From Azolla caroliniana (lineage: Eukaryota > Plantae > Polypodiophyta): DNA of 64,000 nucleotides. The position numbers and the translations under genes are program-made. Shown piece after piece: positions 1 through 64,000 of the stretch. The stretch covers positions 4,402,001 to 4,466,000 of the forward strand of contig JBHGNT010000003.1 of NCBI GenBank assembly GCA_043228905.1. Direction: 5' to 3'. The notes beneath the pieces are model-generated. The model made no database searches. It saw only the letters and a list, made by a program, of their open reading frames with translations, and was not told where the DNA came from. How positions within the stretch are numbered: position 1 is the stretch's first letter; the number at the start of each line of letters is the position of its first letter.

Positions 1-3000
1 GCTTCAACCGGAATCCGTTGACCCATTTGCCTAGCACTTCGTCGGCAAATGTCCCTAACTGGTAGGACCCATTATACTCCCGTGTTAGCCAATACGGTTC
101 GGTCCATCTAACCCGTAGTTTACCCGGCATCTTGCCCATCCGGGTCTGAAATACTAACACCGGTTTGCCGATTGCGAACATTTTTTCGTTTCCTTTCTGT
201 GCCGATCGACAAATGCCCTCCGTCGCCGTTGCTCCAATTCTAAATGCAGGAAGCTGGCCAGTCGTTGTTCCTCGAGTTCACACAGCGCTGTCAACCGTAT
301 TGCCTCCGACTCCTTCTCGTTCAGCCGTTCCCGTAGCTGGATCCGTAAGCTGGGTACTTGGAATTCCACCGGCATTACCGCCTCTAGTCCGAACGCTAAC
401 CGGAACGGTGTTGTTCGGATGCTCGTTTTGTATGCCGTCCGGTATGCCCAAAGCGCGCTATGTAGCTTTGTGTCCCAATCCGTTCGGTTTTCGTTGACGA
501 TCTTCCGGAGGATATTCTGGAGCGTCTTGTTCGTTGATTCTGCTAAACCATTCGCTTGTGGATAGTAAGGTGTGCTCCGTTTGTGGACAACGGCATAGAA
601 TGTCGTCAGGCTTTCCACTACTTGGCAAGGAAAGTGCCCCCCTTGGTCGCTTATTAATTCAATTGGGCATCCGTAACGGCACCGGATGTACTCATATAGA
701 AACTTCGCCGTTGACGCAACGATGTTGTCCCTTAATGCTTTGGCCTCCACCCATTTCGTGCAGTAATCTGTCGCGACGATGACGTATCGATTACCCGTTC
801 TCATTGCCGGTGGCTTGAACGGTCCCACAAAGTCCAGCCCCCACTTCTGGAATGGCTCGAGTGGTAGTACCGGTTGGTGTGGCATACGAGCATGCTCCGT
901 TGGCTGGCCCATTCTCTGGCATAGGTCACATTCTTTTGCGTATCGTACCGCATCTCTTAATGTCGTTGGCCACCATAGGCCACTTTGCCATATTTTCCTG
1001 GCCGTCGCATCTCCGGCATAGTGACCTCCGACAACTCCGCAGTGGGCTTCCCTCAGTATCAGTTCCTTTTCATCGCTGCGCACCGCCCGTCTCCATATGC
1101 CGTCCGCACCCTTGTGGTAAAGTGTGTCTTGCAGTAAGCAGAAATGTCGGCTTTGCACCGCCGGCGTTTCCGTTCGTCCCGGTTCATCTCTTCCGGAGGC
1201 AGTCCTGTGCTCAGAAACTGGTGCATATTTGTGAGCCATTTGTCTTCCTGTGCCACCGTCTCATCTGCTACCGTCTCCGTAGTGACTCGAAACAGCTCCG
1301 CATCCGGAAACTCATCTGCTACTCAGTCACCCATCTCTCCAGACTCTAATCGGCTTAAGTAATCCGCCACGACATGCTGTATACCGGGTCGGTGGAATAT
1401 TTCAAACTCGAACTCCTGTAACAGTAAGGTCCACCAGGCCAATTTGCCGGTGAGTGACGCTTTGGACACCAGGTAAAGGAGTGCCGAATGATCTACATGG
1501 AAGGAAAACTTTCTACCCAATAAATAATGCCGAAACTTTGTCACACTGTAGAACATCCCTAGAGCTTCTCGTTCCGTGGTAGAGTAGTTCCGTTCTGCTT
1601 GGGATAGCTTCCGGCTGGCATAGTACACCGGCCGGTACCATTTTGGTTCCGTAAGTTGCATAAGTACGCTTCCGATTGCGATGTCGAAGGCGTCCACGAA
1701 CACGTGAAATTCTTTACTCCAATCCGGAGGTTGCACTACCGGTGCCTGTGACAATAGTACCTTGAGGGCCCTATACGCCCTATCCTCGGTGTCGGTTCAC
1801 TCGAATGGTGTCCGATGTACGGCGGCATGCAATGGTGTAGCTAGGTCGGCCAAGTATCGGAGCATCCGGCTGTGCCACCGGATCTGGCCTAAGAACCGGC
1901 TTAATGCCTTTGCCGTTGCCGGCGCCGGTGCTTCTAATATGGCTTTCACTTTGTCCGGGTCGACTGCAATACCTTCTTGGCTCACAATATATCCTAATAG
2001 AGTTCCACTAGACACGCCAAATACACATTTTGCCGGATTCAAGCTTAGCCGGTACGCTCTACACTTTTCAAGACAAAGGCGGAGGTGCTGAAAATGGTCC
2101 TCCTCCCGGCTATAGACGGCGAAATCGTCAAGGAAAACCTGCATAAAAGCCGGAATATATTCACCGAAGATTTCCATGATGATTCGTTGAAATGTTGCCG
2201 GTGCCGTTTTGAGTCCGAACATCATCACCACGGCCACAAACACTCCCCATTCGGTGACAAAAGCCGTTTTCTCTTGATCGTCGGGGTGCATCCGGATCTG
2301 ATTATACCCGCTGAATCCGTCTAGGAAACTATAGACCTCATGGCCGGCGACGACATCCAACACTCCATCTGTGAACAGAAGTGGAAACGCATCCGTTACC
2401 GTAGCTGCATTGAGTTTCCGGTAGTCCACACAAACTCGAATTTTTCCGTTTTTCTTCCTGCGCTTGCCGTAACTCCCGGATTGCGTCTTTATCCGGTTTT
2501 GCTTCAGCCTCTTCCAGTTGCAGTAAGTATGGTCCTACTGCTTCGGCAATGTCAATTTCGAAGAGGGGTATGATCTTCGGGTTTTCCTGCAGGTACTGAG
2601 CTTCTTCTTCGTCCGTTAACCCTTCTAGCATGTTGACGCATTCCACATACAACGATGTACATTCCTTGCCAGTGCTCGTCCTTGGTTGTGTTGGTACCCG
2701 TACCTTGGCTTTTCCTCGCCGGAAGGTAATTATATTTTTCCGCCAATTCTGTTTGATATGTGCCGTTTTCAACCATGGCCGCCCTAGCAATAGCGGGTAT
2801 GCGCCTTGTGCCTGTAATTGTAGCACTACGGCCGAGATGTGAAATGTATGATCACCGACGGTGACTTCTAATTTCCGTATTAATCCTGTCGGCCGCACTG
2901 AGCTTGTATCGGCCATCCGCAACCAGAACAGACACGGCTCCCACTCGTGGATTCCTAGGGCATCACACGTCCGGAGGCTTATTACATTCACCCCAGAGCC

Positions 3001-5258
3001 TCCGTCTATAACTGTGCCGGGGAGTTCTTTCCCTTTTACAATGGCAGTGATTACCGGACTGCTGGTGTCCACCACCGTTGGTCCCTCCTCTGGATTCGAG
3101 AACAGTACCGGTGCCGGTGATGGTTCTCCTGCCGTCATGGCCGTCTTCAGTCCTTCCGTGAATCTTGGCACGAGTTGTAGGAGTCTTCCTAGTGGCAACG
3201 TAATCTGGCATTCTTGCAACGCCTGCCATGTCTCGTTCTCGGAGTTACTACCGCCGGCAAGCCCTACGGTGTTTTCCTTTTGCCGCTGTAAGTCTGTGAC
3301 ATTCTGCTCGTTTGCTTTCTTTACCCATTCCGTTGCTTGTTTCCGGATAGTCTCCTGCGTCTCCCATTCCTTGGCCATGCCCTTCGACCTTGTGGTCACC
3401 TACTGCAGATCTGCCACCTCAGGGACTACCATATTTACTGCCAGTCGTTTTTCATAGCTCTTCACTGGACATTGGTTACTATAATGGCCTTCCTGTCGGC
3501 AGTAGTAGCAGTAGGTTTTCCGGGTATTGCTAGATTCGGCATTGTCTGTTGTACTCGGGGCAGGTCTTGCGGTACGCGCGGGGTTTTGGACCGGTTGGCT
3601 GCTTGGAGCTCCTTGTTCCGAATCCCGGAGGTAGCCGCCTTTTTTAAAATGTCGTTTTTTGTTATAGCTCTTCTTATTGCGGTACTCTTGACGGGATTGC
3701 CCGTTATATCTGCCGTATTCCTCCCGTTGCTGACGATACCCGGGGGAGTGCTCCCGGTCGTAATGTTCGTATCGTCCATTGTAATCCTGGTACCGATCAT
3801 GCCGGTCATAGTTATCCCGCCGATCACCGTACCGGACATCATTATCCCGTTGATCGCCATACCGGACATCCTGTGCCGGTCGATCGCGGTCCATTCGCTG
3901 CCAGCGTTTGTCTTCTTCATCCCGGCTGCTGCGTGGCTCAATTTGTCGGACGGGCGGTGCTTGCCGGTTCAACAGATTATACTTGCACCTATCCGTCGTA
4001 TGGCTCTTGGATTGACAGATTACACATTGCGTCCTCATAGTGCATTCTAGAGCCGAGTGTTTGGAATTCAAGCAGGTTGTGCACTGTATTGCTTGCCGAA
4101 ACCGGAGGTCTTCATCGGACGGTAACACCCGTTGGAGTGATCCCAGTGTGAGCCAGGAGCTTGTCTTTTCCATCTCTCTCACTCGGTCAATAACCTGGTC
4201 GATGGTACTTGTGCGGAAGTCAATTACCGTGCAAACCGTGCAAACCGTGCGTAGGGGTTCTCGGAGCGCGTTTAGGAATATAGTCCGTAATTCCTCCTCC
4301 GGGGGTGCGCGGGCAAGCTGACTATGCATCCGTTGAAACCGGATGACAAATTGGGGAATGCTCACCCCTGCCTCTTGTCGGATGGTATAAAATAAGCCTA
4401 CCATTACGGTCTGGTCCACCTCCTTTTGAAAAAATGCAAGAATTTAGCTTTTAAATCTGCAAAGGTGTTGATGGTAGACGGGTCCTGCGTCCGACGCCAT
4501 CTTGCTACCGGTCCCTCCAATGTGACTCCAAATTCCGCTATCTTAGAGCGTTCTTCTTCCTCCGGGGTCAATCGCTGGGACACATGGTTGGCTTCCCATG
4601 TTTGTTCAAAGGCGTGCACATGAGCTTCCGCGTCCGGATCATCTCTATACTTGGAGTACTGGAATGGCATGTCGTCGTCCGGTATCGGTGCGCGGGCTGG
4701 CAGTGTTGGTGCTCGTTCCGGAATTTTCTCCGGTGTCGGTGGTCTTTCCCGATTTGTTTCCGGCGTCGGTGGTTTTTCCTCTTCTTTTGGTGATGGAGGC
4801 CTCTCCTCTTCGACTTCCGGTGTCGGAGGTCGCTCTTCCTCTGCTGGTTATGGGGGTTCCAGCGTTAGCACTTCCGGTTCCGGTGTCGATAAGGTATCCG
4901 ATCCTTCGTCCTCCGGTCCGCCCGGGGTTTCGTTGCTGCTACAGTAGTTCGTGTGCACGCTGTATTCCCCTTTGGAGTCCGATTCATATGCTGAAAAGGC
5001 TTCTGCTTCGCCTTCTCCGTTTGCCAACGCGTGGAGAAGGGATTCGGTTTCCCGGAGGCTGCTTAGGTTGCTACCGTCGTCCGGGTGCGATGTTTGCTGT
5101 AACCAGAGGGAGTCCTCCGCTACTCTCCGGATTACGTTGGAAAACGAGCGATCTGCTCTAATTTCCTGCGCCGCTTGCTGGAAAGCCTCGCGTCTCCTTT
5201 GCCTTTCGGCAAGGCATCGAGTTCGATATGTAACCAGGTCGTGCGTTGATCTAGACAT
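1..5258 (-). pseudogene. Element A gag-pol, disrupted by frameshifts, stops and a ~0.4-kb deletion of the RT N-terminus
   Basis: ORFs 4848-5345, 4404-4670, 3400-4419, 2338-3399, 1797-2429, 1323-1754, 1059-1256 and 154-1239 are collinear with the proteins of elements B and H. Confidence 0.9.
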
Positions 5259-5377
5259 CCATCCGTGCCGTCGTTCGCTGCAAAAACAGGAATCGTGGTC
5301 GCCAAAAACTGTGTTAACTCTTAGGGCCGGACAATGGCCTAACACAGGGTGTCTACGGAAGACACTTCACCAAAGGG

Positions 5378-5746
5378 TGTTACGACAACTGGATTAGACT
5401 CAACGCTTAATCCGGCTTCATTAAGTTACTTAGCATGATCGTCTTTCATAATCACACGTGTAAGATATAACAATTAAGACAGAACGGTAATTAACACAGA
5501 GAGATAACAACGCTAAGCTTCTATTAATTAACCGCTATCCATTACATTGTATCCGGGCCTTTAAATAGGTTTCCGGTCTGTATTACAAAACGGTGCCATC
5601 CGCACTTGTTCGGGATCGGTCCGGATCCGGAACGGCATACCGATTCCAGTCCGTCCGTCCACACTCATAGCTTAATTAAAACCACATTCCTACTACTTAA
5701 ATAACTCTCCGTTTCCCACTCTGGACTCCTTTGCCGGCCGGTAACA
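5378..5746 (-). repeat. 5' LTR of element A (369 bp)
   Basis: TGTTAC...GTAACA termini. Its reverse complement resembles LTR 51888-52258 and is followed by the same CCCTTTGGTGAAGTGTC leader. Confidence 0.9.
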
Positions 5747-7296
5747 AGTCAGTTTGAGCAAGGCGAGGGAAGTGGAACGTTTGTTCCTACTTGCTATATT
5801 TGCCGTCAAACTGGTCATTATGCTAATCAGTGCCCTGCTAAATGAAAAGGATCGGCGGTTAATATGGTTATATTGGAAGTACAACAAGTAACCACTAGAA
5901 GCAAAAGTAAACAATCTGAGTGGGAGATTTAGGAAGTAGTCCGGAAAGCAGCCAAGGAATGGATAGAGGAAGCAAATAAAAATAATGTAAACCGGATGCT
6001 CCAAGATAATGAAATTAACCAAGCTACTGAAGTACCAGGAGTGATTGTTGTACAAGAATAAGAGGAAGCTTGGAAGCTATTGGAAGATTGCCAAGTCTCA
6101 TTACCACTGACCGGATTACTTAAGTTGGTCCCTAGATTTACCGAAAAAGTGGCGACATTGATTGCCCAAAAGGGGTCAGAACGAGTATCGGTACACTATA
6201 GTCAGCCGAGCACCAACCCTTCAATCATGGATGAGCAAAATCCATCAATTAAAGTAATAATTCAGGTTCAGGAAATCGAAAATACGATTATCGATGGGGG
6301 CTCAGGAGTGAATGTCATTAATAAAACCACCTGTGATAGGTTGGGAATTACTAAATGGGAAGCTTGCCCATTTTGGCTCAGAATGGCGGATACCACTACG
6401 GTACGACCAATTGGTTTACTCCACCAATTAGAGGTGGTATTGGGTGGTCATAGTTTTCTAATATCGGCAGTAATACTTCATTTGGAAGCTCCTGGTGCAT
6501 ATCCTTTGTTATTAGGGTGATCGTTGTTAAAGACTGCTAGTTCATCAAGCAGAATTGGAATCAGAATCAACTAACATTCAGAAAAGGCAAAACGAAAATC
6601 CGGGTTTCAACACAGAACAAGGTTGCGACAAGTAAACAGTGTTTGCCTGTGTATGCTGAGTCCGTCAATATGATGGAAGGATTAGACGAGGTCAAAGAAA
6701 ATAGTATTTTGATGATAATCCAAAAATCATTCCTTTGTTCGAAGTAGATATTTTACAAGCCTTGACCCCATATGTGGATTTCTAGGAGGAATTGCCAATA
6801 GATGAGCAAGCAATGAAGGAAATACGACTCTAGCAAGAAGCTACCGATAGAGAGATGAAGGTGTCCCAACGAGTTCAAGCTTCAACATTGGAGGAAATAA
6901 ATTTGGCAGAAGAAGATGGGGACAATGAGTTGAAAACAGTACTTATTGCTAAGGATATGATAGAAGTAGAGAAACAAAGGTTAACAACATTATTAAAGCA
7001 ATATAAGGATGTCTTTGCCTGGTCTTTTGAAGATATGAAGGGACTAGATCCAGCTTTTTGTCAACATCAAATCAACTTGCATAAGGATGCAAAGCCAGTT
7101 CAACAATGCAGGTACCGATTAAATCCTAATTATGCTATTAAAGTTAAAGAAGAAATAGATAAACTTTTGAAAGTAGGGTTTATTCGTCCGGTGAAAAAAT
7201 CGACATGGTTAAGTCCAATCGTCGTAGTTCCGAAAAAGAATGGAAAAATTCGAGTATGTGTCGACTACCGGAAACTAAATGCAGCTACCATTACGG

Positions 7297-8150
7297 TGTC
7301 GTAGTGTAATTCGCACACTACGTGAAAAACACATTTTTTGTCTCTCCGGATGGGACATGAAGAGTACCCGGTGAGAACCGGATGAAGAAGGCCGGTGAGA
7401 GTCGGTGAGAAGAGGACCGGTAAGGAAGACCTGGTAAGAACCGGATAAAGAAAATTGGTGAGAACCGGATGAAGAGACATATTTGTAAATAGAAGAAAGT
7501 ATAAAAATATATATTACATGCATAGGGCAAGATTCTAACCTTGCACCTCCATGTTTATAATGTAAAGCCTTACCATTACACTAACATATCATTAGTGTTA
7601 AAAAGAGAAACGTCCCACATAGAAATAAGTTCACGCAAGGATAAACTTTAGTTAGAAGAAAACACATGATAAAAGAAAAAGCTACACATGCACATGTAGC
7701 GTGCATGAACACCATAGTCGATAAAAACGCATCAAGTTAGAAAAAGTAGGATCAATTTAGAAAAAGCATGTTAGAGAAAGCATAGAGTCTATCTATAGAA
7801 AAAGCATGGATTGTTAAGACTCTCTCATCACTATATAAGGATGAGGAGCACAATGTAATGGGGGGGGGGGGGGTGTGTGAAATATTTGGGAAATTGGATA
7901 TATTTCCTAAAACACCAATAAATAATCTATACTTGTGGGATTCACAAGTTCTTTTATCTCTTTCTTTCAATCTAAATACATATTCTTATCTAAATATTGA
8001 TTAATAAAATACATTATACTTGTGGGATTTCCAAGTTTCTAATAATCTATTTATAATTAGGATCGTCTCAAATTCTTCCTCCTCCTAGTCCAAAACCCCA
8101 GTGGTTCCCACCTGACTCACGCAAACGATCTGGGGCTGAAAGGCACGACA
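7297..8150 (+). repeat. 5' LTR of C (854 bp)
   Basis: Direct repeat of 10128-10979, roughly 97-98% identical by eye. Confidence 0.97.
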
Positions 8151-8155
8151 CAATT

Positions 8156-8173
8156 TGGTGAACCCGACGTGAA
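8156..8173 (+). promoter_or_regulatory. Primer binding site of C, complementary to the tRNA-Trp 3' end
   Basis: TGGTGAACCCGACGTGAA is complementary to the plant tRNA-Trp end ...TTCACGTCGGGTTCACCA (recalled sequence). Confidence 0.85.
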
Positions 8174-8188
8174 GGCAGGTGGCAAGGA

Positions 8189-9510
8189 GATGGAGAATCA
8201 ACAAGAGGCGATGAGCATAATGATGATGATGATTGAGCGAATGCAACAAGAACAACGCACGATGTCGGAGATGAAGGCGGCTGTTGAGCGGCTTGTGCAA
8301 CAAAATGGGGAATTCAACGGAAAGGCTGTATCACGCTATCTATGTGACTATAAGGCGGAGATGATGCGATGTGAGATACCGGAAGGATTGCAAGTGATAT
8401 CCTTTGATCGGGTGGCCTCGGACAAGCTGCAAGAGAGCATATACGAGATACGACAACAGAACACAACGTGGGTGTCCTTTGAGAAAGCTCTATTAGAGAA
8501 GTATGACTACGAGAGATCGATAGGACGAGATCGATGTGAGTTTGACCAGTGGGTGGGATCGACAAAGACTCACTGAAGTGCAACACAAGCATTCCTAGAG
8601 TTCGAGCATCGTTTTGCTCGACTCTCGGCGTGGGAACAAAGATTTTTGGGGGAGGATAAAGTCCAAATGTTCGTAAGATCGATTGATCAAAAAGAAAGGA
8701 TGGACATCGGGATCCAACTTGAAGATGATGACGGTGCAAATGGCCTTACCGAGGATTGGGTTGAAGTCGAAAGAGTATGCCAAAGATATGATAAGAGGAA
8801 AAGAGTATGCCAAAGATATGATAAGAGGAAGACGAGAATATTGTTGGCAACAAAATGGCCTACAAGGGATGATCGATGTGGTTGATACGAAGGTTGAAGT
8901 ACGATTCGACGGTACCACGGGAGAGGGTGTGGAACAAGGTATCCTCTTGTCTTGCGAAAGAACAATGACCAAGGATAAGGTCGATGACTTGAGAGTGGCG
9001 AATGCTACTTCAAGAACGGAAGAAGGTTTCGGAATACAAGTATCTGAAACATCGGGTGAAAAAGGGTTAAGCATAATCGATGCTTGCATGATCGAGGGAG
9101 ATAAAGAGTGTGAGGCGGACTTGATTGAGGAGGTTGCCATGAAAGATGACATCGAATCGGAGGTGGCTATGGACGAATCAATGGCGAATGGCTATATGAA
9201 GACTTTCCCACCACTAGTTCGAGAGACTTCGGTAGTTGCGTTCGAAAGACAACTTGAGACCGAAGAGATGGAAGGTGGCGGAGAGAAAACAAAGTTTGAA
9301 TCCGATCCATACGACGGAGAGATAGCCAAGAAGGTGGCTATGGGTGAAACAACGGAGAACGATAATACCGAGGATTCCTGCCCACTAATCCTAGAGACTT
9401 CGGCGGTTGTGTCCGAGAAGCAACATAAGACCGGAGAGATGAGAGATGATGGAGAGGAAGGTAAAGTCGAAAGCCGATTCGGATGGAAGATGATCTGTCC
9501 GAAATTTTGA
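8189..9510 (+). pseudogene. Element C gag-like region followed by an acidic low-complexity extension
   Basis: VERLVQQNGEFNGKAVSRYL...TWVSFEKALLEKY aligns with G gag VDRTVETVGRFGGKNITNFL...TWAEFERALLTEY. ORF 8683-9510 is E/D-rich with internal duplications. Confidence 0.75.
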
Positions 9511-10127
9511 TCTAAACGAAAGTCGAACCTGTCGAATCTGGTGAACACGAAGAAAAGAAAGTCAACCCAGACCGAAACCAATGGGTCAAACCTGAACTGG
9601 AAGGGGGCCGACTCAATCGAAACCAATCAACCGAGTCTGATTCAGCCGAATACGAATCCGATCAGAAGCTGATCCAGCTGAAAACCGATCAGACAAGACC
9701 GATCCGGAAAGAAGGTAATCCGACTCAACTGGAGGTCGAAGCAATCAAGACCGGTGAAAACGAGGAAGACGCCAAACAGGCACACTATCATGGCCATGCT
9801 AAGAGTGAACGAAGAATATGGTGGATCGGATGGCGACAATGGTTCGGGCGGAAAGAATGGATATGCTCAAAATGGAGAGACAAAATCGACATAGCGAGCG
9901 AAATGAAGGGATTGCGAATAAAGGAGAAATACGAGAGCCGGAAACCGGTAACCGGGCGGAGCAAGCAACTGAAATCCGGAAACTGAACGGAGCCGGAAAC
10001 CGAGCGAAGCCGACAACCAAGCACGACCGGCGACGAAACCAACCGGGCAGAGACCGGACGGGGAAGACTAACAATCACCGACGGCTTCGGCACATACCGG
10101 AGGATGTGCGGGTTCAGAGGGGGCGAG

Positions 10128-10979
10128 TGTCGTAGTGTAATTCGCACACTACGTGAAAAACACATTTTTTGTCTCTCCGGATGGGACATGAAGAGTACTC
10201 GGTGAGAACCAGATGAAGAAGGTCGGTGAGAGTCGGTGAGAAGAGGACCGGTAAGGAAGACCCGGTAAGAACCGGATAAAGAAAACTGGTGAGAACCGGA
10301 TGAAGAGATATATTTGTAAATAGAAGAAAGTATAAAAATATATATTACATGCATAGGGCAAGATTCTAACCTTGCACCTCCATGTTTATAATGTAAAGCC
10401 TTACCATTACACTAACATATCATTAATGTTAAAAAGAGTAAACGTCCCACATAGAAAGGTAAGTTCACGCAAGGATAAACTTTAGTTAGAAGAAAACGCG
10501 TGATAAAAGAAAAAGCTACACATGCACATGTAGCGTGCATGAACACCATAGTCGATAAAAACGCATCAAGTTAGAAAAAGTAGGATCAATTTAGAAAAAG
10601 CATGTTAGAGAAAGCATAGAGTCTATCTATAGAAAAAGCATGGATTGTTAAGACTCTCTCATCACTATATAAGAATGAGGAGCACAATGTAATAGGGGGG
10701 GGTGTGAGAAATATTTGGGAAATTGGATATATTTCCTAAAACACCAATAAATAATCTATACTTGTGGGATTCACAAGTTCTTTTATCTCTTTCTTTCAAT
10801 CTAAATACATATTCTTATCTAAATATTGATTAATAAAATACATTATACTTGTGGGATTTCCAAGTTTCTAATAATCTATTTATAATTAGGATTGTCTCAA
10901 ATTCTTCCTCCTCCTAGTCCAAAACCCCAGTGGTTCCCACCCGACTCACGCAAACAATCTGGCGCCGAAAGGCACGACA
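10128..10979 (+). repeat. 3' LTR of C (852 bp)
   Basis: Preceded by PPT AGAGGGGGCGAG; repeat of the 5' LTR. Confidence 0.97.
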
Positions 10980-13789
10980 ACGGATGCGTTTCCATTACCA
11001 TTTACGGATGGTATATTGGATGCGGTAGCTGGCCATGAAGTATATAGTTTCCTAGATGGTTTTAGTGGTTATAATCAGGTTCGGATGAATCTAGAGGATC
11101 AAGAAAAGGCAACTTTTGTTACAGAATGGGGAGTGTTTGTAGCAGTAGTAATGATGTTTGGCTTGAAGACCGCTCCGACGACATTTGAAAGAGTGATATA
11201 GGAAATATTTGGGAATTACATTCTTGCCTTTATGCAAGTATTTTTGGATGATTTTGCTGTTTATAATCGGAAAACCGAACATTTTGAGTAGTTATGACTA
11301 TGCTTGGAGAAATGTCGGGAAGGACGGCTTAGTTTAAATCCGGCAAAATGTGCAGTCGAGGTCATTAGTGGCACATTATTAGGCCATATCGTCAGTCAGG
11401 AAGGAATTGCAGTGGACTTTGACAAGGTTAAGGCCATACTGGAAGCACCGGCACCCACAAATGCTAAAGCTCTGAGTCGGTTTTTGGGATAGATTAGATG
11501 GCACAGCCGAATGATAAGATATCTTGCGGATATCGCCATTCCCTTTCATACAGCAGTACACAAAGTTCCTTTTCAGTGGACAAGCGTGGAATAGGATGCA
11601 TTTGATTGTTTGAAGAAAATGTTGTCCAAAGTTCCAGTTGTTCAACCACCTAACTGGAATAAGCCATTCCATGTTTTTGTTGACGCATCGGACATTGCAA
11701 TCGGAAGTGCATTAATGCAGTTAACCGAACTGAATTGGTACATGCTATTTTACTATGCTAGTCGGAAACTCTCGACAGTAGAAAGAAATTACTCTACCAC
11801 TGAGAGGGAAGCTTTAGGAATGATATATAGTGTCAATAAATTTCAACACTATCTTTTGGGGAAAAAGTTTACATTTCATGTTGATCATTTGGCTCTTCTT
11901 TATTTGGTCTCGAAACAAGAGTTAACTGGCAAGTTAGTAAGATGGACTCTTCTACTCCAAGAATTCGAATTTGACATTTTACATCGGCCAGGAGTACAGG
12001 ATGTAGTGGCCGATTATCTCAGTCGATTGGAGTTAGGAGAAGAAGGCACAGGTGTCAAGGATGATTTTCCGGATGGTCAGCTTTTTCGAGTGGAAGCAAT
12101 AAATGCACAGGGTGTAAATGAAGAAAGTGAGGATGGTTGGATTTCAGAAATGACAATCTTTCTTACAACAGGGTTACCACCCAAACATCTATCGATAGAC
12201 GAAAGGAAAAGGTTGGCAGTACGGAGTCGTAATTTTTGTCTTTTAAACGACACTTTGTATCATAAAGGAGCAGATGGTATTTGGAGAAGAATAGTACGAC
12301 AATTCGAAAAATTGGTCATTCTTCGGGAATCGCATTATGGAATTGCAGGAGGACACTATGCTGTAGAAACCACAACAAGAAAAGTATGGAACAGTGGCTT
12401 ATGGTGGCCGACAATGATGAAGGATGCAGTCGAATATTGTCGGAAATGTGATTTATGCCAACGTATGGGACAAGCAACGGAAAGGGACCGAATGCCATTT
12501 CAACCTGTGTTACCTCTTGAACCTTTCTAGAAATGGGATTTGGATTTTGTAGGCCCATTCAAACTGGTAGCAATAAGAATAGGCAATAGATATATTATAG
12601 TGGCTACTGACTACTGTACGAAGTGGGTAGAAGCTAAAGCTCTTAGGGATAATACAATAGCTTCAACAACAAAATTTTTGTACAAAAGTATATGGTGTCG
12701 ATTCGGCTGCCCAATAAAATTAATGAGTGATCAAGGTACGCATTTCATTAACAAACTTGTTCATGAATTGTCTACCTACTATGTAGTGGTTCATAAGAAA
12801 AGCATGCCTTACTATCCACAAGCGAATGGATTGGCAGAGTCGACAAACATAACCCTACATACGATACTCAAGAAGATAGTAAATGAGAATCGTATGGACT
12901 GGGATCAAAGGTTGCATAGTGCTTTATGGGCATATCGCACGTCGTACAAAACATCTATTAAGTCAACACCTTTCCGAATGGCTTTTGGATTGGAGGCAGT
13001 TATGCCAATCGAATTCCAGATTCCGACTTTCCGAATATAAGCAACCGAAAAATTAAATGAACTTTAGTCGGAGCAAATTCGGAAAGAATCTTTATTGCTG
13101 TTAGAAGAGGACCGAATACAAGCTATGACAGCTTTGGAGCACAAGCAAAGACAAACGAAGGCATTTGTAAATCGACACCGACCAAAAACCGAATCTCAAT
13201 TCGGAATCGGGAAACCAGTACTAGTTTTCCAGACCAAGATGGGGGCGATGCTAGGAAAACTTCGGTATAGATGGATGTGACCAGTTTGGATCGTGAACAG
13301 TAAAAATGGTACGTATCAACTGGGAGCCCTATCAAGTGAGATTTTACTGAAATGGGTAAATGGTTTCCGGCTTAAACCATATCATGGACACATGCTGGAA
13401 AACCCATTCAAGGCCGAATAGCAAGAAAAGTAAAAAAAAAAAAAAAAAACTAACTATAGAATATTTTCTTGCCAAATCATAACTAACTATCACGAAGAGA
13501 TTCTTAGAGTAATTTCAAAAGGCTATAAGTAAAAGTAGTGGAGGTATATTACTATTAGTCATTATTACTATTTCTAGCCATCACTCCACTAGTACGCCTA
13601 GTCATTACAACATTAATAGTACTTTTATTCCCTAGGCATCAAGCAAAAAATTAATCTCTTAAAACCTATTTCTGTAATGACTGTTTCACCACAGAAGTAG
13701 AAACGCATTCGAGCTCACAGGTTTTCTGATTTTAGTCGCCATAGCCCACAACGTTTCTCACAGCCATTACTGAGTGACGATCTGTCAAT

Positions 13790-16440
13790 CGACGATGACA
13801 ACATGCCGATTGTCGTGTCTGACAACTTGCGCCGCTGACTCGTTCGCAATAAGTTACAGGGATTTTTGAAAGTCGCAGAAGCAGAGCCGCACCTGAACGC
13901 TGAAGCTCTGTTGGTAGAAATCGATGTCTCGACGATCACGAATAAGAAGGTAAGAGCCGTGTTGGAGATGCCAAGAGGCGGGTTCGACGCTGTCAACAAG
14001 GTCAAAGAGGATGTTCTGTGGTCCTATTTCGGTGAATACTCGCCCTTTGCCAAAGCGTATCAGACACAAGGAGGTAGGGACGTGGTTTTTCATTGTAGTT
14101 GCAAATTTTTTATTGGAAGTAGGGTTTGTTAGTCCCAAATTCTACTGTATGCCCAAAAAGACAACCGGATTTATTATCGCCGCTTATGAAGGCGAAGCTT
14201 TCGATTGGGGGCTACTGTCGGCAGATGCTTTGAGAGAGCAACTAAACGGAGTTCAGAAAGGAGAACAAATGAAACCGATTTTTGCTTGTTGGTTATCGGT
14301 ATTGTTTCCGACTTCAGAGCCGGAAAACCGATCAGAGGTGCGTCGGCCGCCTCAGGTACAATCATCCCGAACCCGACGACAAGTCCAATGGGAAGAGTGG
14401 AGGGAAGAAGAATCAATGCAGGACGATACCACTAAGACCGAATTTGACCAACTGGACCCAAGGCACCAACAAGAATCGAAACAACAACAGTCGACGCAGT
14501 CTCAACAGTCAATACCGCAACCCGAACTTGCCTAGCAACCGTCGACTCAACCGCCGGAGTTTCAACCACAGAGCATGCAACAACGAGGGATGACAGACGA
14601 GCAATCGTCACAGCAGCAGGAATCAAGACGAGTTGACATTGACCAGCAACCGCCGAAGCAATGCAGGGTGAAACAACGGTCCCAAAGATACTCTAGAGTA
14701 GAGCAAGAACAACCTGCGTAGAAGAAAAGGAGAACTAACGATCAAGCCGTCCAAAGCACACAAGTACCTCGTGTCAATCCAGATGACACGCCATGAGTTC
14801 AAAAAGGGCAGGCATCAATGACAACGGGGCAAGAGGCACTCAGTTTATCGACATCTCGGCAACAACATATGAGCTAGCTGCCATTCAGCAGTTCGGAACA
14901 TCATATGAACTGGTAGAATGGTTAGCTAAAAGACTTCAAGAAGTGTCGGAAAGAATGGCGCAAGAGCACAGAGATCAAATAATGATCCAAAAGTCATTAT
15001 GTGGAGCTGTTGAACCAAACGAACAAGCGGAAGTGGATAGAATTGGTCGACAACGAAATGCTAAAAATAGAGGTGAAGCCATTCAGATACCACCATTACA
15101 TGAGGCACTGGTGGAAGTCCATCGAGAATATGAAAAGGCTAGCAGAGCGGCCAGGGATATGGCCGAATTATACAAATAGGCTACAACAACTGCATATGTG
15201 CTTAATGCACAATATAAACGGACACAGGTAGAGAATCAACAGTTGAAGAATAAACTGCAAGAAGAACAAGTGGCTCTAGGAAAAACGAGAGAACAAATAT
15301 TACAGCCAGAGTCACAAAGACAACCTTTGGAGACGGATTCAGAATTACAAAAGAGGTTGGACCAAGCCGAAAAAGCACGAAGAGAGGCAAAAATAGGGCA
15401 GAAAAGACCGAGGACAAGTCCAAAGAGATGGAGGCTCGATTACAATCGGCAACAACGGTGGCCGACAGATTTTTGGGGGAAAAAGATAATGTAATACAAG
15501 AATTACGTCGATAGTTAGCCCAACAACAAGAGGCTACAAGGCAACAAGTCGAGGAACTGGAAGAGTATGTCAAGAGCCAAGAGACTTGTTTTACAACACA
15601 GTTGGCTGGTAAAGACAAACTGATAGACGAAATCAACGAGAAAATAATCCAACAACAGAACGACTTGAATGAAGAGAAAGCGAAGCTGGAAAACCGATGT
15701 GTAGAGATTCAAACGGTCTCCGAGAAAAGGCGACTTGACCTCTTAGTGGCACAAGCTAAACTGATGCAGGTAGAAGGACATACCAATGCGGTAATCATTG
15801 ATTTGAGGAAAACATTGGCAACATCACAGTTTGAGGCTAGAATGACTCAAGATAGGGTTCAAGCGATCATTAGATGTCACCGAATTAACACCCTAAAATT
15901 GTTCAATGAATTGCTGGAGAAGGGTTGGCAAACATGGTCGGCGTAAGCCGCAGAGCTTCAACTATTAAGAGCCGACAGAGAAAATAGGAAAGTTCAGGGC
16001 AAAGGCTTCCTCAAGATGTCGGAGGAAGCAATGGCAACAATTCAGGAAGATATTGCTAAGGACCTATACGACATGGCGGCTTATTTTAAAGAAGAAATTA
16101 ACCGAGTCATGCAGGAATTCAACAAGCATGATGTCGAGACATCTGTCGAGTTAGACAATATCGAAGCCGAAAGAATAACCAAAACACCTGGACTCGGAGC
16201 ACCGGAGTCAGCAGAGCCAAGACCATCAACTGAAGAAACCTGCCAGGTAAACGACGAGGAGGACACCGAAGATGAAGATGAAGATGACGTAGGCATGGCA
16301 ACACAGGAAGCAGAACCCTCCTTATTCGACATTTTGCAGGACGACGCAAACGATGATTTGGAGATGGAGGAAGATCTTTCCTCCGAGCATAAGATCCTCC
16401 GAGCATCAGGAGTAAAGGGTTCCGTGGGTTCGTCGGACAA
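13790..16440 (+). pseudogene. Element B 3' accessory ORF: conserved N-terminal domain, Q/R-rich linker, long coiled coil, acidic tail; fragmented
   Basis: ORFs 13866-14132, 14011-14535, 15001-15494, 15602-15946 and 16016-16570 lie between the integrase stop and the 3' LTR. The N-terminal part is homologous to 63242-63808. Confidence 0.7.
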
Positions 16441-16465
16441 CGTCTTGGCCCAGGGGCGTGCCAAG

Positions 16466-16916
16466 TGTTACCTGGACAAGCATAGATACGTCCGAGTCGG
16501 AAGGATGTTCAGAGTCGGATTGACAGTTCGGATCGATCACTTAGCAGATAGCCGAATAAGACATAGTTAGTTATGAAGTTTTGTAATTCTTGTAATTATA
16601 GGCAATAGGATTTCTTGATGAGATAAAACCTTCGGGTTACCTATAAAAGGAAACCAAAGGCATTGTAAAGATCTATCATTGTAATTAGTAATATAAAGTT
16701 TGGTTAGGAAATCTCTGTGTACGGATTACTTTTTGCCATCTATTTCCTTTTGTCTAAACTATATTACATAAGTCACGATCTCGGTGTTTGTTATCACTGA
16801 TAAGTTTACAGATAATTAGTATCTATTCATCTAACCAAAACTTCTTGATAGAACGTTCGGTACGAATGTTCGTCTTATACTGTGTCGGCAAAGTAGTAAT
16901 CGTCGACCGAACAACA
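16466..16916 (+). repeat. 3' LTR of B (~451 bp)
   Basis: TGTTAC...ACAACA termini, TATAAAA at ~16642, and integrase-coding sequence of D resumes directly after it. Confidence 0.75.
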
Positions 16917-17598
16917 CTGTTAGACCCTTTTATCATTAATAGAAAAAGGAATGATGTCACCTTTTGGCTTGATCTACCTCCACAATTATGGATAGATCCA
17001 GTATTTCATAGTTCTCTTAGAACCATGTCAAATAAGTTCTATTCCAAATCGTACTACACCACCTCCGCCCCCAATCGAACTTGTAGATGGACCAGAGTAC
17101 GAAGTTGCTGCTATCCTCGATTCCAAGATTGTTCGCAACAATCTCTACTATTTGGTGGATTGGCTAGAATATAGTCCAATTGATTGTGCTTGGGAACCAA
17201 TTGAGAATCAAATGCTCAAGCCCTTCTTGAGGATTTTCATCGGCAGTATCCAGACAAACCAAGTCCTCAATTAAAGATGACTCGTAAGACTCATTGTTCA
17301 AAGAGGGGAATAGTGTCATGAGATGGCGTAAAAAGAATTGAACCCATGACCTTATGGTACATGGGTTGAGGCCATACAATTAAGATAACCATTGTAATAC
17401 ATAAATATTATTTTCATTTATTATTCCATTAGGAAAAATTCATACATATATTCTAGATTAGTCTAGAACATTCTAGAAACTTTAGCAATCTCCTGTTAAT
17501 GCTATAAATAGAGGCATATAGTACTATTCAAAACCAATTCTGTTCAACACCAGTCTTAAGCCTCTTAACTACTCCTATCCTTGTATTTCCTTTTGACA
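16917..17598 (+). mobile_element. Element D: 3' remnant of a chromovirus (Tcn1-like) Gypsy comprising integrase C-terminus, chromodomain, PPT and 3' LTR
   Basis: Degenerate GPF...LDLPPQL.I.PVFH.SLL motif, then PEYEVAAILDSKIVRNNLYYLVDW...WEP (chromodomain). PPT AAAGAGGGGAATAG. LTR TGTCA (17314)...TGACA (17598). Confidence 0.85.
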
Positions 17599-17671
17599 TA
17601 TAATATAGTTCTCGTTTATCATACTTCTCTCTCTCTCTATCTCTCTCTGTCTTTGTTTTTATTGTAATTAC

Positions 17672-17730
17672 TTTACCCTAGTGGTAAGTTGTTAGCACTA
17701 CAAGCACTACGTTCTGGGTTCGAAACCCAA
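17672..17730 (+). other. Degenerate tRNA/SINE-like A-box and B-box remnant
   Basis: CCTAGTGGTAAG...GGGTTCGAAACCC with tRNA-like spacing; no complete cloverleaf. Confidence 0.3.
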
Positions 17731-18246
17731 CTTTTTCACCTCTTTATTATATACTTCTTATATATCTCTTAATTCACTAGATGCCACTGTGGAATGTAGG
17801 GGTTGAACCCATGACCACCTCGTCTCCATTGGGCTACATCCATCTGGGCTCTCTCTCTCTCTCTCTCTCTAACGCTGCTACCAACGGCTCTTTTTGCCGC
17901 CTGTCGTCGTCACTGTCTGAAGCCATCGTCGTAACTGTCACTACTGCCACCACCATCGTTTGTCGTCTTTGTCGCTACCGTCGTCTGTCGTTATCGTTAC
18001 CGCCGCCACCGTCACTCCTGTCGTTGTCGTCCTTTGCTGCCGTTGTTGTTTGTTTTGTAGTCATTGCCGTTGTTGTTGTTATTGTCAACCGCTACTGTCA
18101 CCTACGCTTCTGATGGCGTCGTTGGTTGAGTAAACGAGAGAGTATAAATGTGCTTCTACACTTGTACCTAGCGTGCATGGCACCGATACTTGGCCAAGTT
18201 TTCTGTCCTTTTTGTCTTTTCTTTCTTTTATGTTTTGAATTACAAC

Positions 18247-19025
18247 ATGACTTCTAGACGAAACCATAAGGAAACACACGAAGAAATTATAAGTAAGGAA
18301 GAATTTTTAGATGTCCTTAACCGTTTAGTTAAAATAGAAAAATGGGCGAGAGAGATTGAGGCTGAAAAACAAAAAGATAAGGAAGAAAAAGAAGTGATTA
18401 TTGCTGAAATATTGAAACTTAAAGTAGACAACATGAACCTTCAAAAACAAGTTAAGGACCTTGAGACATCTAGGGAAGGTGAAATATCTTCCCTAGAGGA
18501 TATTAAGGACGAGATAAAAAAGGTTAAGGAAGAGGTTAAAAGCGATATGGAATTAGCAAAAACTGGGTGGGTTGATGTAGTAAAACGTAATATTAAAAGG
18601 AACTAAAGGATGAAAATATTGTAAACACTACCATTGAGGAGGAAAAAATGTGTCAAGCTCAACATCTAAATGTACCAGTTACTGGGCTCAAGGAAGGGGC
18701 ATCTCCCGACGAAAATGCACAAACATTAGGGAAAATGTTGGGGTACAACGCCCTACCAATCACTAAAACTTGGAGGGTAGGACGTGACACCACTAGGAAA
18801 AGAGTGTTGGTCCTTCGGTTTAAGGACTCAGAATCTAGAATCACATTTTTTAAAAAGAGACCAATTCTTCGAGGATTGGGCGGGGACCCTATCTACCTCG
18901 ATGAAGACCTGACCAAGATGCAAATTGAGCATCGTAAAACTTGTATGCCACGAGTCATACAAGCTCGTAAAGTGCTTTTTACCGAGACGGACGTGTGATA
19001 ATAAATGATCGTGCCGCCAATTGAC
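18247..19025 (+). pseudogene. LINE ORF1 (coiled coil plus probable RRM/CTD), frameshifted
   Basis: ORFs 18190-18606 and 18648-18998 (RVGR...RVLVLRF...IYLDEDLT). Confidence 0.75.
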
Positions 19026-19049
19026 GGCGTGTGGCCCATGTGACAGACA

Positions 19050-22000
19050 ATAAACTTAGGATGACTTTATAGAACTGTAACAGTGCACTTTGGTCACACC
19101 CTGACCGTCTAGAGGAGATTTTGAAGGTATCTGACATACTTTTTTAGTAGAAACACATCAGAGTCCAAATCGAGGACTACCACGAGTTGATGGTTTTCGT
19201 TGGGAATCTGTCTTTAGACAAACCTCATGTTGACACACTACTAGAGGGTCTGGAGGGGTTGCGATACTATTTCGGAGAGAGATACATAATAGGATAGAAA
19301 TACTAAAGACAAACCCAAAAGCCCGTTTTATGTGGGTGAAAGTCCTCACTAGCAAGGATTAGGCGACATTTATCGCCGTTTGTTACTTCCCCCCGAAAGG
19401 ATCCCGGTATAATATGGCTGGAGAGGCGAGCATAGTTGATGAAGGAACACTACATGGGCCTTCTCCATACGAACCTTTATTGGATGACATAATCCGATAT
19501 TCTTCTCAAGGGGAAGTGTTCCTTGTAGGAGATTTCAATGCGAGAACCCAATCCCGACAATGCACAATATTTCAAATGGATAGAAACCTAGAAATGGTGA
19601 ATGTTGACCCTTTAGAGTTAAACATAACACGTACATCAAAGGATCAAGGTGCGGACGCCACAAGCTTTGGCCATCATCTCCTTGAACTTGGAAGCCGACA
19701 CTAGATGATCATATATATTGGCTTAGCCAAGTGGTTGGGCTCGGAAGAGCTCACATGTTTCCCACATGGAGGAGGGGAAAGCACAATTGATTACCTAATA
19801 GGATGCCCTGAAGCTACCCACATGGTTAATTCCTTCCGGGTGGCCCCATGCCCCATTGCTGTAGACCATAGCTTCCTATACTTTGAGTTAAAATGCGACA
19901 CCTCCCACACCACCAACTCTAGTAAACCAAACCATCACACCATAATACATTTCATGCATGAGCTCGCTGACATCTACTCCCGACATGTTCAAGACCATCT
20001 CTCCTCTTTTGATTCTTCTTTGCCTTTAGAGAACCTCACTACAGAACTCACACACATCCTTCACTCAGCACCAATTAGTAGCTTCCCATACACGAAACAC
20101 TCCAATCATAGTAGAACATGGTCTATGCCACAAAACAAGTGGTATGATGAGGATTGTAGAGAGTTGTATAGACAACTTCAAGTGTCACGACTTAGTGGTA
20201 CTATTTCCTCAGTACAGGCTCGCAAAGAGATGCTCAAGATGACACGTCATAAAAGACGAGCTTGGGAAACATCTCAATATTGGGAACTCTACCATATGCT
20301 CATGAGTAGGGACCGCGCCCTTGCATGGAAGAGTCTACGGGAACTGTGACCACAAGCACCTATCGAGGATCCCAATATTTGGCACATATATCGAGAGACT
20401 CTACCATGTCCCGAACCAACCACCCATTCCAATGCCTTCCACATCTCGACCTACCATGGGGACACTTTTCACGACCTCTAGGGTCGCGAAGGTTATAAAA
20501 AAATTACAACATAGGAAATCCATGGACCACATAGGATTGCGAGCCGAGCACATCATATATGCTCGAGAGTGCCTAGCTCCCTTTCTCACTCTAATCTTCA
20601 ACTGTGCCCTCACCGAGGGTTTTCCACCACAATGGACCATGAACACAGTGGCCCCTATACATAAAAGAAGGGGATCCAATGGACCCAAATACATATAGGA
20701 CCATTATGATAGGTCATATGCTCGCTAAACTATATGGTGCAGTAATGGAAGTGGAGCTCAGTGATTATATGGAAACATTAAGTCTTCGGGCACCTGAGTA
20801 GGCTGGCTTTAGATGAGCCTTCTCCACTATTGACCATATCTTCACACTTAGGTGCTTAATTGACCAGACGAAGGCTCGTAAGAAGAAACTATATTGTTAC
20901 TTTGTGCACGTCCACAAAGCCTTTGACACAGTTCCCAGGGAGAGGTTGTTTGATAGACTTAAGAGCTTGGAGATACCAAATGACATGTTCTAGGCCATTT
21001 ATGCCCTATATGAGCAAGTCTCTGGGTGCGTAAGATGCCCAGGTGGCCTATCCGATTGTTTCACTAGCACCATTGGTGTAAAACAGGGTTGCCCCCTATC
21101 GCCAACTCTTTTTGGGATCTACATTGATGAGATAACTAATTTTATTGCTCGTAAGGGAGGCAAGGGAGTAGCTATTGTGGATACGCAGGTTAGTCTCTTA
21201 CTCTACACAGACGACATTGTCTTGCTCTCGGAGTCGGAACACGACCTACAAAAGCATCTTAATACCCTAGATGACTTTTGTACACAACGAGCACTGGTAG
21301 TGAATCTAGCGAAAACTAAAGTCCTTATCTTTCATACATCGTCCCGAGTTAGGAGTAAATGTCACCTAATCCTCTCTCATAAACTAGTTGAGGTAGTTGG
21401 ATCATATGTATACTTGGGAGTCACTTTTAGTGCTCACTCAAGTAAATTCTCGATGACCAAGGCAGCCAAAGATAGGCTAATGAGAGGGTATGCATCCCTC
21501 TCACTCTTAGAGAGACAATGTCACCATGCATACTTTCAAGAGCCACAGGCTAAGGGATGGCTCTTCGACTCATTAGTGACCCCTTCCCTCATGTATGCAT
21601 TAGTAGTATGGGCTCCAGGTCTACCATCTTTCATGTGGACGCAATTAGAGAGACCTTTGGTGATGATGTTATCACGTCAACTCCGAAGCAAATCGAAAGT
21701 TCCACATGACATTATTAGAGCAGAGTTCAGTCTGCCCCCGATGTTAGTAGAAGCACTTTTTCAAGTGGTAGTTTTTATTCATCGGATACATAACCAACCA
21801 CAAGATAGGATATCCTGTCGAGCCTTTGAGACATCCTGATCCCTACATGCGTTTGGAGACACTAGCTCTTGGTATAGCACTGTGGTGAGTTGGTTACTTG
21901 CAAACGGCATAGACATTAATAACCTACCTCCCCTTAAGTACAACCATGGGACTGATCAAACTCTAATCTCTCATGAAGACCGTAATAAAGTGATACGCCA

Positions 22001-22766
22001 AGAAATATGGCAAATTTACACTCGATATAAATGGATCACCCCACGAGAGCCACTCCTATCTAAAATGTTGCACTATAAGGAAGACTTCTTGCACTTCTCT
22101 AAGTTAGGTTTTATTACACGACCAAGATATCTAGATACATTCTTATGAAATGCCATTGGACAACTTACAATATCATCTCACCAACTTGAGATTGAGAATG
22201 GTCGGGCTAATAGAGTCCCTAGAGAGGAAATGCTATGTAGGTTATGCCACATAAAGATAAAGGATAAGCATCACTTCACATGCAAGTGCCCAACTTATGC
22301 CGAGATACGGGCGGAATACCAAGACATATTAAGACCCTCTCCCACCCACTCCAAACTATTAGATACCCTAGATGTAAAGAGACTAGGTAGGTATATCTTC
22401 GAGCTAAAACAACATAGGGAGAATAAATTATAAAGTGTTAACCATAACCCTTTTACTATTCATCAACATATAACTAGTGTAATTTTTCAGGAACAAGGGG
22501 AGACGATGAATGTGGATACACTTATGCTGCTCGGCCTCTCTCTTGAGGAAGCATAAATGCAAAGAACAACCAAACACCCTCGAATGTTGGGCTTCAAAAC
22601 AAGTCGACACAGAATAGAAAAGATTAAGAAGATAAGGGAATGTGAGCTACGTCGACTAGAAGCTATGGTTGGGGTACCTTTTACATTGGGACCACGGGCC
22701 ACATCCACATCGAAACCCTTTGACCTCCCGCGTCTCTTCGAGAGACTTGGATGGAAATGTAATTAG
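19050..22766 (+). pseudogene. LINE ORF2 (endonuclease, RT, zinc finger, basic tail)
   Basis: Motif-bearing fragments 19414-19704, 19705-20349, 21177-21839 and 22230-22433. The frame continues across two TAA codons to 22766. Confidence 0.85.
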
Positions 22767-22952
22767 GCCTAGTATAACATCATTTTCATGGTAGAACATG
22801 CTTGTTATTTTACTAGAACTATTTAGCTTAAAACTCTATTTTTATGTTATTTTTATTTTTATTTTTTACTTTTGATGAATGGGTAAATATCCCATTTTTT
22901 GTTGTAAACCATTTGTCTCATGGGCCAATTTTGGCCTTAGAAGACGTTAATA

Positions 22953-22991
<39 letters not shown>

Positions 22992-23104
22992 TCTCTATCT
23001 CTAGTACTAATCCTGACAATATTCTCTCTTTCTCTCTCTAATAATCTCATGATGAGTCCTTTCTATCTTTAGTATTAATCCTCTTTGTCTTTAGTACTAC
23101 TCCT

Positions 23105-23455
23105 TGTCGAATATTGGTCTATAATGGCCGTATTCACATTGTATCTTGGACAAACTAGATTTAGTACAATTTTATAAATATGGCAAAGGGTAGTTGCCCT
23201 AGCCCGATTAGTATGTATTGGGCTTTGTAACCTAGTTTGTTTTTTGGGTTATTCAGTTTTGGTTGTTACCGCGATTCATTTATAACTTGGAGCTTGAATA
23301 AAACAATTACATCTTATGTGCCTCTCTATCTCTCCATCTCTGTTTCTCTCTCTCACACTGTCTATCTGATCTTGCTACTTCTACCTTGCTAACTAGGTGA
23401 TCTTTATCTCAAGGAGTTGTTTATGTTTTTGCTCGGACAGCCTCAGACTCCAACA
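23105..23455 (+). repeat. 5' LTR of E1
   Basis: TG...CA termini; diverged repeat of 35378-35693 (roughly 90% by eye). Confidence 0.92.
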
Positions 23456-26400
23456 TCTGGAATCAGAGCAAGGTTCTTTAACTTGCTGCTGGCTATCATC
23501 TATTTTCAACAAATCTTTTGTCCTTGTCTTCCTGAAGATCCTTAGTTCAAGATCTGATCTAGAGAAGAGAAAGAAAACGGAAGACTCACACTCTGCTTCG
23601 CTAGATCAGTCTTAAGGTTAGACACAATCTACTTGCTTGTCATAATCACTCAAAGGACATCCTGGAACAACCCCTATCCATGCTTCACTCGGCTAGAAGA
23701 CATTCGAGAGGACCATTAGGCTATGTCCCTCTCATCGTTGTAGTCATTCGAAGCAGGATAGACCTGGATAATTAGCACAAAATCTATGGTCAACATCTCT
23801 AAATCGGCATCTGAAACCTAATCAACAGATTCATATCCAACTCGACTAAGTCAATTGACTGTAGTCACTTCGGATAGAATCAACCAATAATCTAAGCCGA
23901 TTCGACTTGTGTTCAAATTCGACTAGAACAATATCAGGAGAGCTAGTCGGCTGCATCCTATCACCATTTGTAGTCGACTTTGAACAGAGTCAAGTCAACA
24001 GACATAGATGACATCAATATTCGGCTCGTAAGAGATGAGTCTAAGGAAGTTCGACGGATTGAACTTCAACTTCTCGAAGGAGCAGATGCAAGACTACCTA
24101 ATAATCAAGGGTCAGATAGATCCAATCGAGTCAGAAAATCCTCCAGAAGGAATCAAGCCGAATGAGTGTACGAAACTTGATAGAATTGTCCGAGCCACCA
24201 TTCGGATGCACTTGTCAGAGTCAGTGTACTTCATAGTGCAATCGTGTCCGACAACCTTCCAACTGTGGAAGACACTCTCGGACACCTATGAGAAGAAGGT
24301 AGCCACCACAAAGATATACCTGATTCGGCGCCTTTACAACCTTTGGATGAAAGAATCCGATTCGGTTCAGGCACACCTTAATGAGTACAAAACCCTAAGC
24401 TCCCAAATTTCGGCTTAGGGGATGACCATTGAAGATGATTTGAAAGCTATGCTGCTCATGAATACTCTCCCTCCATCGTGGGAAACCTTCGTCACAACTG
24501 TGTGCAATGCGTTGACTACCGCCATTAAGTACGCAACAATTCAGCTGAAGCAGCTCGAAGGAAATTGTTTGCAAACGATTTGGCTAATGACGCTTACGTA
24601 GTACAAGGTTCGACTGACCGACCGAACAATCGAGGAAGAAGTTCTTCCCGACAACCGAACAATCAACGAAGTCGGAGCAAGTACCAGGACAATTAGATCT
24701 ACAATTATTGCAAGAAACCGGAGCACATGAAAGCCGATTGCTGTTCACTCAAAGCTAAGAACGACAAATCTTAGCGAGCTAATCAGAAGAGTGGCCGTCA
24801 TGAGGAGGTCAATTACGTCATCTCTTTAGCCGAAGTACTGTCAATCGACCTGAATATACTATCCATTGAAAACCCAGTCGAATCAGAAGTTCTTCTTACG
24901 AGTGAGGAATTGAGCACATGTCTTTTGGATTCGTGTGCATCCTACCATGTGACCCCTCACAGATCCCAGTTTCGGCAATATTCGTCTCGACACTCCGACA
25001 TAGTAAGAGTCGTAAATTCGCAGTATTGCGCTATTACCGAAATCGGCACCGTAGAACTCAATCTCCCAAGTAGTTCTGCATTAGTACTACACAATGTCAG
25101 ACATGTACCTGAGCTCTTAAGACTTTTTATCTCAGTTTGACAGTTGGATGAAGACGACATCCATGTCAACTTCTCATAAGGAGGGTGGACACCTCACAGG
25201 GGGAATCTCCTGCTTGCTCGAGGATCAGAAGTATATTCTTTGTACCCGTTATATGTCACACTTAGAGAGGGTAACTTGTTCTTGGTTGATATTCCCGTGT
25301 CATCGCTATGGCATGGACAACTTGGACACCTCCGCAAGGTTGGCAGAATGCATTTATCTAGAGCCGAATACATCCCCAAACTCTCATTCTCCGATCATCA
25401 ATTCTGCGATCATTGCCAGTACGCCAAACAGATAGCCACATCACACTTGACAACAACACCGAGAGAATCAAGTCCACTCGATTTGGTCCACTCGGACGTC
25501 TGTGGCCCTATGCCACATCAGTCTCTCGGTGGGGTATTGTACTTCATCAGTTTTATCAATGACTCGACTTGAAAGGTGTGGGTTAATCCAATCAGAACCA
25601 AAGATCGGGTGTTCTCGGTCTTTTCCGAATGGCTCGCAATGGTAGAAAATCAGTCCAATCGAAAGCTAAAATGCCTTCGAACTGACAACGGAGGAGAGGT
25701 CAAGTCAGAAGAAGTCATCAGATTTTGCCGACAGTGTGGCATCATATATGAATACACGGCACCACACAGTTCGGAGAAGAATGGAATTGCCGAACGTATG
25801 AATCAAACAATTCAAGAACGGACAGTATCCATGCTCCAACACTCAAGACTATCAAATGGCTTTTGGGCAGAGGCCCTACTTACGGTAGTACACATAATCA
25901 ATATGTTGCCAAGTAGGCCTCTAGGACTTCGATAACCTCAAGAATTATGCACCGACAGTAGGCCGAATTATGACAAGCTGAGGATTTTCGGATGCAAGGC
26001 GTACACCCTCATACCAAAAGACGACCGCCGAAACTTGAACTGAGGTCCATGAAATGCATTTCCTTGGCTATGGACCAAACAACGAGATCGGATACCGACT
26101 CTGGGACCTCGACCACAAATAGATCATCCAAAGACGTCATACGAAGAAGCATCGGCATCCGCCGATTCGGCCACATGGCATCTGGTGATGGAGTCGGAAA
26201 TAAACTCCATTTGGCAAAATAAGACTTGGGACTTGGCCGAGCTACCGAAAAATCGATGTGCTCTTCCGTGCAAGTGGGTCTACAAATTAAAAGAGACGTC
26301 CGATTTGGCCACCCCAAAATTCAAGGCCAGGTTAGTAACAAAGGGTTTCCGGCCAGAATACGACGTCAACTTCGACGAGATTGTTTAACTAGTCGTGAAA

Positions 26401-26911
26401 ATGGTAACCCTTCGATTTCTACTCGCCATAGTGGCAACCGAGGACTTGGCGCTGATTCAGCTAGATGTAAAAATGACATTCCTCCATGGTGACCTAGAGG
26501 AGGAAATTTATATGGAGCAACCAAAAGGCTTTGTGGCATCCGACCAAGAACATCTAGTCTGCCGACTAAGGAAGAGTCTATATGGCCTGAAACAGGCACT
26601 GAGACAGTGGTACAAGAAGTTCGACGATTTTATCCAGTCGGTCAGCTTCTTAAAGAGAAATGAGGACCATTGCCTCTTCACCACAACAACTCGAGATGGG
26701 TCTCCCATCTTCCTCATCATCTATGTGGACGACATGCTACTCTCCGGTTAACATGTTAGAGAGCTTGCCAAACTTGGTCGGCAACTGCGGTTGAAGTTTT
26801 CCATGAAAGATCTCGGTCCGTCAAGACACATTCTCAAGATGAAGATAAGTCGGAATCAGAATCGACGACAACAGTTTTTGTCTCAATCTGACTATATTGG
26901 ACATGTCTTGG

Positions 26912-27554
26912 TGTTGGGAGACAGGTCCCTCCGGATGGGAAGGGAGAAGAACAGCCGGATGGTGCAGACCCGGTGTGAACCGGATGAGGAGTACCCGGCT
27001 ACGGAGAGCCGGATGGTGCAGACCCGGTGTGAACCGGATGAGGAGTACCCGGCTACGGAGAGCCGGATGACGCAGACCCGGTGAGAACCGGAGGAAGAGA
27101 CATATTCGTAAATATGTTTCTAAGAGCCCATCATGGCTATATTTGTAAATAGCCGAAAAGTAATATTAGTATAAATATGACTTAGGGCAAATATGTGTAG
27201 CGAGTTGTTGTCATTTTCTTGTTGTGGCAAGAAGAAGAGAGAACATGTAATAGTGTACAGAGAGAGAGAGAGAAAGAAAGAGGTCGCTGCCTCTGTTGTA
27301 ACCACCGCCTGTGGCGAAGATCGTGAGTACGAGGTCGTTGCCTCCGTGAACTCACTGTTTTGTACATTCCAACATAGTGATAGTTTGCGGCCTGTGGGCT
27401 ACTGTGGTTTTTTCCCTCTTTGGGTTTTCCACGTAAACATTCTGTGTACCTTTTCTCTCCTTTGTGTCGCGTACATTTGTTCCTGTTTTTTGTGTATCAT
27501 TCTAAGCTCGGTTGTGGCCGAGCGTAGCGCATAAGGAGCGTTGAGTTCCCGTCA
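26912..27554 (+). repeat. 5' LTR of E2 (643 bp; two full 54-bp U3 repeats plus a partial one)
   Basis: TGTTGG...CCGTCA; repeat units start at 26953, 27007 and 27061. Confidence 0.96.
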
Positions 27555-30336
27555 AGTGGTATCAGAGCGAAACAACACAGAAATATGGACGAAACGTTTG
27601 GCGGCATGTTCAAGCTCACCGGCTCCAACTATTCGGTATGGAAGTCGAAGATGAGGGACATGCTCGTGGTTAAAGACCTCTGGCTGCCGGTTCAGTTCGG
27701 GGACAAGAGACCGGACAAAATCGACGCTGCGATATGGGAGGTGATGCACATGAAGACAACGGCGTACATACGATGCTTCATCGACATGAGCCTGTACAAC
27801 AACTTCAATGAAGAGAGCAAGGCTCATGAGCTCTGGGAGAAGATCAGCATAATGTTTCAGAACAAAAATGCTGTTAATCAGGTGTCGGTATTCCGGAAGC
27901 TAGTAAGACTCCGGTACCAAGATGGCTCCAGCATGGCGGAGCACATGAATGCCTTCCAGGGGCTGATCCACTAGGCAACTTCATTGGAATTACCTCTCGC
28001 CGATGAGGTACTTGCGCTACTCCTGCTGGGTTCCCTCCCGGACAGCTGGGAGACGTTGGTTGTCACTTTGGGCAACGCCGGGCCGGAAGGAAAGCGGTTA
28101 TCCCTAGCAAGAGTGAAGTCGAGCCTGCTAGATGAGGAGGCGCGTCAGAAAGATAAAGATACGAGCTCCGACTCCAAAGCGCTCCTTACCGAATTGGAAC
28201 GCGGAAGACATAGAAACCGTAGTCCCCAGAACCGGGAGAAGTCGGGGACACGATCAAAGTTGTGGCAAGAAGAAGAGAGAACATGTAATAGTGTACAGAG
28301 AGAGAGAGAGAAAGAAAGAGGTCGCTGCCTCTGTTGTAACCACCGCCTGTGGCGAAGATCGTGAGTACGAGGTCGTTGCCTCCGTGAACTCACTGTTTTG
28401 TACATTCCAACATAGTGATAGTTTGCGGCCTGTGGGCTACTGTGGTTTTTTCCCTCTTTGGGTTTTCCACGTAAACATTCTGTGTACCTTTTCTCTCCTT
28501 TGTGTCGCGTACATTTGTTCCTGTTTTTTGTGTATCATTCTAAGCTCGGTTGTGGCCGAGCGTAGCGCATAAGGAGCGTTGAGTTCCCGTCAAGTGGTAT
28601 CAGAGCGAAACAACACAGAAATATGGACGAAACGTTTGGCGGCATGTTCAAGCTCACCGGCTCCAACTATTCGGTATGGAAGTCGAAGATGAGGGACATG
28701 CTCGTGGTTAAAGACCTCTGGCTGCCGGTTCAGTTCGGGGACAAGAGACCGGACAAAATCGACGCTGCGATATGGGAGGTGATGCACATGAAGACAACGG
28801 CGTACATACGATGCTTCATCGACATGAGCCTGTACAACAACTTCAATGAAGAGAGCAAGGCTCATGAGCTCTGGGAGAAGATCAGCATAATGTTTCAGAA
28901 CAAAAATGCTGTTAATCAGGTGTCGGTATTCCGGAAGCTAGTAAGACTCCGGTACCAAGATGGCTCCAGCATGGCGGAGCACATGAATGCCTTCCAGGGG
29001 CTGATCCACTAGGCAACTTCATTGGAATTACCTCTCGCCGATGAGGTACTTGCGCTACTCCTGCTGGGTTCCCTCCCGGACAGCTGGGAGACGTTGGTTG
29101 TCACTTTGGGCAACGCCGGGCCGGAAGGAAAGCGGTTATCCCTAGCAAGAGTGAAGTCGAGCCTGCTAGATGAGGAGGCGCGTCAGAAAGATAAAGATAC
29201 GAGCTCCGACTCCAAAGCGCTCCTTACCGAATTGGAACGCGGAAGACATAGAAACCGTAGTCCCCAGAACCGGGAGAAGTCGGGGACACGATCAAAGTTG
29301 TGGCAAGAAGAAGAGAGAACATGTAATAGTGTACAGAGAGAGAGAGAGAAAGAAAGAGGTCGCTGCCTCTGTTGTAACCACCGCCTGTGGCGAAGATCGT
29401 GAGTACGAGGTCGTTGCCTCCGTGAACTCACTGTTTTGTACATTCCAACATAGTGATAGTTTGCGTCCTGTGGGCTACTGTGGTTTTTTCCCTCTTTGGG
29501 TTTTCCACGTAAACATTCTGTGTACCTTTTCTCTCCTTTGTGTCACGTACATTTGTTCCTGTTTTTTGTGTATCATTCTAAGCTCGGTTGTGGCCGAGCG
29601 TAGCGCATAAGGAGCGTTGAGTTCCCGTCAAGTGGTATCAGAGCGAAACAACACAGAAATATGGACGAAACGTTTGGCGGCATGTTCAAGCTCACCGGCT
29701 CCAACTATTCGGTATGGAAGTCGAAGATGAGGGACATGCTCGTGGTTAAAGACCTCTGGCTGCCGGTTCAGTTCGGGGACAAGAGACCGGACAAAATCGA
29801 CGCTGCGATATGGGAGGTGATGCACATGAAGACAACGGCGTACATACGATGCTTCATCGACATGAGCCTGTACAACAACTTCAATGAAGAGAGCAAGGCT
29901 CATGAGCTCTGGGAGAAGATCAGCATAATGTTTCAGAACAAAAATGCTGTTAATCAGGTGTCGGTATTCCGGAAGCTAGTAAGACTCCGGTACCAAGATG
30001 GCTCCAGCATGGCGGAGCACATGAATGCCTTCCAGGGGCTGATCCACTAGGCAACTTCATTGGAATTACCTCTCGCCGATGAGGTACTTGCGCTACTCCT
30101 GCTGGGTTCCCTCCCGGACAGCTGGGAGACGTTGGTTGTCACTTTGGGCAACGCCGGGCCGGAAGGAAAGCGGTTATCCCTAGCAAGAGTGAAGTCGAGC
30201 CTGCTAGATGAGGAGGCGCGTCAGAAAGATAAAGATACGAGGTCCGACTCCAAAGCGCTCCTTACCGAATTGGAACGCGGAAGACATAGAAACCGTAGTC
30301 CCCAGAACCGGGAGAAGTCGGGGACACGATCAAAGT
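27221..30336 (+). repeat. Three tandem copies of a 1038-bp unit (3' half of LTR, PBS, 5' gag)
   Basis: Units start at 27221, 28259 and 29297. Identical ORFs at 27585, 28623 and 29661. 2-bp GT junction microhomology. Confidence 0.97.
27557..27568 (+). promoter_or_regulatory. tRNA-iMet PBS of E2, repeated at 28595 and 29633
   Basis: TGGTATCAGAGC located 2 nt after the LTR end. Confidence 0.95.
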
Positions 30337-33300
30337 CAAGGGGGAGGCCCACTTGCTTCTATTGCGGCAAGCCGGGACACTTCCAAAAGAGCTGTCGGCA
30401 TTTCCGAAAAGATAAGGAGACCGACGGTACCGATTTGAAGCGAACCCCGGACCGGAACGGTAAAGACCGGAGGGGGCCGGACCGGAAGGGGACAACGGCA
30501 ATCGCGGCAAGTGAAGAAGAGTTGGTGCTCATCACCGAGGAGAGTGAGATAAACCTTGCCGGCGACGAGATGACCTGGGTGGTAGACACCGGAGCATCGT
30601 TCCACCTCACCCCGAACCGGAAATGCTTCTCATCCTACTCAGCCGGTGATCACGGCTGTGTCCGGATGGGGAATGAAGGTACATGCCGAATTGTCGGCAT
30701 AGGAGACGTGTGGCTGTCGACACCAACCGGATGCAAGTTGCTGCCGAGGGAAGTTCGACACGTTCCGGAGGTTCGACTGAACCTGATATGAGCCGGTCGG
30801 CTAGATGATGAGGGCTACATGGGTAGCATCCGGAACGGTGTCATGAAGTTCAGCAAAGGGAGCTTGATTGTGGCTCGGGCCCGGAAGGTAAACACACTGT
30901 ACCTGATGAATGCCCGGTTATGCCCTGAAGAAGTGAACGTGGCTTCCGACACTGCCGGTGAGCTGTGGCACAAGAGACTGTGTCATATGAGCGAGAAGGG
31001 GATGAAGAGGCTTGCAGACGACAACCTCATTCCAGTGAAGAACGTGCACTTGGAGAAGTGTGTTGATTGTCTGGCCGGTAAGCAAAACCGGACCTCCTTC
31101 CGACCAAGGCCACCGATGAGACGTAATGCACCACTGGAGTTGGTGCATACGGATTTGTGTTAGGTAGACACGAAGTCACATGCCGGAGCGCAGTACTTTG
31201 TGACGTTCATAGATGACCACAGCCGGAAGCTGTGGGCCACACCGTTGAAGACGAAGGATTAGGTGTTATCCGTCTTCAAAGAGCTCCACGCAAGAGTGGA
31301 AAGAGAAACCGGTCGGAAGCTGAAGGCGGTTCAAGGAGTACTGCCGCTCGAAGGGAATCCGACTCGAATTTACCATGCCGAAGACGCCGAAACTAAACGG
31401 ACTGGCCGAGAGGATGAACCGGACCATAATGGAGAGGGTCCGGAGTATGCTAGCGCATGCAAAACTACCCAAGAAGTTTTGGGCTGAGGCATTGTCGACG
31501 GCAACATACGTGATAAACAGATCACCCTCAGTACCCTTGGACGGAGACACGCCACAGAGAGTTTGGACCGGTAAGGAAGTATCCTACCGGCATCTGAAGG
31601 TGTTCGGGTGTCTCGCGTACGTGCATGTAGCTAAGGACCGGAGAGGAAAGTTAGACCCAAAGACCCGGCCATGCATATTCCTCTGTTACGGCGACGATGA
31701 GTTCGGCTACCGAGTGTGGGACCCGGTCGACAAGAAGGTATTCCGGAGTCGAGATATTATCTTCATGGAGGACAAGACGCTCGCCGACTGGGAGTCGGAG
31801 AAAAAGATAATGAACTTCGAGTCGACCGGTAAGGATCGATTCTACGATGAGCAGACCCACCCGGCAAGAGACCGGTTAGCACTCGAGGGACCAGCCTGTT
31901 ACGGTGAGGATACCGAACAGGCTGAAGGAGAAGTAGAGGAAGCAGAAACCGGAACCGACCAAGACCCCGAATCAGATTCGGATGAAGAGCAGAGTGGTGA
32001 GCTGGTCACCGAAGCCCAGAGACGGAGATATCCTCTCAGAGAGAGAAGGGCCCCCCGGAGATTTCCGGAGGCAAAGCATGTTCTGCTGACCGATGAAGGG
32101 GAACCGGAAAGCTTCGAAGAAGCGAAGGAAGACACCCACAGCCGAAAATGGTTAAGTGCCATGCAGGATGAGATGGATTCCCTGCATGAGAACCATACGT
32201 ACGAATTGGTGGAGTTGCCGAAAGGAAAGCGGGCACTCCGAAACAAGTGGGTGTACAAGTTGAAACCGGGAGATGCCGACAACCCCCCGAGATACAAAGC
32301 CAGGATCGTGGTGAAGGGGTTCCAGTAGAAGAAGGGCGTTGACTTCGACGAGATATTTGCCCCGGTAGTAAAGATGACCTCCATCCGGACGGTGCTGAGT
32401 ATAGCAGCAAGCATGGACCTCGAGGTAGACTAGCTGGACGTGAAGACGACATTCCTTCACGGCGACCTCGAAGAGGAGATCTACATGCAGCAACCGGAAG
32501 GATTCGTGGAGAAAGGGAAGGAGCACCTGGTATGCCGGTTGAAGAAGAGCCTGTACGAACTAAAGCAGGCTCCCCGACAATGGTATCGGAAGTTCGACCC
32601 CTTCATGACCGATCAAGGGTACCACAAGACGCAGGCCGATCACTGCGTGTTTGTGAAGAAGTTCGAAGGAGGCGACTTCTTGATACTCCTTCTGTACGTG
32701 GATGACATGTTGATCGTCGGACGTGACTAAGTCAAAATACGGATGCTGAAGAAGGCTCTCAACCGGACCTTCTCAATGAAAGACTTGGGTCCGGCAAGAC
32801 AGATGCAAGGGATGCACATCATCCGGAACTGGTCAAAGAAGCAATTATGGCTATCACAGGAGAAGTACGTGACAAAGGTGCTTCACCGGTTCAACATGTA
32901 AGATGCGAAACCGGTCGGATCGACACTTCCGACAAACTGCAAGCTATCCGGCAAGCAAAGCTCGAAGACGAAAGCAGAGAAGGCGGATATGCCATATGCC
33001 TCTGCCGTCAGGAGCTTGATGTACGCAATGGTGTGTACCCGACCGGATATAGGATACGCAGTCGGAGTGGTGAGTCGGTTTATGAGCAATCCTGGCAAGG
33101 AGCACTGGAACGTGGTCAAATGGATAATCCGGTATTTGAAGGGCACTTCAAATATGTGTCTCCGATTCGGCTCCGGAAGACCTCAACCTGACGGTTTCAC
33201 CGACTCGGACATGTCGGCTGATGTGGATACCAGCCGGTCTACATCTGGGTATGTAATGACTTATGCAGGGGGAGCTGTTTCGTGGCAATCGAGGCTGCAG

Positions 33301-33663
33301 AAGACGGTTGCATTGTCAACCACAGAGGCGGAGTACATGGCGGCTGTGGAAGCCGGCAAGGAAATATTATGGATGAAGGACTTCATCGGAGAGCTCGGTA
33401 TCCGGCAAGAGGAATACCGACTCTATTGCGACAGTCAAAGTGCCATCCACCTTGCTAAGAATGCGGCCTACCATTCTCGGACGAAGCATATCCAACGAAG
33501 ATATCACTGGATCCGGGAAAGAGTAGATGACCAGGAGTTCGCGCTGACGAAGATCCACACGACCGAGAGCGGGTCAGATATGCTGACCAAAGTTCTGATA
33601 CCCGACAAGTTGGATGCATGCCGGAAGCGGATCAGACTGATAAGACACCCCATGCCGGAGTGA
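29661..33663 (+). pseudogene. E2 gag-pol polyprotein with several nonsense mutations and a small integrase deletion
   Basis: CFYCGKPGHFQKSC, WVVDTGAS, LWHKRLCH, NGLAERMNRT, YVDD, RTKHI motifs. Confidence 0.93.
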
Positions 33664-33673
33664 AGGGGGAGTT

Positions 33674-34368
33674 TGTTGGGAGACAGGTCCCTCCGGATGG
33701 GAAGGGAGAAGAACAGCCGGATGGTGCAGACCCGGTGTGAACCGGATGAGGAGTACCCGGCTACGGACAGCCGGATGGTGCAGACCCGGTGTGGACCGGA
33801 TGAGGAGTACCCGGCTACGGAGAGCCGGATGGTGCAGACCCGGTGTGAACCGGATGAGGAGTACCTGGCTACAGAGAGCCAGATGATGAAGACCCGGTGA
33901 GAACCGGAGGAAGAGACATATTCGTAAATATGTTTCTGAGAGCCCATCGTGGCTATATTTGTAAATAGCTGAAAAGTCATATTAGTATAAATATGACTTA
34001 GGACAAATATGTGTAGCGAATTGTTGTCATTTTCTTGTTGGTGCAAGAAGAAGAGAGAACACGTAATAGTGTACAGAGAGAGAGAGAAAGAAAGAGGTCG
34101 CTGCCTCTGTTGTAACCGCCGCCTGTGGCGAAGATCGTGAGTACGAGGTCGTTGCCTCCGTGAACTCACTGTTTTGTACATTCCAACATAGTGATAGTTT
34201 GCTGCCTGTGGGCTGCCGTGGTTTTTTCCCTCTTTGGGTTTTCCACATAAACATTCTGTGTACCTTTTCTCTCCTTTGTGTCGCATACATTTGTTCCCGT
34301 TTTCTATGTATCATTCTAAGCTCGGTTGTGGCCGAGCGTAGCGCATAAGGAGCGTTGAGTTCCCGTCA
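33674..34368 (+). repeat. 3' LTR of E2 (695 bp; three full 54-bp repeats plus a partial one)
   Basis: Follows the PPT; repeat of the 5' LTR with one extra U3 unit. Confidence 0.96.
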
Positions 34369-35377
34369 CTTGGAACGCTTTCACATGCAATTGGCTAAAT
34401 CTGCTTCGACCCCGCTCCTAATTAGTCTTTGGCTATCTCAATGAGACTGCCCCACATCCAGTCCGGAGGGGGAAATTATGAAGTCAGTACCGTGTGCACC
34501 AACAATCGGCTCCTTAATGTACACGATGGTTGCGACACGGCTTGATATTGTTCACGGCATTGGAGTCGTTAGCAGATTCATGCATAACCCCGGACGATTG
34601 CATTGGAATGCAATAAAGCACGTGTTCAGATATCGAGTGGGCACAAAAGACTATGGCATCCTATTCGGTCCAAATGACACTTCAAACGTAGTCAGATACA
34701 CTGACTTGAATGTTGCCGGCTGTGTGGACAATTGAAAATTGACAACTAGATACGCTTTCATATTCGACAATGGAGTGATTTCGTGGAAATTGAAACTTCA
34801 GAAGTGTACTGCCACATCAACGACCTAGGCCGAATATGTAGCCGCGTCCGATGCGACGAAGTAGGCCTTATGGCCTGGTCTGCTAGCTTGCATGTTTTGA
34901 CAAGTTGAATACGATTCAGCTCTAGTTGTCTACAACGACAGTCAGGGTGTTGTCGCTTTGTTGAAAAATCTAGTTCAACACAACGCCTCAAAACACAGTG
35001 ATGTGAGATATCACTTTGTTCGGGTCTGCGTCATTTCGGGGAAAATCAGCCTGAAGAAGATACCTATAGCCGATAATGTCGTAGATGGGATGACCAAGTG
35101 TCTTTCGGCGTATCGATTTCGATCCCTTCGGCACCAGATGGGCATAATGAAGAATCAGGCCAATTGAATCAGACACTCAAGATGGTTTCGAACAATCATC
35201 ACCGACAGTTCGAGGTTCGGTCTCATTTCCTTCGACCCTGGCCAATTCGGCCTTCTGTTTTTCGGAGTTTACCCACTCGAACAGAAATATGATTTGTTCG
35301 ACGACCTTGTACAAATCTGTATTGTCCATTTACTTTCTTTATTAAGATTTCTGTTGTATACGCCCATTACGGGGGTG

Positions 35378-35693
35378 TGTTGAATACTGGTCTATAATGG
35401 CCGTATTCACATTGTATCTTGGAGAAACTAGATTTAGGACAATTTTGTAAATATGTCAAAAGGTGGTTTCCCTAGCCTAGTTAGTATATATTGGGCTTTG
35501 TAATCTAGTTTGTTTTTTGGGTTGTTATTGCCATTCGTTGGTAGCTTGGAGCTTGAATAAAACAGTTACATCTTGTGTGCCTCTTTGTATCTCCATCTCT
35601 GTTTCTCTCTCTCACGTTGTCTATCTAATCTTGCTACTTCTACCTTGCTAACTAGGTGATCTTTATCTCAAGGAGTTGTTTATGTTTCCGCTC
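35378..35693 (+). repeat. 3' LTR of E1, end-truncated
   Basis: Matches 23105-~23434; preceded by GGGGGTG. Confidence 0.9.
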
Positions 35694-35768
35694 TTGACAC
35701 CTCTCTATCTCTAGGACTAATCCTGATAGTACTCTCTCTCTAGTACTAATCCTCTTGGTCTCTAGTAC

Positions 35769-38700
35769 TAGGGCAAACTTTATGATGTTGTTGATCTTTG
35801 TTGTATAGTTAGGTGTGAGGTGGTTGCCTTTGTAACTGTGAGGCTGAGAGAGAGAGTGAGAGTAGTAACTCAATAGCAATATGTTTAAACGAAGAATATC
35901 TCAAGGTCGGTCTCTTCGAGCTTCTTATTTTGTACTTCTCCTCATTATTAGTGATTATGTTTCTCGAGGTTTGTGGACCCCCGCGGTTTTTCCCTTTTTT
36001 GGGTTTTCCACGTTAAACTCTGTGTCTTTGTTTTTCTGCTTCCTTGTTTATCTGTTTGTGTACTATCTATACCAATTCTTTGCACCCTAATACGAACGTG
36101 GAACTGGTTGTGGCTGGTCGATTCTTAACAAACTAGTATTGAAGTCTCATTCGGCGGCATGTTCAAGATAACTGGCTCAAACTACTCAGTGTAGAAGTTG
36201 AAGATGAGAGACATGCTCGTGTGCAAAGACCTCTGGTTTCCGGGCAATTCGAAGATAAAAGACCAGACAAGATCGATGCATCGGCTTGGGAATTCATGCA
36301 TCTGATGGCGGGAACATATATAAGGTGTTTTATAGACATGAGTCTATACAACAACTTTGATGAAGAGACGAGTGTCGACGCCCTCTGGAAGAAGATTGGT
36401 GTGATGTTCGAAAACAAGAACACCATGGACAGAGTCTAAGTTTTCAGAAAAATCGTGAGACTCCGGTATCAAGACAGCTCCAGCATGGCGGAGCACATTA
36501 ATGCCTTCCAAGGACTGATGAATCAAACCACCTCTTGACGATGAGGTATTAGCATTGTTGTTGCTGGGATCCCTTCCCAACAGTTGGGAAATGCTGGTTG
36601 TCACTTTGGGCAACGTAGGACCACAAGGGAAACACTTATCCCTAGATCAGGTTAAGTTGAGTTTGTTGAATGAAGAAGCTCGATGAAAGGACCAAGAGTC
36701 CAATACCGATCTGAAGGCCCTCGCCACGAAAAGTGACACGAATTGAGGAAGAAGCCAGAATTGAAGTCCCCAAAATCGAGATAAGTTAGGGACAAGGTCG
36801 GAGTCGAGGGGAAGGCCCACGTGCTTCTACTGTGGGAAGCCGGGGCACTTCCAAAAGAATTGCCAACACTTTCCAAAGGAGAAAGGGGGAGCTGATGGTT
36901 TAGAGCTGAAGAAAATACCGGACAGAAAGAACACCTCATCAATCACCGCGACAGAAGAGGAGCTATTGCTCATTAGTGAATAGAATGAGGTCAATTTCAC
37001 CGGCGAAGAATCGACATGGGTGGTCGATTCGGGTGTCCTTTCACCTAAGCCATGACCGAAAGTGCTTCGCATCATACAAGGTCGGAGTCCACGGAATTGT
37101 AAAAATGGCGAATGAAGGAGTGTGCCGAATCGTCAGCATTGGAGATGTGTGTCTGATGACATCGACCGGGTGTAGACTAGTGCTAAAAGATGTTCGGCAT
37201 GTTGCGGAAGTTCTATTAAACTTGATATCAGTCGGTCGACTAGATGACGATGGCTACACGAGTAGCATCTGGAACGAAGTCATGAAGTTTTGCAAGGGAA
37301 GTTTGATCATGGTTCGAGCCCGGAAAACCAGCACACTGTATATAATGAATGCTCGATTATGCCGAGGGGAAGCAAACGTGGCAGCCGACACAACCGGTGA
37401 GTTGTGGCACAAGAGGCTATCCGGGTGCAGACTAGTGCTGAAAGATGTTCAACATGTTGCGGAAGTTCAATTGAACTTGATATCAGTCGGTCGACTAGAT
37501 GACGATGGCTACACGAGTAGCATCCGGAACGACGTCATGAAATTCTGCAAGGGAAGTTTGATCATGGCCCAAGCCCGAAAACCAGCACACTATATATAAT
37601 GAATGCTCGATTATGCCGAGGGGAAGCAAATGTGGCAACCGATACAACCAGTGAGTTGTGGCACAAGAGGCTATGCCATATGAGGCAAAAAGGGATGCAA
37701 ATGTTATTCACCTCGTGCCGTAGATGAGGAAAGTGCATCTTGATAAGTGTGTTGGTTGCTTGGCCGACAAGCAAAATCAAACCCCGTTCCGATCGAGGCC
37801 CCTGATGAGGAAGGAAATGCCGTTGGAACTCGTGCATACGGATGTATGCTACGCGGACACGAAGTGTCATGTTGGGTCACAGTATTTCGTGACCTTCATA
37901 GAGGAGTGTAGCCGGAAGTTGTGGGATTCTGTGCTGAAGATGAAGGATCAAGTATTATCTATCTTCAAAGAGTTCCAAGTGAGGGCTGAGAGGGAAACTG
38001 GCCGAAAGTTGAAGGCAGTTCGAGCGGACAATGGCAGAGAGTACAACCGACTGTTCAAAGAATATTGCCGAGCGGAGGGAATCCGGCTCGAGTATATTGT
38101 GCCGAAGATGCCAGAGCTTAACGGGTTGGCCGAGAGAATGAACTGGACCGTAATGGAGAGGGTTCGAAGTATGCTTGCACATGCAAAGTTACCGAAGACG
38201 TTCTGGGCTAATAAACCACAACGTTTGTGATAAATCGATCACCTTGAGTACCCTTGGATGGTGATATTCCACAAAGGGTGTGGAGTGGCAAAGACGTCTC
38301 GTACCGACATGTGAGGGTGTTCGGCTGCCTTGCTATGTCCATGTGGCAAAGGACCAAAGGGGAAAATTGGACCCGAAATCTCTGCCATGTATATTTCTCT
38401 GCTATGATGACGATGAATTCGGCTATCGGCTACGGGACTTAACCGAGAAAAAAGTGATCCGGAGCCATGAAATTTTCTTCATGGAAGAAAAGGCAATAGT
38501 CAATTGGGAGATTGAGAACAAGTCTCCGACTACCGAATCGAGACGAGGCGATGCTTGGCCGAATCGTGTAGAAGTCGATTTCGATCAAATCGACTCTGAG
38601 CTAGTCGGCCGATTTAATACTCAGCGAAATCGAGAACCGATTTAAGAACAAGGTGAACCAACCGAACGAGGAACCGAATTTGACTCGATCGAAGAAGTCA

Positions 38701-39576
38701 AAGAAGAACCGACTGTGCCGAATGGAGGTCGAAGATACCCCCTACGAGAGAGAAGGCCCCCACGAAGATTTCCGAATGAAGAACGTGTATTGCTAACCGA
38801 TGAGGGGGAGCCGGAAAGTTTTGAAAAATCTAAGCATAATACCCATAGACGAAAGTGGTTAAGTGACATGATAGAGGAGATGGATTCCTTGCATGAGAAC
38901 CACACATATGAACTAATCGAGCTGCCAAAAGGAAAGAAGGCATTACGGAATAAGTGGGTACATACAAGTTGAAAGTAGGAGACAACAGGAATCCAGCCAG
39001 GTATAAAGCATGAATTGTCATGAAAGGCTTTCAACAGAAGAAGGGTGTTGATTTCAACGAAATATTTGCCCCGGTCGTGAAGATGATGTCAATCTGAACA
39101 ATGTTGAGCATAGCGGCCAACATGGATCTTGAAGTCGAGTAGTTGGACGTCACGACTGCCTTTCTTCATGGAAATTTGGAGGAAGAGATATATATGCACC
39201 AGTCGGAAGGATTCGTGGAGAAAGGTAAAGAGAAGCTAGTATGTTGATTGAGAAAGAACTTCTATGGGTTGAAGCAGGCACCTTGGCAATAGTACCGAAA
39301 ATTCGAATCCTTCATGGTGGATCACGGTTTCGGTAAGATACAGGCTGATCACTGCGTCTTTATCAAGAAGTATGATGGAGGAGATTTTCTCATCCCCTTG
39401 TATGTGGATGACATGTTGATTGTCGGACAAGACCCGAGGAAAATTGGAAGTTTAAAGAAGGCTTTGAGTAGGTCGTTCTTGATGAAAGATATGGGTTCGA
39501 CAAGACAAATCCTGGGAATGCATATTGTTTGGGATCGAACAAAGAAATTGTTATGGTTGTCACATGAGAAGTACGT
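35769..39576 (+). mobile_element. Element E3: truncated decayed Copia related to E2 and F
   Basis: Partial LTR to 36130, degenerate PBS TAGTATT, gag-INT-RT homologous to E2, ending at EKYV in RT. Confidence 0.88.
37166..37674 (+). repeat. ~255-bp tandem duplication within E3 (protease-integrase linker)
   Basis: GCRLVLKDV...LWHKRL is encoded twice; copies start at 37166 and 37421. Confidence 0.92.
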
Positions 39577-39685
39577 TGTCGCGGAAATCCAAGTGTGCAT
39601 GTCGGAAATGGCGGGACCACGGGGGTCTTGGACTAGGGAGTGATGGATACTGGAAGGACGATTTCTCTGGGGCATGTTACACCGG
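39577..39685 (-). repeat. U5-end fragment of a C/G-lineage LTR
   Basis: Starts TGTCGC and carries GGGACCACGGGGGTCTTGGACTAGG, similar to the reverse complement of the C LTR end. Left flank is ACGT. Right boundary is uncertain. Confidence 0.65.
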
Positions 39686-39839
39686 TTGTGGCACCAACCA
39701 GGATGATTCCGGATGTGAGCTGGAAACAACCGAACCAGACAAGTTCAGATGCAACCGAATGGGTCTAGATGCGTTCCGGAAGCAACCAGATTGAAGAGAG
39801 GGAGTGTGCACGCACGCACACCGGCTCTTTGCACCCTTT

Positions 39840-39937
39840 GTAAAAGAATACGATGTGTGGAAGCATACGTAAAAGACACAGAGTATACAGTTGATGTTCG
39901 GAAACACAACAATTCGGTAAATGCAAAGAACATAGAG

Positions 39938-40000
<63 letters not shown>

Positions 40001-40093
40001 AGAATACAATGCGCGGAAGCGTACGTAAAAGACACAGAGTATACATTTGATGTTCGGAAACACAATAGTTCGGTAAATGTAGAGAACACAGAG

Positions 40094-40157
<64 letters not shown>

Positions 40158-40724
40158 ACACACACACACACACAAAATTATATTAAGAGGAATAACACTC
40201 TGTACATACTTCATGCTCAGTGAGCACTTTTTATACAAGGCCTGACGAGTGGGCTGACACAAATACCGTTGGTACTTGAATGCTCATAAACGAGCCTAAC
40301 ACTAATTCTGCGTACAATATTCCTATTTACTATACTAGGAATATAGTTTATTAACGACCTACCCGAGTTCCTAACCACACAACTCTCGGTTCTTGGTCCT
40401 ACGGCCGATTTGGGTCTCCCCGATCGGTCTTCAACCGATTTGGTTCTCAGCTTCTTTAGCCGCTCGACCCGAGTTGAGCTTGCTCGCTCAACACTCCCCC
40501 TCAAGCTCAACTTGAGGTCTCGTTGCGTCTGCTTCAGCTGGTTCGTCACTCTAGTGTCCTTTCCTAGTGCTCCTACACATCGCTCACGCTTCTCGTCCAA
40601 TCCGATTTTGCGTAGCACGACTGTTTCAGTCCGACGCTCCTCGACTCGTCTAGTTCCGTGCACTTCGACCTCTATGGTCGGCTTGTCTGCTTCCTTGGCC
40701 CTTCTCAGCTTCTTCGCTGCTACC
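39840..40724 (-). mobile_element. 3' end of a Copia-like element: internal remnant, PPT and LTR with a duplicated 156-bp (AG)n-containing unit
   Basis: Minus strand reads TTGAGGGGGAG|TGTTGAG at 40504-40487. Duplicated units start at 39845 and 40001. Confidence 0.65.
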
Positions 40725-43700
40725 TGTTGGGAAATCGGTCCCTCCGGATGGGATCCGATTATGAATGAAGTGGACCCGGAGAGAACCGGAAACCGGATCG
40801 GATAGACCCAGTGAGAACCGGATGAGAAGACATATTTGTAAATAAGCTTTTTGAGTAAGCCTATTGAGGCCATATTTGTAAATACCACTAAGTTCATATA
40901 AGTATAAATATGACTTAGGGCAATCACTTTGAGGTGTGGTTGTCATATTGTTGTATGTGTATAACTGATGTGTAGAGAGAACAGAGAGAGAGAGTGAGAG
41001 GAGATACAGAGCGATATACTCTGTTGTAAACGCCGCTTGGCGAAGAAACAGAGCTCAAGGTCGTTGCCTTCGAGTCTCTGATTGTACCTTTCTCATATCA
41101 TGATAGTTCGATTGTGTGTACGTGTGTTCACTCCCTTCTTCCCATTTCTGTGTTAGATTCTCGTTGGAAGTGTTCAAGACTTGGTTGTGGTCGAGCTATA
41201 CTTCGCGCTATTCTCCACAAATTGGTATTAGAGCGAACGACACAGGAAATGGAAGAATTGTTCGGCGGCATGTTCAAGCTCACCGGCTCCAACTACTCAG
41301 CGTGGAAGTCGAAGAGGAGGGATATGTTGGTGGTTAAAGATCTTTGGTTGCCGGTTCAGTTCGGGGACAAGAGACCGGACAAGATCGACTCCACAGTGTG
41401 GGAGGTGATGCACATGAAGACGACGACATACATCCGGTGCTTCATCAACATGAGCCTGTATAACAACTTCAATGAAGAAAGCAAGGCTCATGAACTCTGG
41501 GAGAAGGTCGACATTATGTTCGAGAACAAGAATGTTGTTAATCGGGTTTCGGTGTTCCGGAAGCTAGTGAGGCTCTGGTACCAGGACGGCTCCAATATGG
41601 CAGAGCACATGAATGCCTTCCAGGGATTGATCCACCAGGTAACCTCGTTGGAAGTACCTGTCGCCGATGAGGTACTCGCATTACTCCTGCTCGGTTCCCT
41701 CCCAGATAGGTGGGAGACGCTAGTTGTCACGTTGGGAAACGCCGGGCCGGAAGGAAAATAGTTGTCCCTAGCAAGAGTCAAGTCAAGCTTGCTAGATGAA
41801 GAAGCTTGCTGGAAGGATCGAGAAGTCCAGAACTGATCCGAAGGCCTTGGTCATGGAAGATGACCACAACAGGGGAAGAGGCCGGTATTGGAGTCCTTAA
41901 AACCGGGAAAAATCGGGGACGAGGTCGAAGTCAAGGGGGAGGCTCACGTGCTTCTATTGCGGGAAGCCGGGACACTTCCAGAAGAATTGTTGACACTTCC
42001 GGAAAGATAAAGAAATCGTAGAAGAGTTCAGACTGAAATGGTTCGGACTGGAGAGGCCCAAATTGGAAAGGAACGTCGGCAATCGTGACAAGTGAAGAAG
42101 AACTGATGCTCATTACCGAGGAGAATGAGTTAAATCTTGTCGGCGACGAGAGAACGTGGGTTGTCGATTTTGGAGCGTTGTTCTATCTGACACCGGACCG
42201 GAAATGCTTCTCATCCTACACAACCGAAGATCATGGTTGTGTCTGGATGGGGAATGAAGGTACATGCCGAATTGTCGTCATAGGAGATGTGTCGGTGATG
42301 ACATCAACCATATGCTAATTGCTGCTGAAGGATGTTTGACACGTTCCGGAGGTTCGACTAAACCTGATATCAACCGGTCGGCTAGATGATGAAGGCTACA
42401 CGGGTAGAATCCGGAACAGAGTTATGAAGTTCAACAAAGGAAGCCTGATTCTGGCACAAGCCCAAAAGATCAACACGCTATATCCGATGCATGCCCGGAT
42501 ATGCCGGGAAGAAGTGAACATAGCATCCGACACTGCCGGTGAGTTGTGGCACAAGAGGTTGTGTCACATGAGTGAGAAGGGGATGAAGAGACTTGCCGAA
42601 GACAATCTCAATCCGGTGAAGGACGTGCAACTTGAGAAGTGCACCGATTTCTTGGCCAGTAGGCAAAACCGAACCTCCTTCTGGTCAAGACCACCGATGA
42701 GATAGAATGCATCATTGGAGTTGGTGCATACCGATGTGTGTCAAGTGGACACGAAGTCACATGCCGGATCGCAATACTTCGTGATGTTCAGAGATGACCA
42801 TAGCCGGAAGCTATGGGTCTCACTGTTGAAGACGAAGGATCAAGTGTTATCCGTCTTCAAGGAACTCCACGCGAGAGTGGAAAGGGAAACTGGCCGGAAG
42901 CTGAAGGCAGTTCGGGCGGACAACAGAGGAGAATACCGGGGGCAGTTTGAGGAGTATTTCCGGTCGAAGGGAATCCGGCTCGAATTTACCGTGCCGAAGA
43001 CGCCGAAATTGAACGGGCTGGCTGAATGGATGAACCGGACCGTGATGGAGAGAGTCGGGAGCATGCTAGCACATGCAAAGTTACCCAAGACGTTTTGGGC
43101 TGAGGCGCTGACAACGACGACCTATGTGATAAACTGATCAGTACCCTTGGACGGAGACTCACCGTAGAAGGTATGGACCGGTAAGGTTGTGTCTTACCAG
43201 CATCTGAAGGTGTTTGGGTGTCTTGCCTACATGCATGTGGCAAAGGACAAAGGAGAAAAGCTGGATCCGAAGTCCCGGCCATGCATATTCCTTGGATATG
43301 GTGATGACGAGTTCAGTTACCGAGTGTGGGATCTGGTCGACAGGAAGGTGTTCCGGAGTCGAGACATAGTCTTCATGGAAGACAAGACCATTGCCGACTG
43401 GGAGTCGGAGACGAAGGTGATGAACTCCGGATCATCCAATGAAAACTGGCTTCAGGACACAAGGACTTACCCGGTTGAAAACCGGATGTTAGCCGGTAAC
43501 CAGATGACACTCGACGAACCGGCCGGATACGGACAAGAAATCGGACCGACTGAAGAAGCAGAAGAAGAAGAAGAAGAAGAAGAAGAATCGGATTCGGATT
43601 CGGAACAAATGGAGGACCCGGTAGTCAGAAACCAAGGATGGAGATACCCTCTCTGAGAGAGACGTGCCCCCCCGGAGATTTTCAGATGCAGAGCATGTGT

Positions 43701-43903
43701 TGCTAACTGATGATGGGGAGCCGAAAAGCTTCGAAGAAGCAAAGAGAGACACCCACAACCGCAAGTGGTTGAGTGCCATGCAGGACGAGATGGATTCCAT
43801 GCATGAGAACCACACATATAAACTAACGGAGTTGCTGAAAGGGAAGAGAGCATTCCGGAACAAGTGGGTGTTCAAGTTGAAACCGGGAGATGCCGGAAAT
43901 CCA

Positions 43904-44094
43904 CCAAGGTATAAGGCCTGAATCGTGGTGAAGGGCTTCTAGCAGAAGAAAGGAATGGACTTCGATGAAATCTTTGCCTTGGTAGTAAAAATGACATCCA
44001 AGGTATAAGGCCTGAATTATGGTGAAGGGCTTCCAACATAAGAAAGGAGTGGACTTCGATAAGATATTTGCCCAGGTAGTAAAAATGACATCCA
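43904..44094 (+). repeat. 94-bp tandem duplication in the RT of F
   Basis: CCAAGGTATAAGGCCTGAAT...AAAATGACAT occurs at 43904 and 43998; CCA microhomology. Confidence 0.9.
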
Positions 44095-44103
44095 TCCGGA
44101 CGG

Positions 44104-44300
44104 TGTCGCGTTGTTACGCGCGTGCATGGGAAACGAGGCGAGACCACCGGGGTCTCGGACCGAGAAATAGCTGAGGAGGAGAGCAGAAAGGCAACGGACG
44201 CACTTGCACACGCACAGACACGGGAGCACACAGGAATCACAGTCCAGCAACACAACAAAACGAGACGACTAGAAGCCGAGTATATGAACACATATGTATA

Positions 44301-44342
<42 letters not shown>

Positions 44343-44812
44343 GACGGTTACAACTAATAGGTCGGCAAGGCGAACACCGACGCCTGTTCACTCACACACA
44401 TGGAAGAGAGAGATGGAGACTCTGCCGGAAGCACACGGGCGTTCCACGGAGCAGAGTCGGCCTCCCGAAAACCTGTGCAAAAATGGTTATGGAGAGTGGC
44501 AGAGGAGAAGGGCTCGGTCCCAGTCCGGCAGCACTTCCCTCTCTCTAACGCACGATCCCTTTTTCATTCCTCTCCCTCTCTTTTATAGCCCAAGGAGGGA
44601 GGCCGTTATCATCCGTTACATCACATTAATTCTCTATCCTTTCGAACAGAGATACACCTCGATCCTCTCCCTATTGAATGCGTGCTACCTAGGATTTCAC
44701 CTCAGCCGACTTGATCCTACTTACTTACCATACAACAAAAAGTGTGCTTGCGTGTAAGGGCCGGTTTACACACGCTAAACTCGGTTTCCGCCTAGGGACA
44801 GTTTTCTTCACA
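44104..44812 (-). mobile_element. Solo LTR (709 bp) of the C/G lineage inserted in F
   Basis: TG...CA termini and 4-bp TSD ACGG (44100-44103, 44813-44816). Removal restores SIRTVLSIAAS. Contains (AT)n and the shared terminal GACCACCGGGGTCTCGGACC motif. Confidence 0.9.
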
Positions 44813-45660
44813 ACGGTATTGAGCATAGCGGCAAGCATGGACCTCGAGGTAGAGCAACTGGACGTCAAGACGACATTCCTACATGGCGACCCCAAAGAAG
44901 AGATCTACATGCATCAACCGGAAGGATTTGAGAAGAAAGGGAAGGAGCACTTGGTGTGCCGGCTGAAGAAGAGCTGATACGGATTGAAGCAAGCCCCCTG
45001 GAAATGGTACTGGAAGTTTGACTCCTTCATGACCGACCAAGGGTACCACAAGACACAAGCCGATCACTGTGTGTTTGTGAAGAAATTTGACGGAGGAGAT
45101 TTCTGGATACTCCTCTTATATGTGGATGATATGTTGATCGTCGGACGAGACCAAGGTAAGATTCAAATGCTAAAGAAGGTTCTGAACCGAACCTTCTCAA
45201 TGAAAGACTTGGGTTCGGCAAGACAGATATTGGGAATGCACATCATCCGGGACCGGTTGAAGAAGTTGTTATGGTTGTCACAAGAGAAGTACGTGACAAA
45301 GGTGCTTCAATGGTTCAACATGTCGGAGGTGAAACTGGTCGAATCGACACTTCCGGCAAACTGCAAGCTATCTGGAAAACAAAGCCCGAGGACAAAGGTA
45401 GAGAAGATGGATATGATGAAGATACCATATGCCTTTGCCATTGGGACCTTGATGTACGCAATGGTATGTACCCGGCCAGATATCGGATATGCAGTCGGAG
45501 TGGTAAGCCGGTTCATGAGCAATCCCGGAAGAGAGCACTGGAACGCGGTCAAGTGGATACTCGGGTATCTGATAGGCACCTCGAGTATGTGCCTCCGGTT
45601 CAGCTCCGGTAATCCCCAACTTGACGGAATCACGGATTCGGATATATCGGATATATACCA

Positions 45661-46515
45661 ATTAGGAACACGGTCTGCGGTCAGTCCTTCGACCTAGACC
45701 TCCAAGTGGTTGTGGAACAACGAATAGGCGTCTATGCGTAATGCATAGGGGAATGTTCCTTGTAACCTATCAGCGTATAAGGGAGACGGCTACAACCGAC
45801 TCCTTAGCAATGGTTACACTTACGTTCTTACAGGCTCAGGTATTCCAGACACACAGTAGATTAGCCGTAGCTATACACAGACTTTCAAAGAAGATAGAAT
45901 TCTATTATGATACGTTTCTTTACATTCCGAAAATTACACGCTCCCTCTATTAGAGGTTTTCTGCCCTTTATATACGCAGGGTCTATTTTGCCGTTCACGC
46001 TTCCTGCGTGAACCGTTACATGCGTTATGATCTTATATTATTTCCTATTCCTATGCCCTTGTCCATCGATTACTATTTCAGCGGACAACACCTGGCATGC
46101 GTGTGGGATAGTGCCCTGACACATCAGACCCATCCCGTTAATCTTCTTCCAAAATGGCCCGGATGTTTGGCTCTGCTACGATGTCCGCGTTTGGAGGCGA
46201 CGTAGGGCCCATAGGTGCATCGTGGTGTGGTTCCCCTGTTTGGTCGGAATGGTTTCTCACGGTGTCGCAGTCGTCGTGTGTGGGCGGTCCGGGTACGGTG
46301 GGCTCTTCTTGAGCTACTGCGTTGGGCTCCGCCGTCGTCGTGCTTGCGATTGGCCGCGGCTCTGTCTCAATCGTTACTTCCTTCATGGTGTCGGCCGTCT
46401 TTGTACGTTCCAGGGAGTGGGGCTGCGATTCCGCTTGGTCTGCACCGTTCTCCGTGTGGTCCGATGATATCGTGGTCTCGTGCGGATGAACCTCCTCTTG
46501 GGCAGTGGTTTCGCT
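45661..46515 (-). mobile_element. Element J: 3' remnant (accessory-ORF tail plus 3' LTR from 46090 leftward) of an A/B/H-lineage Gypsy
   Basis: Minus-strand GCATGCCAGG|TGTTGT resembles B's GCGTGCCAAG|TGTTAC. An acidic T/P-rich ORF ends at 46138. Confidence 0.55.
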
Positions 46516-49500
46516 GTCTGGTTGGTTTTGTACCAACGTATGCTCGAAGCATGTCCTCAATAATTTGATTTACTCATTCTGTCTGTTCATCGGATTGAGG
46601 ATGATCCGTGGAGCTCATGCTCAACGTAGTTTCTAACTTCTTAAAGACTTGCGTCCAGAAGTCACTAGTAAATTTTGGATCTCAATCACTCACAATATCC
46701 ATCGGTAAGCCATAAAAATGAAATAACTCGTCAACGAATTGGTAAGCCAATTCAGGAGCTGTTACCGTGGTTTTAGTAGCAATAAATCTGGCCTTTTTAG
46801 TTAGTCTATCAACCACAACCCAGATGGCATCATGGCCTTTTTGGGTGCGAGGAAGGCTAACAATAAAATCCATGGATATACTTTCCCACATATTATTGGG
46901 AATGTCCAAGGGATGTAAAAGTCCTGCGACTTTAAGTCGCTCAGCTTTGTTAACTTGACATTGGTGACATTTAGTCACATAGCTATGTATGTCAGGGCGC
47001 ATCTTAGGCCAATAGAATTGAGTGGAGATTAGAACGAGTGTACGATGTATTCCAGGGTTCCCTGCTGATGGTGCATCATGGCATTCAAAAAGAATTCTCT
47101 TTTTAACCTCAGGCAAATCTAGAACACAAACCTTCCCATTACGGTAGAGCAGACCGTTAGCAATGTGGAAGTATTCCTTCGAGGATGTGGTGGTGTCTAT
47201 TCCAGATTGAACTCTTGCCCAATATTTTGCAAAATAATTGTCATCAAGATACTTTCCTCAAAGGTGATCATAAAGATCTAATGTTATTTTAGTGAAGCTA
47301 AGCATGTTAACTTCACGGATGTGACTTAGTGCATAAGCGACAGTGTTCATGGAACCTTTACGATATCGTATGGAAAAATCAAAGTCCAGGATGAGATCAG
47401 CCCATAATGCCTTACGACCTTTCAGGTCTTGTTGGTCACAAAAATATTTCAAGGACTCGTGGTCCATAGTTACCACAAAGCGATTTCCATAAAGATAATG
47501 GCGCCATGTTTTGAGCACATGTATAACTGCAAATAACTCCTTTTCTTGAGCGGTATACCGACATTGAGCAGAATCAAGATTCTTACTCTCGAATGTTATT
47601 GGTTTACCATATTGATATAAGACAACACCTATAGCATAATCGCTTACATCGGTTTCAACCTCAAAAGGTTTTGAAGGATCAGGTAAAAGAAGTGAAGGAG
47701 CCTTGCACACCAGGTCCTTGAGTTCCTTATAGGCGAGGTCTAGTGTAGCATTCCAGACAATAGGTTTTGTAGGCTTACACGTTTGACCTTTTAGAAGATC
47801 AGTAAATGGCGTCGTCAATTGGGAGTAATTACGAAGGGATTTTTGCAAAAACCCGACGAAACCAAGCAACGATCGAACTTCTCAAATATTCCGAAGAGTG
47901 GGCCAAAGCTTGATTTTCTCGATGCGAGAAGGATCAATTTTAACTCCTCGTTTGGTTATGAGATGTCCAAGATAAGTAATTGATTTCTTGAAGAACTCAC
48001 ATTTTGAGATCTTCGCATAAAACTGTTTGTCACACAATGTTTGTAAAACAAAGCAGACATGTTTAGCATGTTCTTGTAATGTACGACTATAAACTAAAAT
48101 ATCATCCAAGAAAATAACAACAAATTTTCCAAGTTGTTCTTAGAAAATGTCATTCATTTCTTGTTGAAATGTAGCCAGAGCATTGGTCAAACCAAAAGGC
48201 ATAACCAAAAACTCATAATGGCCATAGTGCGTACGAAATGTCGTTTTAGGAATATCGTCCTCACTTATACATATTTGATGGTAGCCAGTACGGAGATCAA
48301 GTTTCATAAAATACTGAGCTCCCTGGAGACGGTCAATTAGATCATCAACCCTGGGCAATGGATACAAATTCTTGATCGTCACTTTATTCAAGCGTCGGTA
48401 ATCAATACACATACGCCATGTGCCCTCTTTCTTTTTAACCAAGAGAACTGGTGCACCCCATGGAGATTTACTATAACGTATATAACCCATTCTTAAATAG
48501 TCCTTGAGTTGCTTAGATACCTCATCCTCTTCGGATTGACTTAAGCGATAAGGAGGTATACTTATTGGTGCAACGCCAGGTACAATATCTATACAATGGT
48601 CTATATTACGTTTAGGTGGTAACCCATCTTGTAGTTCACTCGGAAAAACATCACGAAAATAATTTAAGATTTCATCAAGTTGTTGTTGTTCAAAATATGT
48701 TATCGATATTGTAAACGTGAATGTCCGGATCAATTACACAATAAAATAGAGTAGAACAAGACAACTTGGATATTGATGGAGAGGAAACAATCGAGAGGGA
48801 TTTTTTTTTTACACATTGAATAAAATGAGTACAGTCGTTCAGTACAAATGTAATTGAATGATGAACCCAATCAATAGATAAAGAAGAGTTTTTATTATAG
48901 AACCAGGGATAACCCAATATTACATCAGTGGTACAAAGATTCATTACATGGAAGTCTACTTCCTCTATATAAGTATCAATAGAAATTCCCAATGAATGAA
49001 TCGCCATGTTGATGTATTGTACTCTTCCATCAGCCAAGTGCACCGTATAGGTGTGATCACTTATGGTGGGTTGGATTCCCCGTATCTGAACCATACGATC
49101 ATTCACAAAGTTGTGTGAGCTTCCCGAATCAAACAAAAATTGTACGAGAGATCCATTGATATACCTGTTTGCACGTAGTAAATCATTAGGACCCAATACA
49201 TAGTGAGGGAAAGAACATTAACAATTACTTAAATGATGTGTATAGACTTAAAGGACATTAGGAATCTGACCTTTATGGTCTACAGCTTTAGCTTTGCTGT
49301 CATGCTCTTTCCATCGGAGCTTTCGACATTGCTCTTTCGTATGCCCCTTCTTTTTGTAGAATACGCAAAAAGGATGTTGTCGCTTACAATCGCGATCCAT
49401 GAATTCGTTGGGTGTCTTGCGTTTCCCAACGAATTGCGACTGCTTAGTCCTAGGCGCTTCGTTGGGTTTGTTGTGGTCCTTCTTCGAAGTGCGTTGATAG

Positions 49501-51660
49501 CGAAGAACTATTTCAACAGCCTCTTCGAAGGATTTTGGATCCTTATCGTGCACTATCCAGTGATAGTCCGAATTGGGGATGCCATTGACAAAACAAGTTA
49601 TTAACCAATTGTCCCCTTCTAGACCTGATTTTTGGATTTGGGTTCTAGCATGGTGGACATAGTATTCTAGCGAGGAAAACTTGCTGCTAGAGAGGTTCAT
49701 TAAAGCTTGTGTTGCCTCGGTTCGAGAGGGAGGTTGTAGAAATTGGCCCTTAAAAACTGTGACAATATTTGTCCAGGTATCGGGCAATTTCCCAAAAGTA
49801 CGGAGCCCACACCACCAGGCGGCGGCCTTACCCCCTAGTTATTGGCCGACATTGCAATCTTCGTACTATCTGGCGTGGGATAGATCTCAAAATGAGACTC
49901 CCATCGGCCCAGTCATGTGCAAATTGCTTCTTCAGTTCTTTCCTTTTTTTCTCCCGTAAATGGCTTAATGACAAACGATGGTTCACCCTGTCGCTCATCA
50001 GGTTTATTAGTCTCACGTTGTAAACTAATGACATGTGCCTCGAGAGCACTTTGAGATTGCCAAAGTTCGGTCATCTGTTGAGCGGTGAAACTAAGGTATT
50101 GGGTTATTTGCGAAAAATACATCTCAATGGACATTTGTCCAAGAGGATTTCCTTGAGTTCCTTCCGCTTGAGCGGATGACATCGGGCCGTTATTTTGAGC
50201 CATTGAATGGTAATTCCTGACAAAGAAATAGGATAAGGTCAGACAAATAGTCATAACATCATGTCGTGATGTAAACATATCACGGACAAACATTAATCGA
50301 TATCATGATCTCACGTCAATACCCCTCTAGATGTATGAGATGAGGTTCAAGATCAGGTTACTATGGTAACACAAAGGTGTTTTAAAAACCATGGGGGTGA
50401 CAAATTAATGTCTTTCCCTGATCTCTATATCGATTTTTTCATGGCGGCTCCCCCAGGCTCAACCATGTATGTTCGCGTCATGAGTAGTTTATACACGAAA
50501 AAAATGTTAACAATAAACTATGTTGCTATGCCCACATATGTGGTTTTGGTTCTTTAAGTCCTATTACAAGGACCCCGAAATGCACTTAGACCTCAAGTCT
50601 AAACATGTGTTATAGTGATATGTATCAACGATCTTGTATGGTCTTGGTTATATTTGAACTCGAGACCTCGAGAACAAATGTATTAACCACTTGAGCCAAC
50701 CAAGTAGGTTGCTCTTCTTAAATATTTAATGATTCATGCGTATAAGAGATATGCGAGGCATTTGCCCATATATGTTTTTTTAAAAGAAACATATATGTCA
50801 AGAGTCCTTATTTCCCCCTCGTTTACTACAAAATATGTTCGTACATTACCTAACCTCAAGTCTCGTAATTACGATGGCATACGCCAAAGTGCAACCTAAT
50901 GGTCAAGCCAAATGAGCCCTCTTTTCGTAGTAAGCCCACGTGGCCCATCACATGGTAACGTTTTATAAAACCAATTAATTACCACTATAGCATCATTGAA
51001 TTAATGAAAACAATTACATATAGACTATACACATGATTAGATGGGAGAAGAAAAAATAGAAAAAATAATATGGAAAGAGTTACCGAAGTTCCTTTGTTGA
51101 TCGTTGTCTGGATCAAGGCCAACCACACATCGATCGATCACCATCAATCAACAAAACAAAAGACAACAAAAGAAACATTAGCACATTAGCTCTGATACCA
51201 ACTATTAGATGCATGAACTAATGTAAGCATAAATAAGGATAAAAGATAGATCTAGATAGATAGAAAGGAGAGAGAGAAAGAAGGGTGTCGATCCACCTGA
51301 CCACCCCCGAGTGAAGGGATCGAGACAGATTTGAGCCTCGATCGGCATCCCATACCACCGTCGTGGCGTCGAGTCGTACCTGGTGCTAGTGCACTCGCTA
51401 CAAGAGTTGACCCACCACAAGACAGAGTCTCGACGTAGTCAACCAGATGATGAAATGAGGGTAGCTAGGCCTCTTATTTATAGCGATACCCAAGGCCCCT
51501 TGGCAAGTTCACACTTGGCCTAATGGGTTGTCTCAATCCCAAGGATTAAAAGCAATCCTCCACTTCTTTACACTCTCGTTTAACCCTCACACTTATCCAC
51601 GTGTATAGAATACTACGGTAAATTCTCACCACGGGATATTATATGGCCATGCCCGTAACA
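46516..51660 (-). mobile_element. Element I: chromovirus-type Ty3/Gypsy, truncated within integrase
   Basis: tRNA-Met PBS at 51189-51200; gag, protease (LFDSGS), RT ([13 protein letters not shown]), RNase H, integrase (WESISMDF, VVDRLTK). LTR from ~51203; its outer boundary is uncertain (GTAACA at 51660). Confidence 0.88.
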
Positions 51661-51887
51661 TTTTCTCTGTGTGAGTTTACATTTTGCCTACATCTATGTA
51701 AAGTGCACCGTGAGCAACGCAACCTACTTCGCATTACCCATCCGTCCGACCACAAGACCTTGATCAGGGTATTTAGGGAGTAAGTATCTTACCCATGTTA
51801 CTAGGGAGTAGTAACATAACCTAGTAAAATTAGCCATAGAATTAGTCCATAGGTTATGTCTTCAACTAGTTCCCTCCTACAGTAAGG

Positions 51888-52258
51888 TGTTACCCGGTCG
51901 GCAAAGGAGTAAAGACTAGAATGTGAAAGGGATGGTTATTCGGAATATATTTTAATTCAGTAGAGTAGATTATAATTATGTAGTGAACGGACGGACCAGA
52001 ATCAGTATGCCGATCCGGATCCGAACAGGTGCCAGTTGGCACCGTTTTGTACGCAGCACCGGTGACCTATATAAAGGCCCGGTTACAATGTATAACTTTA
52101 ACGGAGAATTAATATAAGCTTCTTGTTTTATCTTCACATATTGATTACCGTTCTGTATTAATTGTTATATGTTACGCGTGTATTAAGTGAATGCCTTATT
52201 GCTAAGTAGCCAATTAAGTCGGATTAATCGTTGTGACTTAAGTTATCTCGCCGTAACA
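51888..52258 (+). repeat. 5' LTR of H (371 bp)
   Basis: TGTTAC...GTAACA termini, TATATAAA at ~52068, homologous to the A LTR. Confidence 0.9.
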
Positions 52259-53732
52259 CCCCTTTGGTGAAGTGTCTTCCGGAGACACCCTGTGTTAGGC
52301 CATTGTCTGGCCCTAAGAAATAACATAGTTTTTGGTGACCACGATTCCTGCACAATCGCAGCAAACAATGACGGGAATGGATGACGAGACCAACGAACGA
52401 CCCGGTTACGGAGCGAGCAAGGAGACTTGTTGAATGGCTAAGGAAGCGAGAGGCTTTCCAGCAAGTGGCAGAAGAAATCAGAGTGGATCGCTCATTTTCC
52501 AAGGTGATCCGAAGAGTGGCCAAGGAATCACTTCGGTTACCACAAAACGCTTACCCGGACGAAGGAAGCAGCCTAAGCAGCCTCCGAGAAGCGGAATCCC
52601 TTCTCCAGGCATTGGCAGCGGGGGAAGGTGAATCCGAAGCATTTTCGGCATTTGAATCGGGTTCGGACGGGGAATACAACACGTAGACAAACTACCGCAG
52701 TAATAACGACACCCCAGGCAGACCAGAGGACGAGGAGTCGGATACCTTGCCGACACCAGAACCAGAAATCGAGGAGGAGAAGCCTCCGACACTGAAAGAG
52801 GAGCAGAAAAGATCTCCGACAGCAATAGAAGACCGGGAAAAACCTCTGACACCACAAGAGGAGGAACGACCACCGACACCACCAGCCCGTGTACCGACAC
52901 CAGACGATGATATGTCGTTAAGATATCCCAGATACCAGGATGATCCAGACGCGGAAGCCCACGTCCATGCGTTTCAGCAGACCTGGGAGACGAACCATGT
53001 GTCCCAACGCTTAAATGCAACCGAAGAGGAACGCTAAAAAAGGACAGAGTTCGGCATGACCTTGGAGGGATCGGCCACCAGATGGCATCGAACACAGGAT
53101 CCCAGCACCATCCCGACGTTTGAAACATTAAAGAAAAAATTATTGCATTTCTTTCACAAGGAGATGGACCAGTGGGAAATGGTAGGCTTATTTTACAGTA
53201 TGCGGCACGAACCAATGGAGAACATTCAGCAGTTTGTCATCCGGTTCCAGCGGATCCACAGTCAGATTAGCTGAACACCACTTGAGGAAGAAACAAAGGC
53301 CATATTCTTAGCAGCACTCTGGGAACCCTTACGAACAGTGTGCACCGTCATCGATTTCCGAACCAGCAACATAGATCAAGTGATTGACCGAGTTCGGGGA
53401 ATGGAAAACTCGAGTTCATGGCTAACCATGGGCGCACTTCAACGTACACTACCGACAGAAGAGGACCTCCGTTTCATGCAAGTAGTTCAATGTACGATAT
53501 GCCTGAATGTCGGACATTCGGTGTTGGAATGCACCATGCGTTCCCAATGCTTGCCCTGCCACTCCAGAAGTCACACAATGGAACGGTGTGAGTATAACTT
53601 GTTAAATCAACAAGCACCACCGGTCCGGCAAATTGAACCACAAAGCAACCGGGAGGAAGAAGAAGAACGTTGGCGGCGAGAGGAGCGCTACCGACCGGCA
53701 CAAGATGTTTGGTATAGCGATCGAAGAGACGC

Positions 53733-55101
53733 TGTCGCGATAATACGACGAGGATACGTGAACTTTGAGGCAGGACCCCGGGGCCTCCGACCGGAAGATA
53801 TCAGATTCGTATGATTATATTAAACAATTAATGCAAAATGATAAAGATTCACAAATTTCATTAATAAAGGGAAAGAAAGATTACAATTAATCCCAAGATT
53901 GGGATTACAAAAATTTGCTAATGGAGACGACTAGAGTAATAGATTAGAAGAAATGAAATATGGATTTAATTAGAATATTAGGGTTTTTAGCTTCAATTCG
54001 AAAATTAGGGTTTTTGAGTTATATGGCTTTGATTAGGAAATTAGGGCTTATGACTTCTATAAGGAAATGTAGGGTTCTTGGCTTCGATAAGATAAGAGAG
54101 CTCCGAAGGAAAAGAAGAACAATATAATATGGAGAGAGCATATGAGTATAGAAAAAAAATGGAATTATATAAGGAGTTCCTCGTTGATCATATGCCTCCA
54201 CTTTTTGTTGCATGGCTTCTACATTTAGTTGCATAGCTTTTCTTTTCGTTGAATCTATTTTTAGTTGCATGGCTTTTTCTTTAGTTGCATGCGACCATCC
54301 ACTTGACCTTTACTTTAGTCTCTTTTTCCTTTCTTTAAATAGCCACATGATCCTTTTATCCGTTTGATTTGCGTCCAACCTTGTACGGTTGCCAGTTCCG
54401 CCCGATCGCCGAATCCCTCGCCGGCCGGTTCCGGTTACGGTTCTGGTTTGCTTGCCGGTTCTAGTTCCGGTTTTGCTTGCCGGCCGGTTCCGGTTTTGCT
54501 TGTCGGCCGGTTCCGGTTTTGCTTACCGGCCGGTTCCGGTTTGCTTACCGGTTGGTACCGGTTTTGCTTGCCGGTCGGTTTCCGGTTCCGGTTTGGCATA
54601 CCGGCCGGGTTCCGGATTTGCTTACCGGCCGGTTCCGGTTTGCATACCGGTTCCAGTTCTGGTTTTGCTTACCGGTCGGTTCCGGTTTTGCTTGCCGGCT
54701 GGTTTCCGGATTTGCTTACCAGACCCATTTTCCGGATTTGCTTACCAGCCGGTTTCCGGATTTGTTTACCAGCCGGTTTCCGGATTTAGGGAATCTTGCC
54801 ACCATCATCCATCAAGACAAAGTGGCCAAAGTGCTCTTAGAACAAATGAAAAATGAGGGAGCTCAAGGTGCTTATATAGCCAGGGCCTTAAGTTTCCTAT
54901 CTATGTAGGATAGTTCTAATTTTTCTATCTTCCCAAACTTTATTTTCACATAACTTGATATGTATTTCTCCATTTTGTATATAGTAAAATACATTTTGAA
55001 GCTCTTGAGTACATCCATCTTTCTATAGTAAGCTACTAATCTAATCTATAATAATTATTTCATTTTTTTTTTTTACATAGTGTGTGAAGATTCACATGAC
55101 A
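53733..55101 (-). repeat. 3' LTR of G (1369 bp)
   Basis: Direct repeat of 60849-62295; CCGG-rich minisatellite at ~54390-54790. Confidence 0.96.
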
Positions 55102-55168
55102 TTCGCCCCCACCAAACCTGCACATCCACTGGTATGTGCCAATTTTGGTGAGGATTCATTTTTGTTTA

Positions 55169-58100
55169 CTATACTTTTTCATCGATGCTTAAGACTGAAT
55201 CGTCAAAAGCTTCGAATCCAATTTCTAGTCTATCTCTTCTCTTGAAGATCTTGATTCTTTTACCGGCAATTGGCAAGGCAAGTGGTGTACCATCCAGTTC
55301 TACTAAATGATATGTTGCATTATCTTCCACTTTCTTCACCACATATGCCCCAAACCATCGTTGTGAGAATTTTCGAGCCGTACTATGTTGGTTATCTAGG
55401 CTGCTGTCATAGACTAGCACCCAATCTCCTTCAACGATTTTCCTTGGCCGAAGTCGATGTCGTTTATCGAAGTCTTTCTTGTTCTTTAGCCTTGCATTCT
55501 TTAGCCGCGCTTTAGCCACCTCTATATCTTCCAAATTCCGCTCTAATTGTCGAATCCTCAATGCTAGAAGATCTTCTCTAGTTATCTCATCTTGCCATGG
55601 CAATGCAAACCATGAAATAATACTTTGTTCTACAGGCATTATTGGCTTTTGTCCGAATATGAGCTCTGCCGGCATGTATCCCGTCACCGTGCTATGAGTA
55701 GTCCTGTCAGCCCATAGTGCAAATGGCAATAGACGCGGCCATTCTCCTATTTTCCCATGGCAAGCTTTCACTAGAGCCTTCACAATCGGTCCATGTCCAC
55801 GTTCCACCTTCCCATTTGCTTCCGGATTATACGCCATGGTAAGAGATAATTTGATTCCCATCCTCGAGAAGAATTCTCTAGCTTCATTGGCGTCCAACTC
55901 GCCTCTATCAGCCACTATCTTGCCGACACATCCATATCTGCAAATAACATCTTCAAGAAGGAATCGGCATACCGATGATGTCTCCTTAGTTCTTAATGCT
56001 CGCCCTTCAACTTGATTGGTAAGATCCTCTCTCGCGAGCACAAGATACTTCATCTGCCATCGTCCCATTGGCATCATCACTATGTCCACCATCCACTTGT
56101 AATGCATAGCCAATGGGTAAGTCGGATGAAGTCCATCTCGATGGCAAATATTCGAAAACATTTGACATTCCTTACATGTTTCCACATAAGCTGCTACATC
56201 TTTGTAGATGCCCGGCCACCAATATTTCTCCTTAAGCTTCACAAACATAGCCCATATTCCTCGATGGCCTGCAAAAACACTATCATGAAATTTGGACATT
56301 AGTTTTTGTTGGTCTTCTAGCTTGCAGACAACTCTCATCGGAGTCCCATTCTTCTTTTTTGCATGCCTCCAAAGAGCTCCATCCTTAAGGAAATACTTGT
56401 ATGCCTTCTTCCGAATTCGATGGAAGCCTTCCGTCGACCATGATTCATCTTTTTGGAGAGAACTCAAGTATTTCCCGATCTCCACGAATTCGCCTTCGTA
56501 GTCCTCTTCTATGTAAGTAGTCAACACCCGAGCATAGGAACTTGCAAAGAAATCCAAGCCAACATCATCTTCATCAGAATGTCGATCTTCTTCTCCGTCG
56601 TATCTCGCTCGTGATAGCATGTCTGCAACGACATTACGCTTCCCAGCTACATGACAGATCTCCGGGTTGAGTGATTTGATATATGCAATCCAACGCAACA
56701 TGGCAATATCCGGTGTATTACAACCAGATATCATACCCAAAATTGGTAGGCAATCTGTCTCAATTATGACTTCTGCTCCAATAAGGTAATCACAATCAGA
56801 TTTGATTGCCGAGACGATCCCCCATAGCTCCCTCTTCACTTGGGCATACCTTCTTTGCCTGTCACTTAACACTTTCGCGCCAAACCGAATTGCATATCGG
56901 TTGCAATCTTCATCTTCTTGGTTGATAACCCATCCAATTCCGATTGGACTAGTATCCACAGTCACGAAAATGGGTTTGCCGTATGAATAGTCCGCTTTCC
57001 GTAATGCAGGTGCCTCCATCAATAATTTCTTCAGCCTTCGGATGGCGATTGTATGCTCGCTCGTCCATTCGAACATCCGCTTCTTCTTTAGTAGACCATA
57101 TAATGGCTCAGCAATGTGGGCATAGTGTGGAATCCAAATATGATAAAACGTGCATGCTCCGAGGAACCTTCGAACCTCCGTTTGGGTTACACATTCTTCT
57201 TTCATGTCTTGGATTGCATTCACCTTGGATGGCGAAGGCTTCCGACCGTATGCTCCACACAAGTGACCTACCACTAGGATCTCTGGTTGCCTGAATGCGG
57301 ATTTTTCTCCCGAAAATGTCAAATTCGCATCTTCGAGCCTTTGGAGCACTTTCTCGCAATCTTTCATATGATCCATGACGAACTTTCTACATCCATCCTT
57401 ATCTTTTGATTCATCCTTCTCTTCATCCGAACATCCTTTTATCGGAATATCATCTAAGAATGGCATCGTGATATCCGGGATGCAATCCTTGAAGACCTTG
57501 TTCGTGGCATTCACCATATGAGCCACCGAGTTCGTTGCACCTTGAGGTAAGGTACACATCCGCACCAACCCGATTGGATTTCTCATGGTTGTAATGTCAC
57601 GACTGTCGACCACCAACTGGAATTGATCGTAGCCAGAGTAGAGATCGTCGATGGAGTAGATGGACCGGCCCGCAAACGCCTCGGCAAATTCATCCACACT
57701 CGGACCAATTCCAGCATTCCGAATTGTTACCTTGTTGACGGGTTGAAGATCTTGAATGAATCGCAAGGATCCATTCTTCTTTGGCACCGTGAACCACCTA
57801 TTAGAATAAGGAGCATTCGGTGGTTCTAGAATTCCCATCCTCACCTTCCTCTTTAAGAGCTCGATCAACTTCGGTAGGTGTGCTCTCGGAACCGGTATCG
57901 GTTTCAAATTCCAAGGCACATGCGGCACCGTGAAGATCACCATCGGTTCTACCGTCCTTGGATTAGCACACCCGATTTCTTGTGGGAAAAACGCGAAAGC
58001 CTTCCCATGTCTTTCAAGCATTCCACGAAACATCCGCTCCTCTTCAAGGAGGAGGAAATCCTCCCTTCCAACTCGTAGCTTTCCCTTCGTCTCTTCAGTG

Positions 58101-58624
58101 AAGATGTGACCAATTGTATTTGGGTTCCTTAAGCTTGGATCTTTTGCAACTTCCTTCATCTTTTGCCAACTATCTTCCGGTAGCGGAACTGCAACTGGCT
58201 TGATCTTCCTATCCACGGTTTTATATTTTGTGTTGACTTCGGCTTCCTCTATCAAGATGCCTTGATGATATTCATCGATGATAGTATACATGTTGACGGA
58301 GTTAACCGAAATCACATGTTGATGGTGAGGATAGCTCAAATCCACGACTTCCTCGATTTCACCGATGGTGTTGTTAAATGAGGCTTCCTCCAGAATATAT
58401 GACACGAATTCTTCTTCTTCGATTATGCTTTCTACTTTCAGCACCTCCTCGAAGTCTTGTATCTGACACTTTTCCTTCTTGTTGAGTAGTCTAAGTTTGC
58501 ATGCGCCGCCAGGTGTGACGCATGTTGCTTCTCCTTGCAATCCATGCACTTTGCTTCCTTGTGGGGACTTATGATTGCTCGGACTATTTGTGCCCCATGC
58601 TTCAATAGTCCGCTTTAAAAATCC
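55169..58624 (-). CDS. pol: G pol (RT, RNase H, integrase); open frame starting at the putative frameshift site
   Basis: 1126-aa ORF with FIQDLQPVN, FLDD, TVDTS, HHCC zinc finger, ADRGE and NGKVE motifs. The frame stays open upstream to 58624. Confidence 0.92.
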   Translation of the reverse strand, partial: GFLKRTIEAWGTNSPSNHKSPQGSKVHGLQGEATCVTPGGACKLRLLNKKEKCQIQDFEEVLKVESIIEEEEFVSYILEEASFNNTIGEIEEVVDLSYPHHQHVISVNSVNMYTIIDEYHQGILIEEAEVNTKYKTVDRKIKPVAVPLPEDSWQKMKEVAKDPSLRNPNTIGHIFTEETKGKLRVGREDFLLLEEERMFRGMLERHGKAFAFFPQEIGCANPRTVEPMVIFTVPHVPWNLKPIPVPRAHLPKLIELLKRKVRMGILEPPNAPYSNRWFTVPKKNGSLRFIQDLQPVNKVTIRNAGIGPSVDEFAEAFAGRSIYSIDDLYSGYDQFQLVVDSRDITTMRNPIGLVRMCTLPQGATNSVAHMVNATNKVFKDCIPDITMPFLDDIPIKGCSDEEKDESKDKDGCRKFVMDHMKDCEKVLQRLEDANLTFSGEKSAFRQPEILVVGHLCGAYGRKPSPSKVNAIQDMKEECVTQTEVRRFLGACTFYHIWIPHYAHIAEPLYGLLKKKRMFEWTSEHTIAIRRLKKLLMEAPALRKADYSYGKPIFVTVDTSPIGIGWVINQEDEDCNRYAIRFGAKVLSDRQRRYAQVKRELWGIVSAIKSDCDYLIGAEVIIETDCLPILGMISGCNTPDIAMLRWIAYIKSLNPEICHVAGKRNVVADMLSRARYDGEEDRHSDEDDVGLDFFASSYARVLTTYIEEDYEGEFVEIGKYLSSLQKDESWSTEGFHRIRKKAYKYFLKDGALWRHAKKKNGTPMRVVCKLEDQQKLMSKFHDSVFAGHRGIWAMFVKLKEKYWWPGIYKDVAAYVETCKECQMFSNICHRDGLHPTYPLAMHYKWMVDIVMMPMGRWQMKYLVLAREDLTNQVEGRALRTKETSSVCRFLLEDVICRYGCVGKIVADRGELDANEAREFFSRMGIKLSLTMAYNPEANGKVERGHGPIVKALVKACHGKIGEWPRLLPFALWADRTTHSTVTGYMPAELIFGQKPIMPVEQSIISWFALPWQDEITREDLLALRIRQLERNLEDIEVAKARLKNARLKNKKDFDKRHRLRPRKIVEGDWVLVYDSSLDNQHSTARKFSQRWFGAYVVKKVEDNATYHLVELDGTPLALPIAGKRIKIFKRRDRLEIGFEAFDDSVLSIDEKV
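58562..58624 (-). promoter_or_regulatory. Putative programmed -1 ribosomal frameshift signal (slippery heptamer plus pseudoknot)
   Basis: G GAT TTT TAA, 5-nt spacer, 9-bp stem CGGACTATT/AATAGTCCG, loop TGGGG complementary to downstream CCCCA. Pol is in the -1 frame. Confidence 0.8.
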
Positions 58625-60795
58625 AAGGATTCGCCTCCAAGGCTATCTCGGTTCCTTTTATGATTAGCTCGCACCGTCAGGAATTGAACGGATCTTTTAC
58701 TATCAAGACTCTTGACGTGCGCGAAGGCTGCTCCATTATCGAACACCTTGGTCTCCATCTAGGACGATGTTATATATGGTTGTCCTAGGATGACAGGATG
58801 TGAAGCCGAGTCTTGCACGAAGAAGTGTTGATCAATCTCTACATCCCCGATTGTGACTTTAACATTGGGACAACCTCCGTACAAGTCCTCTGTAGCCTTC
58901 GTCGCCACTCGAATCTTCCATCCGTGGTTTGTATTAATCGGCCATCTTCCTTTCTTGTAGAACTCGGTCGACATGAGGTTGATCTCTGAGCCATGGTCAA
59001 TCAAAGCGACCACAGTCTCTTTCTTCTCCCCGATCTTCACCGGTGTCTCCGTTGTCGCTCTTGCCCAATGAGGCCGCGAGTAATGGCTATCCGCCACCAC
59101 TTCTTCTTCTTCCTCCTCTTCTGATCTTGCCATGGTTATGGCACTTGTTTTCACCTCCTCTTCATCAGATTGTTGCCGCTTACTTTTAATAAGGTCCACG
59201 ATAGTATCATGGAACTCCTTCTTCGCGATCCCAAGTAGCTCTCTCAAGGTAAGGTCGACATGACTATCTAAAACCTTCTCCTCAAGAACCTTCCGCAAGT
59301 TAGTTGTTTGTTCTATGTCCGACCTTACCTTGTAAGTCGGTGCCGCTCGTTCTTTTCCTTTCTTCGTTGATTCTTCGACTTCCATTCGAGTAGGTTGGCT
59401 CGATCCACCGGGCTTCATGTTTGTTTCACCAATCTCTTTTCTTGGGATAGGTTGGGGTGGCCCTTCTTTCCCTCTGTTCCTCATGTTAGGTCGCTTTGAT
59501 GTGCCATCTTCTTCACCGGTTCTCTTCCTCTTCTCTTGGACAAGGGCTTCATAGGTGTCACACACAACCTCCGCAAAGCTTGTGTTTTCGTCGATTGGAT
59601 CTGACCATCCGGTTGCTCGTCGCACGTTTCGGTCAGCAAGTTTTAGATCCTCCGAATTGATTTTGCCTTTTTCTTCGCACTCAAAGACCGTTGGCCAAAA
59701 CCCAGCTCTTGGCTTCATCATTTTAAGATTCTCTTTTCCAACTCGTATCCCAGCCGAAGCGGCATAGTGCATAGCCTCCACATGCCTTGCATCTTCTTCT
59801 TCTACAATCTTTTTCAGCCCACCTCTTCCGAAGTTCACTCGTAGTGGCTTCCGGGTCTCGCTCGAGTGAATCATGTTGTCGTCCAAATAGACAACATTCT
59901 TGCGGATCGCATCTTGCAAGTCAGCACATTCCCTTCGTGAGTGTTCAAAGCTATCGCACCACACACATCTATACGCTTTTTTTCCCTTGGGCCCGCGTCG
60001 ACCTAAGTTGGCTAGCGATACCGCTTCAAACTTCTTGGAGAGCTCTTCGATTATAGACTCCTCCATTGCTTTCTTGTCGAAATTGTTGATCGGCTTACTA
60101 GGCTCAATCGTCGTAGGTGCCTTCTTCCACAATTGTGGATTCTCGACCTCAGCTTCCTCTTGCCATTGTCGCCGCTTATCAAAACGGTTGCAAGCCTTCT
60201 TCACTGCCACCTAGTCCGCTACCAAGCCATTTGGTTGTGTTTCGTCCTCCAAGAAACTGCCCAATTCTCGCCGATCTTTCGCATCCATTGCCTTTAGGAA
60301 TAGTAAGACTTTATCTCCGTCGAGAACTCGTTGCTCGACACTCGGAAGTCGGTTGTACTTATGGTCAAATTTGGCATAAATTCCCGATGCACACATATTC
60401 TTCCCTTTCTTCTCAATCCAATTCATTAACGTATGCCGAGTCATTCGCGATGCGTCTTCAAGCATGTATTCAGTGAGAAGAGCCCTTTCGAACTCCGCCC
60501 AAGTTGCATGCTCGTTCTGGATCTCCATCACGCGCTCACGGATCCCAGGTTCTACCACACGCTTAAAGCTTGAAATTTGTTTTGGATCATGTACATCTCT
60601 TTGTTGCATCTCGTTCCGGTAGGTAGCAAGGAAATTTGTGATGTTCTTCCCACCGAATCTTCCAACTGTCTCCACAGTTCGGTCAACAGCTTTGTCGACT
60701 AAAGCCTCCCGATCTCTCTCTTTCAGCATGAATTCGACGATGGACACCATCCCTTTGGTCAATTCTTGTCCTTGAGTTCCACTTGTTGAAGCCAT
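58615..60795 (-). pseudogene. gag: G gag-protease ORF (single frame, two in-frame TAG)
   Basis: ORFs 60211-60831 and 58759-60210 share a frame that continues to TAA at 58615. Knuckle CVWCDSFEHSRREC; protease ALIDHGSE...ILGQP. Confidence 0.85.
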
Positions 60796-60826
60796 CTTCG
60801 TACTTGATATCCTCCTACTGCCTCGT

Positions 60827-60844
60827 TTCACGTCGGGTTCACCA
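60827..60844 (-). promoter_or_regulatory. tRNA-Trp PBS of G
   Basis: TGGTGAACCCGACGTGAA, identical to the C PBS. Confidence 0.87.
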
Positions 60845-60848
60845 AAGA

Positions 60849-62295
60849 TGTCGCGATAATACGACGAGGATACGTGAACTTTGAGGCAGGACCCCGGGGC
60901 CTCCGACCGGAAGATATCAGATTCGTATGATTATATTAAGCAATTAATGCAAAATGATAAAGATTCACAAATTTCATTAATAAAGGGAAAGAAAGATTAC
61001 AATTAATCCCAAGATTGGGATTACAAAAATTTGCTAATGGAGATGACTAGAGTAATAGATTAGAAGAAATGAAATATGGATTTAATTAGAATATTAGGGT
61101 TTTTAGCTTCAATTCGAAAATTAGGGTTTTTTGAGTTATATGGCTTTGATTAGGAAATTAGGGTTTATGACTTCCGTAAGGAAACTTAGGGTTCTTGGCT
61201 TCGATAAGATAAGAGAGCTCCGAAGAAAAAGAAGAACAATATAATATGGAGAGAGCATATGAGTATAGAAAAAAACTGGAATTATATATGGAGTTCCTCG
61301 TTGATCATATGCCTCCACTTTTTGTTGCATGACTTCTACTTTTAGTTGCATAGCTTTTCTTTTTGTTGAATCTATTTTTAGTTGCATGGCTTTTTCTTTA
61401 GTTGCATGCGACCGTCCACTTGACCTTTACTTTAGTCTCTTTTTCCTTTCTTTAAATAGCCACATGATCCTTTTATCCGTTCGATTTGCGTCCAACCTTG
61501 TACGGTCGCCAGTTCCGACCGATCGCCGAATCCCTCGCCGGCCGGTTCCATTTTGCTTGTCGGCTGGTTCCGGTTACGGTTCCGGTTTGCTTGCCGGTTC
61601 CAGTTCCGGTTTTGCTTGCCGGCCGGTTCCGGTTTTGCTTGTCGGTCAATCCGGTTTGCTTGCCAGTTTCGGTTCCGGTTTTGCTTACCGGCCGGTTCCG
61701 GTTCTGGTTTTGCTTACCGGTCGGTACCGGTTTTGCTTGCTGGTCGGTTTTCGGTTCCGATTTTGCATACCGGCCGGTTTCTGGATTTGCTTACCGGCCG
61801 ATTCCAGTTTGCATACCGGTTCCGGTTCCGGTTTTGCTTGCCGGTCGGTTCTGGTTTTGCTTGCGGGTTCCGGTTCCAGTTTTTCTTGCCAGTTCCGGTT
61901 CCAATTTTGCATACCGACTGGTTTCCGAATTTGCTTACCGACCGGTTTCCAGATTTGTTTCCCGGCCGCTTTCCGGATTTAGGGAATTTGGCCACCATCA
62001 TCCATCAAGACAAAGTGGCCAAAGTGCTCTTAGAACAAATGAAAAATGAGGGAGCTCAAGTTGCTTATATAGCCAGGGCCTTAAGTTTCCTATCTATGTG
62101 GGATAGTTCTAATTTTTCTATCTTCCCAAACTTTATTTTCACATAACTTGATATGTATTTCTCCATTTTGTATATAGTAAAATACATTTTGAAGCTCTTG
62201 AGTACATCCATCTTTCTATAGTAAGCTACTAATCTAATCTATAATAATTATTTCATTATTATTTTTTTACATAGTGTGTGAAGATTCACACGACA
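60849..62295 (-). repeat. 5' LTR of G (1447 bp)
   Basis: TGTCG...CGACA termini; longer CCGG minisatellite at ~61505-61985. Confidence 0.96.
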
Positions 62296-63241
62296 ACGCT
62301 TATAATGACCGATATGATAGACAGGATAGATACCGGGACTATAATGGACAGTATGAAAGATATAACCGGGATCATTCCCCTGGTTACAACTACCGACGGG
62401 ACGACTATGACAAGGATGCCGCAACAAAAAGAATTTTAGTAAGAAATGTCATTTCAACAAAAAGGGGGGTCATCCACGAGAACCGGAAAAGGGCGGTCCG
62501 AGTAGCTAACCAGACCAAAACCAAGCACTTACCCCTGGTCCTCCACTAAGCACACACTCCGAATCCAACAACGCCCAGAAGTCGTACTGCTATCATTGCC
62601 GGCAAGAAGGCCACTATAGTAATCAATGTCCAGCGAAGAGCTACGACAAGCGACCAACGGTGAACATGGTAGACGCGGAAGTCGCAGACATACAAGTCAC
62701 TACAAGATCAAAAGGCAAAGCCACGGAGTGGGAAACTCAAGAAGTCATCCGGAAGCAGGCAACCGAATGGGTGAAGAAGACAAATTCAAGAAACCCATTT
62801 GAACAAGTAAAGGGCGACACAGAACCGGACATCGGTAAATCGGAAGAGACGGCCACACGTTCAACAATCAACAAGCGCGAAGCCGGTAAGAGGGAGCACG
62901 AGCCGGCAAACGACAACAACGATGCAACGGCAAGCAGTTCAGTGGCCGGAAAGGACCACAATCCGGATAGGGGTCTAGTGGGACCGGATGCGAATTAACA
63001 AAATCATTGTTAATCTTAAAATAAATATAAAACGAATCAAATCAAATCAAATCAAAGTAAATCATGCAAGGGCGAGGGGTGAACGGACACATGCAAGAAC
63101 AAGGAGTGAACAGGCACTTTGTAAAGGTACGTAGTGGGCTATTAATAGGGTATTAAACCGCCGCCACATGGCACAACATTCTATTTTAGTACACGACGTG
63201 CACATGCGCGGGTAAGAAAAAAATAAAAAACAGGCGCCAAC

Positions 63242-64000
63242 ATGCAACAAGAAGACCCACACCACATAGAAACCCTCACATTTCGCGAACAGAGGAGCAC
63301 AAACGCAGACAGGCGATTGAAGATCAACAGACGCGAGCCCACGCACACAGAGCCTCCTCACACACAACCCTCACCACCACTCACCGACCTCGACGAAGCC
63401 ATGGACTGCCAAGCACTCTCTGAAGCAGCCAAGAAGTGGTTAAGGCAACACGAGTTAGAGGGTTTCCTCACAATCATGGAGGCGCCACCGCACCGGGAGG
63501 CGGAGAAGATAGTCAAAGAAATCGACACGGAGCTGATCACGGAGGAGGCCATCCATGCGTTGATTGGCCTTCCGGAGGGGGGCATCTTCACCATCGACAA
63601 TCCTACCCCGGCGCAGCTCCGAAAATATTTTGGGGAATACTCTCTAGCCAGCAAGGCTTACCCGACTCAGGGCGGCGAAGATCCACTCTTTCGAGATATT
63701 GCCCGTGTGCTCCATGAATTTGGACATGTATACCCTCGACCCCCGTGCATGCCCCAGAACCAGGCCGGCTTAATCATAGCCACATATGAAGACGTAAAGG
63801 TGGACTGAGCGGTACTGATTGCGGATGGCCTCTGTGCGGCCATCGACTCTGTCAAAGGCAAGGAGGGTCGGAAGATATGGACGGCAGTGGCGCAATGGCT
63901 CTACATTGGCGCCACCTATCGAACCCCTCAAGACCACGAAGCGGGGACGAACAACCGAAGGCACCCCGAAAACGGCCTTGAAACAGCAGCAGTTGTTGGC
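63242..64000 (+). pseudogene. H accessory ORF of unknown function (premature TGA at 63806, probably from TGG)
   Basis: YFGEYSLASKAYPTQGG...CMPQNQAGLIIATYEDVKVD aligns with B YFGEYSPFAKAYQTQGG...CMPKKTTGFIIAAYEGEAFDW. Confidence 0.75.

What the first reader, a model, noticed from the sequence alone, without database searches (positions are those of the whole stretch)
7293..62299. Gypsy lineage that inserts at CpG with 4-bp target duplications (4 of 4 insertions)
Seen: four independent insertions with related LTR ends sit at ACGN on the plus strand. C has TSD ACGG (7293/10980), the solo LTR has ACGG (44100/44813), G has ACGC (53729/62296), and the fragment at 39577 has left flank ACGT (only one flank survives). 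For the three two-sided cases, removing the insert plus one 4-mer restores the host reading frame, so the TSD is 4 bp. Copia E2 in the same window has a normal 5-bp TSD. In element orientation the targets are ACGG, CCGT, GCGT and ACGT, so the CG is always central. Known: most plant LTR elements make 5-bp TSDs with weak preference, while CG-centred 4-bp targeting is known for Drosophila ZAM/Tirant. Inference: G's integrase has no recognisable chromodomain and may read CpG (possibly methylated CpG) directly, steering insertions into CG-rich TE nests.
Basis: partly seen in the sequence, partly recalled or inferred. Interest (0 to 1): 0.8.

Follow-up and report, generated by a model that had tools for sequence, protein, structure and literature searches.

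The report
Phygy-type plant retrotransposons target CG sites
Four families of one plant jumping-gene lineage almost always insert at a CG pair and copy four bases of the target, a habit already published for the moss lineage Phygy, to which they very likely belong; their own integrase likely picks the site, and whether methylation matters is untested.

Summary
All four junctions are as described, and uninterrupted paralogues in the window carry one copy of the 4-mer. For the G family, 221 of 272 LTR ends are followed by NCGN (internal junctions included). Of 98 listed host flanks, 88 are NCGN and the other 10 read TG, CA or TA, which are CG deamination products. Among 34 two-ended copies, 22 have an exact 4-bp duplication and none an exact 5-bp one. 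A Copia control has 5-bp duplications and CG in 0 of 38 flanks. Neumann et al. 2019 list Phygy as 4 bp, NCGN, 7.7-10 kb, tRNA-Trp primer, no extra domain; G (8,563 bp) meets all five. The tree test against Phygy references could not be run. The idea that the habit steers copies into CG-rich nests is not supported: flanks are no CG-richer or more repetitive than Copia's. ZAM/Tirant use CGCG, a different register. Additions: the site is VCGB, edge bases differ between families, and relatives occur in Riccia and Ceratopteris. This scan noted NCGN targeting before in a probable fungus.

The parts
7293..7296 (+). Left TSD of element C (ACGG)
   Evidence: paralogous empty site with one ACGG near 2393-2396, minus strand
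7297..8150 (+). 5' LTR of C, a 3,683-bp non-autonomous element; LTR pair 2.0% divergent
8156..8173 (+). Primer-binding site of C, complementary to the 3' end of tRNA-Trp(CCA)
8174..10127 (+). Internal part of C: short decayed ORFs, no pol; its start resembles the internal start of the autonomous relatives
10128..10979 (+). 3' LTR of C, ends CGACA
10980..10983 (+). Right TSD of C (ACGG)
39573..39576 (+). Surviving target flank of the fragment (ACGT)
   Evidence: paralogous empty sites near 32866 and 45290
39577..40724 (-). LTR fragment of a fourth, older family, cut by a Copia LTR at about 40725; several relatives carry the tRNA-Trp PBS next to this end
44100..44103 (+). Left TSD of the solo LTR (ACGG)
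   Evidence: paralogous empty site 32389-32392
44104..44812 (-). Solo LTR, 709 bp; longer relatives encode a pol 56-65% identical to G pol over the main segments
44813..44816 (+). Right TSD of the solo LTR (ACGG)
53729..53732 (+). TSD of G (ACGC)
53733..55101 (-). 3' LTR of G (1,369 bp); LTR pair 4.1% divergent in substitutions
55169..58642 (-). pol frame of G, 1,157 aa: RT, RNase H, integrase; no chromodomain and no extra RNase H found
55172..56392 (-). Integrase of G: HHCC domain, D-D-E core, SH3-type C-terminal domain, short acidic tail
58759..60210 (-). gag-region ORF of G with DUF4100; a stop near 60211 separates it from the upstream part
60827..60844 (-). Primer-binding site of G, tRNA-Trp(CCA)
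60849..62295 (-). 5' LTR of G (1,447 bp)
62296..62299 (+). TSD of G (ACGC)
26912..34368 (+). Control: Copia E2 with the 5-bp TSD CTTGG (not part of the lineage)

Best explanation
These four insertions belong to one chromodomain-less Ty3/gypsy lineage, very likely Phygy, that inserts at a CG pair with a 4-bp duplication, and the element's own integrase likely selects that CG by its sequence and bendability without needing a methyl mark. Shown: 4-bp stagger, central CG, avoidance of T at the first and A at the last position (VCGB), one clade, tRNA-Trp priming, no chromodomain. Inferred from retroviral intasomes: a 4-bp stagger needs a sharp kink at a central pyrimidine-purine step. Inferred here: base contacts from the core (the ADRGE segment after the second catalytic Asp, aligned with the PFV Ala188 region) and from the C-terminal loop (conserved QH and K) narrow that step to CG. 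After insertion the duplicated CGs are likely methylated with the element and decay to TG/CA, which would account for the exceptions.
For: G family: 221 of 272 ends NCGN. By hand count of the first 100 rows listed, 88 of 98 host flanks are NCGN and all 10 exceptions read TG, CA or TA (chance about 7e-8). C family: 51 of 62 host flanks NCGN, 10 TG/CA, 1 other (hand count, first 100 of 2,354 rows). Two-ended G copies: 22 of 34 exact 4-bp, 8 with one transition, 0 exact 5-bp. Copia control: CG at positions 2-3 in 0 of 38 flanks against 141 of 167. Five Phygy features met. One clade, support 97/98. Families in the same genome differ at the edge bases (CCGG 19 of 88 in G, 1 of 51 in C, p=0.0009), which points to an element-encoded determinant. 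Retroviruses with 4-bp TSDs favour a central YR step and disfavour T at 0 and A at +3 (PMC4422553 passages). Sequence-specific relatives exist: Ginger1 with CCGG/CCGT, and ZAM integrase, which binds its target in vitro (abstract). Flanks are no CG-richer or more repetitive than Copia flanks.
Against: No Phygy reference sequence was available, so membership rests on features and not on a tree. No methylome or binding data were used. About 89% of flanks are repeats, which are probably methylated, so a methyl-dependent step is not excluded. The candidate contact residues come from alignment and a moderate model (pLDDT 71, TM about 0.34 to PFV over the whole chain), and the conserved Glu could be structural. 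One exact pair is GTGG/GTGG (L163). Part of the edge-base difference could come from CHG decay or from different target neighbourhoods.
Confidence: 0.7

Rival explanations
1. The integrase itself needs or strongly prefers 5-methyl-CG, using DNA methylation in place of a chromodomain to find silent chromatin.
For: No chromodomain in G or 40 homologues. The CG centre is near-absolute, far stricter than the YR bias of retroviruses. 149 of 167 flanks are repeats. In P. patens, Phygy inserted into Tcn1 was the commonest repeated nested pair (PMC6911290 passage).
Against: Copia flanks are at least as repetitive (37 of 38) and equally CG-rich. 18 of 167 flanks had no repeat hit in my limited library. 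TG/CA exceptions show methylation after insertion, not before. The edge pattern is already explained by 4-bp intasome geometry. I found no paper passage showing lower methylation of TCG/CGA sites.
Confidence: 0.14
2. A host methyl-CG-binding protein tethers the intasome and positions it on the CG.
For: Tethering is common for retroelements (PMC5408687 passage). The integrase has a short variable acidic tail that could dock a partner.
Against: A protein bound on the CG would be expected to offset the insertion, not centre it symmetrically (inference). The tail is not conserved among 41 homologues. Edge bases differ by family.
Confidence: 0.06
3. The lineage is not Phygy but a separate non-chromovirus clade, close to fungal Ylt1-like elements, that shares the same features.
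For: The nearest non-plant relatives are fungal gag-pol proteins at 38-39% RT-RH identity. No P. patens protein appeared among the listed hits.
Against: Exact match to the Phygy row in TSD length, motif, size range, primer and domain content. Selgy and TatI each fail features. Phygy and a fungal affinity do not exclude each other.
Confidence: 0.08
4. The CG centre is an artefact of CG-rich surroundings, misplaced LTR ends or ascertainment.
For: CG is common here (4.7% of window positions), and the LTR ends themselves contain CG.
Against: 81% genome-wide against about 5% background, 0 of 38 in the Copia control, two-sided TSDs and empty paralogues.
Confidence: 0.01

Closest known systems
Phygy clade of plant non-chromovirus Ty3/gypsy (Neumann et al. 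2019, PMC6317226; passages, section 9, Additional files 5 and 6 read)
   Same: 4-bp TSD with NCGN; size (G 8,563 bp, Phygy 7,656-9,968); tRNA-Trp PBS; no chromodomain or extra RNase H.
   Different: Described there as specific to P. patens. Here it is another plant genome with at least four families, a high-copy non-autonomous family (2,354 LTR-end matches), a refined VCGB motif and family-specific edge bases. The tree test was not possible.
Ginger1 DNA transposons (Bao et al. 2010, PMC2836005; passages)
   Same: Gypsy-like integrase with GPY/F motif, TGTNR ends, 4-bp TSD centred on CG (CCGG 75%, CCGT/ACGG 24%).
   Different: Cut-and-paste elements with TIRs and no RT, from animals; narrower motif.
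Drosophila ZAM subgroup errantiviruses (PMC5408687 passages; PMC2527525 abstract)
   Same: Sequence-specific gypsy integrase with a CG-containing palindromic target.
   Different: The target is CGCG (central GC), the ends are AGT...AnT, and the elements have three ORFs. Tirant TSD length rests on 2 sites in PMC3276498 (passages).
Prototype foamy virus and other 4-bp-TSD retroviral intasomes (Serrao et al. 2015, PMC4422553; passages)
   Same: 4-bp stagger, central YR step, T and A disfavoured at the edges; best fold matches of the model.
   Different: Their preference is weak; here the centre is almost always CG.
Selgy and TatI (PMC6317226 Additional file 5)
   Same: 4-bp TSD; TatI also uses tRNA-Trp.
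   Different: Selgy is about 5 kb with tRNA-Ala; TatI always has an extra RNase H. No NCGN is listed for either.
Fungal Ylt1-like Ty3/gypsy (Novikova et al. 2010, PMC2864245; passages)
   Same: Chromodomain-less; fungal gag-pol proteins are the nearest non-plant relatives in my tree.
   Different: No named Ylt1 sequence was compared. The few fungal-type flanks seen were not NCGN.

Membership tests
Phygy | 4-bp TSD | tested here: met
   22 of 34 two-ended G copies exact 4-bp, 0 exact 5-bp; C and solo families also show 4-bp pairs
Phygy | NCGN target | tested here: met
   221 of 272 ends; 141 of 167 flanks in three families
Phygy | tRNA-Trp primer-binding site | tested here: met
   The PBS of C and G matches the 3' end of genomic tRNA-Trp(CCA) genes (4 of 63 pattern hits scanned, 4 of 4 tRNA-Trp)
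Phygy | Length 7,656-9,968 bp, coding region fills most of the internal part | tested here: met
   G is 8,563 bp; other long G copies 8,240-8,407 bp. Autonomous relatives of C are about 7.3 kb, slightly under the range
Phygy | No chromodomain, no additional RNase H, no extra ORF | tested here: met
   Pfam scans of the G ORFs and of 41 integrases at E 0.1
Phygy | Clusters with the REXdb Phygy sequences in RT-RH-INT trees (the primary definition) | not testable with these tools
   The FASTA and the full table of PMC6317226 are too large to read; no named P. patens protein among the listed hits
Selgy | tRNA-Ala PBS, about 5 kb | tested here: not met
   tRNA-Trp and 8.6 kb
TatI | Additional archaeal-type RNase H | tested here: not met
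   No such Pfam hit in the G ORFs
Chromovirus (Tcn1, Galadriel and others) | Chromodomain and chromovirus-type RT | tested here: not met
   No chromodomain; about 25% identity to the other gypsies of the window, long separating branch
Fungal Ylt1 clade | Groups with Ylt1/Tca3 in RT-INT trees | not tested
   No named Ylt1 sequence was at hand; unnamed-clade fungal proteins are the nearest non-plant rows, support 80/65

The most novel reading that the evidence does not exclude
The Phygy-type integrase is a methyl-CG reader: it recognises 5mCG at the centre of its target, so DNA methylation itself replaces the chromodomain as the guide to silent chromatin, and edge residues tune the flanking bases family by family. 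That would be a retroelement integrase aimed directly by a DNA methylation mark, which my searches did not find described.
Probability: 0.14. Interest if true: 0.75.

Novelty: new member of a known kind. Interest (0 to 1): 0.22.

Why it matters
The phenomenon is published, as one sentence and one table cell among the papers I could search (only PMC6317226 showed the term NCGN), and I found no mechanism for it. This genome shows how strict the rule is, that it extends beyond P. patens, and that sister families differ at the edge bases. It is therefore a good natural system for asking how an integrase reads sequence. CG-centred TSDs also decay on a clock: exact-match TSD filters will miss older copies, and each insertion adds one methylatable CG. 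It would matter much more if methylation turned out to guide the choice.

Tried and rejected
(1) 5-bp TSD: 0 of 34. (2) Steering into CG-rich or repeat-rich DNA: no difference from Copia; both flanks of one insertion count as two, and the repeat library was only the fetched loci. (3) The idea that TCG/CGA avoidance mirrors lower methylation of these contexts: recalled as a lead, not found in passages of PMC6453930 or bioRxiv 2020.03.04.971267. (4) NCGN in fungal-type relatives: one metagenome scan gave 80 loci; only 3 gave readable host flanks (GTAC/CTAC, CTAT, ATAT). None is CG; two could be doubly decayed CG; inconclusive. (5) Ylt1 TSD sequence: not given in the passages of PMC5014426 or PMC2864245. 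(6) Placing G among named Phygy sequences: failed. (7) Linking Phygy to the RLG names of P. patens: not in the passages of PMC7466625. (8) Expression: no RNA holder listed; two RNA runs of another species laid 29 and 18 reads, mostly 90-95% alike; no evidence either way. (9) The fragment's missing right end was not found downstream; the gypsy at 46.2-51.9 kb is a different element. (10) A hand count of CCGG used was wrong (24) and was corrected to 19. (11) The host plant group was not determined.
Full report
1. The observation. C spans 7297-10979 between ACGG copies, the solo LTR 44104-44812 between ACGG copies, and G 53733-62295 between ACGC copies. The fragment begins at 39577 after ACGT and is cut by a Copia LTR at about 40725. 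Uninterrupted paralogues in the window carry a single 4-mer at the C, solo and fragment sites. This fixes the length at 4 and removes the 5-bp reading that the solo LTR alone would allow. Copia E2 (26912-34368) has the 5-bp TSD CTTGG. CG makes up 4.7% of window positions.

2. Genome-wide test. The window lies in G000, a 523-Mb assembly. A 15-base pattern for the G LTR end has 272 matches, and 221 of them are followed by NCGN; the 272 include internal junctions. I counted the first 100 listed rows by hand: 2 internal, 88 NCGN, and 10 others whose centre reads TG or CA (9) or TA (1), the products of cytosine deamination at CG. For C, the first 100 of 2,354 rows gave 38 internal, 51 NCGN, 10 TG/CA and 1 other (hand count). 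I fetched 10-kb stretches for 40 of the 272 G ends. Six had no far end. Of the other 34, 22 had an exact 4-bp TSD (21 by script plus L164 on re-reading; 21 NCGN and one GTGG), 8 differed by one transition, 2 by two changes, and 2 were not true pairs; none had an exact 5-bp TSD. Across three families, 141 of 167 host flanks had CG at positions 2-3 and 21 had TG/CA, against 0 of 38 Copia flanks (46 and 12 internal junctions dropped for G plus C and for the solo family, 15 for Copia). Two-ended Copia copies showed 8 exact and 4 one-mismatch 5-bp TSDs and 1 unclear case.

3. The motif. T at the first and A at the last position are rare: 5 and 8 of 139 NCGN flanks, against 33% and 32% of background CG sites. 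The site is therefore VCGB, with no strong signal beyond the 4 bases. Families differ: CCGG is 19 of 88 in G and 1 of 51 in C (p=0.0009), and C favours ACGT.

4. One lineage. G encodes RT, RNase H and integrase in one 1,157-aa frame, with a DUF4100 gag region. C is non-autonomous, but 7.3-kb relatives sharing its LTR end encode a pol 62-65% identical to G pol. Relatives of the solo LTR are 56-65% identical over their main segments, while the other gypsies of the window are about 25%. In an RT-RH tree of 29 rows, G, the C relatives and the solo family fall in one clade (97/98), next to Riccia sorocarpa proteins, then fungal gag-pol and Chara rows on long branches. Integrase relatives also occur in Ceratopteris at 57%. 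The fragment is tied in by LTR likeness and by the same primer site in several relatives. The primer site of C and G is complementary to genomic tRNA-Trp(CCA) genes. I did not determine the host group; an earlier AI note calls it likely a fern (unchecked).

5. What is known. Neumann et al. 2019 (PMC6317226; passages, section 9 and Additional files 5 and 6 read) state that Phygy elements have an insertion preference for NCGN. They tabulate Phygy as 186 elements, 4 bp (100%, NCGN), 8,628 bp (7,656-9,968), tRNA-Trp 81%, no extra domain. G meets each of these; Selgy and TatI fail on primer, size or the extra RNase H. Jedlicka et al. 2019 (PMC6911290, passages) confirm 4-bp TSDs for Phygy and GC-rich centres in 4-bp TSDs. 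Phygy is also annotated in the liverwort Apopellia (PMC12885004, passages). The defining tree test needs the paper's FASTA and full table, which could not be read and bear on the membership claim. The ZAM subgroup targets CGCG (PMC5408687 passages; PMC2527525 abstract), with a central GC. Ginger1 (PMC2836005 passages) is the better analogue. In a search for NCGN with retrotransposon and insertion preference, only PMC6317226 showed the term among 15 listed of 176; searches listed no mechanistic study.

6. Mechanism. Shown: the stagger, the motif and the absence of a chromodomain in G and 40 homologues. From the literature: 4-bp-TSD retroviruses kink the target at a central YR step, disfavour T at 0 and A at +3, and contact bases through PFV Ala188 and Arg329 (PMC4422553 passages). 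This accounts for the VCGB edges and a YR centre but not for CG alone. The G integrase keeps D103, D162 and E197. After the second Asp it has RGE, with the Glu in 37 of 41 rows, aligned with the PFV QGA segment; the C-terminal loop has Q335 in 40 of 40, H336 in 35 of 40 and K341 in 39 of 39. The model (pLDDT 71) matches PFV and Ty3 intasomes. I infer that these segments read the CG; this is untested. The difference between families in one genome favours an element-encoded determinant over a host tether.

7. Methylation and steering. TG/CA exceptions and one-sided transitions indicate that the TSDs were likely methylated after insertion; they say nothing about the target before. Flanks of this lineage and of Copia have the same CG density (0.054 and 0.055 per base), CG observed/expected (0.94 and 0.92) and GC content. 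They also have a similar share of repeats (149 of 167 and 37 of 38, p=0.21) and of TE-protein hits (67 of 167 and 15 of 38). With a CG about every 20 bases, sequence alone cannot steer much. Methyl reading stays possible but has no positive evidence. My own look at fungal-type relatives gave three readable cases, none CG, so a cross-kingdom habit is open.

8. Verdict. A real, strict and genome-wide target rule, already published for Phygy; this is very likely a new set of Phygy families. Interest 0.22. The open and testable part is whether the integrase senses 5-methylcytosine (probability about 0.14, interest 0.75 if true).

Noticed in passing
window 10693-10970 (and the same part of the 5' LTR of C): Inside the C LTR a G-run is followed by TG, and about 245 bp later by CA and TGGCGCCGAA, like a small LTR remnant with a purine tract and a primer site. 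The last part is shared with the autonomous relatives.
   Followed up: partly
window 27221-30336: Copia E2 holds three near-identical 1,038-bp tandem copies (99.7-99.9%) spanning the LTR end and gag start; a recent duplication or an assembly artefact.
   Followed up: no
C family, genome-wide: The LTR-end pattern of C has 2,354 matches against 272 for G. Many LTR pairs lie about 2.8 kb apart (non-autonomous form), some about 6.5 kb apart with a pol.
   Followed up: partly
window 54425-54790 and 61534-61980: The G LTR carries a CCGG-rich tandem array of about 23-24-bp units, so the element brings many copies of its own preferred target.
   Followed up: no
L130, L159, L143: Some TSD mismatches fall on edge bases in CHG context, so CHG decay also erodes the TSDs and may create part of the rare TCGN class.
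   Followed up: partly
G000:C8:17.80-17.82 Mb and C16:4.99-5.11 Mb: Clusters of tRNA-Trp 3'-end matches, on C8 at about 1.2-kb spacing; likely tandem tRNA gene arrays.
   Followed up: no
L240, L242, L246, L255, L257, L267, L276, L279, L282, L284: Related families on unnamed metagenome contigs (71-88% RT-RH identity to G) show NCGN next to LTR ends, and tRNA-Trp primer sites; they may come from the same or a near host.
   Followed up: partly
P0374, P0379 (Chara braunii): RT relatives of this lineage at 37-40% occur in a charophyte alga; Neumann et al. found no non-chromoviruses in the algae they sampled. Long branches, placement unsure.
   Followed up: partly

What the first reader, a model, noticed from the sequence alone, without database searches (positions are those of the whole stretch)
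7343..7530. Gypsy-type LTR shares a U3 module with Copia LTRs (possible cross-superfamily enhancer capture)
Seen: C has Gypsy-lineage ends, a Trp PBS and a G-like gag. Yet its U3 contains GGTGAGAACCGGATGAAGAGACATATTTGTAAATA (7457-7491), matching Copia E2 at 27080-27114 (33/35) and Copia F at 40811-40844 (32/34). Flanking motifs CTCCGGATGGGA, GAGTACCCGG, short CCGG repeats and TAGGGCAA occur in the same order. The block is in both C LTRs, so it was replicated through retrotransposition. I did not see it in the G LTR. Inference: a promoter/enhancer cassette moved between superfamilies, for example by template switching in mixed particles, and may couple their expression.
Basis: partly seen in the sequence, partly recalled or inferred. 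Interest (0 to 1): 0.75.

Follow-up and report, generated by a model that had tools for sequence, protein, structure and literature searches.

The report
Gypsy LTR carrying a Copia piece
A Gypsy-type jumping gene of a plant carries, in both of its end repeats, a block of about 150 bases that matches the start of unrelated Copia-type elements and is absent from shorter relatives of its own family, so it likely captured part of a distant element's control region; whether this changes its activity is untested.

Summary
Observation confirmed, with one boundary corrected. Element C (7297-10979) is a pol-less, Phygy-like Gypsy element: NCGN target duplication, Trp-type primer site, gag like G's and unlike Copia's. 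Both LTRs hold a CCGG-rich block collinear with the first 120-200 bases of Copia E, F and L001 LTRs. The match survives CCGG masking (0 of 150 shuffles reach it).

Contigs of four coded organisms show two forms. In the short form the Gypsy head joins 7487 through 32-33 other letters. The long form, like C, is bridged in 4 of 4 runs at a few percent of head depth. The clearly foreign part is therefore about 7339-7491, and TAGGGCAA lies outside it.

Best reading: a Copia U3 head replaced a short Gypsy U3 segment, likely at DNA level (nested insertion plus microhomology deletion, or cDNA-end capture), and reverse transcription then copied it to both LTRs. Template switching is not excluded. Enhancer function and coupled expression are untested, and the long form did not take over. 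Short forms also share motifs with Copia, so an older capture is possible. No earlier scan note on this was found, nor a paper in nine searches.

The parts
7293..7296 (+). Left 4-bp target-site duplication ACGG (NCGN type); right copy at 10980-10983. C sits inside the RT region of an older Gypsy element
   Evidence: host RT homology on both sides
7297..8150 (+). 5' LTR of element C (TGTC...GACA)
   Evidence: 17 substitutions to the 3' LTR in 849 columns, K2P 0.020
7297..7328 (+). Native Gypsy LTR head, shared by short and long forms; resembles the start of the G LTR
   Evidence: 10089-10160 vs 55140-55069, 79%; depth 37,000-90,000 at 7305-7328 and joints from 7328
7329..7338 (+). 10-nt linker of uncertain origin: decayed Copia LTR end or diverged Gypsy segment
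   Evidence: window copy matches Copia nt 3-12 at 0-1 of 10; most bridging depth reads TTG at 7329-7331, the letters of Copia nt 3-5 in register
7339..7491 (+). Copia-like U3 block: CTCCGGATGGGA, CCGG-based direct repeats, 35-bp core; copy in the 3' LTR at 10170-10322
7457..7491 (+). 35-bp core, 32-33 of 35 identical to E, F and L001
7487..7491 (+). AAATA microhomology at the right junction: short Gypsy forms rejoin at 7487, Copia-like contigs leave after 7491
   Evidence: tables 5, 5c, 7
7492..7530 (+). A/T-rich spacer and TAGGGCAA, to the right of the point where short forms rejoin; same 31-nt spacing from AAATA as in E and F (second box)
7832..7839 (+). C's own TATA-like box TATATAAG (function inferred from position)
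8156..8172 (+). Primer-binding site, same as G's at 60844 (minus); read as tRNA-Trp from recall
8190..10123 (+). Single gag-like reading frame, broken in this copy by stops and frameshifts; no pol domains
   Evidence: P0121, 673 aa, aligns in pieces over 8190-10123
10116..10127 (+). Purine-rich tract before the 3' LTR, homologous to G's
10128..10979 (+). 3' LTR of C
26912..27190 (+). Head of Copia E 5' LTR: block starts at LTR nt 13, 54-bp tandem repeats, two TAAATA boxes, TATAAATA, TAGGGCAA; 3' LTR head from 33674
40725..40923 (+). Head of Copia F 5' LTR, same layout with fewer repeats
53733..62295 (-). Element G, 8563 bp, Phygy-like comparator (TSD GCGT); lacks the block, has its own CCGG array downstream of its TATA-like box

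Best explanation
Element C is a gag-only, Phygy-like Gypsy retrotransposon whose two LTRs carry a block matching the head of Copia LTRs, and the block likely came from a Copia element by a DNA-level event and was then likely spread by ordinary reverse transcription.

Steps. (1, shown) Short relatives run head - 32 or 33 other letters - AAATA; long forms like C have 158 nt there. (2, inferred) A Copia LTR end entered the U3 of a 3' LTR just behind the 32-nt head. Either a Copia inserted and was cut back by a deletion ending at the AAATA microhomology, or a linear Copia cDNA end patched a break. (3, established mechanism) Reverse transcription copies the 3' U3 into both LTRs. The head had to stay intact for integration, which would explain the position. 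(4, inferred) An autonomous partner with a near-identical gag start (P0026-like) supplies the enzymes. (5, inferred, untested) The block sits where LTR cis-regulatory repeats sit and would bring Copia factor-binding sites 340-490 nt upstream of C's own TATA-like box. As the minority form it looks tolerated rather than strongly favoured.
For: Homology beyond chance after masking, 0 of 150 shuffles in 6 of 6 tests. Collinear blocks from Copia nt 13-14 to the first TAAATA box.

Short forms: joints 7328/7329 to 7487 in X11 (1 contig, depth 38) and X12 (2 contigs, depth 1076 and 176); loose ends of like sequence before 7487 in X1, X4 and X11; a 7327-7502 joint in X1 and X4.

Long forms: pieces bridging head and block with at least 31 letters each side in 4 of 4 runs. 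Pieces bridging block and downstream Gypsy LTR in X1 and X12 and X11.

Direction: the block is at the start of three Copia LTR types (E, F, L001), and E-F homology runs on beyond it (71.5% over 281 bp). Listed loose ends after 7491 are E-like or F-like in X1, X4 and X12. Depth at the left junction is 500-1,800 against 37,000-90,000 on the head. Relatives read G at 7339 and C at 7343, the Copia letters.

Route: homology begins within 13 nt of the Copia end, where Copia DNA can end but Copia RNA does not. Nested insertions with intact TSDs are in this window (C, E, G). A review calls recombination between unrelated cross-packaged RNAs rare (PMC6894440, section 9).

Gypsy identity: tblastx to G gag 1.5e-39; 72 of 120 G-gag homologues hit by C, none by E gag.
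Against: The Copia terminal TG is not seen at the junction, and the window's own 7329-7338 matches Copia nt 3-12 at only 0-1 of 10. By eye this linker also resembles the start of the short form's segment, so an end-coincident junction is suggestive only.

Short forms themselves resemble Copia: a GTAC core (GGAGTACCCG in X1 loose ends) and AAATA followed 31 nt later by TAGGGCAA, as in E and F. The short form could thus be derived from the long one, or an older capture came first.

The short-form joints rest on few contigs (3) with short sides of 28-32 letters at 80% likeness, and only 15 of 68 joints and 24 of 268 loose ends were shown. Depth of contigs is not copy number, and the head may be shared with other families.

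No intermediate (a Copia or solo LTR inside a C-family LTR) was seen. E and F are not the direct donors: the middle of the block aligns poorly to them. Nothing tested here bears on function.
Confidence: 0.55

Rival explanations
1. Same Copia origin, but by a double template switch during reverse transcription in a particle holding both RNAs. Minus-strand synthesis would jump to Copia at AAATA, helped by the in-register TAGGGCAA already copied, and jump back near the start of U3.
For: A replacement with microhomology rather than a clean insertion. In-register AAATA-N31-TAGGGCAA in both partners. Template switching makes chimeric LTRs between related elements (PMC1950507 passages; PMC6894440 section 9).
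Against: Needs cross-superfamily co-packaging and two jumps. The in-register box is Copia's second box, whereas C carries the context of the first. A Copia RNA has no end at the start of U3.
Confidence: 0.2
2. One older, larger capture (Copia head through TAGGGCAA) founded the whole C-family U3. Short forms arose later by deletion of the CCGG repeats and decay, and long forms kept the ancestral state or re-captured it.
For: Short forms keep a GTAC core, a partial match left of AAATA and the exact 31-nt spacing to TAGGGCAA (compared by eye). A TATA-like TATAAAAA sits at 7500.
Against: The spacer is at chance identity to E and F (12-13 of 31, against 23 of 31 between E and F) while the adjoining core is 32-33 of 35. 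Two very different ages side by side fit a younger insert in native sequence better. TAGGGCAA also occurs in other LTR-like stretches.
Confidence: 0.13
3. Convergence: unrelated LTRs evolved the same host factor sites in a genome where CCGG is favoured.
For: CCGG is 2.0-fold over mononucleotide expectation outside LTRs. G built its own CCGG array and shares a 10-mer with the block. CGG/CCG repeats upstream of TATA are common in Sirevirus LTRs (PMC2829016).
Against: A 35-bp match at 94% with non-motif filler, a second collinear block, significance after masking and after trinucleotide-preserving shuffles, and sharp junctions against short relatives. G, with 36 CCGG, does not score above chance.
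Confidence: 0.05
4. Reverse direction or third-party source: the block went from a Gypsy lineage, or from a host sequence, into the Copia ancestor of E, F and L001.
For: C's core is as close to E, F and L001 (32-33 of 35) as they are to each other (30-32 of 35). No Copia outgroup head without the block was examined.
Against: The block is in 3 of 3 Copia heads seen, at the LTR start, and only in a minority form of the Gypsy family. G lacks it.
Confidence: 0.07

Closest known systems
Inter-element recombination and LTR swapping among LTR retrotransposons (PMC6894440, passages and section 9; PMC1950507, passages; PMC13570524, passages)
   Same: A chimeric LTR is made once and then replicated in both LTRs; modules are reshuffled among non-autonomous families.
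   Different: The passages read concern families or subfamilies and name no Copia-to-Gypsy case. Here donor and recipient belong to different superfamilies and only a U3 sub-segment is exchanged.
Soybean SNRE-S non-autonomous subfamily with a foreign solo LTR (Du et al. 2010; paper not held, known only from passages of PMC3701649)
   Same: A non-autonomous element carries foreign LTR sequence and keeps replicating.
   Different: There the foreign solo LTR lies in the internal part and the subfamily is strongly amplified. Here a partial head lies inside both LTRs and is the minority form. The donor's superfamily in soybean I could not check.
Phygy non-chromovirus Ty3/gypsy (Neumann et al. 2019, PMC6317226, passages and one supplement row)
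   Same: 4-bp NCGN TSD, Trp-type primer site; G has the size (8563 bp) and a DUF4100 gag with Physcomitrium homologues.
   Different: Phygy is defined by polyprotein trees from one moss; C has no pol and is 3683 bp.
TR-GAG elements (PMC4350172, abstract and passages)
   Same: Under 4 kb, LTRs, primer site, purine tract, one gag frame, no RT.
   Different: 4-bp rather than 5-bp TSD; the passages read describe no foreign LTR segment.
Sirevirus repeated motifs (PMC2829016 and PMC4728375, passages)
   Same: CGG/CCG-core repeats in the upstream half of a Copia LTR, ahead of a TATA box, proposed as cis-regulators and found to be siRNA hotspots.
   Different: The window's repeats are direct, not palindromic, and the elements were not shown to be Sireviruses.

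Membership tests
Phygy (for C) | 4-bp TSD of NCGN type | tested here: met
   ACGG/ACGG; G has GCGT/GCGT; criterion
Phygy (for C) | tRNA-Trp primer-binding site | tested here: inconclusive
   Site at 8156 is the same as G's. Its reading as Trp is recalled; no tRNA gene lies in the window to pair it with
Phygy (for C) | Placement in RT/RH/INT trees | not testable with these tools
   C has no pol; no reference Phygy pol set was held, and no tree was built for G
Phygy (for C) | Length 7.7-10 kb with full polyprotein | tested here: not met
   C is 3683 bp; G is 8563 bp. C is filed as Phygy-like, not as a member
Ty3/gypsy side rather than Ty1/copia (for C) | gag homologous to Gypsy gag and not to Copia gag | tested here: met
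   tblastx to G 1.5e-39; 72 of 120 G-gag homologues hit; best hit to E gag E 0.08 on the opposite strand
Ty1/copia (for E, F) | Domain order gag-protease region-integrase-RT and Copia-type Pfam domains | tested here: met
   E: Retrotran_gag_2, Pol_BBD, rve_3/SH3, RVT_2 in that order; F: Retrotran_gag_2 and RVT_2, 78% to E over 2.8 kb; E has a 5-bp TSD CTTGG
TR-GAG (for C) | Under 4 kb with LTRs, primer site, purine tract and no RT | tested here: met
TR-GAG (for C) | One open gag frame | tested here: inconclusive
   Broken in this copy; relative P0121 is one 673-aa frame that aligns across the internal region
TR-GAG (for C) | 5-bp TSD | tested here: not met
   4 bp. C works like a TR-GAG but is not filed as one
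Sirevirus repeated motif | Palindromic repeat unit | tested here: not met
   Direct tandem repeats of period 24-54 in C and E; an inverted arrangement appears only in some contigs (table 5c)
Sirevirus repeated motif | Host element is a Sirevirus (multiple PPTs, lineage tree) | not tested
   No lineage test was run on E or F
LTR enhancer | Raises or redirects transcription from the LTR promoter | not testable with these tools
   Needs reporter or allele-resolved expression data

The most novel reading that the evidence does not exclude
Copia and Gypsy families in this plant group exchange U3 regulatory DNA repeatedly. An ancient Copia capture left in-register motifs (GTAC, AAATA-N31-TAGGGCAA) across the whole Gypsy family. 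These later guided a second capture of the CCGG enhancer array, which puts a non-autonomous Gypsy under the same host factors, and the same small RNAs, as Copia.
Probability: 0.15. Interest if true: 0.72.

Novelty: new variant of a known kind. Interest (0 to 1): 0.46.

Why it matters
LTRs are treated as family-specific and are used to define families, and Copia and Gypsy are taken to be far too distant to exchange parts. A replicating Gypsy LTR with a Copia U3 head shows that candidate regulatory DNA can cross that line and persist in several related organisms. Long and short forms of the same LTR exist in nature, so the effect of the block on activation and silencing can be tested directly. 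If it proves neutral, the case is a tidy example of nested-insertion debris being carried along by reverse transcription.

Tried and rejected
No whole genome is held for this window, so no copy census or LTR tree was possible.

Expression: no RNA holder listed; this says nothing either way.

Collection scans: the core pattern found 1 metagenome contig (L001, a Copia-type LTR head). The head-plus-block pattern found 0 in viral contigs, and the head found 0 in prokaryote genomes.

Origin of the block from Copia coding sequence: a 15-nt match to E's integrase region scored 30, in the range of other internal regions (21-32, 7 regions); rejected as chance.

Origin from G's CCGG array: longest shared word 10 nt, whole-LTR score at chance; rejected.

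Excess LTR-to-LTR change inside the block: 6 of 17 substitutions in 163 of 849 columns, p 0.09; not significant.

Folding of the block gave no shared structure worth reporting (no shuffle control run).

TAGGGCAA as part of the clearly foreign block: rejected.

Literature: searches returned no Copia-to-Gypsy U3 capture in their listings; 4 of the 9 returned nothing at all, and the terms were narrow. Du et al. 2010 is not held. PMC5718144 held the searched term only in a reference title.

Earlier scan notes: look-ups were empty; 24 and 57 returned only notes on another topic.

Full report
SETTING. The window is a nest of plant LTR retrotransposons (Pfam; self-BLAST). No whole genome is held. Named homologues of G's gag come from Adiantum, Riccia and Physcomitrium, and the closest are unnamed metagenome proteins up to 96% identical. 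The host is likely a seed-free land plant; I did not identify it.

ELEMENT C. It runs 7297-10979 (3683 bp) with LTRs 7297-8150 and 10128-10979 (K2P 0.020) and a 4-bp duplication ACGG, inside the RT region of an older Gypsy. Its primer site is the same as G's (the Trp reading is recalled). The first 650 internal bases match G's gag start (tblastx 1.5e-39) and 72 of 120 G-gag homologues, while E's gag hits none of them. A relative, P0121, is one 673-aa frame that aligns in pieces across 8190-10123 with no Pfam hit, so the family is gag-only. P0026 starts almost like C and goes on to DUF4100 and a weak protease match; it is a candidate autonomous partner (inference). Neumann et al. list 4-bp NCGN TSDs and 81% Trp primer sites for Phygy (PMC6317226, supplement row).

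THE MATCH. The 35-mer is 33/35 to E, 32/35 ungapped to F (32/34 from 40811) and 33/35 to L001, an F-like Copia head from a metagenome contig. E, F and L001 are 30-32/35 to each other. Whole-LTR alignment scores are C-E 74 (48 masked) and C-F 58 (50 masked), against shuffle maxima of 28-33, with 0 of 150 in all 6 tests; C-G and C-D are at chance. A second block, GTC.CTCCGGATGGGA, aligns to Copia nt 14-29, and local alignments are collinear from there to the first TAAATA box. The second refutation, loss of significance after masking, is not met either.

RELATIVES. The run search listed 17 holders in 8 studies, none with half of the words. I laid contigs of X1, X3, X4, X11 on 7200-8300 and of X1, X4, X11, X12 on 7297-7530 (four organism labels, three studies), at 80% likeness. 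The tool showed only part of each table: 15 of 68 joints, 24 of 268 loose ends and 32 of 2547 pieces.

Short forms: joints from 7328 or 7329 to 7487 occur in X11 (1 contig) and X12 (2 contigs, depths 1076 and 176; 33 and 32 A/T-rich letters between). Loose ends of like sequence lie before 7487 in X1, X4 and X11, and a 7327-7502 joint is listed for X1 and X4. Long forms: pieces bridging head and block are listed for 4 of 4 runs (depth up to 437 in X11), and pieces bridging block and downstream LTR for X1, X12 and X11. Summed depth is 37,000-90,000 on the head, 500-1,800 at 7337-7352 and 20,000-213,000 on the core. The listed loose ends after 7491 read like E or F in X1, X4 and X12. Depth is not copy number and the head may be shared with other families, so 'minority form' is a rough reading. 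Depth of 22,000-45,000 at 7377-7400 in X1 and X4, far above the junction, hints at a donor family closer than E or F (inference).

BOUNDARIES. On the right, short forms rejoin at 7487 and Copia leaves after 7491, so AAATA is a 5-nt microhomology. On the left, bridging contigs often read G at 7339 and C at 7343, which are the Copia letters at nt 13 and 17, and most of their depth reads TTG at 7329-7331, in register with Copia nt 3-5. The window's own copy matches Copia nt 3-12 at only 0-1 of 10, and by eye the linker also resembles the start of the short segment. Homology thus starts at Copia nt 13 at the latest and perhaps at nt 2-3.

AGAINST A SIMPLE STORY. Short forms carry a GTAC core (GGAGTACCCG in X1) and the same AAATA-N31-TAGGGCAA spacing as E and F's second box. 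These may be convergent promoter motifs that guided the exchange, or relics of an older capture. I could not separate the two.

MECHANISM. Shown: two forms of one Gypsy LTR, differing by a Copia-homologous block between microhomology-like junctions, present in both LTRs. Established: reverse transcription copies U3 into both LTRs (PMC1950507, passages). Inferred: direction Copia to Gypsy (about 0.85 that the block is of Copia origin) and a DNA-level route (about 0.55 overall). The route rests on three points: the left boundary lies near the Copia end; nested insertions are common here; and a review regards recombination of unrelated cross-packaged RNAs as rare (PMC6894440, section 9). Template switching keeps about 0.2.

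FUNCTION. Inferred from position only. In E and F the repeats lie upstream of TATAAATA, as Sirevirus CGG/CCG repeats do (PMC2829016, passages), which in maize are siRNA hotspots (PMC4728375, passages). In C the block lies 340-490 nt upstream of its own TATA-like box and excludes the Copia TATA. Four of the six LTR-to-LTR changes in the block hit CCGG sites and all six are transitions, as expected for methylated DNA. The long form has replicated and persisted but has not displaced the short one.

WHAT IS KNOWN. Family-level recombination, modular non-autonomous elements (PMC13570524, passages), a foreign solo LTR inside soybean SNRE-S (second-hand, PMC3701649 passages) and gag-only elements (PMC4350172, passages) are described. 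Nine searches listed no Copia-to-Gypsy U3 capture. The library lacks most subscription papers, including Du et al. 2010, and repeat-library notes or unseen supplements may record such cases. Five look-ups of earlier scan notes showed none on this topic.

VERDICT. A real cross-superfamily chimeric LTR, a new variant of known LTR mosaicism. Origin well supported, route moderately, function untested. Interest 0.46.

Noticed in passing
window 54420-54790 and 61534-61980 (G LTRs, minus strand): G has its own array of 34 CCGG sites downstream of its TATA-like box, unrelated by alignment to the Copia block. CCGG arrays thus occur in LTRs of separate families here.
   Followed up: partly
whole window outside the listed LTRs: CCGG is 2.0-fold and CCG 1.24-fold over mononucleotide expectation, while CAG/CTG are 0.73. 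This would fit a methylation system that erodes CWG more than CCG, as recalled for mosses.
   Followed up: no
contigs laid on 7390-7470 (tables 5, 5c): Several contigs join 7403 to 7464-7468 through a few letters, making an inverted repeat with CCGGTG...CACCGG arms. The same hexamers form the maize Ji/Opie palindrome in the opposite order. Whether these contigs are Copia or Gypsy is unknown.
   Followed up: no
window 27221-30336: Three tandem copies of a 1038-bp unit (3' half of E's LTR, primer site, gag start), over 99.7% identical: a very recent duplication or an assembly artefact.
   Followed up: no
window 26953-27099 and 33713-33915: E's two LTRs differ by one 54-bp repeat unit (2.7 against 3.8 copies), so the array changed after insertion.
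   Followed up: no
window 8190-10123; P0121, P0124: The gag-only family keeps a long acidic-then-basic extension with no Pfam match, conserved between copies at 45-75%.
   Followed up: partly
window 23105-23434 and 35378-35693: Two copies (86%) of another LTR-like stretch that holds TAGGGCAA on the minus strand in one copy (23201), followed in part by TC/CT-rich repeats.
   Followed up: no
window 39845-40174: A 156-bp tandem duplication with two (AG)28-29 runs and an (AC)10 run, probably LTR or leader sequence on the minus strand.
   Followed up: no
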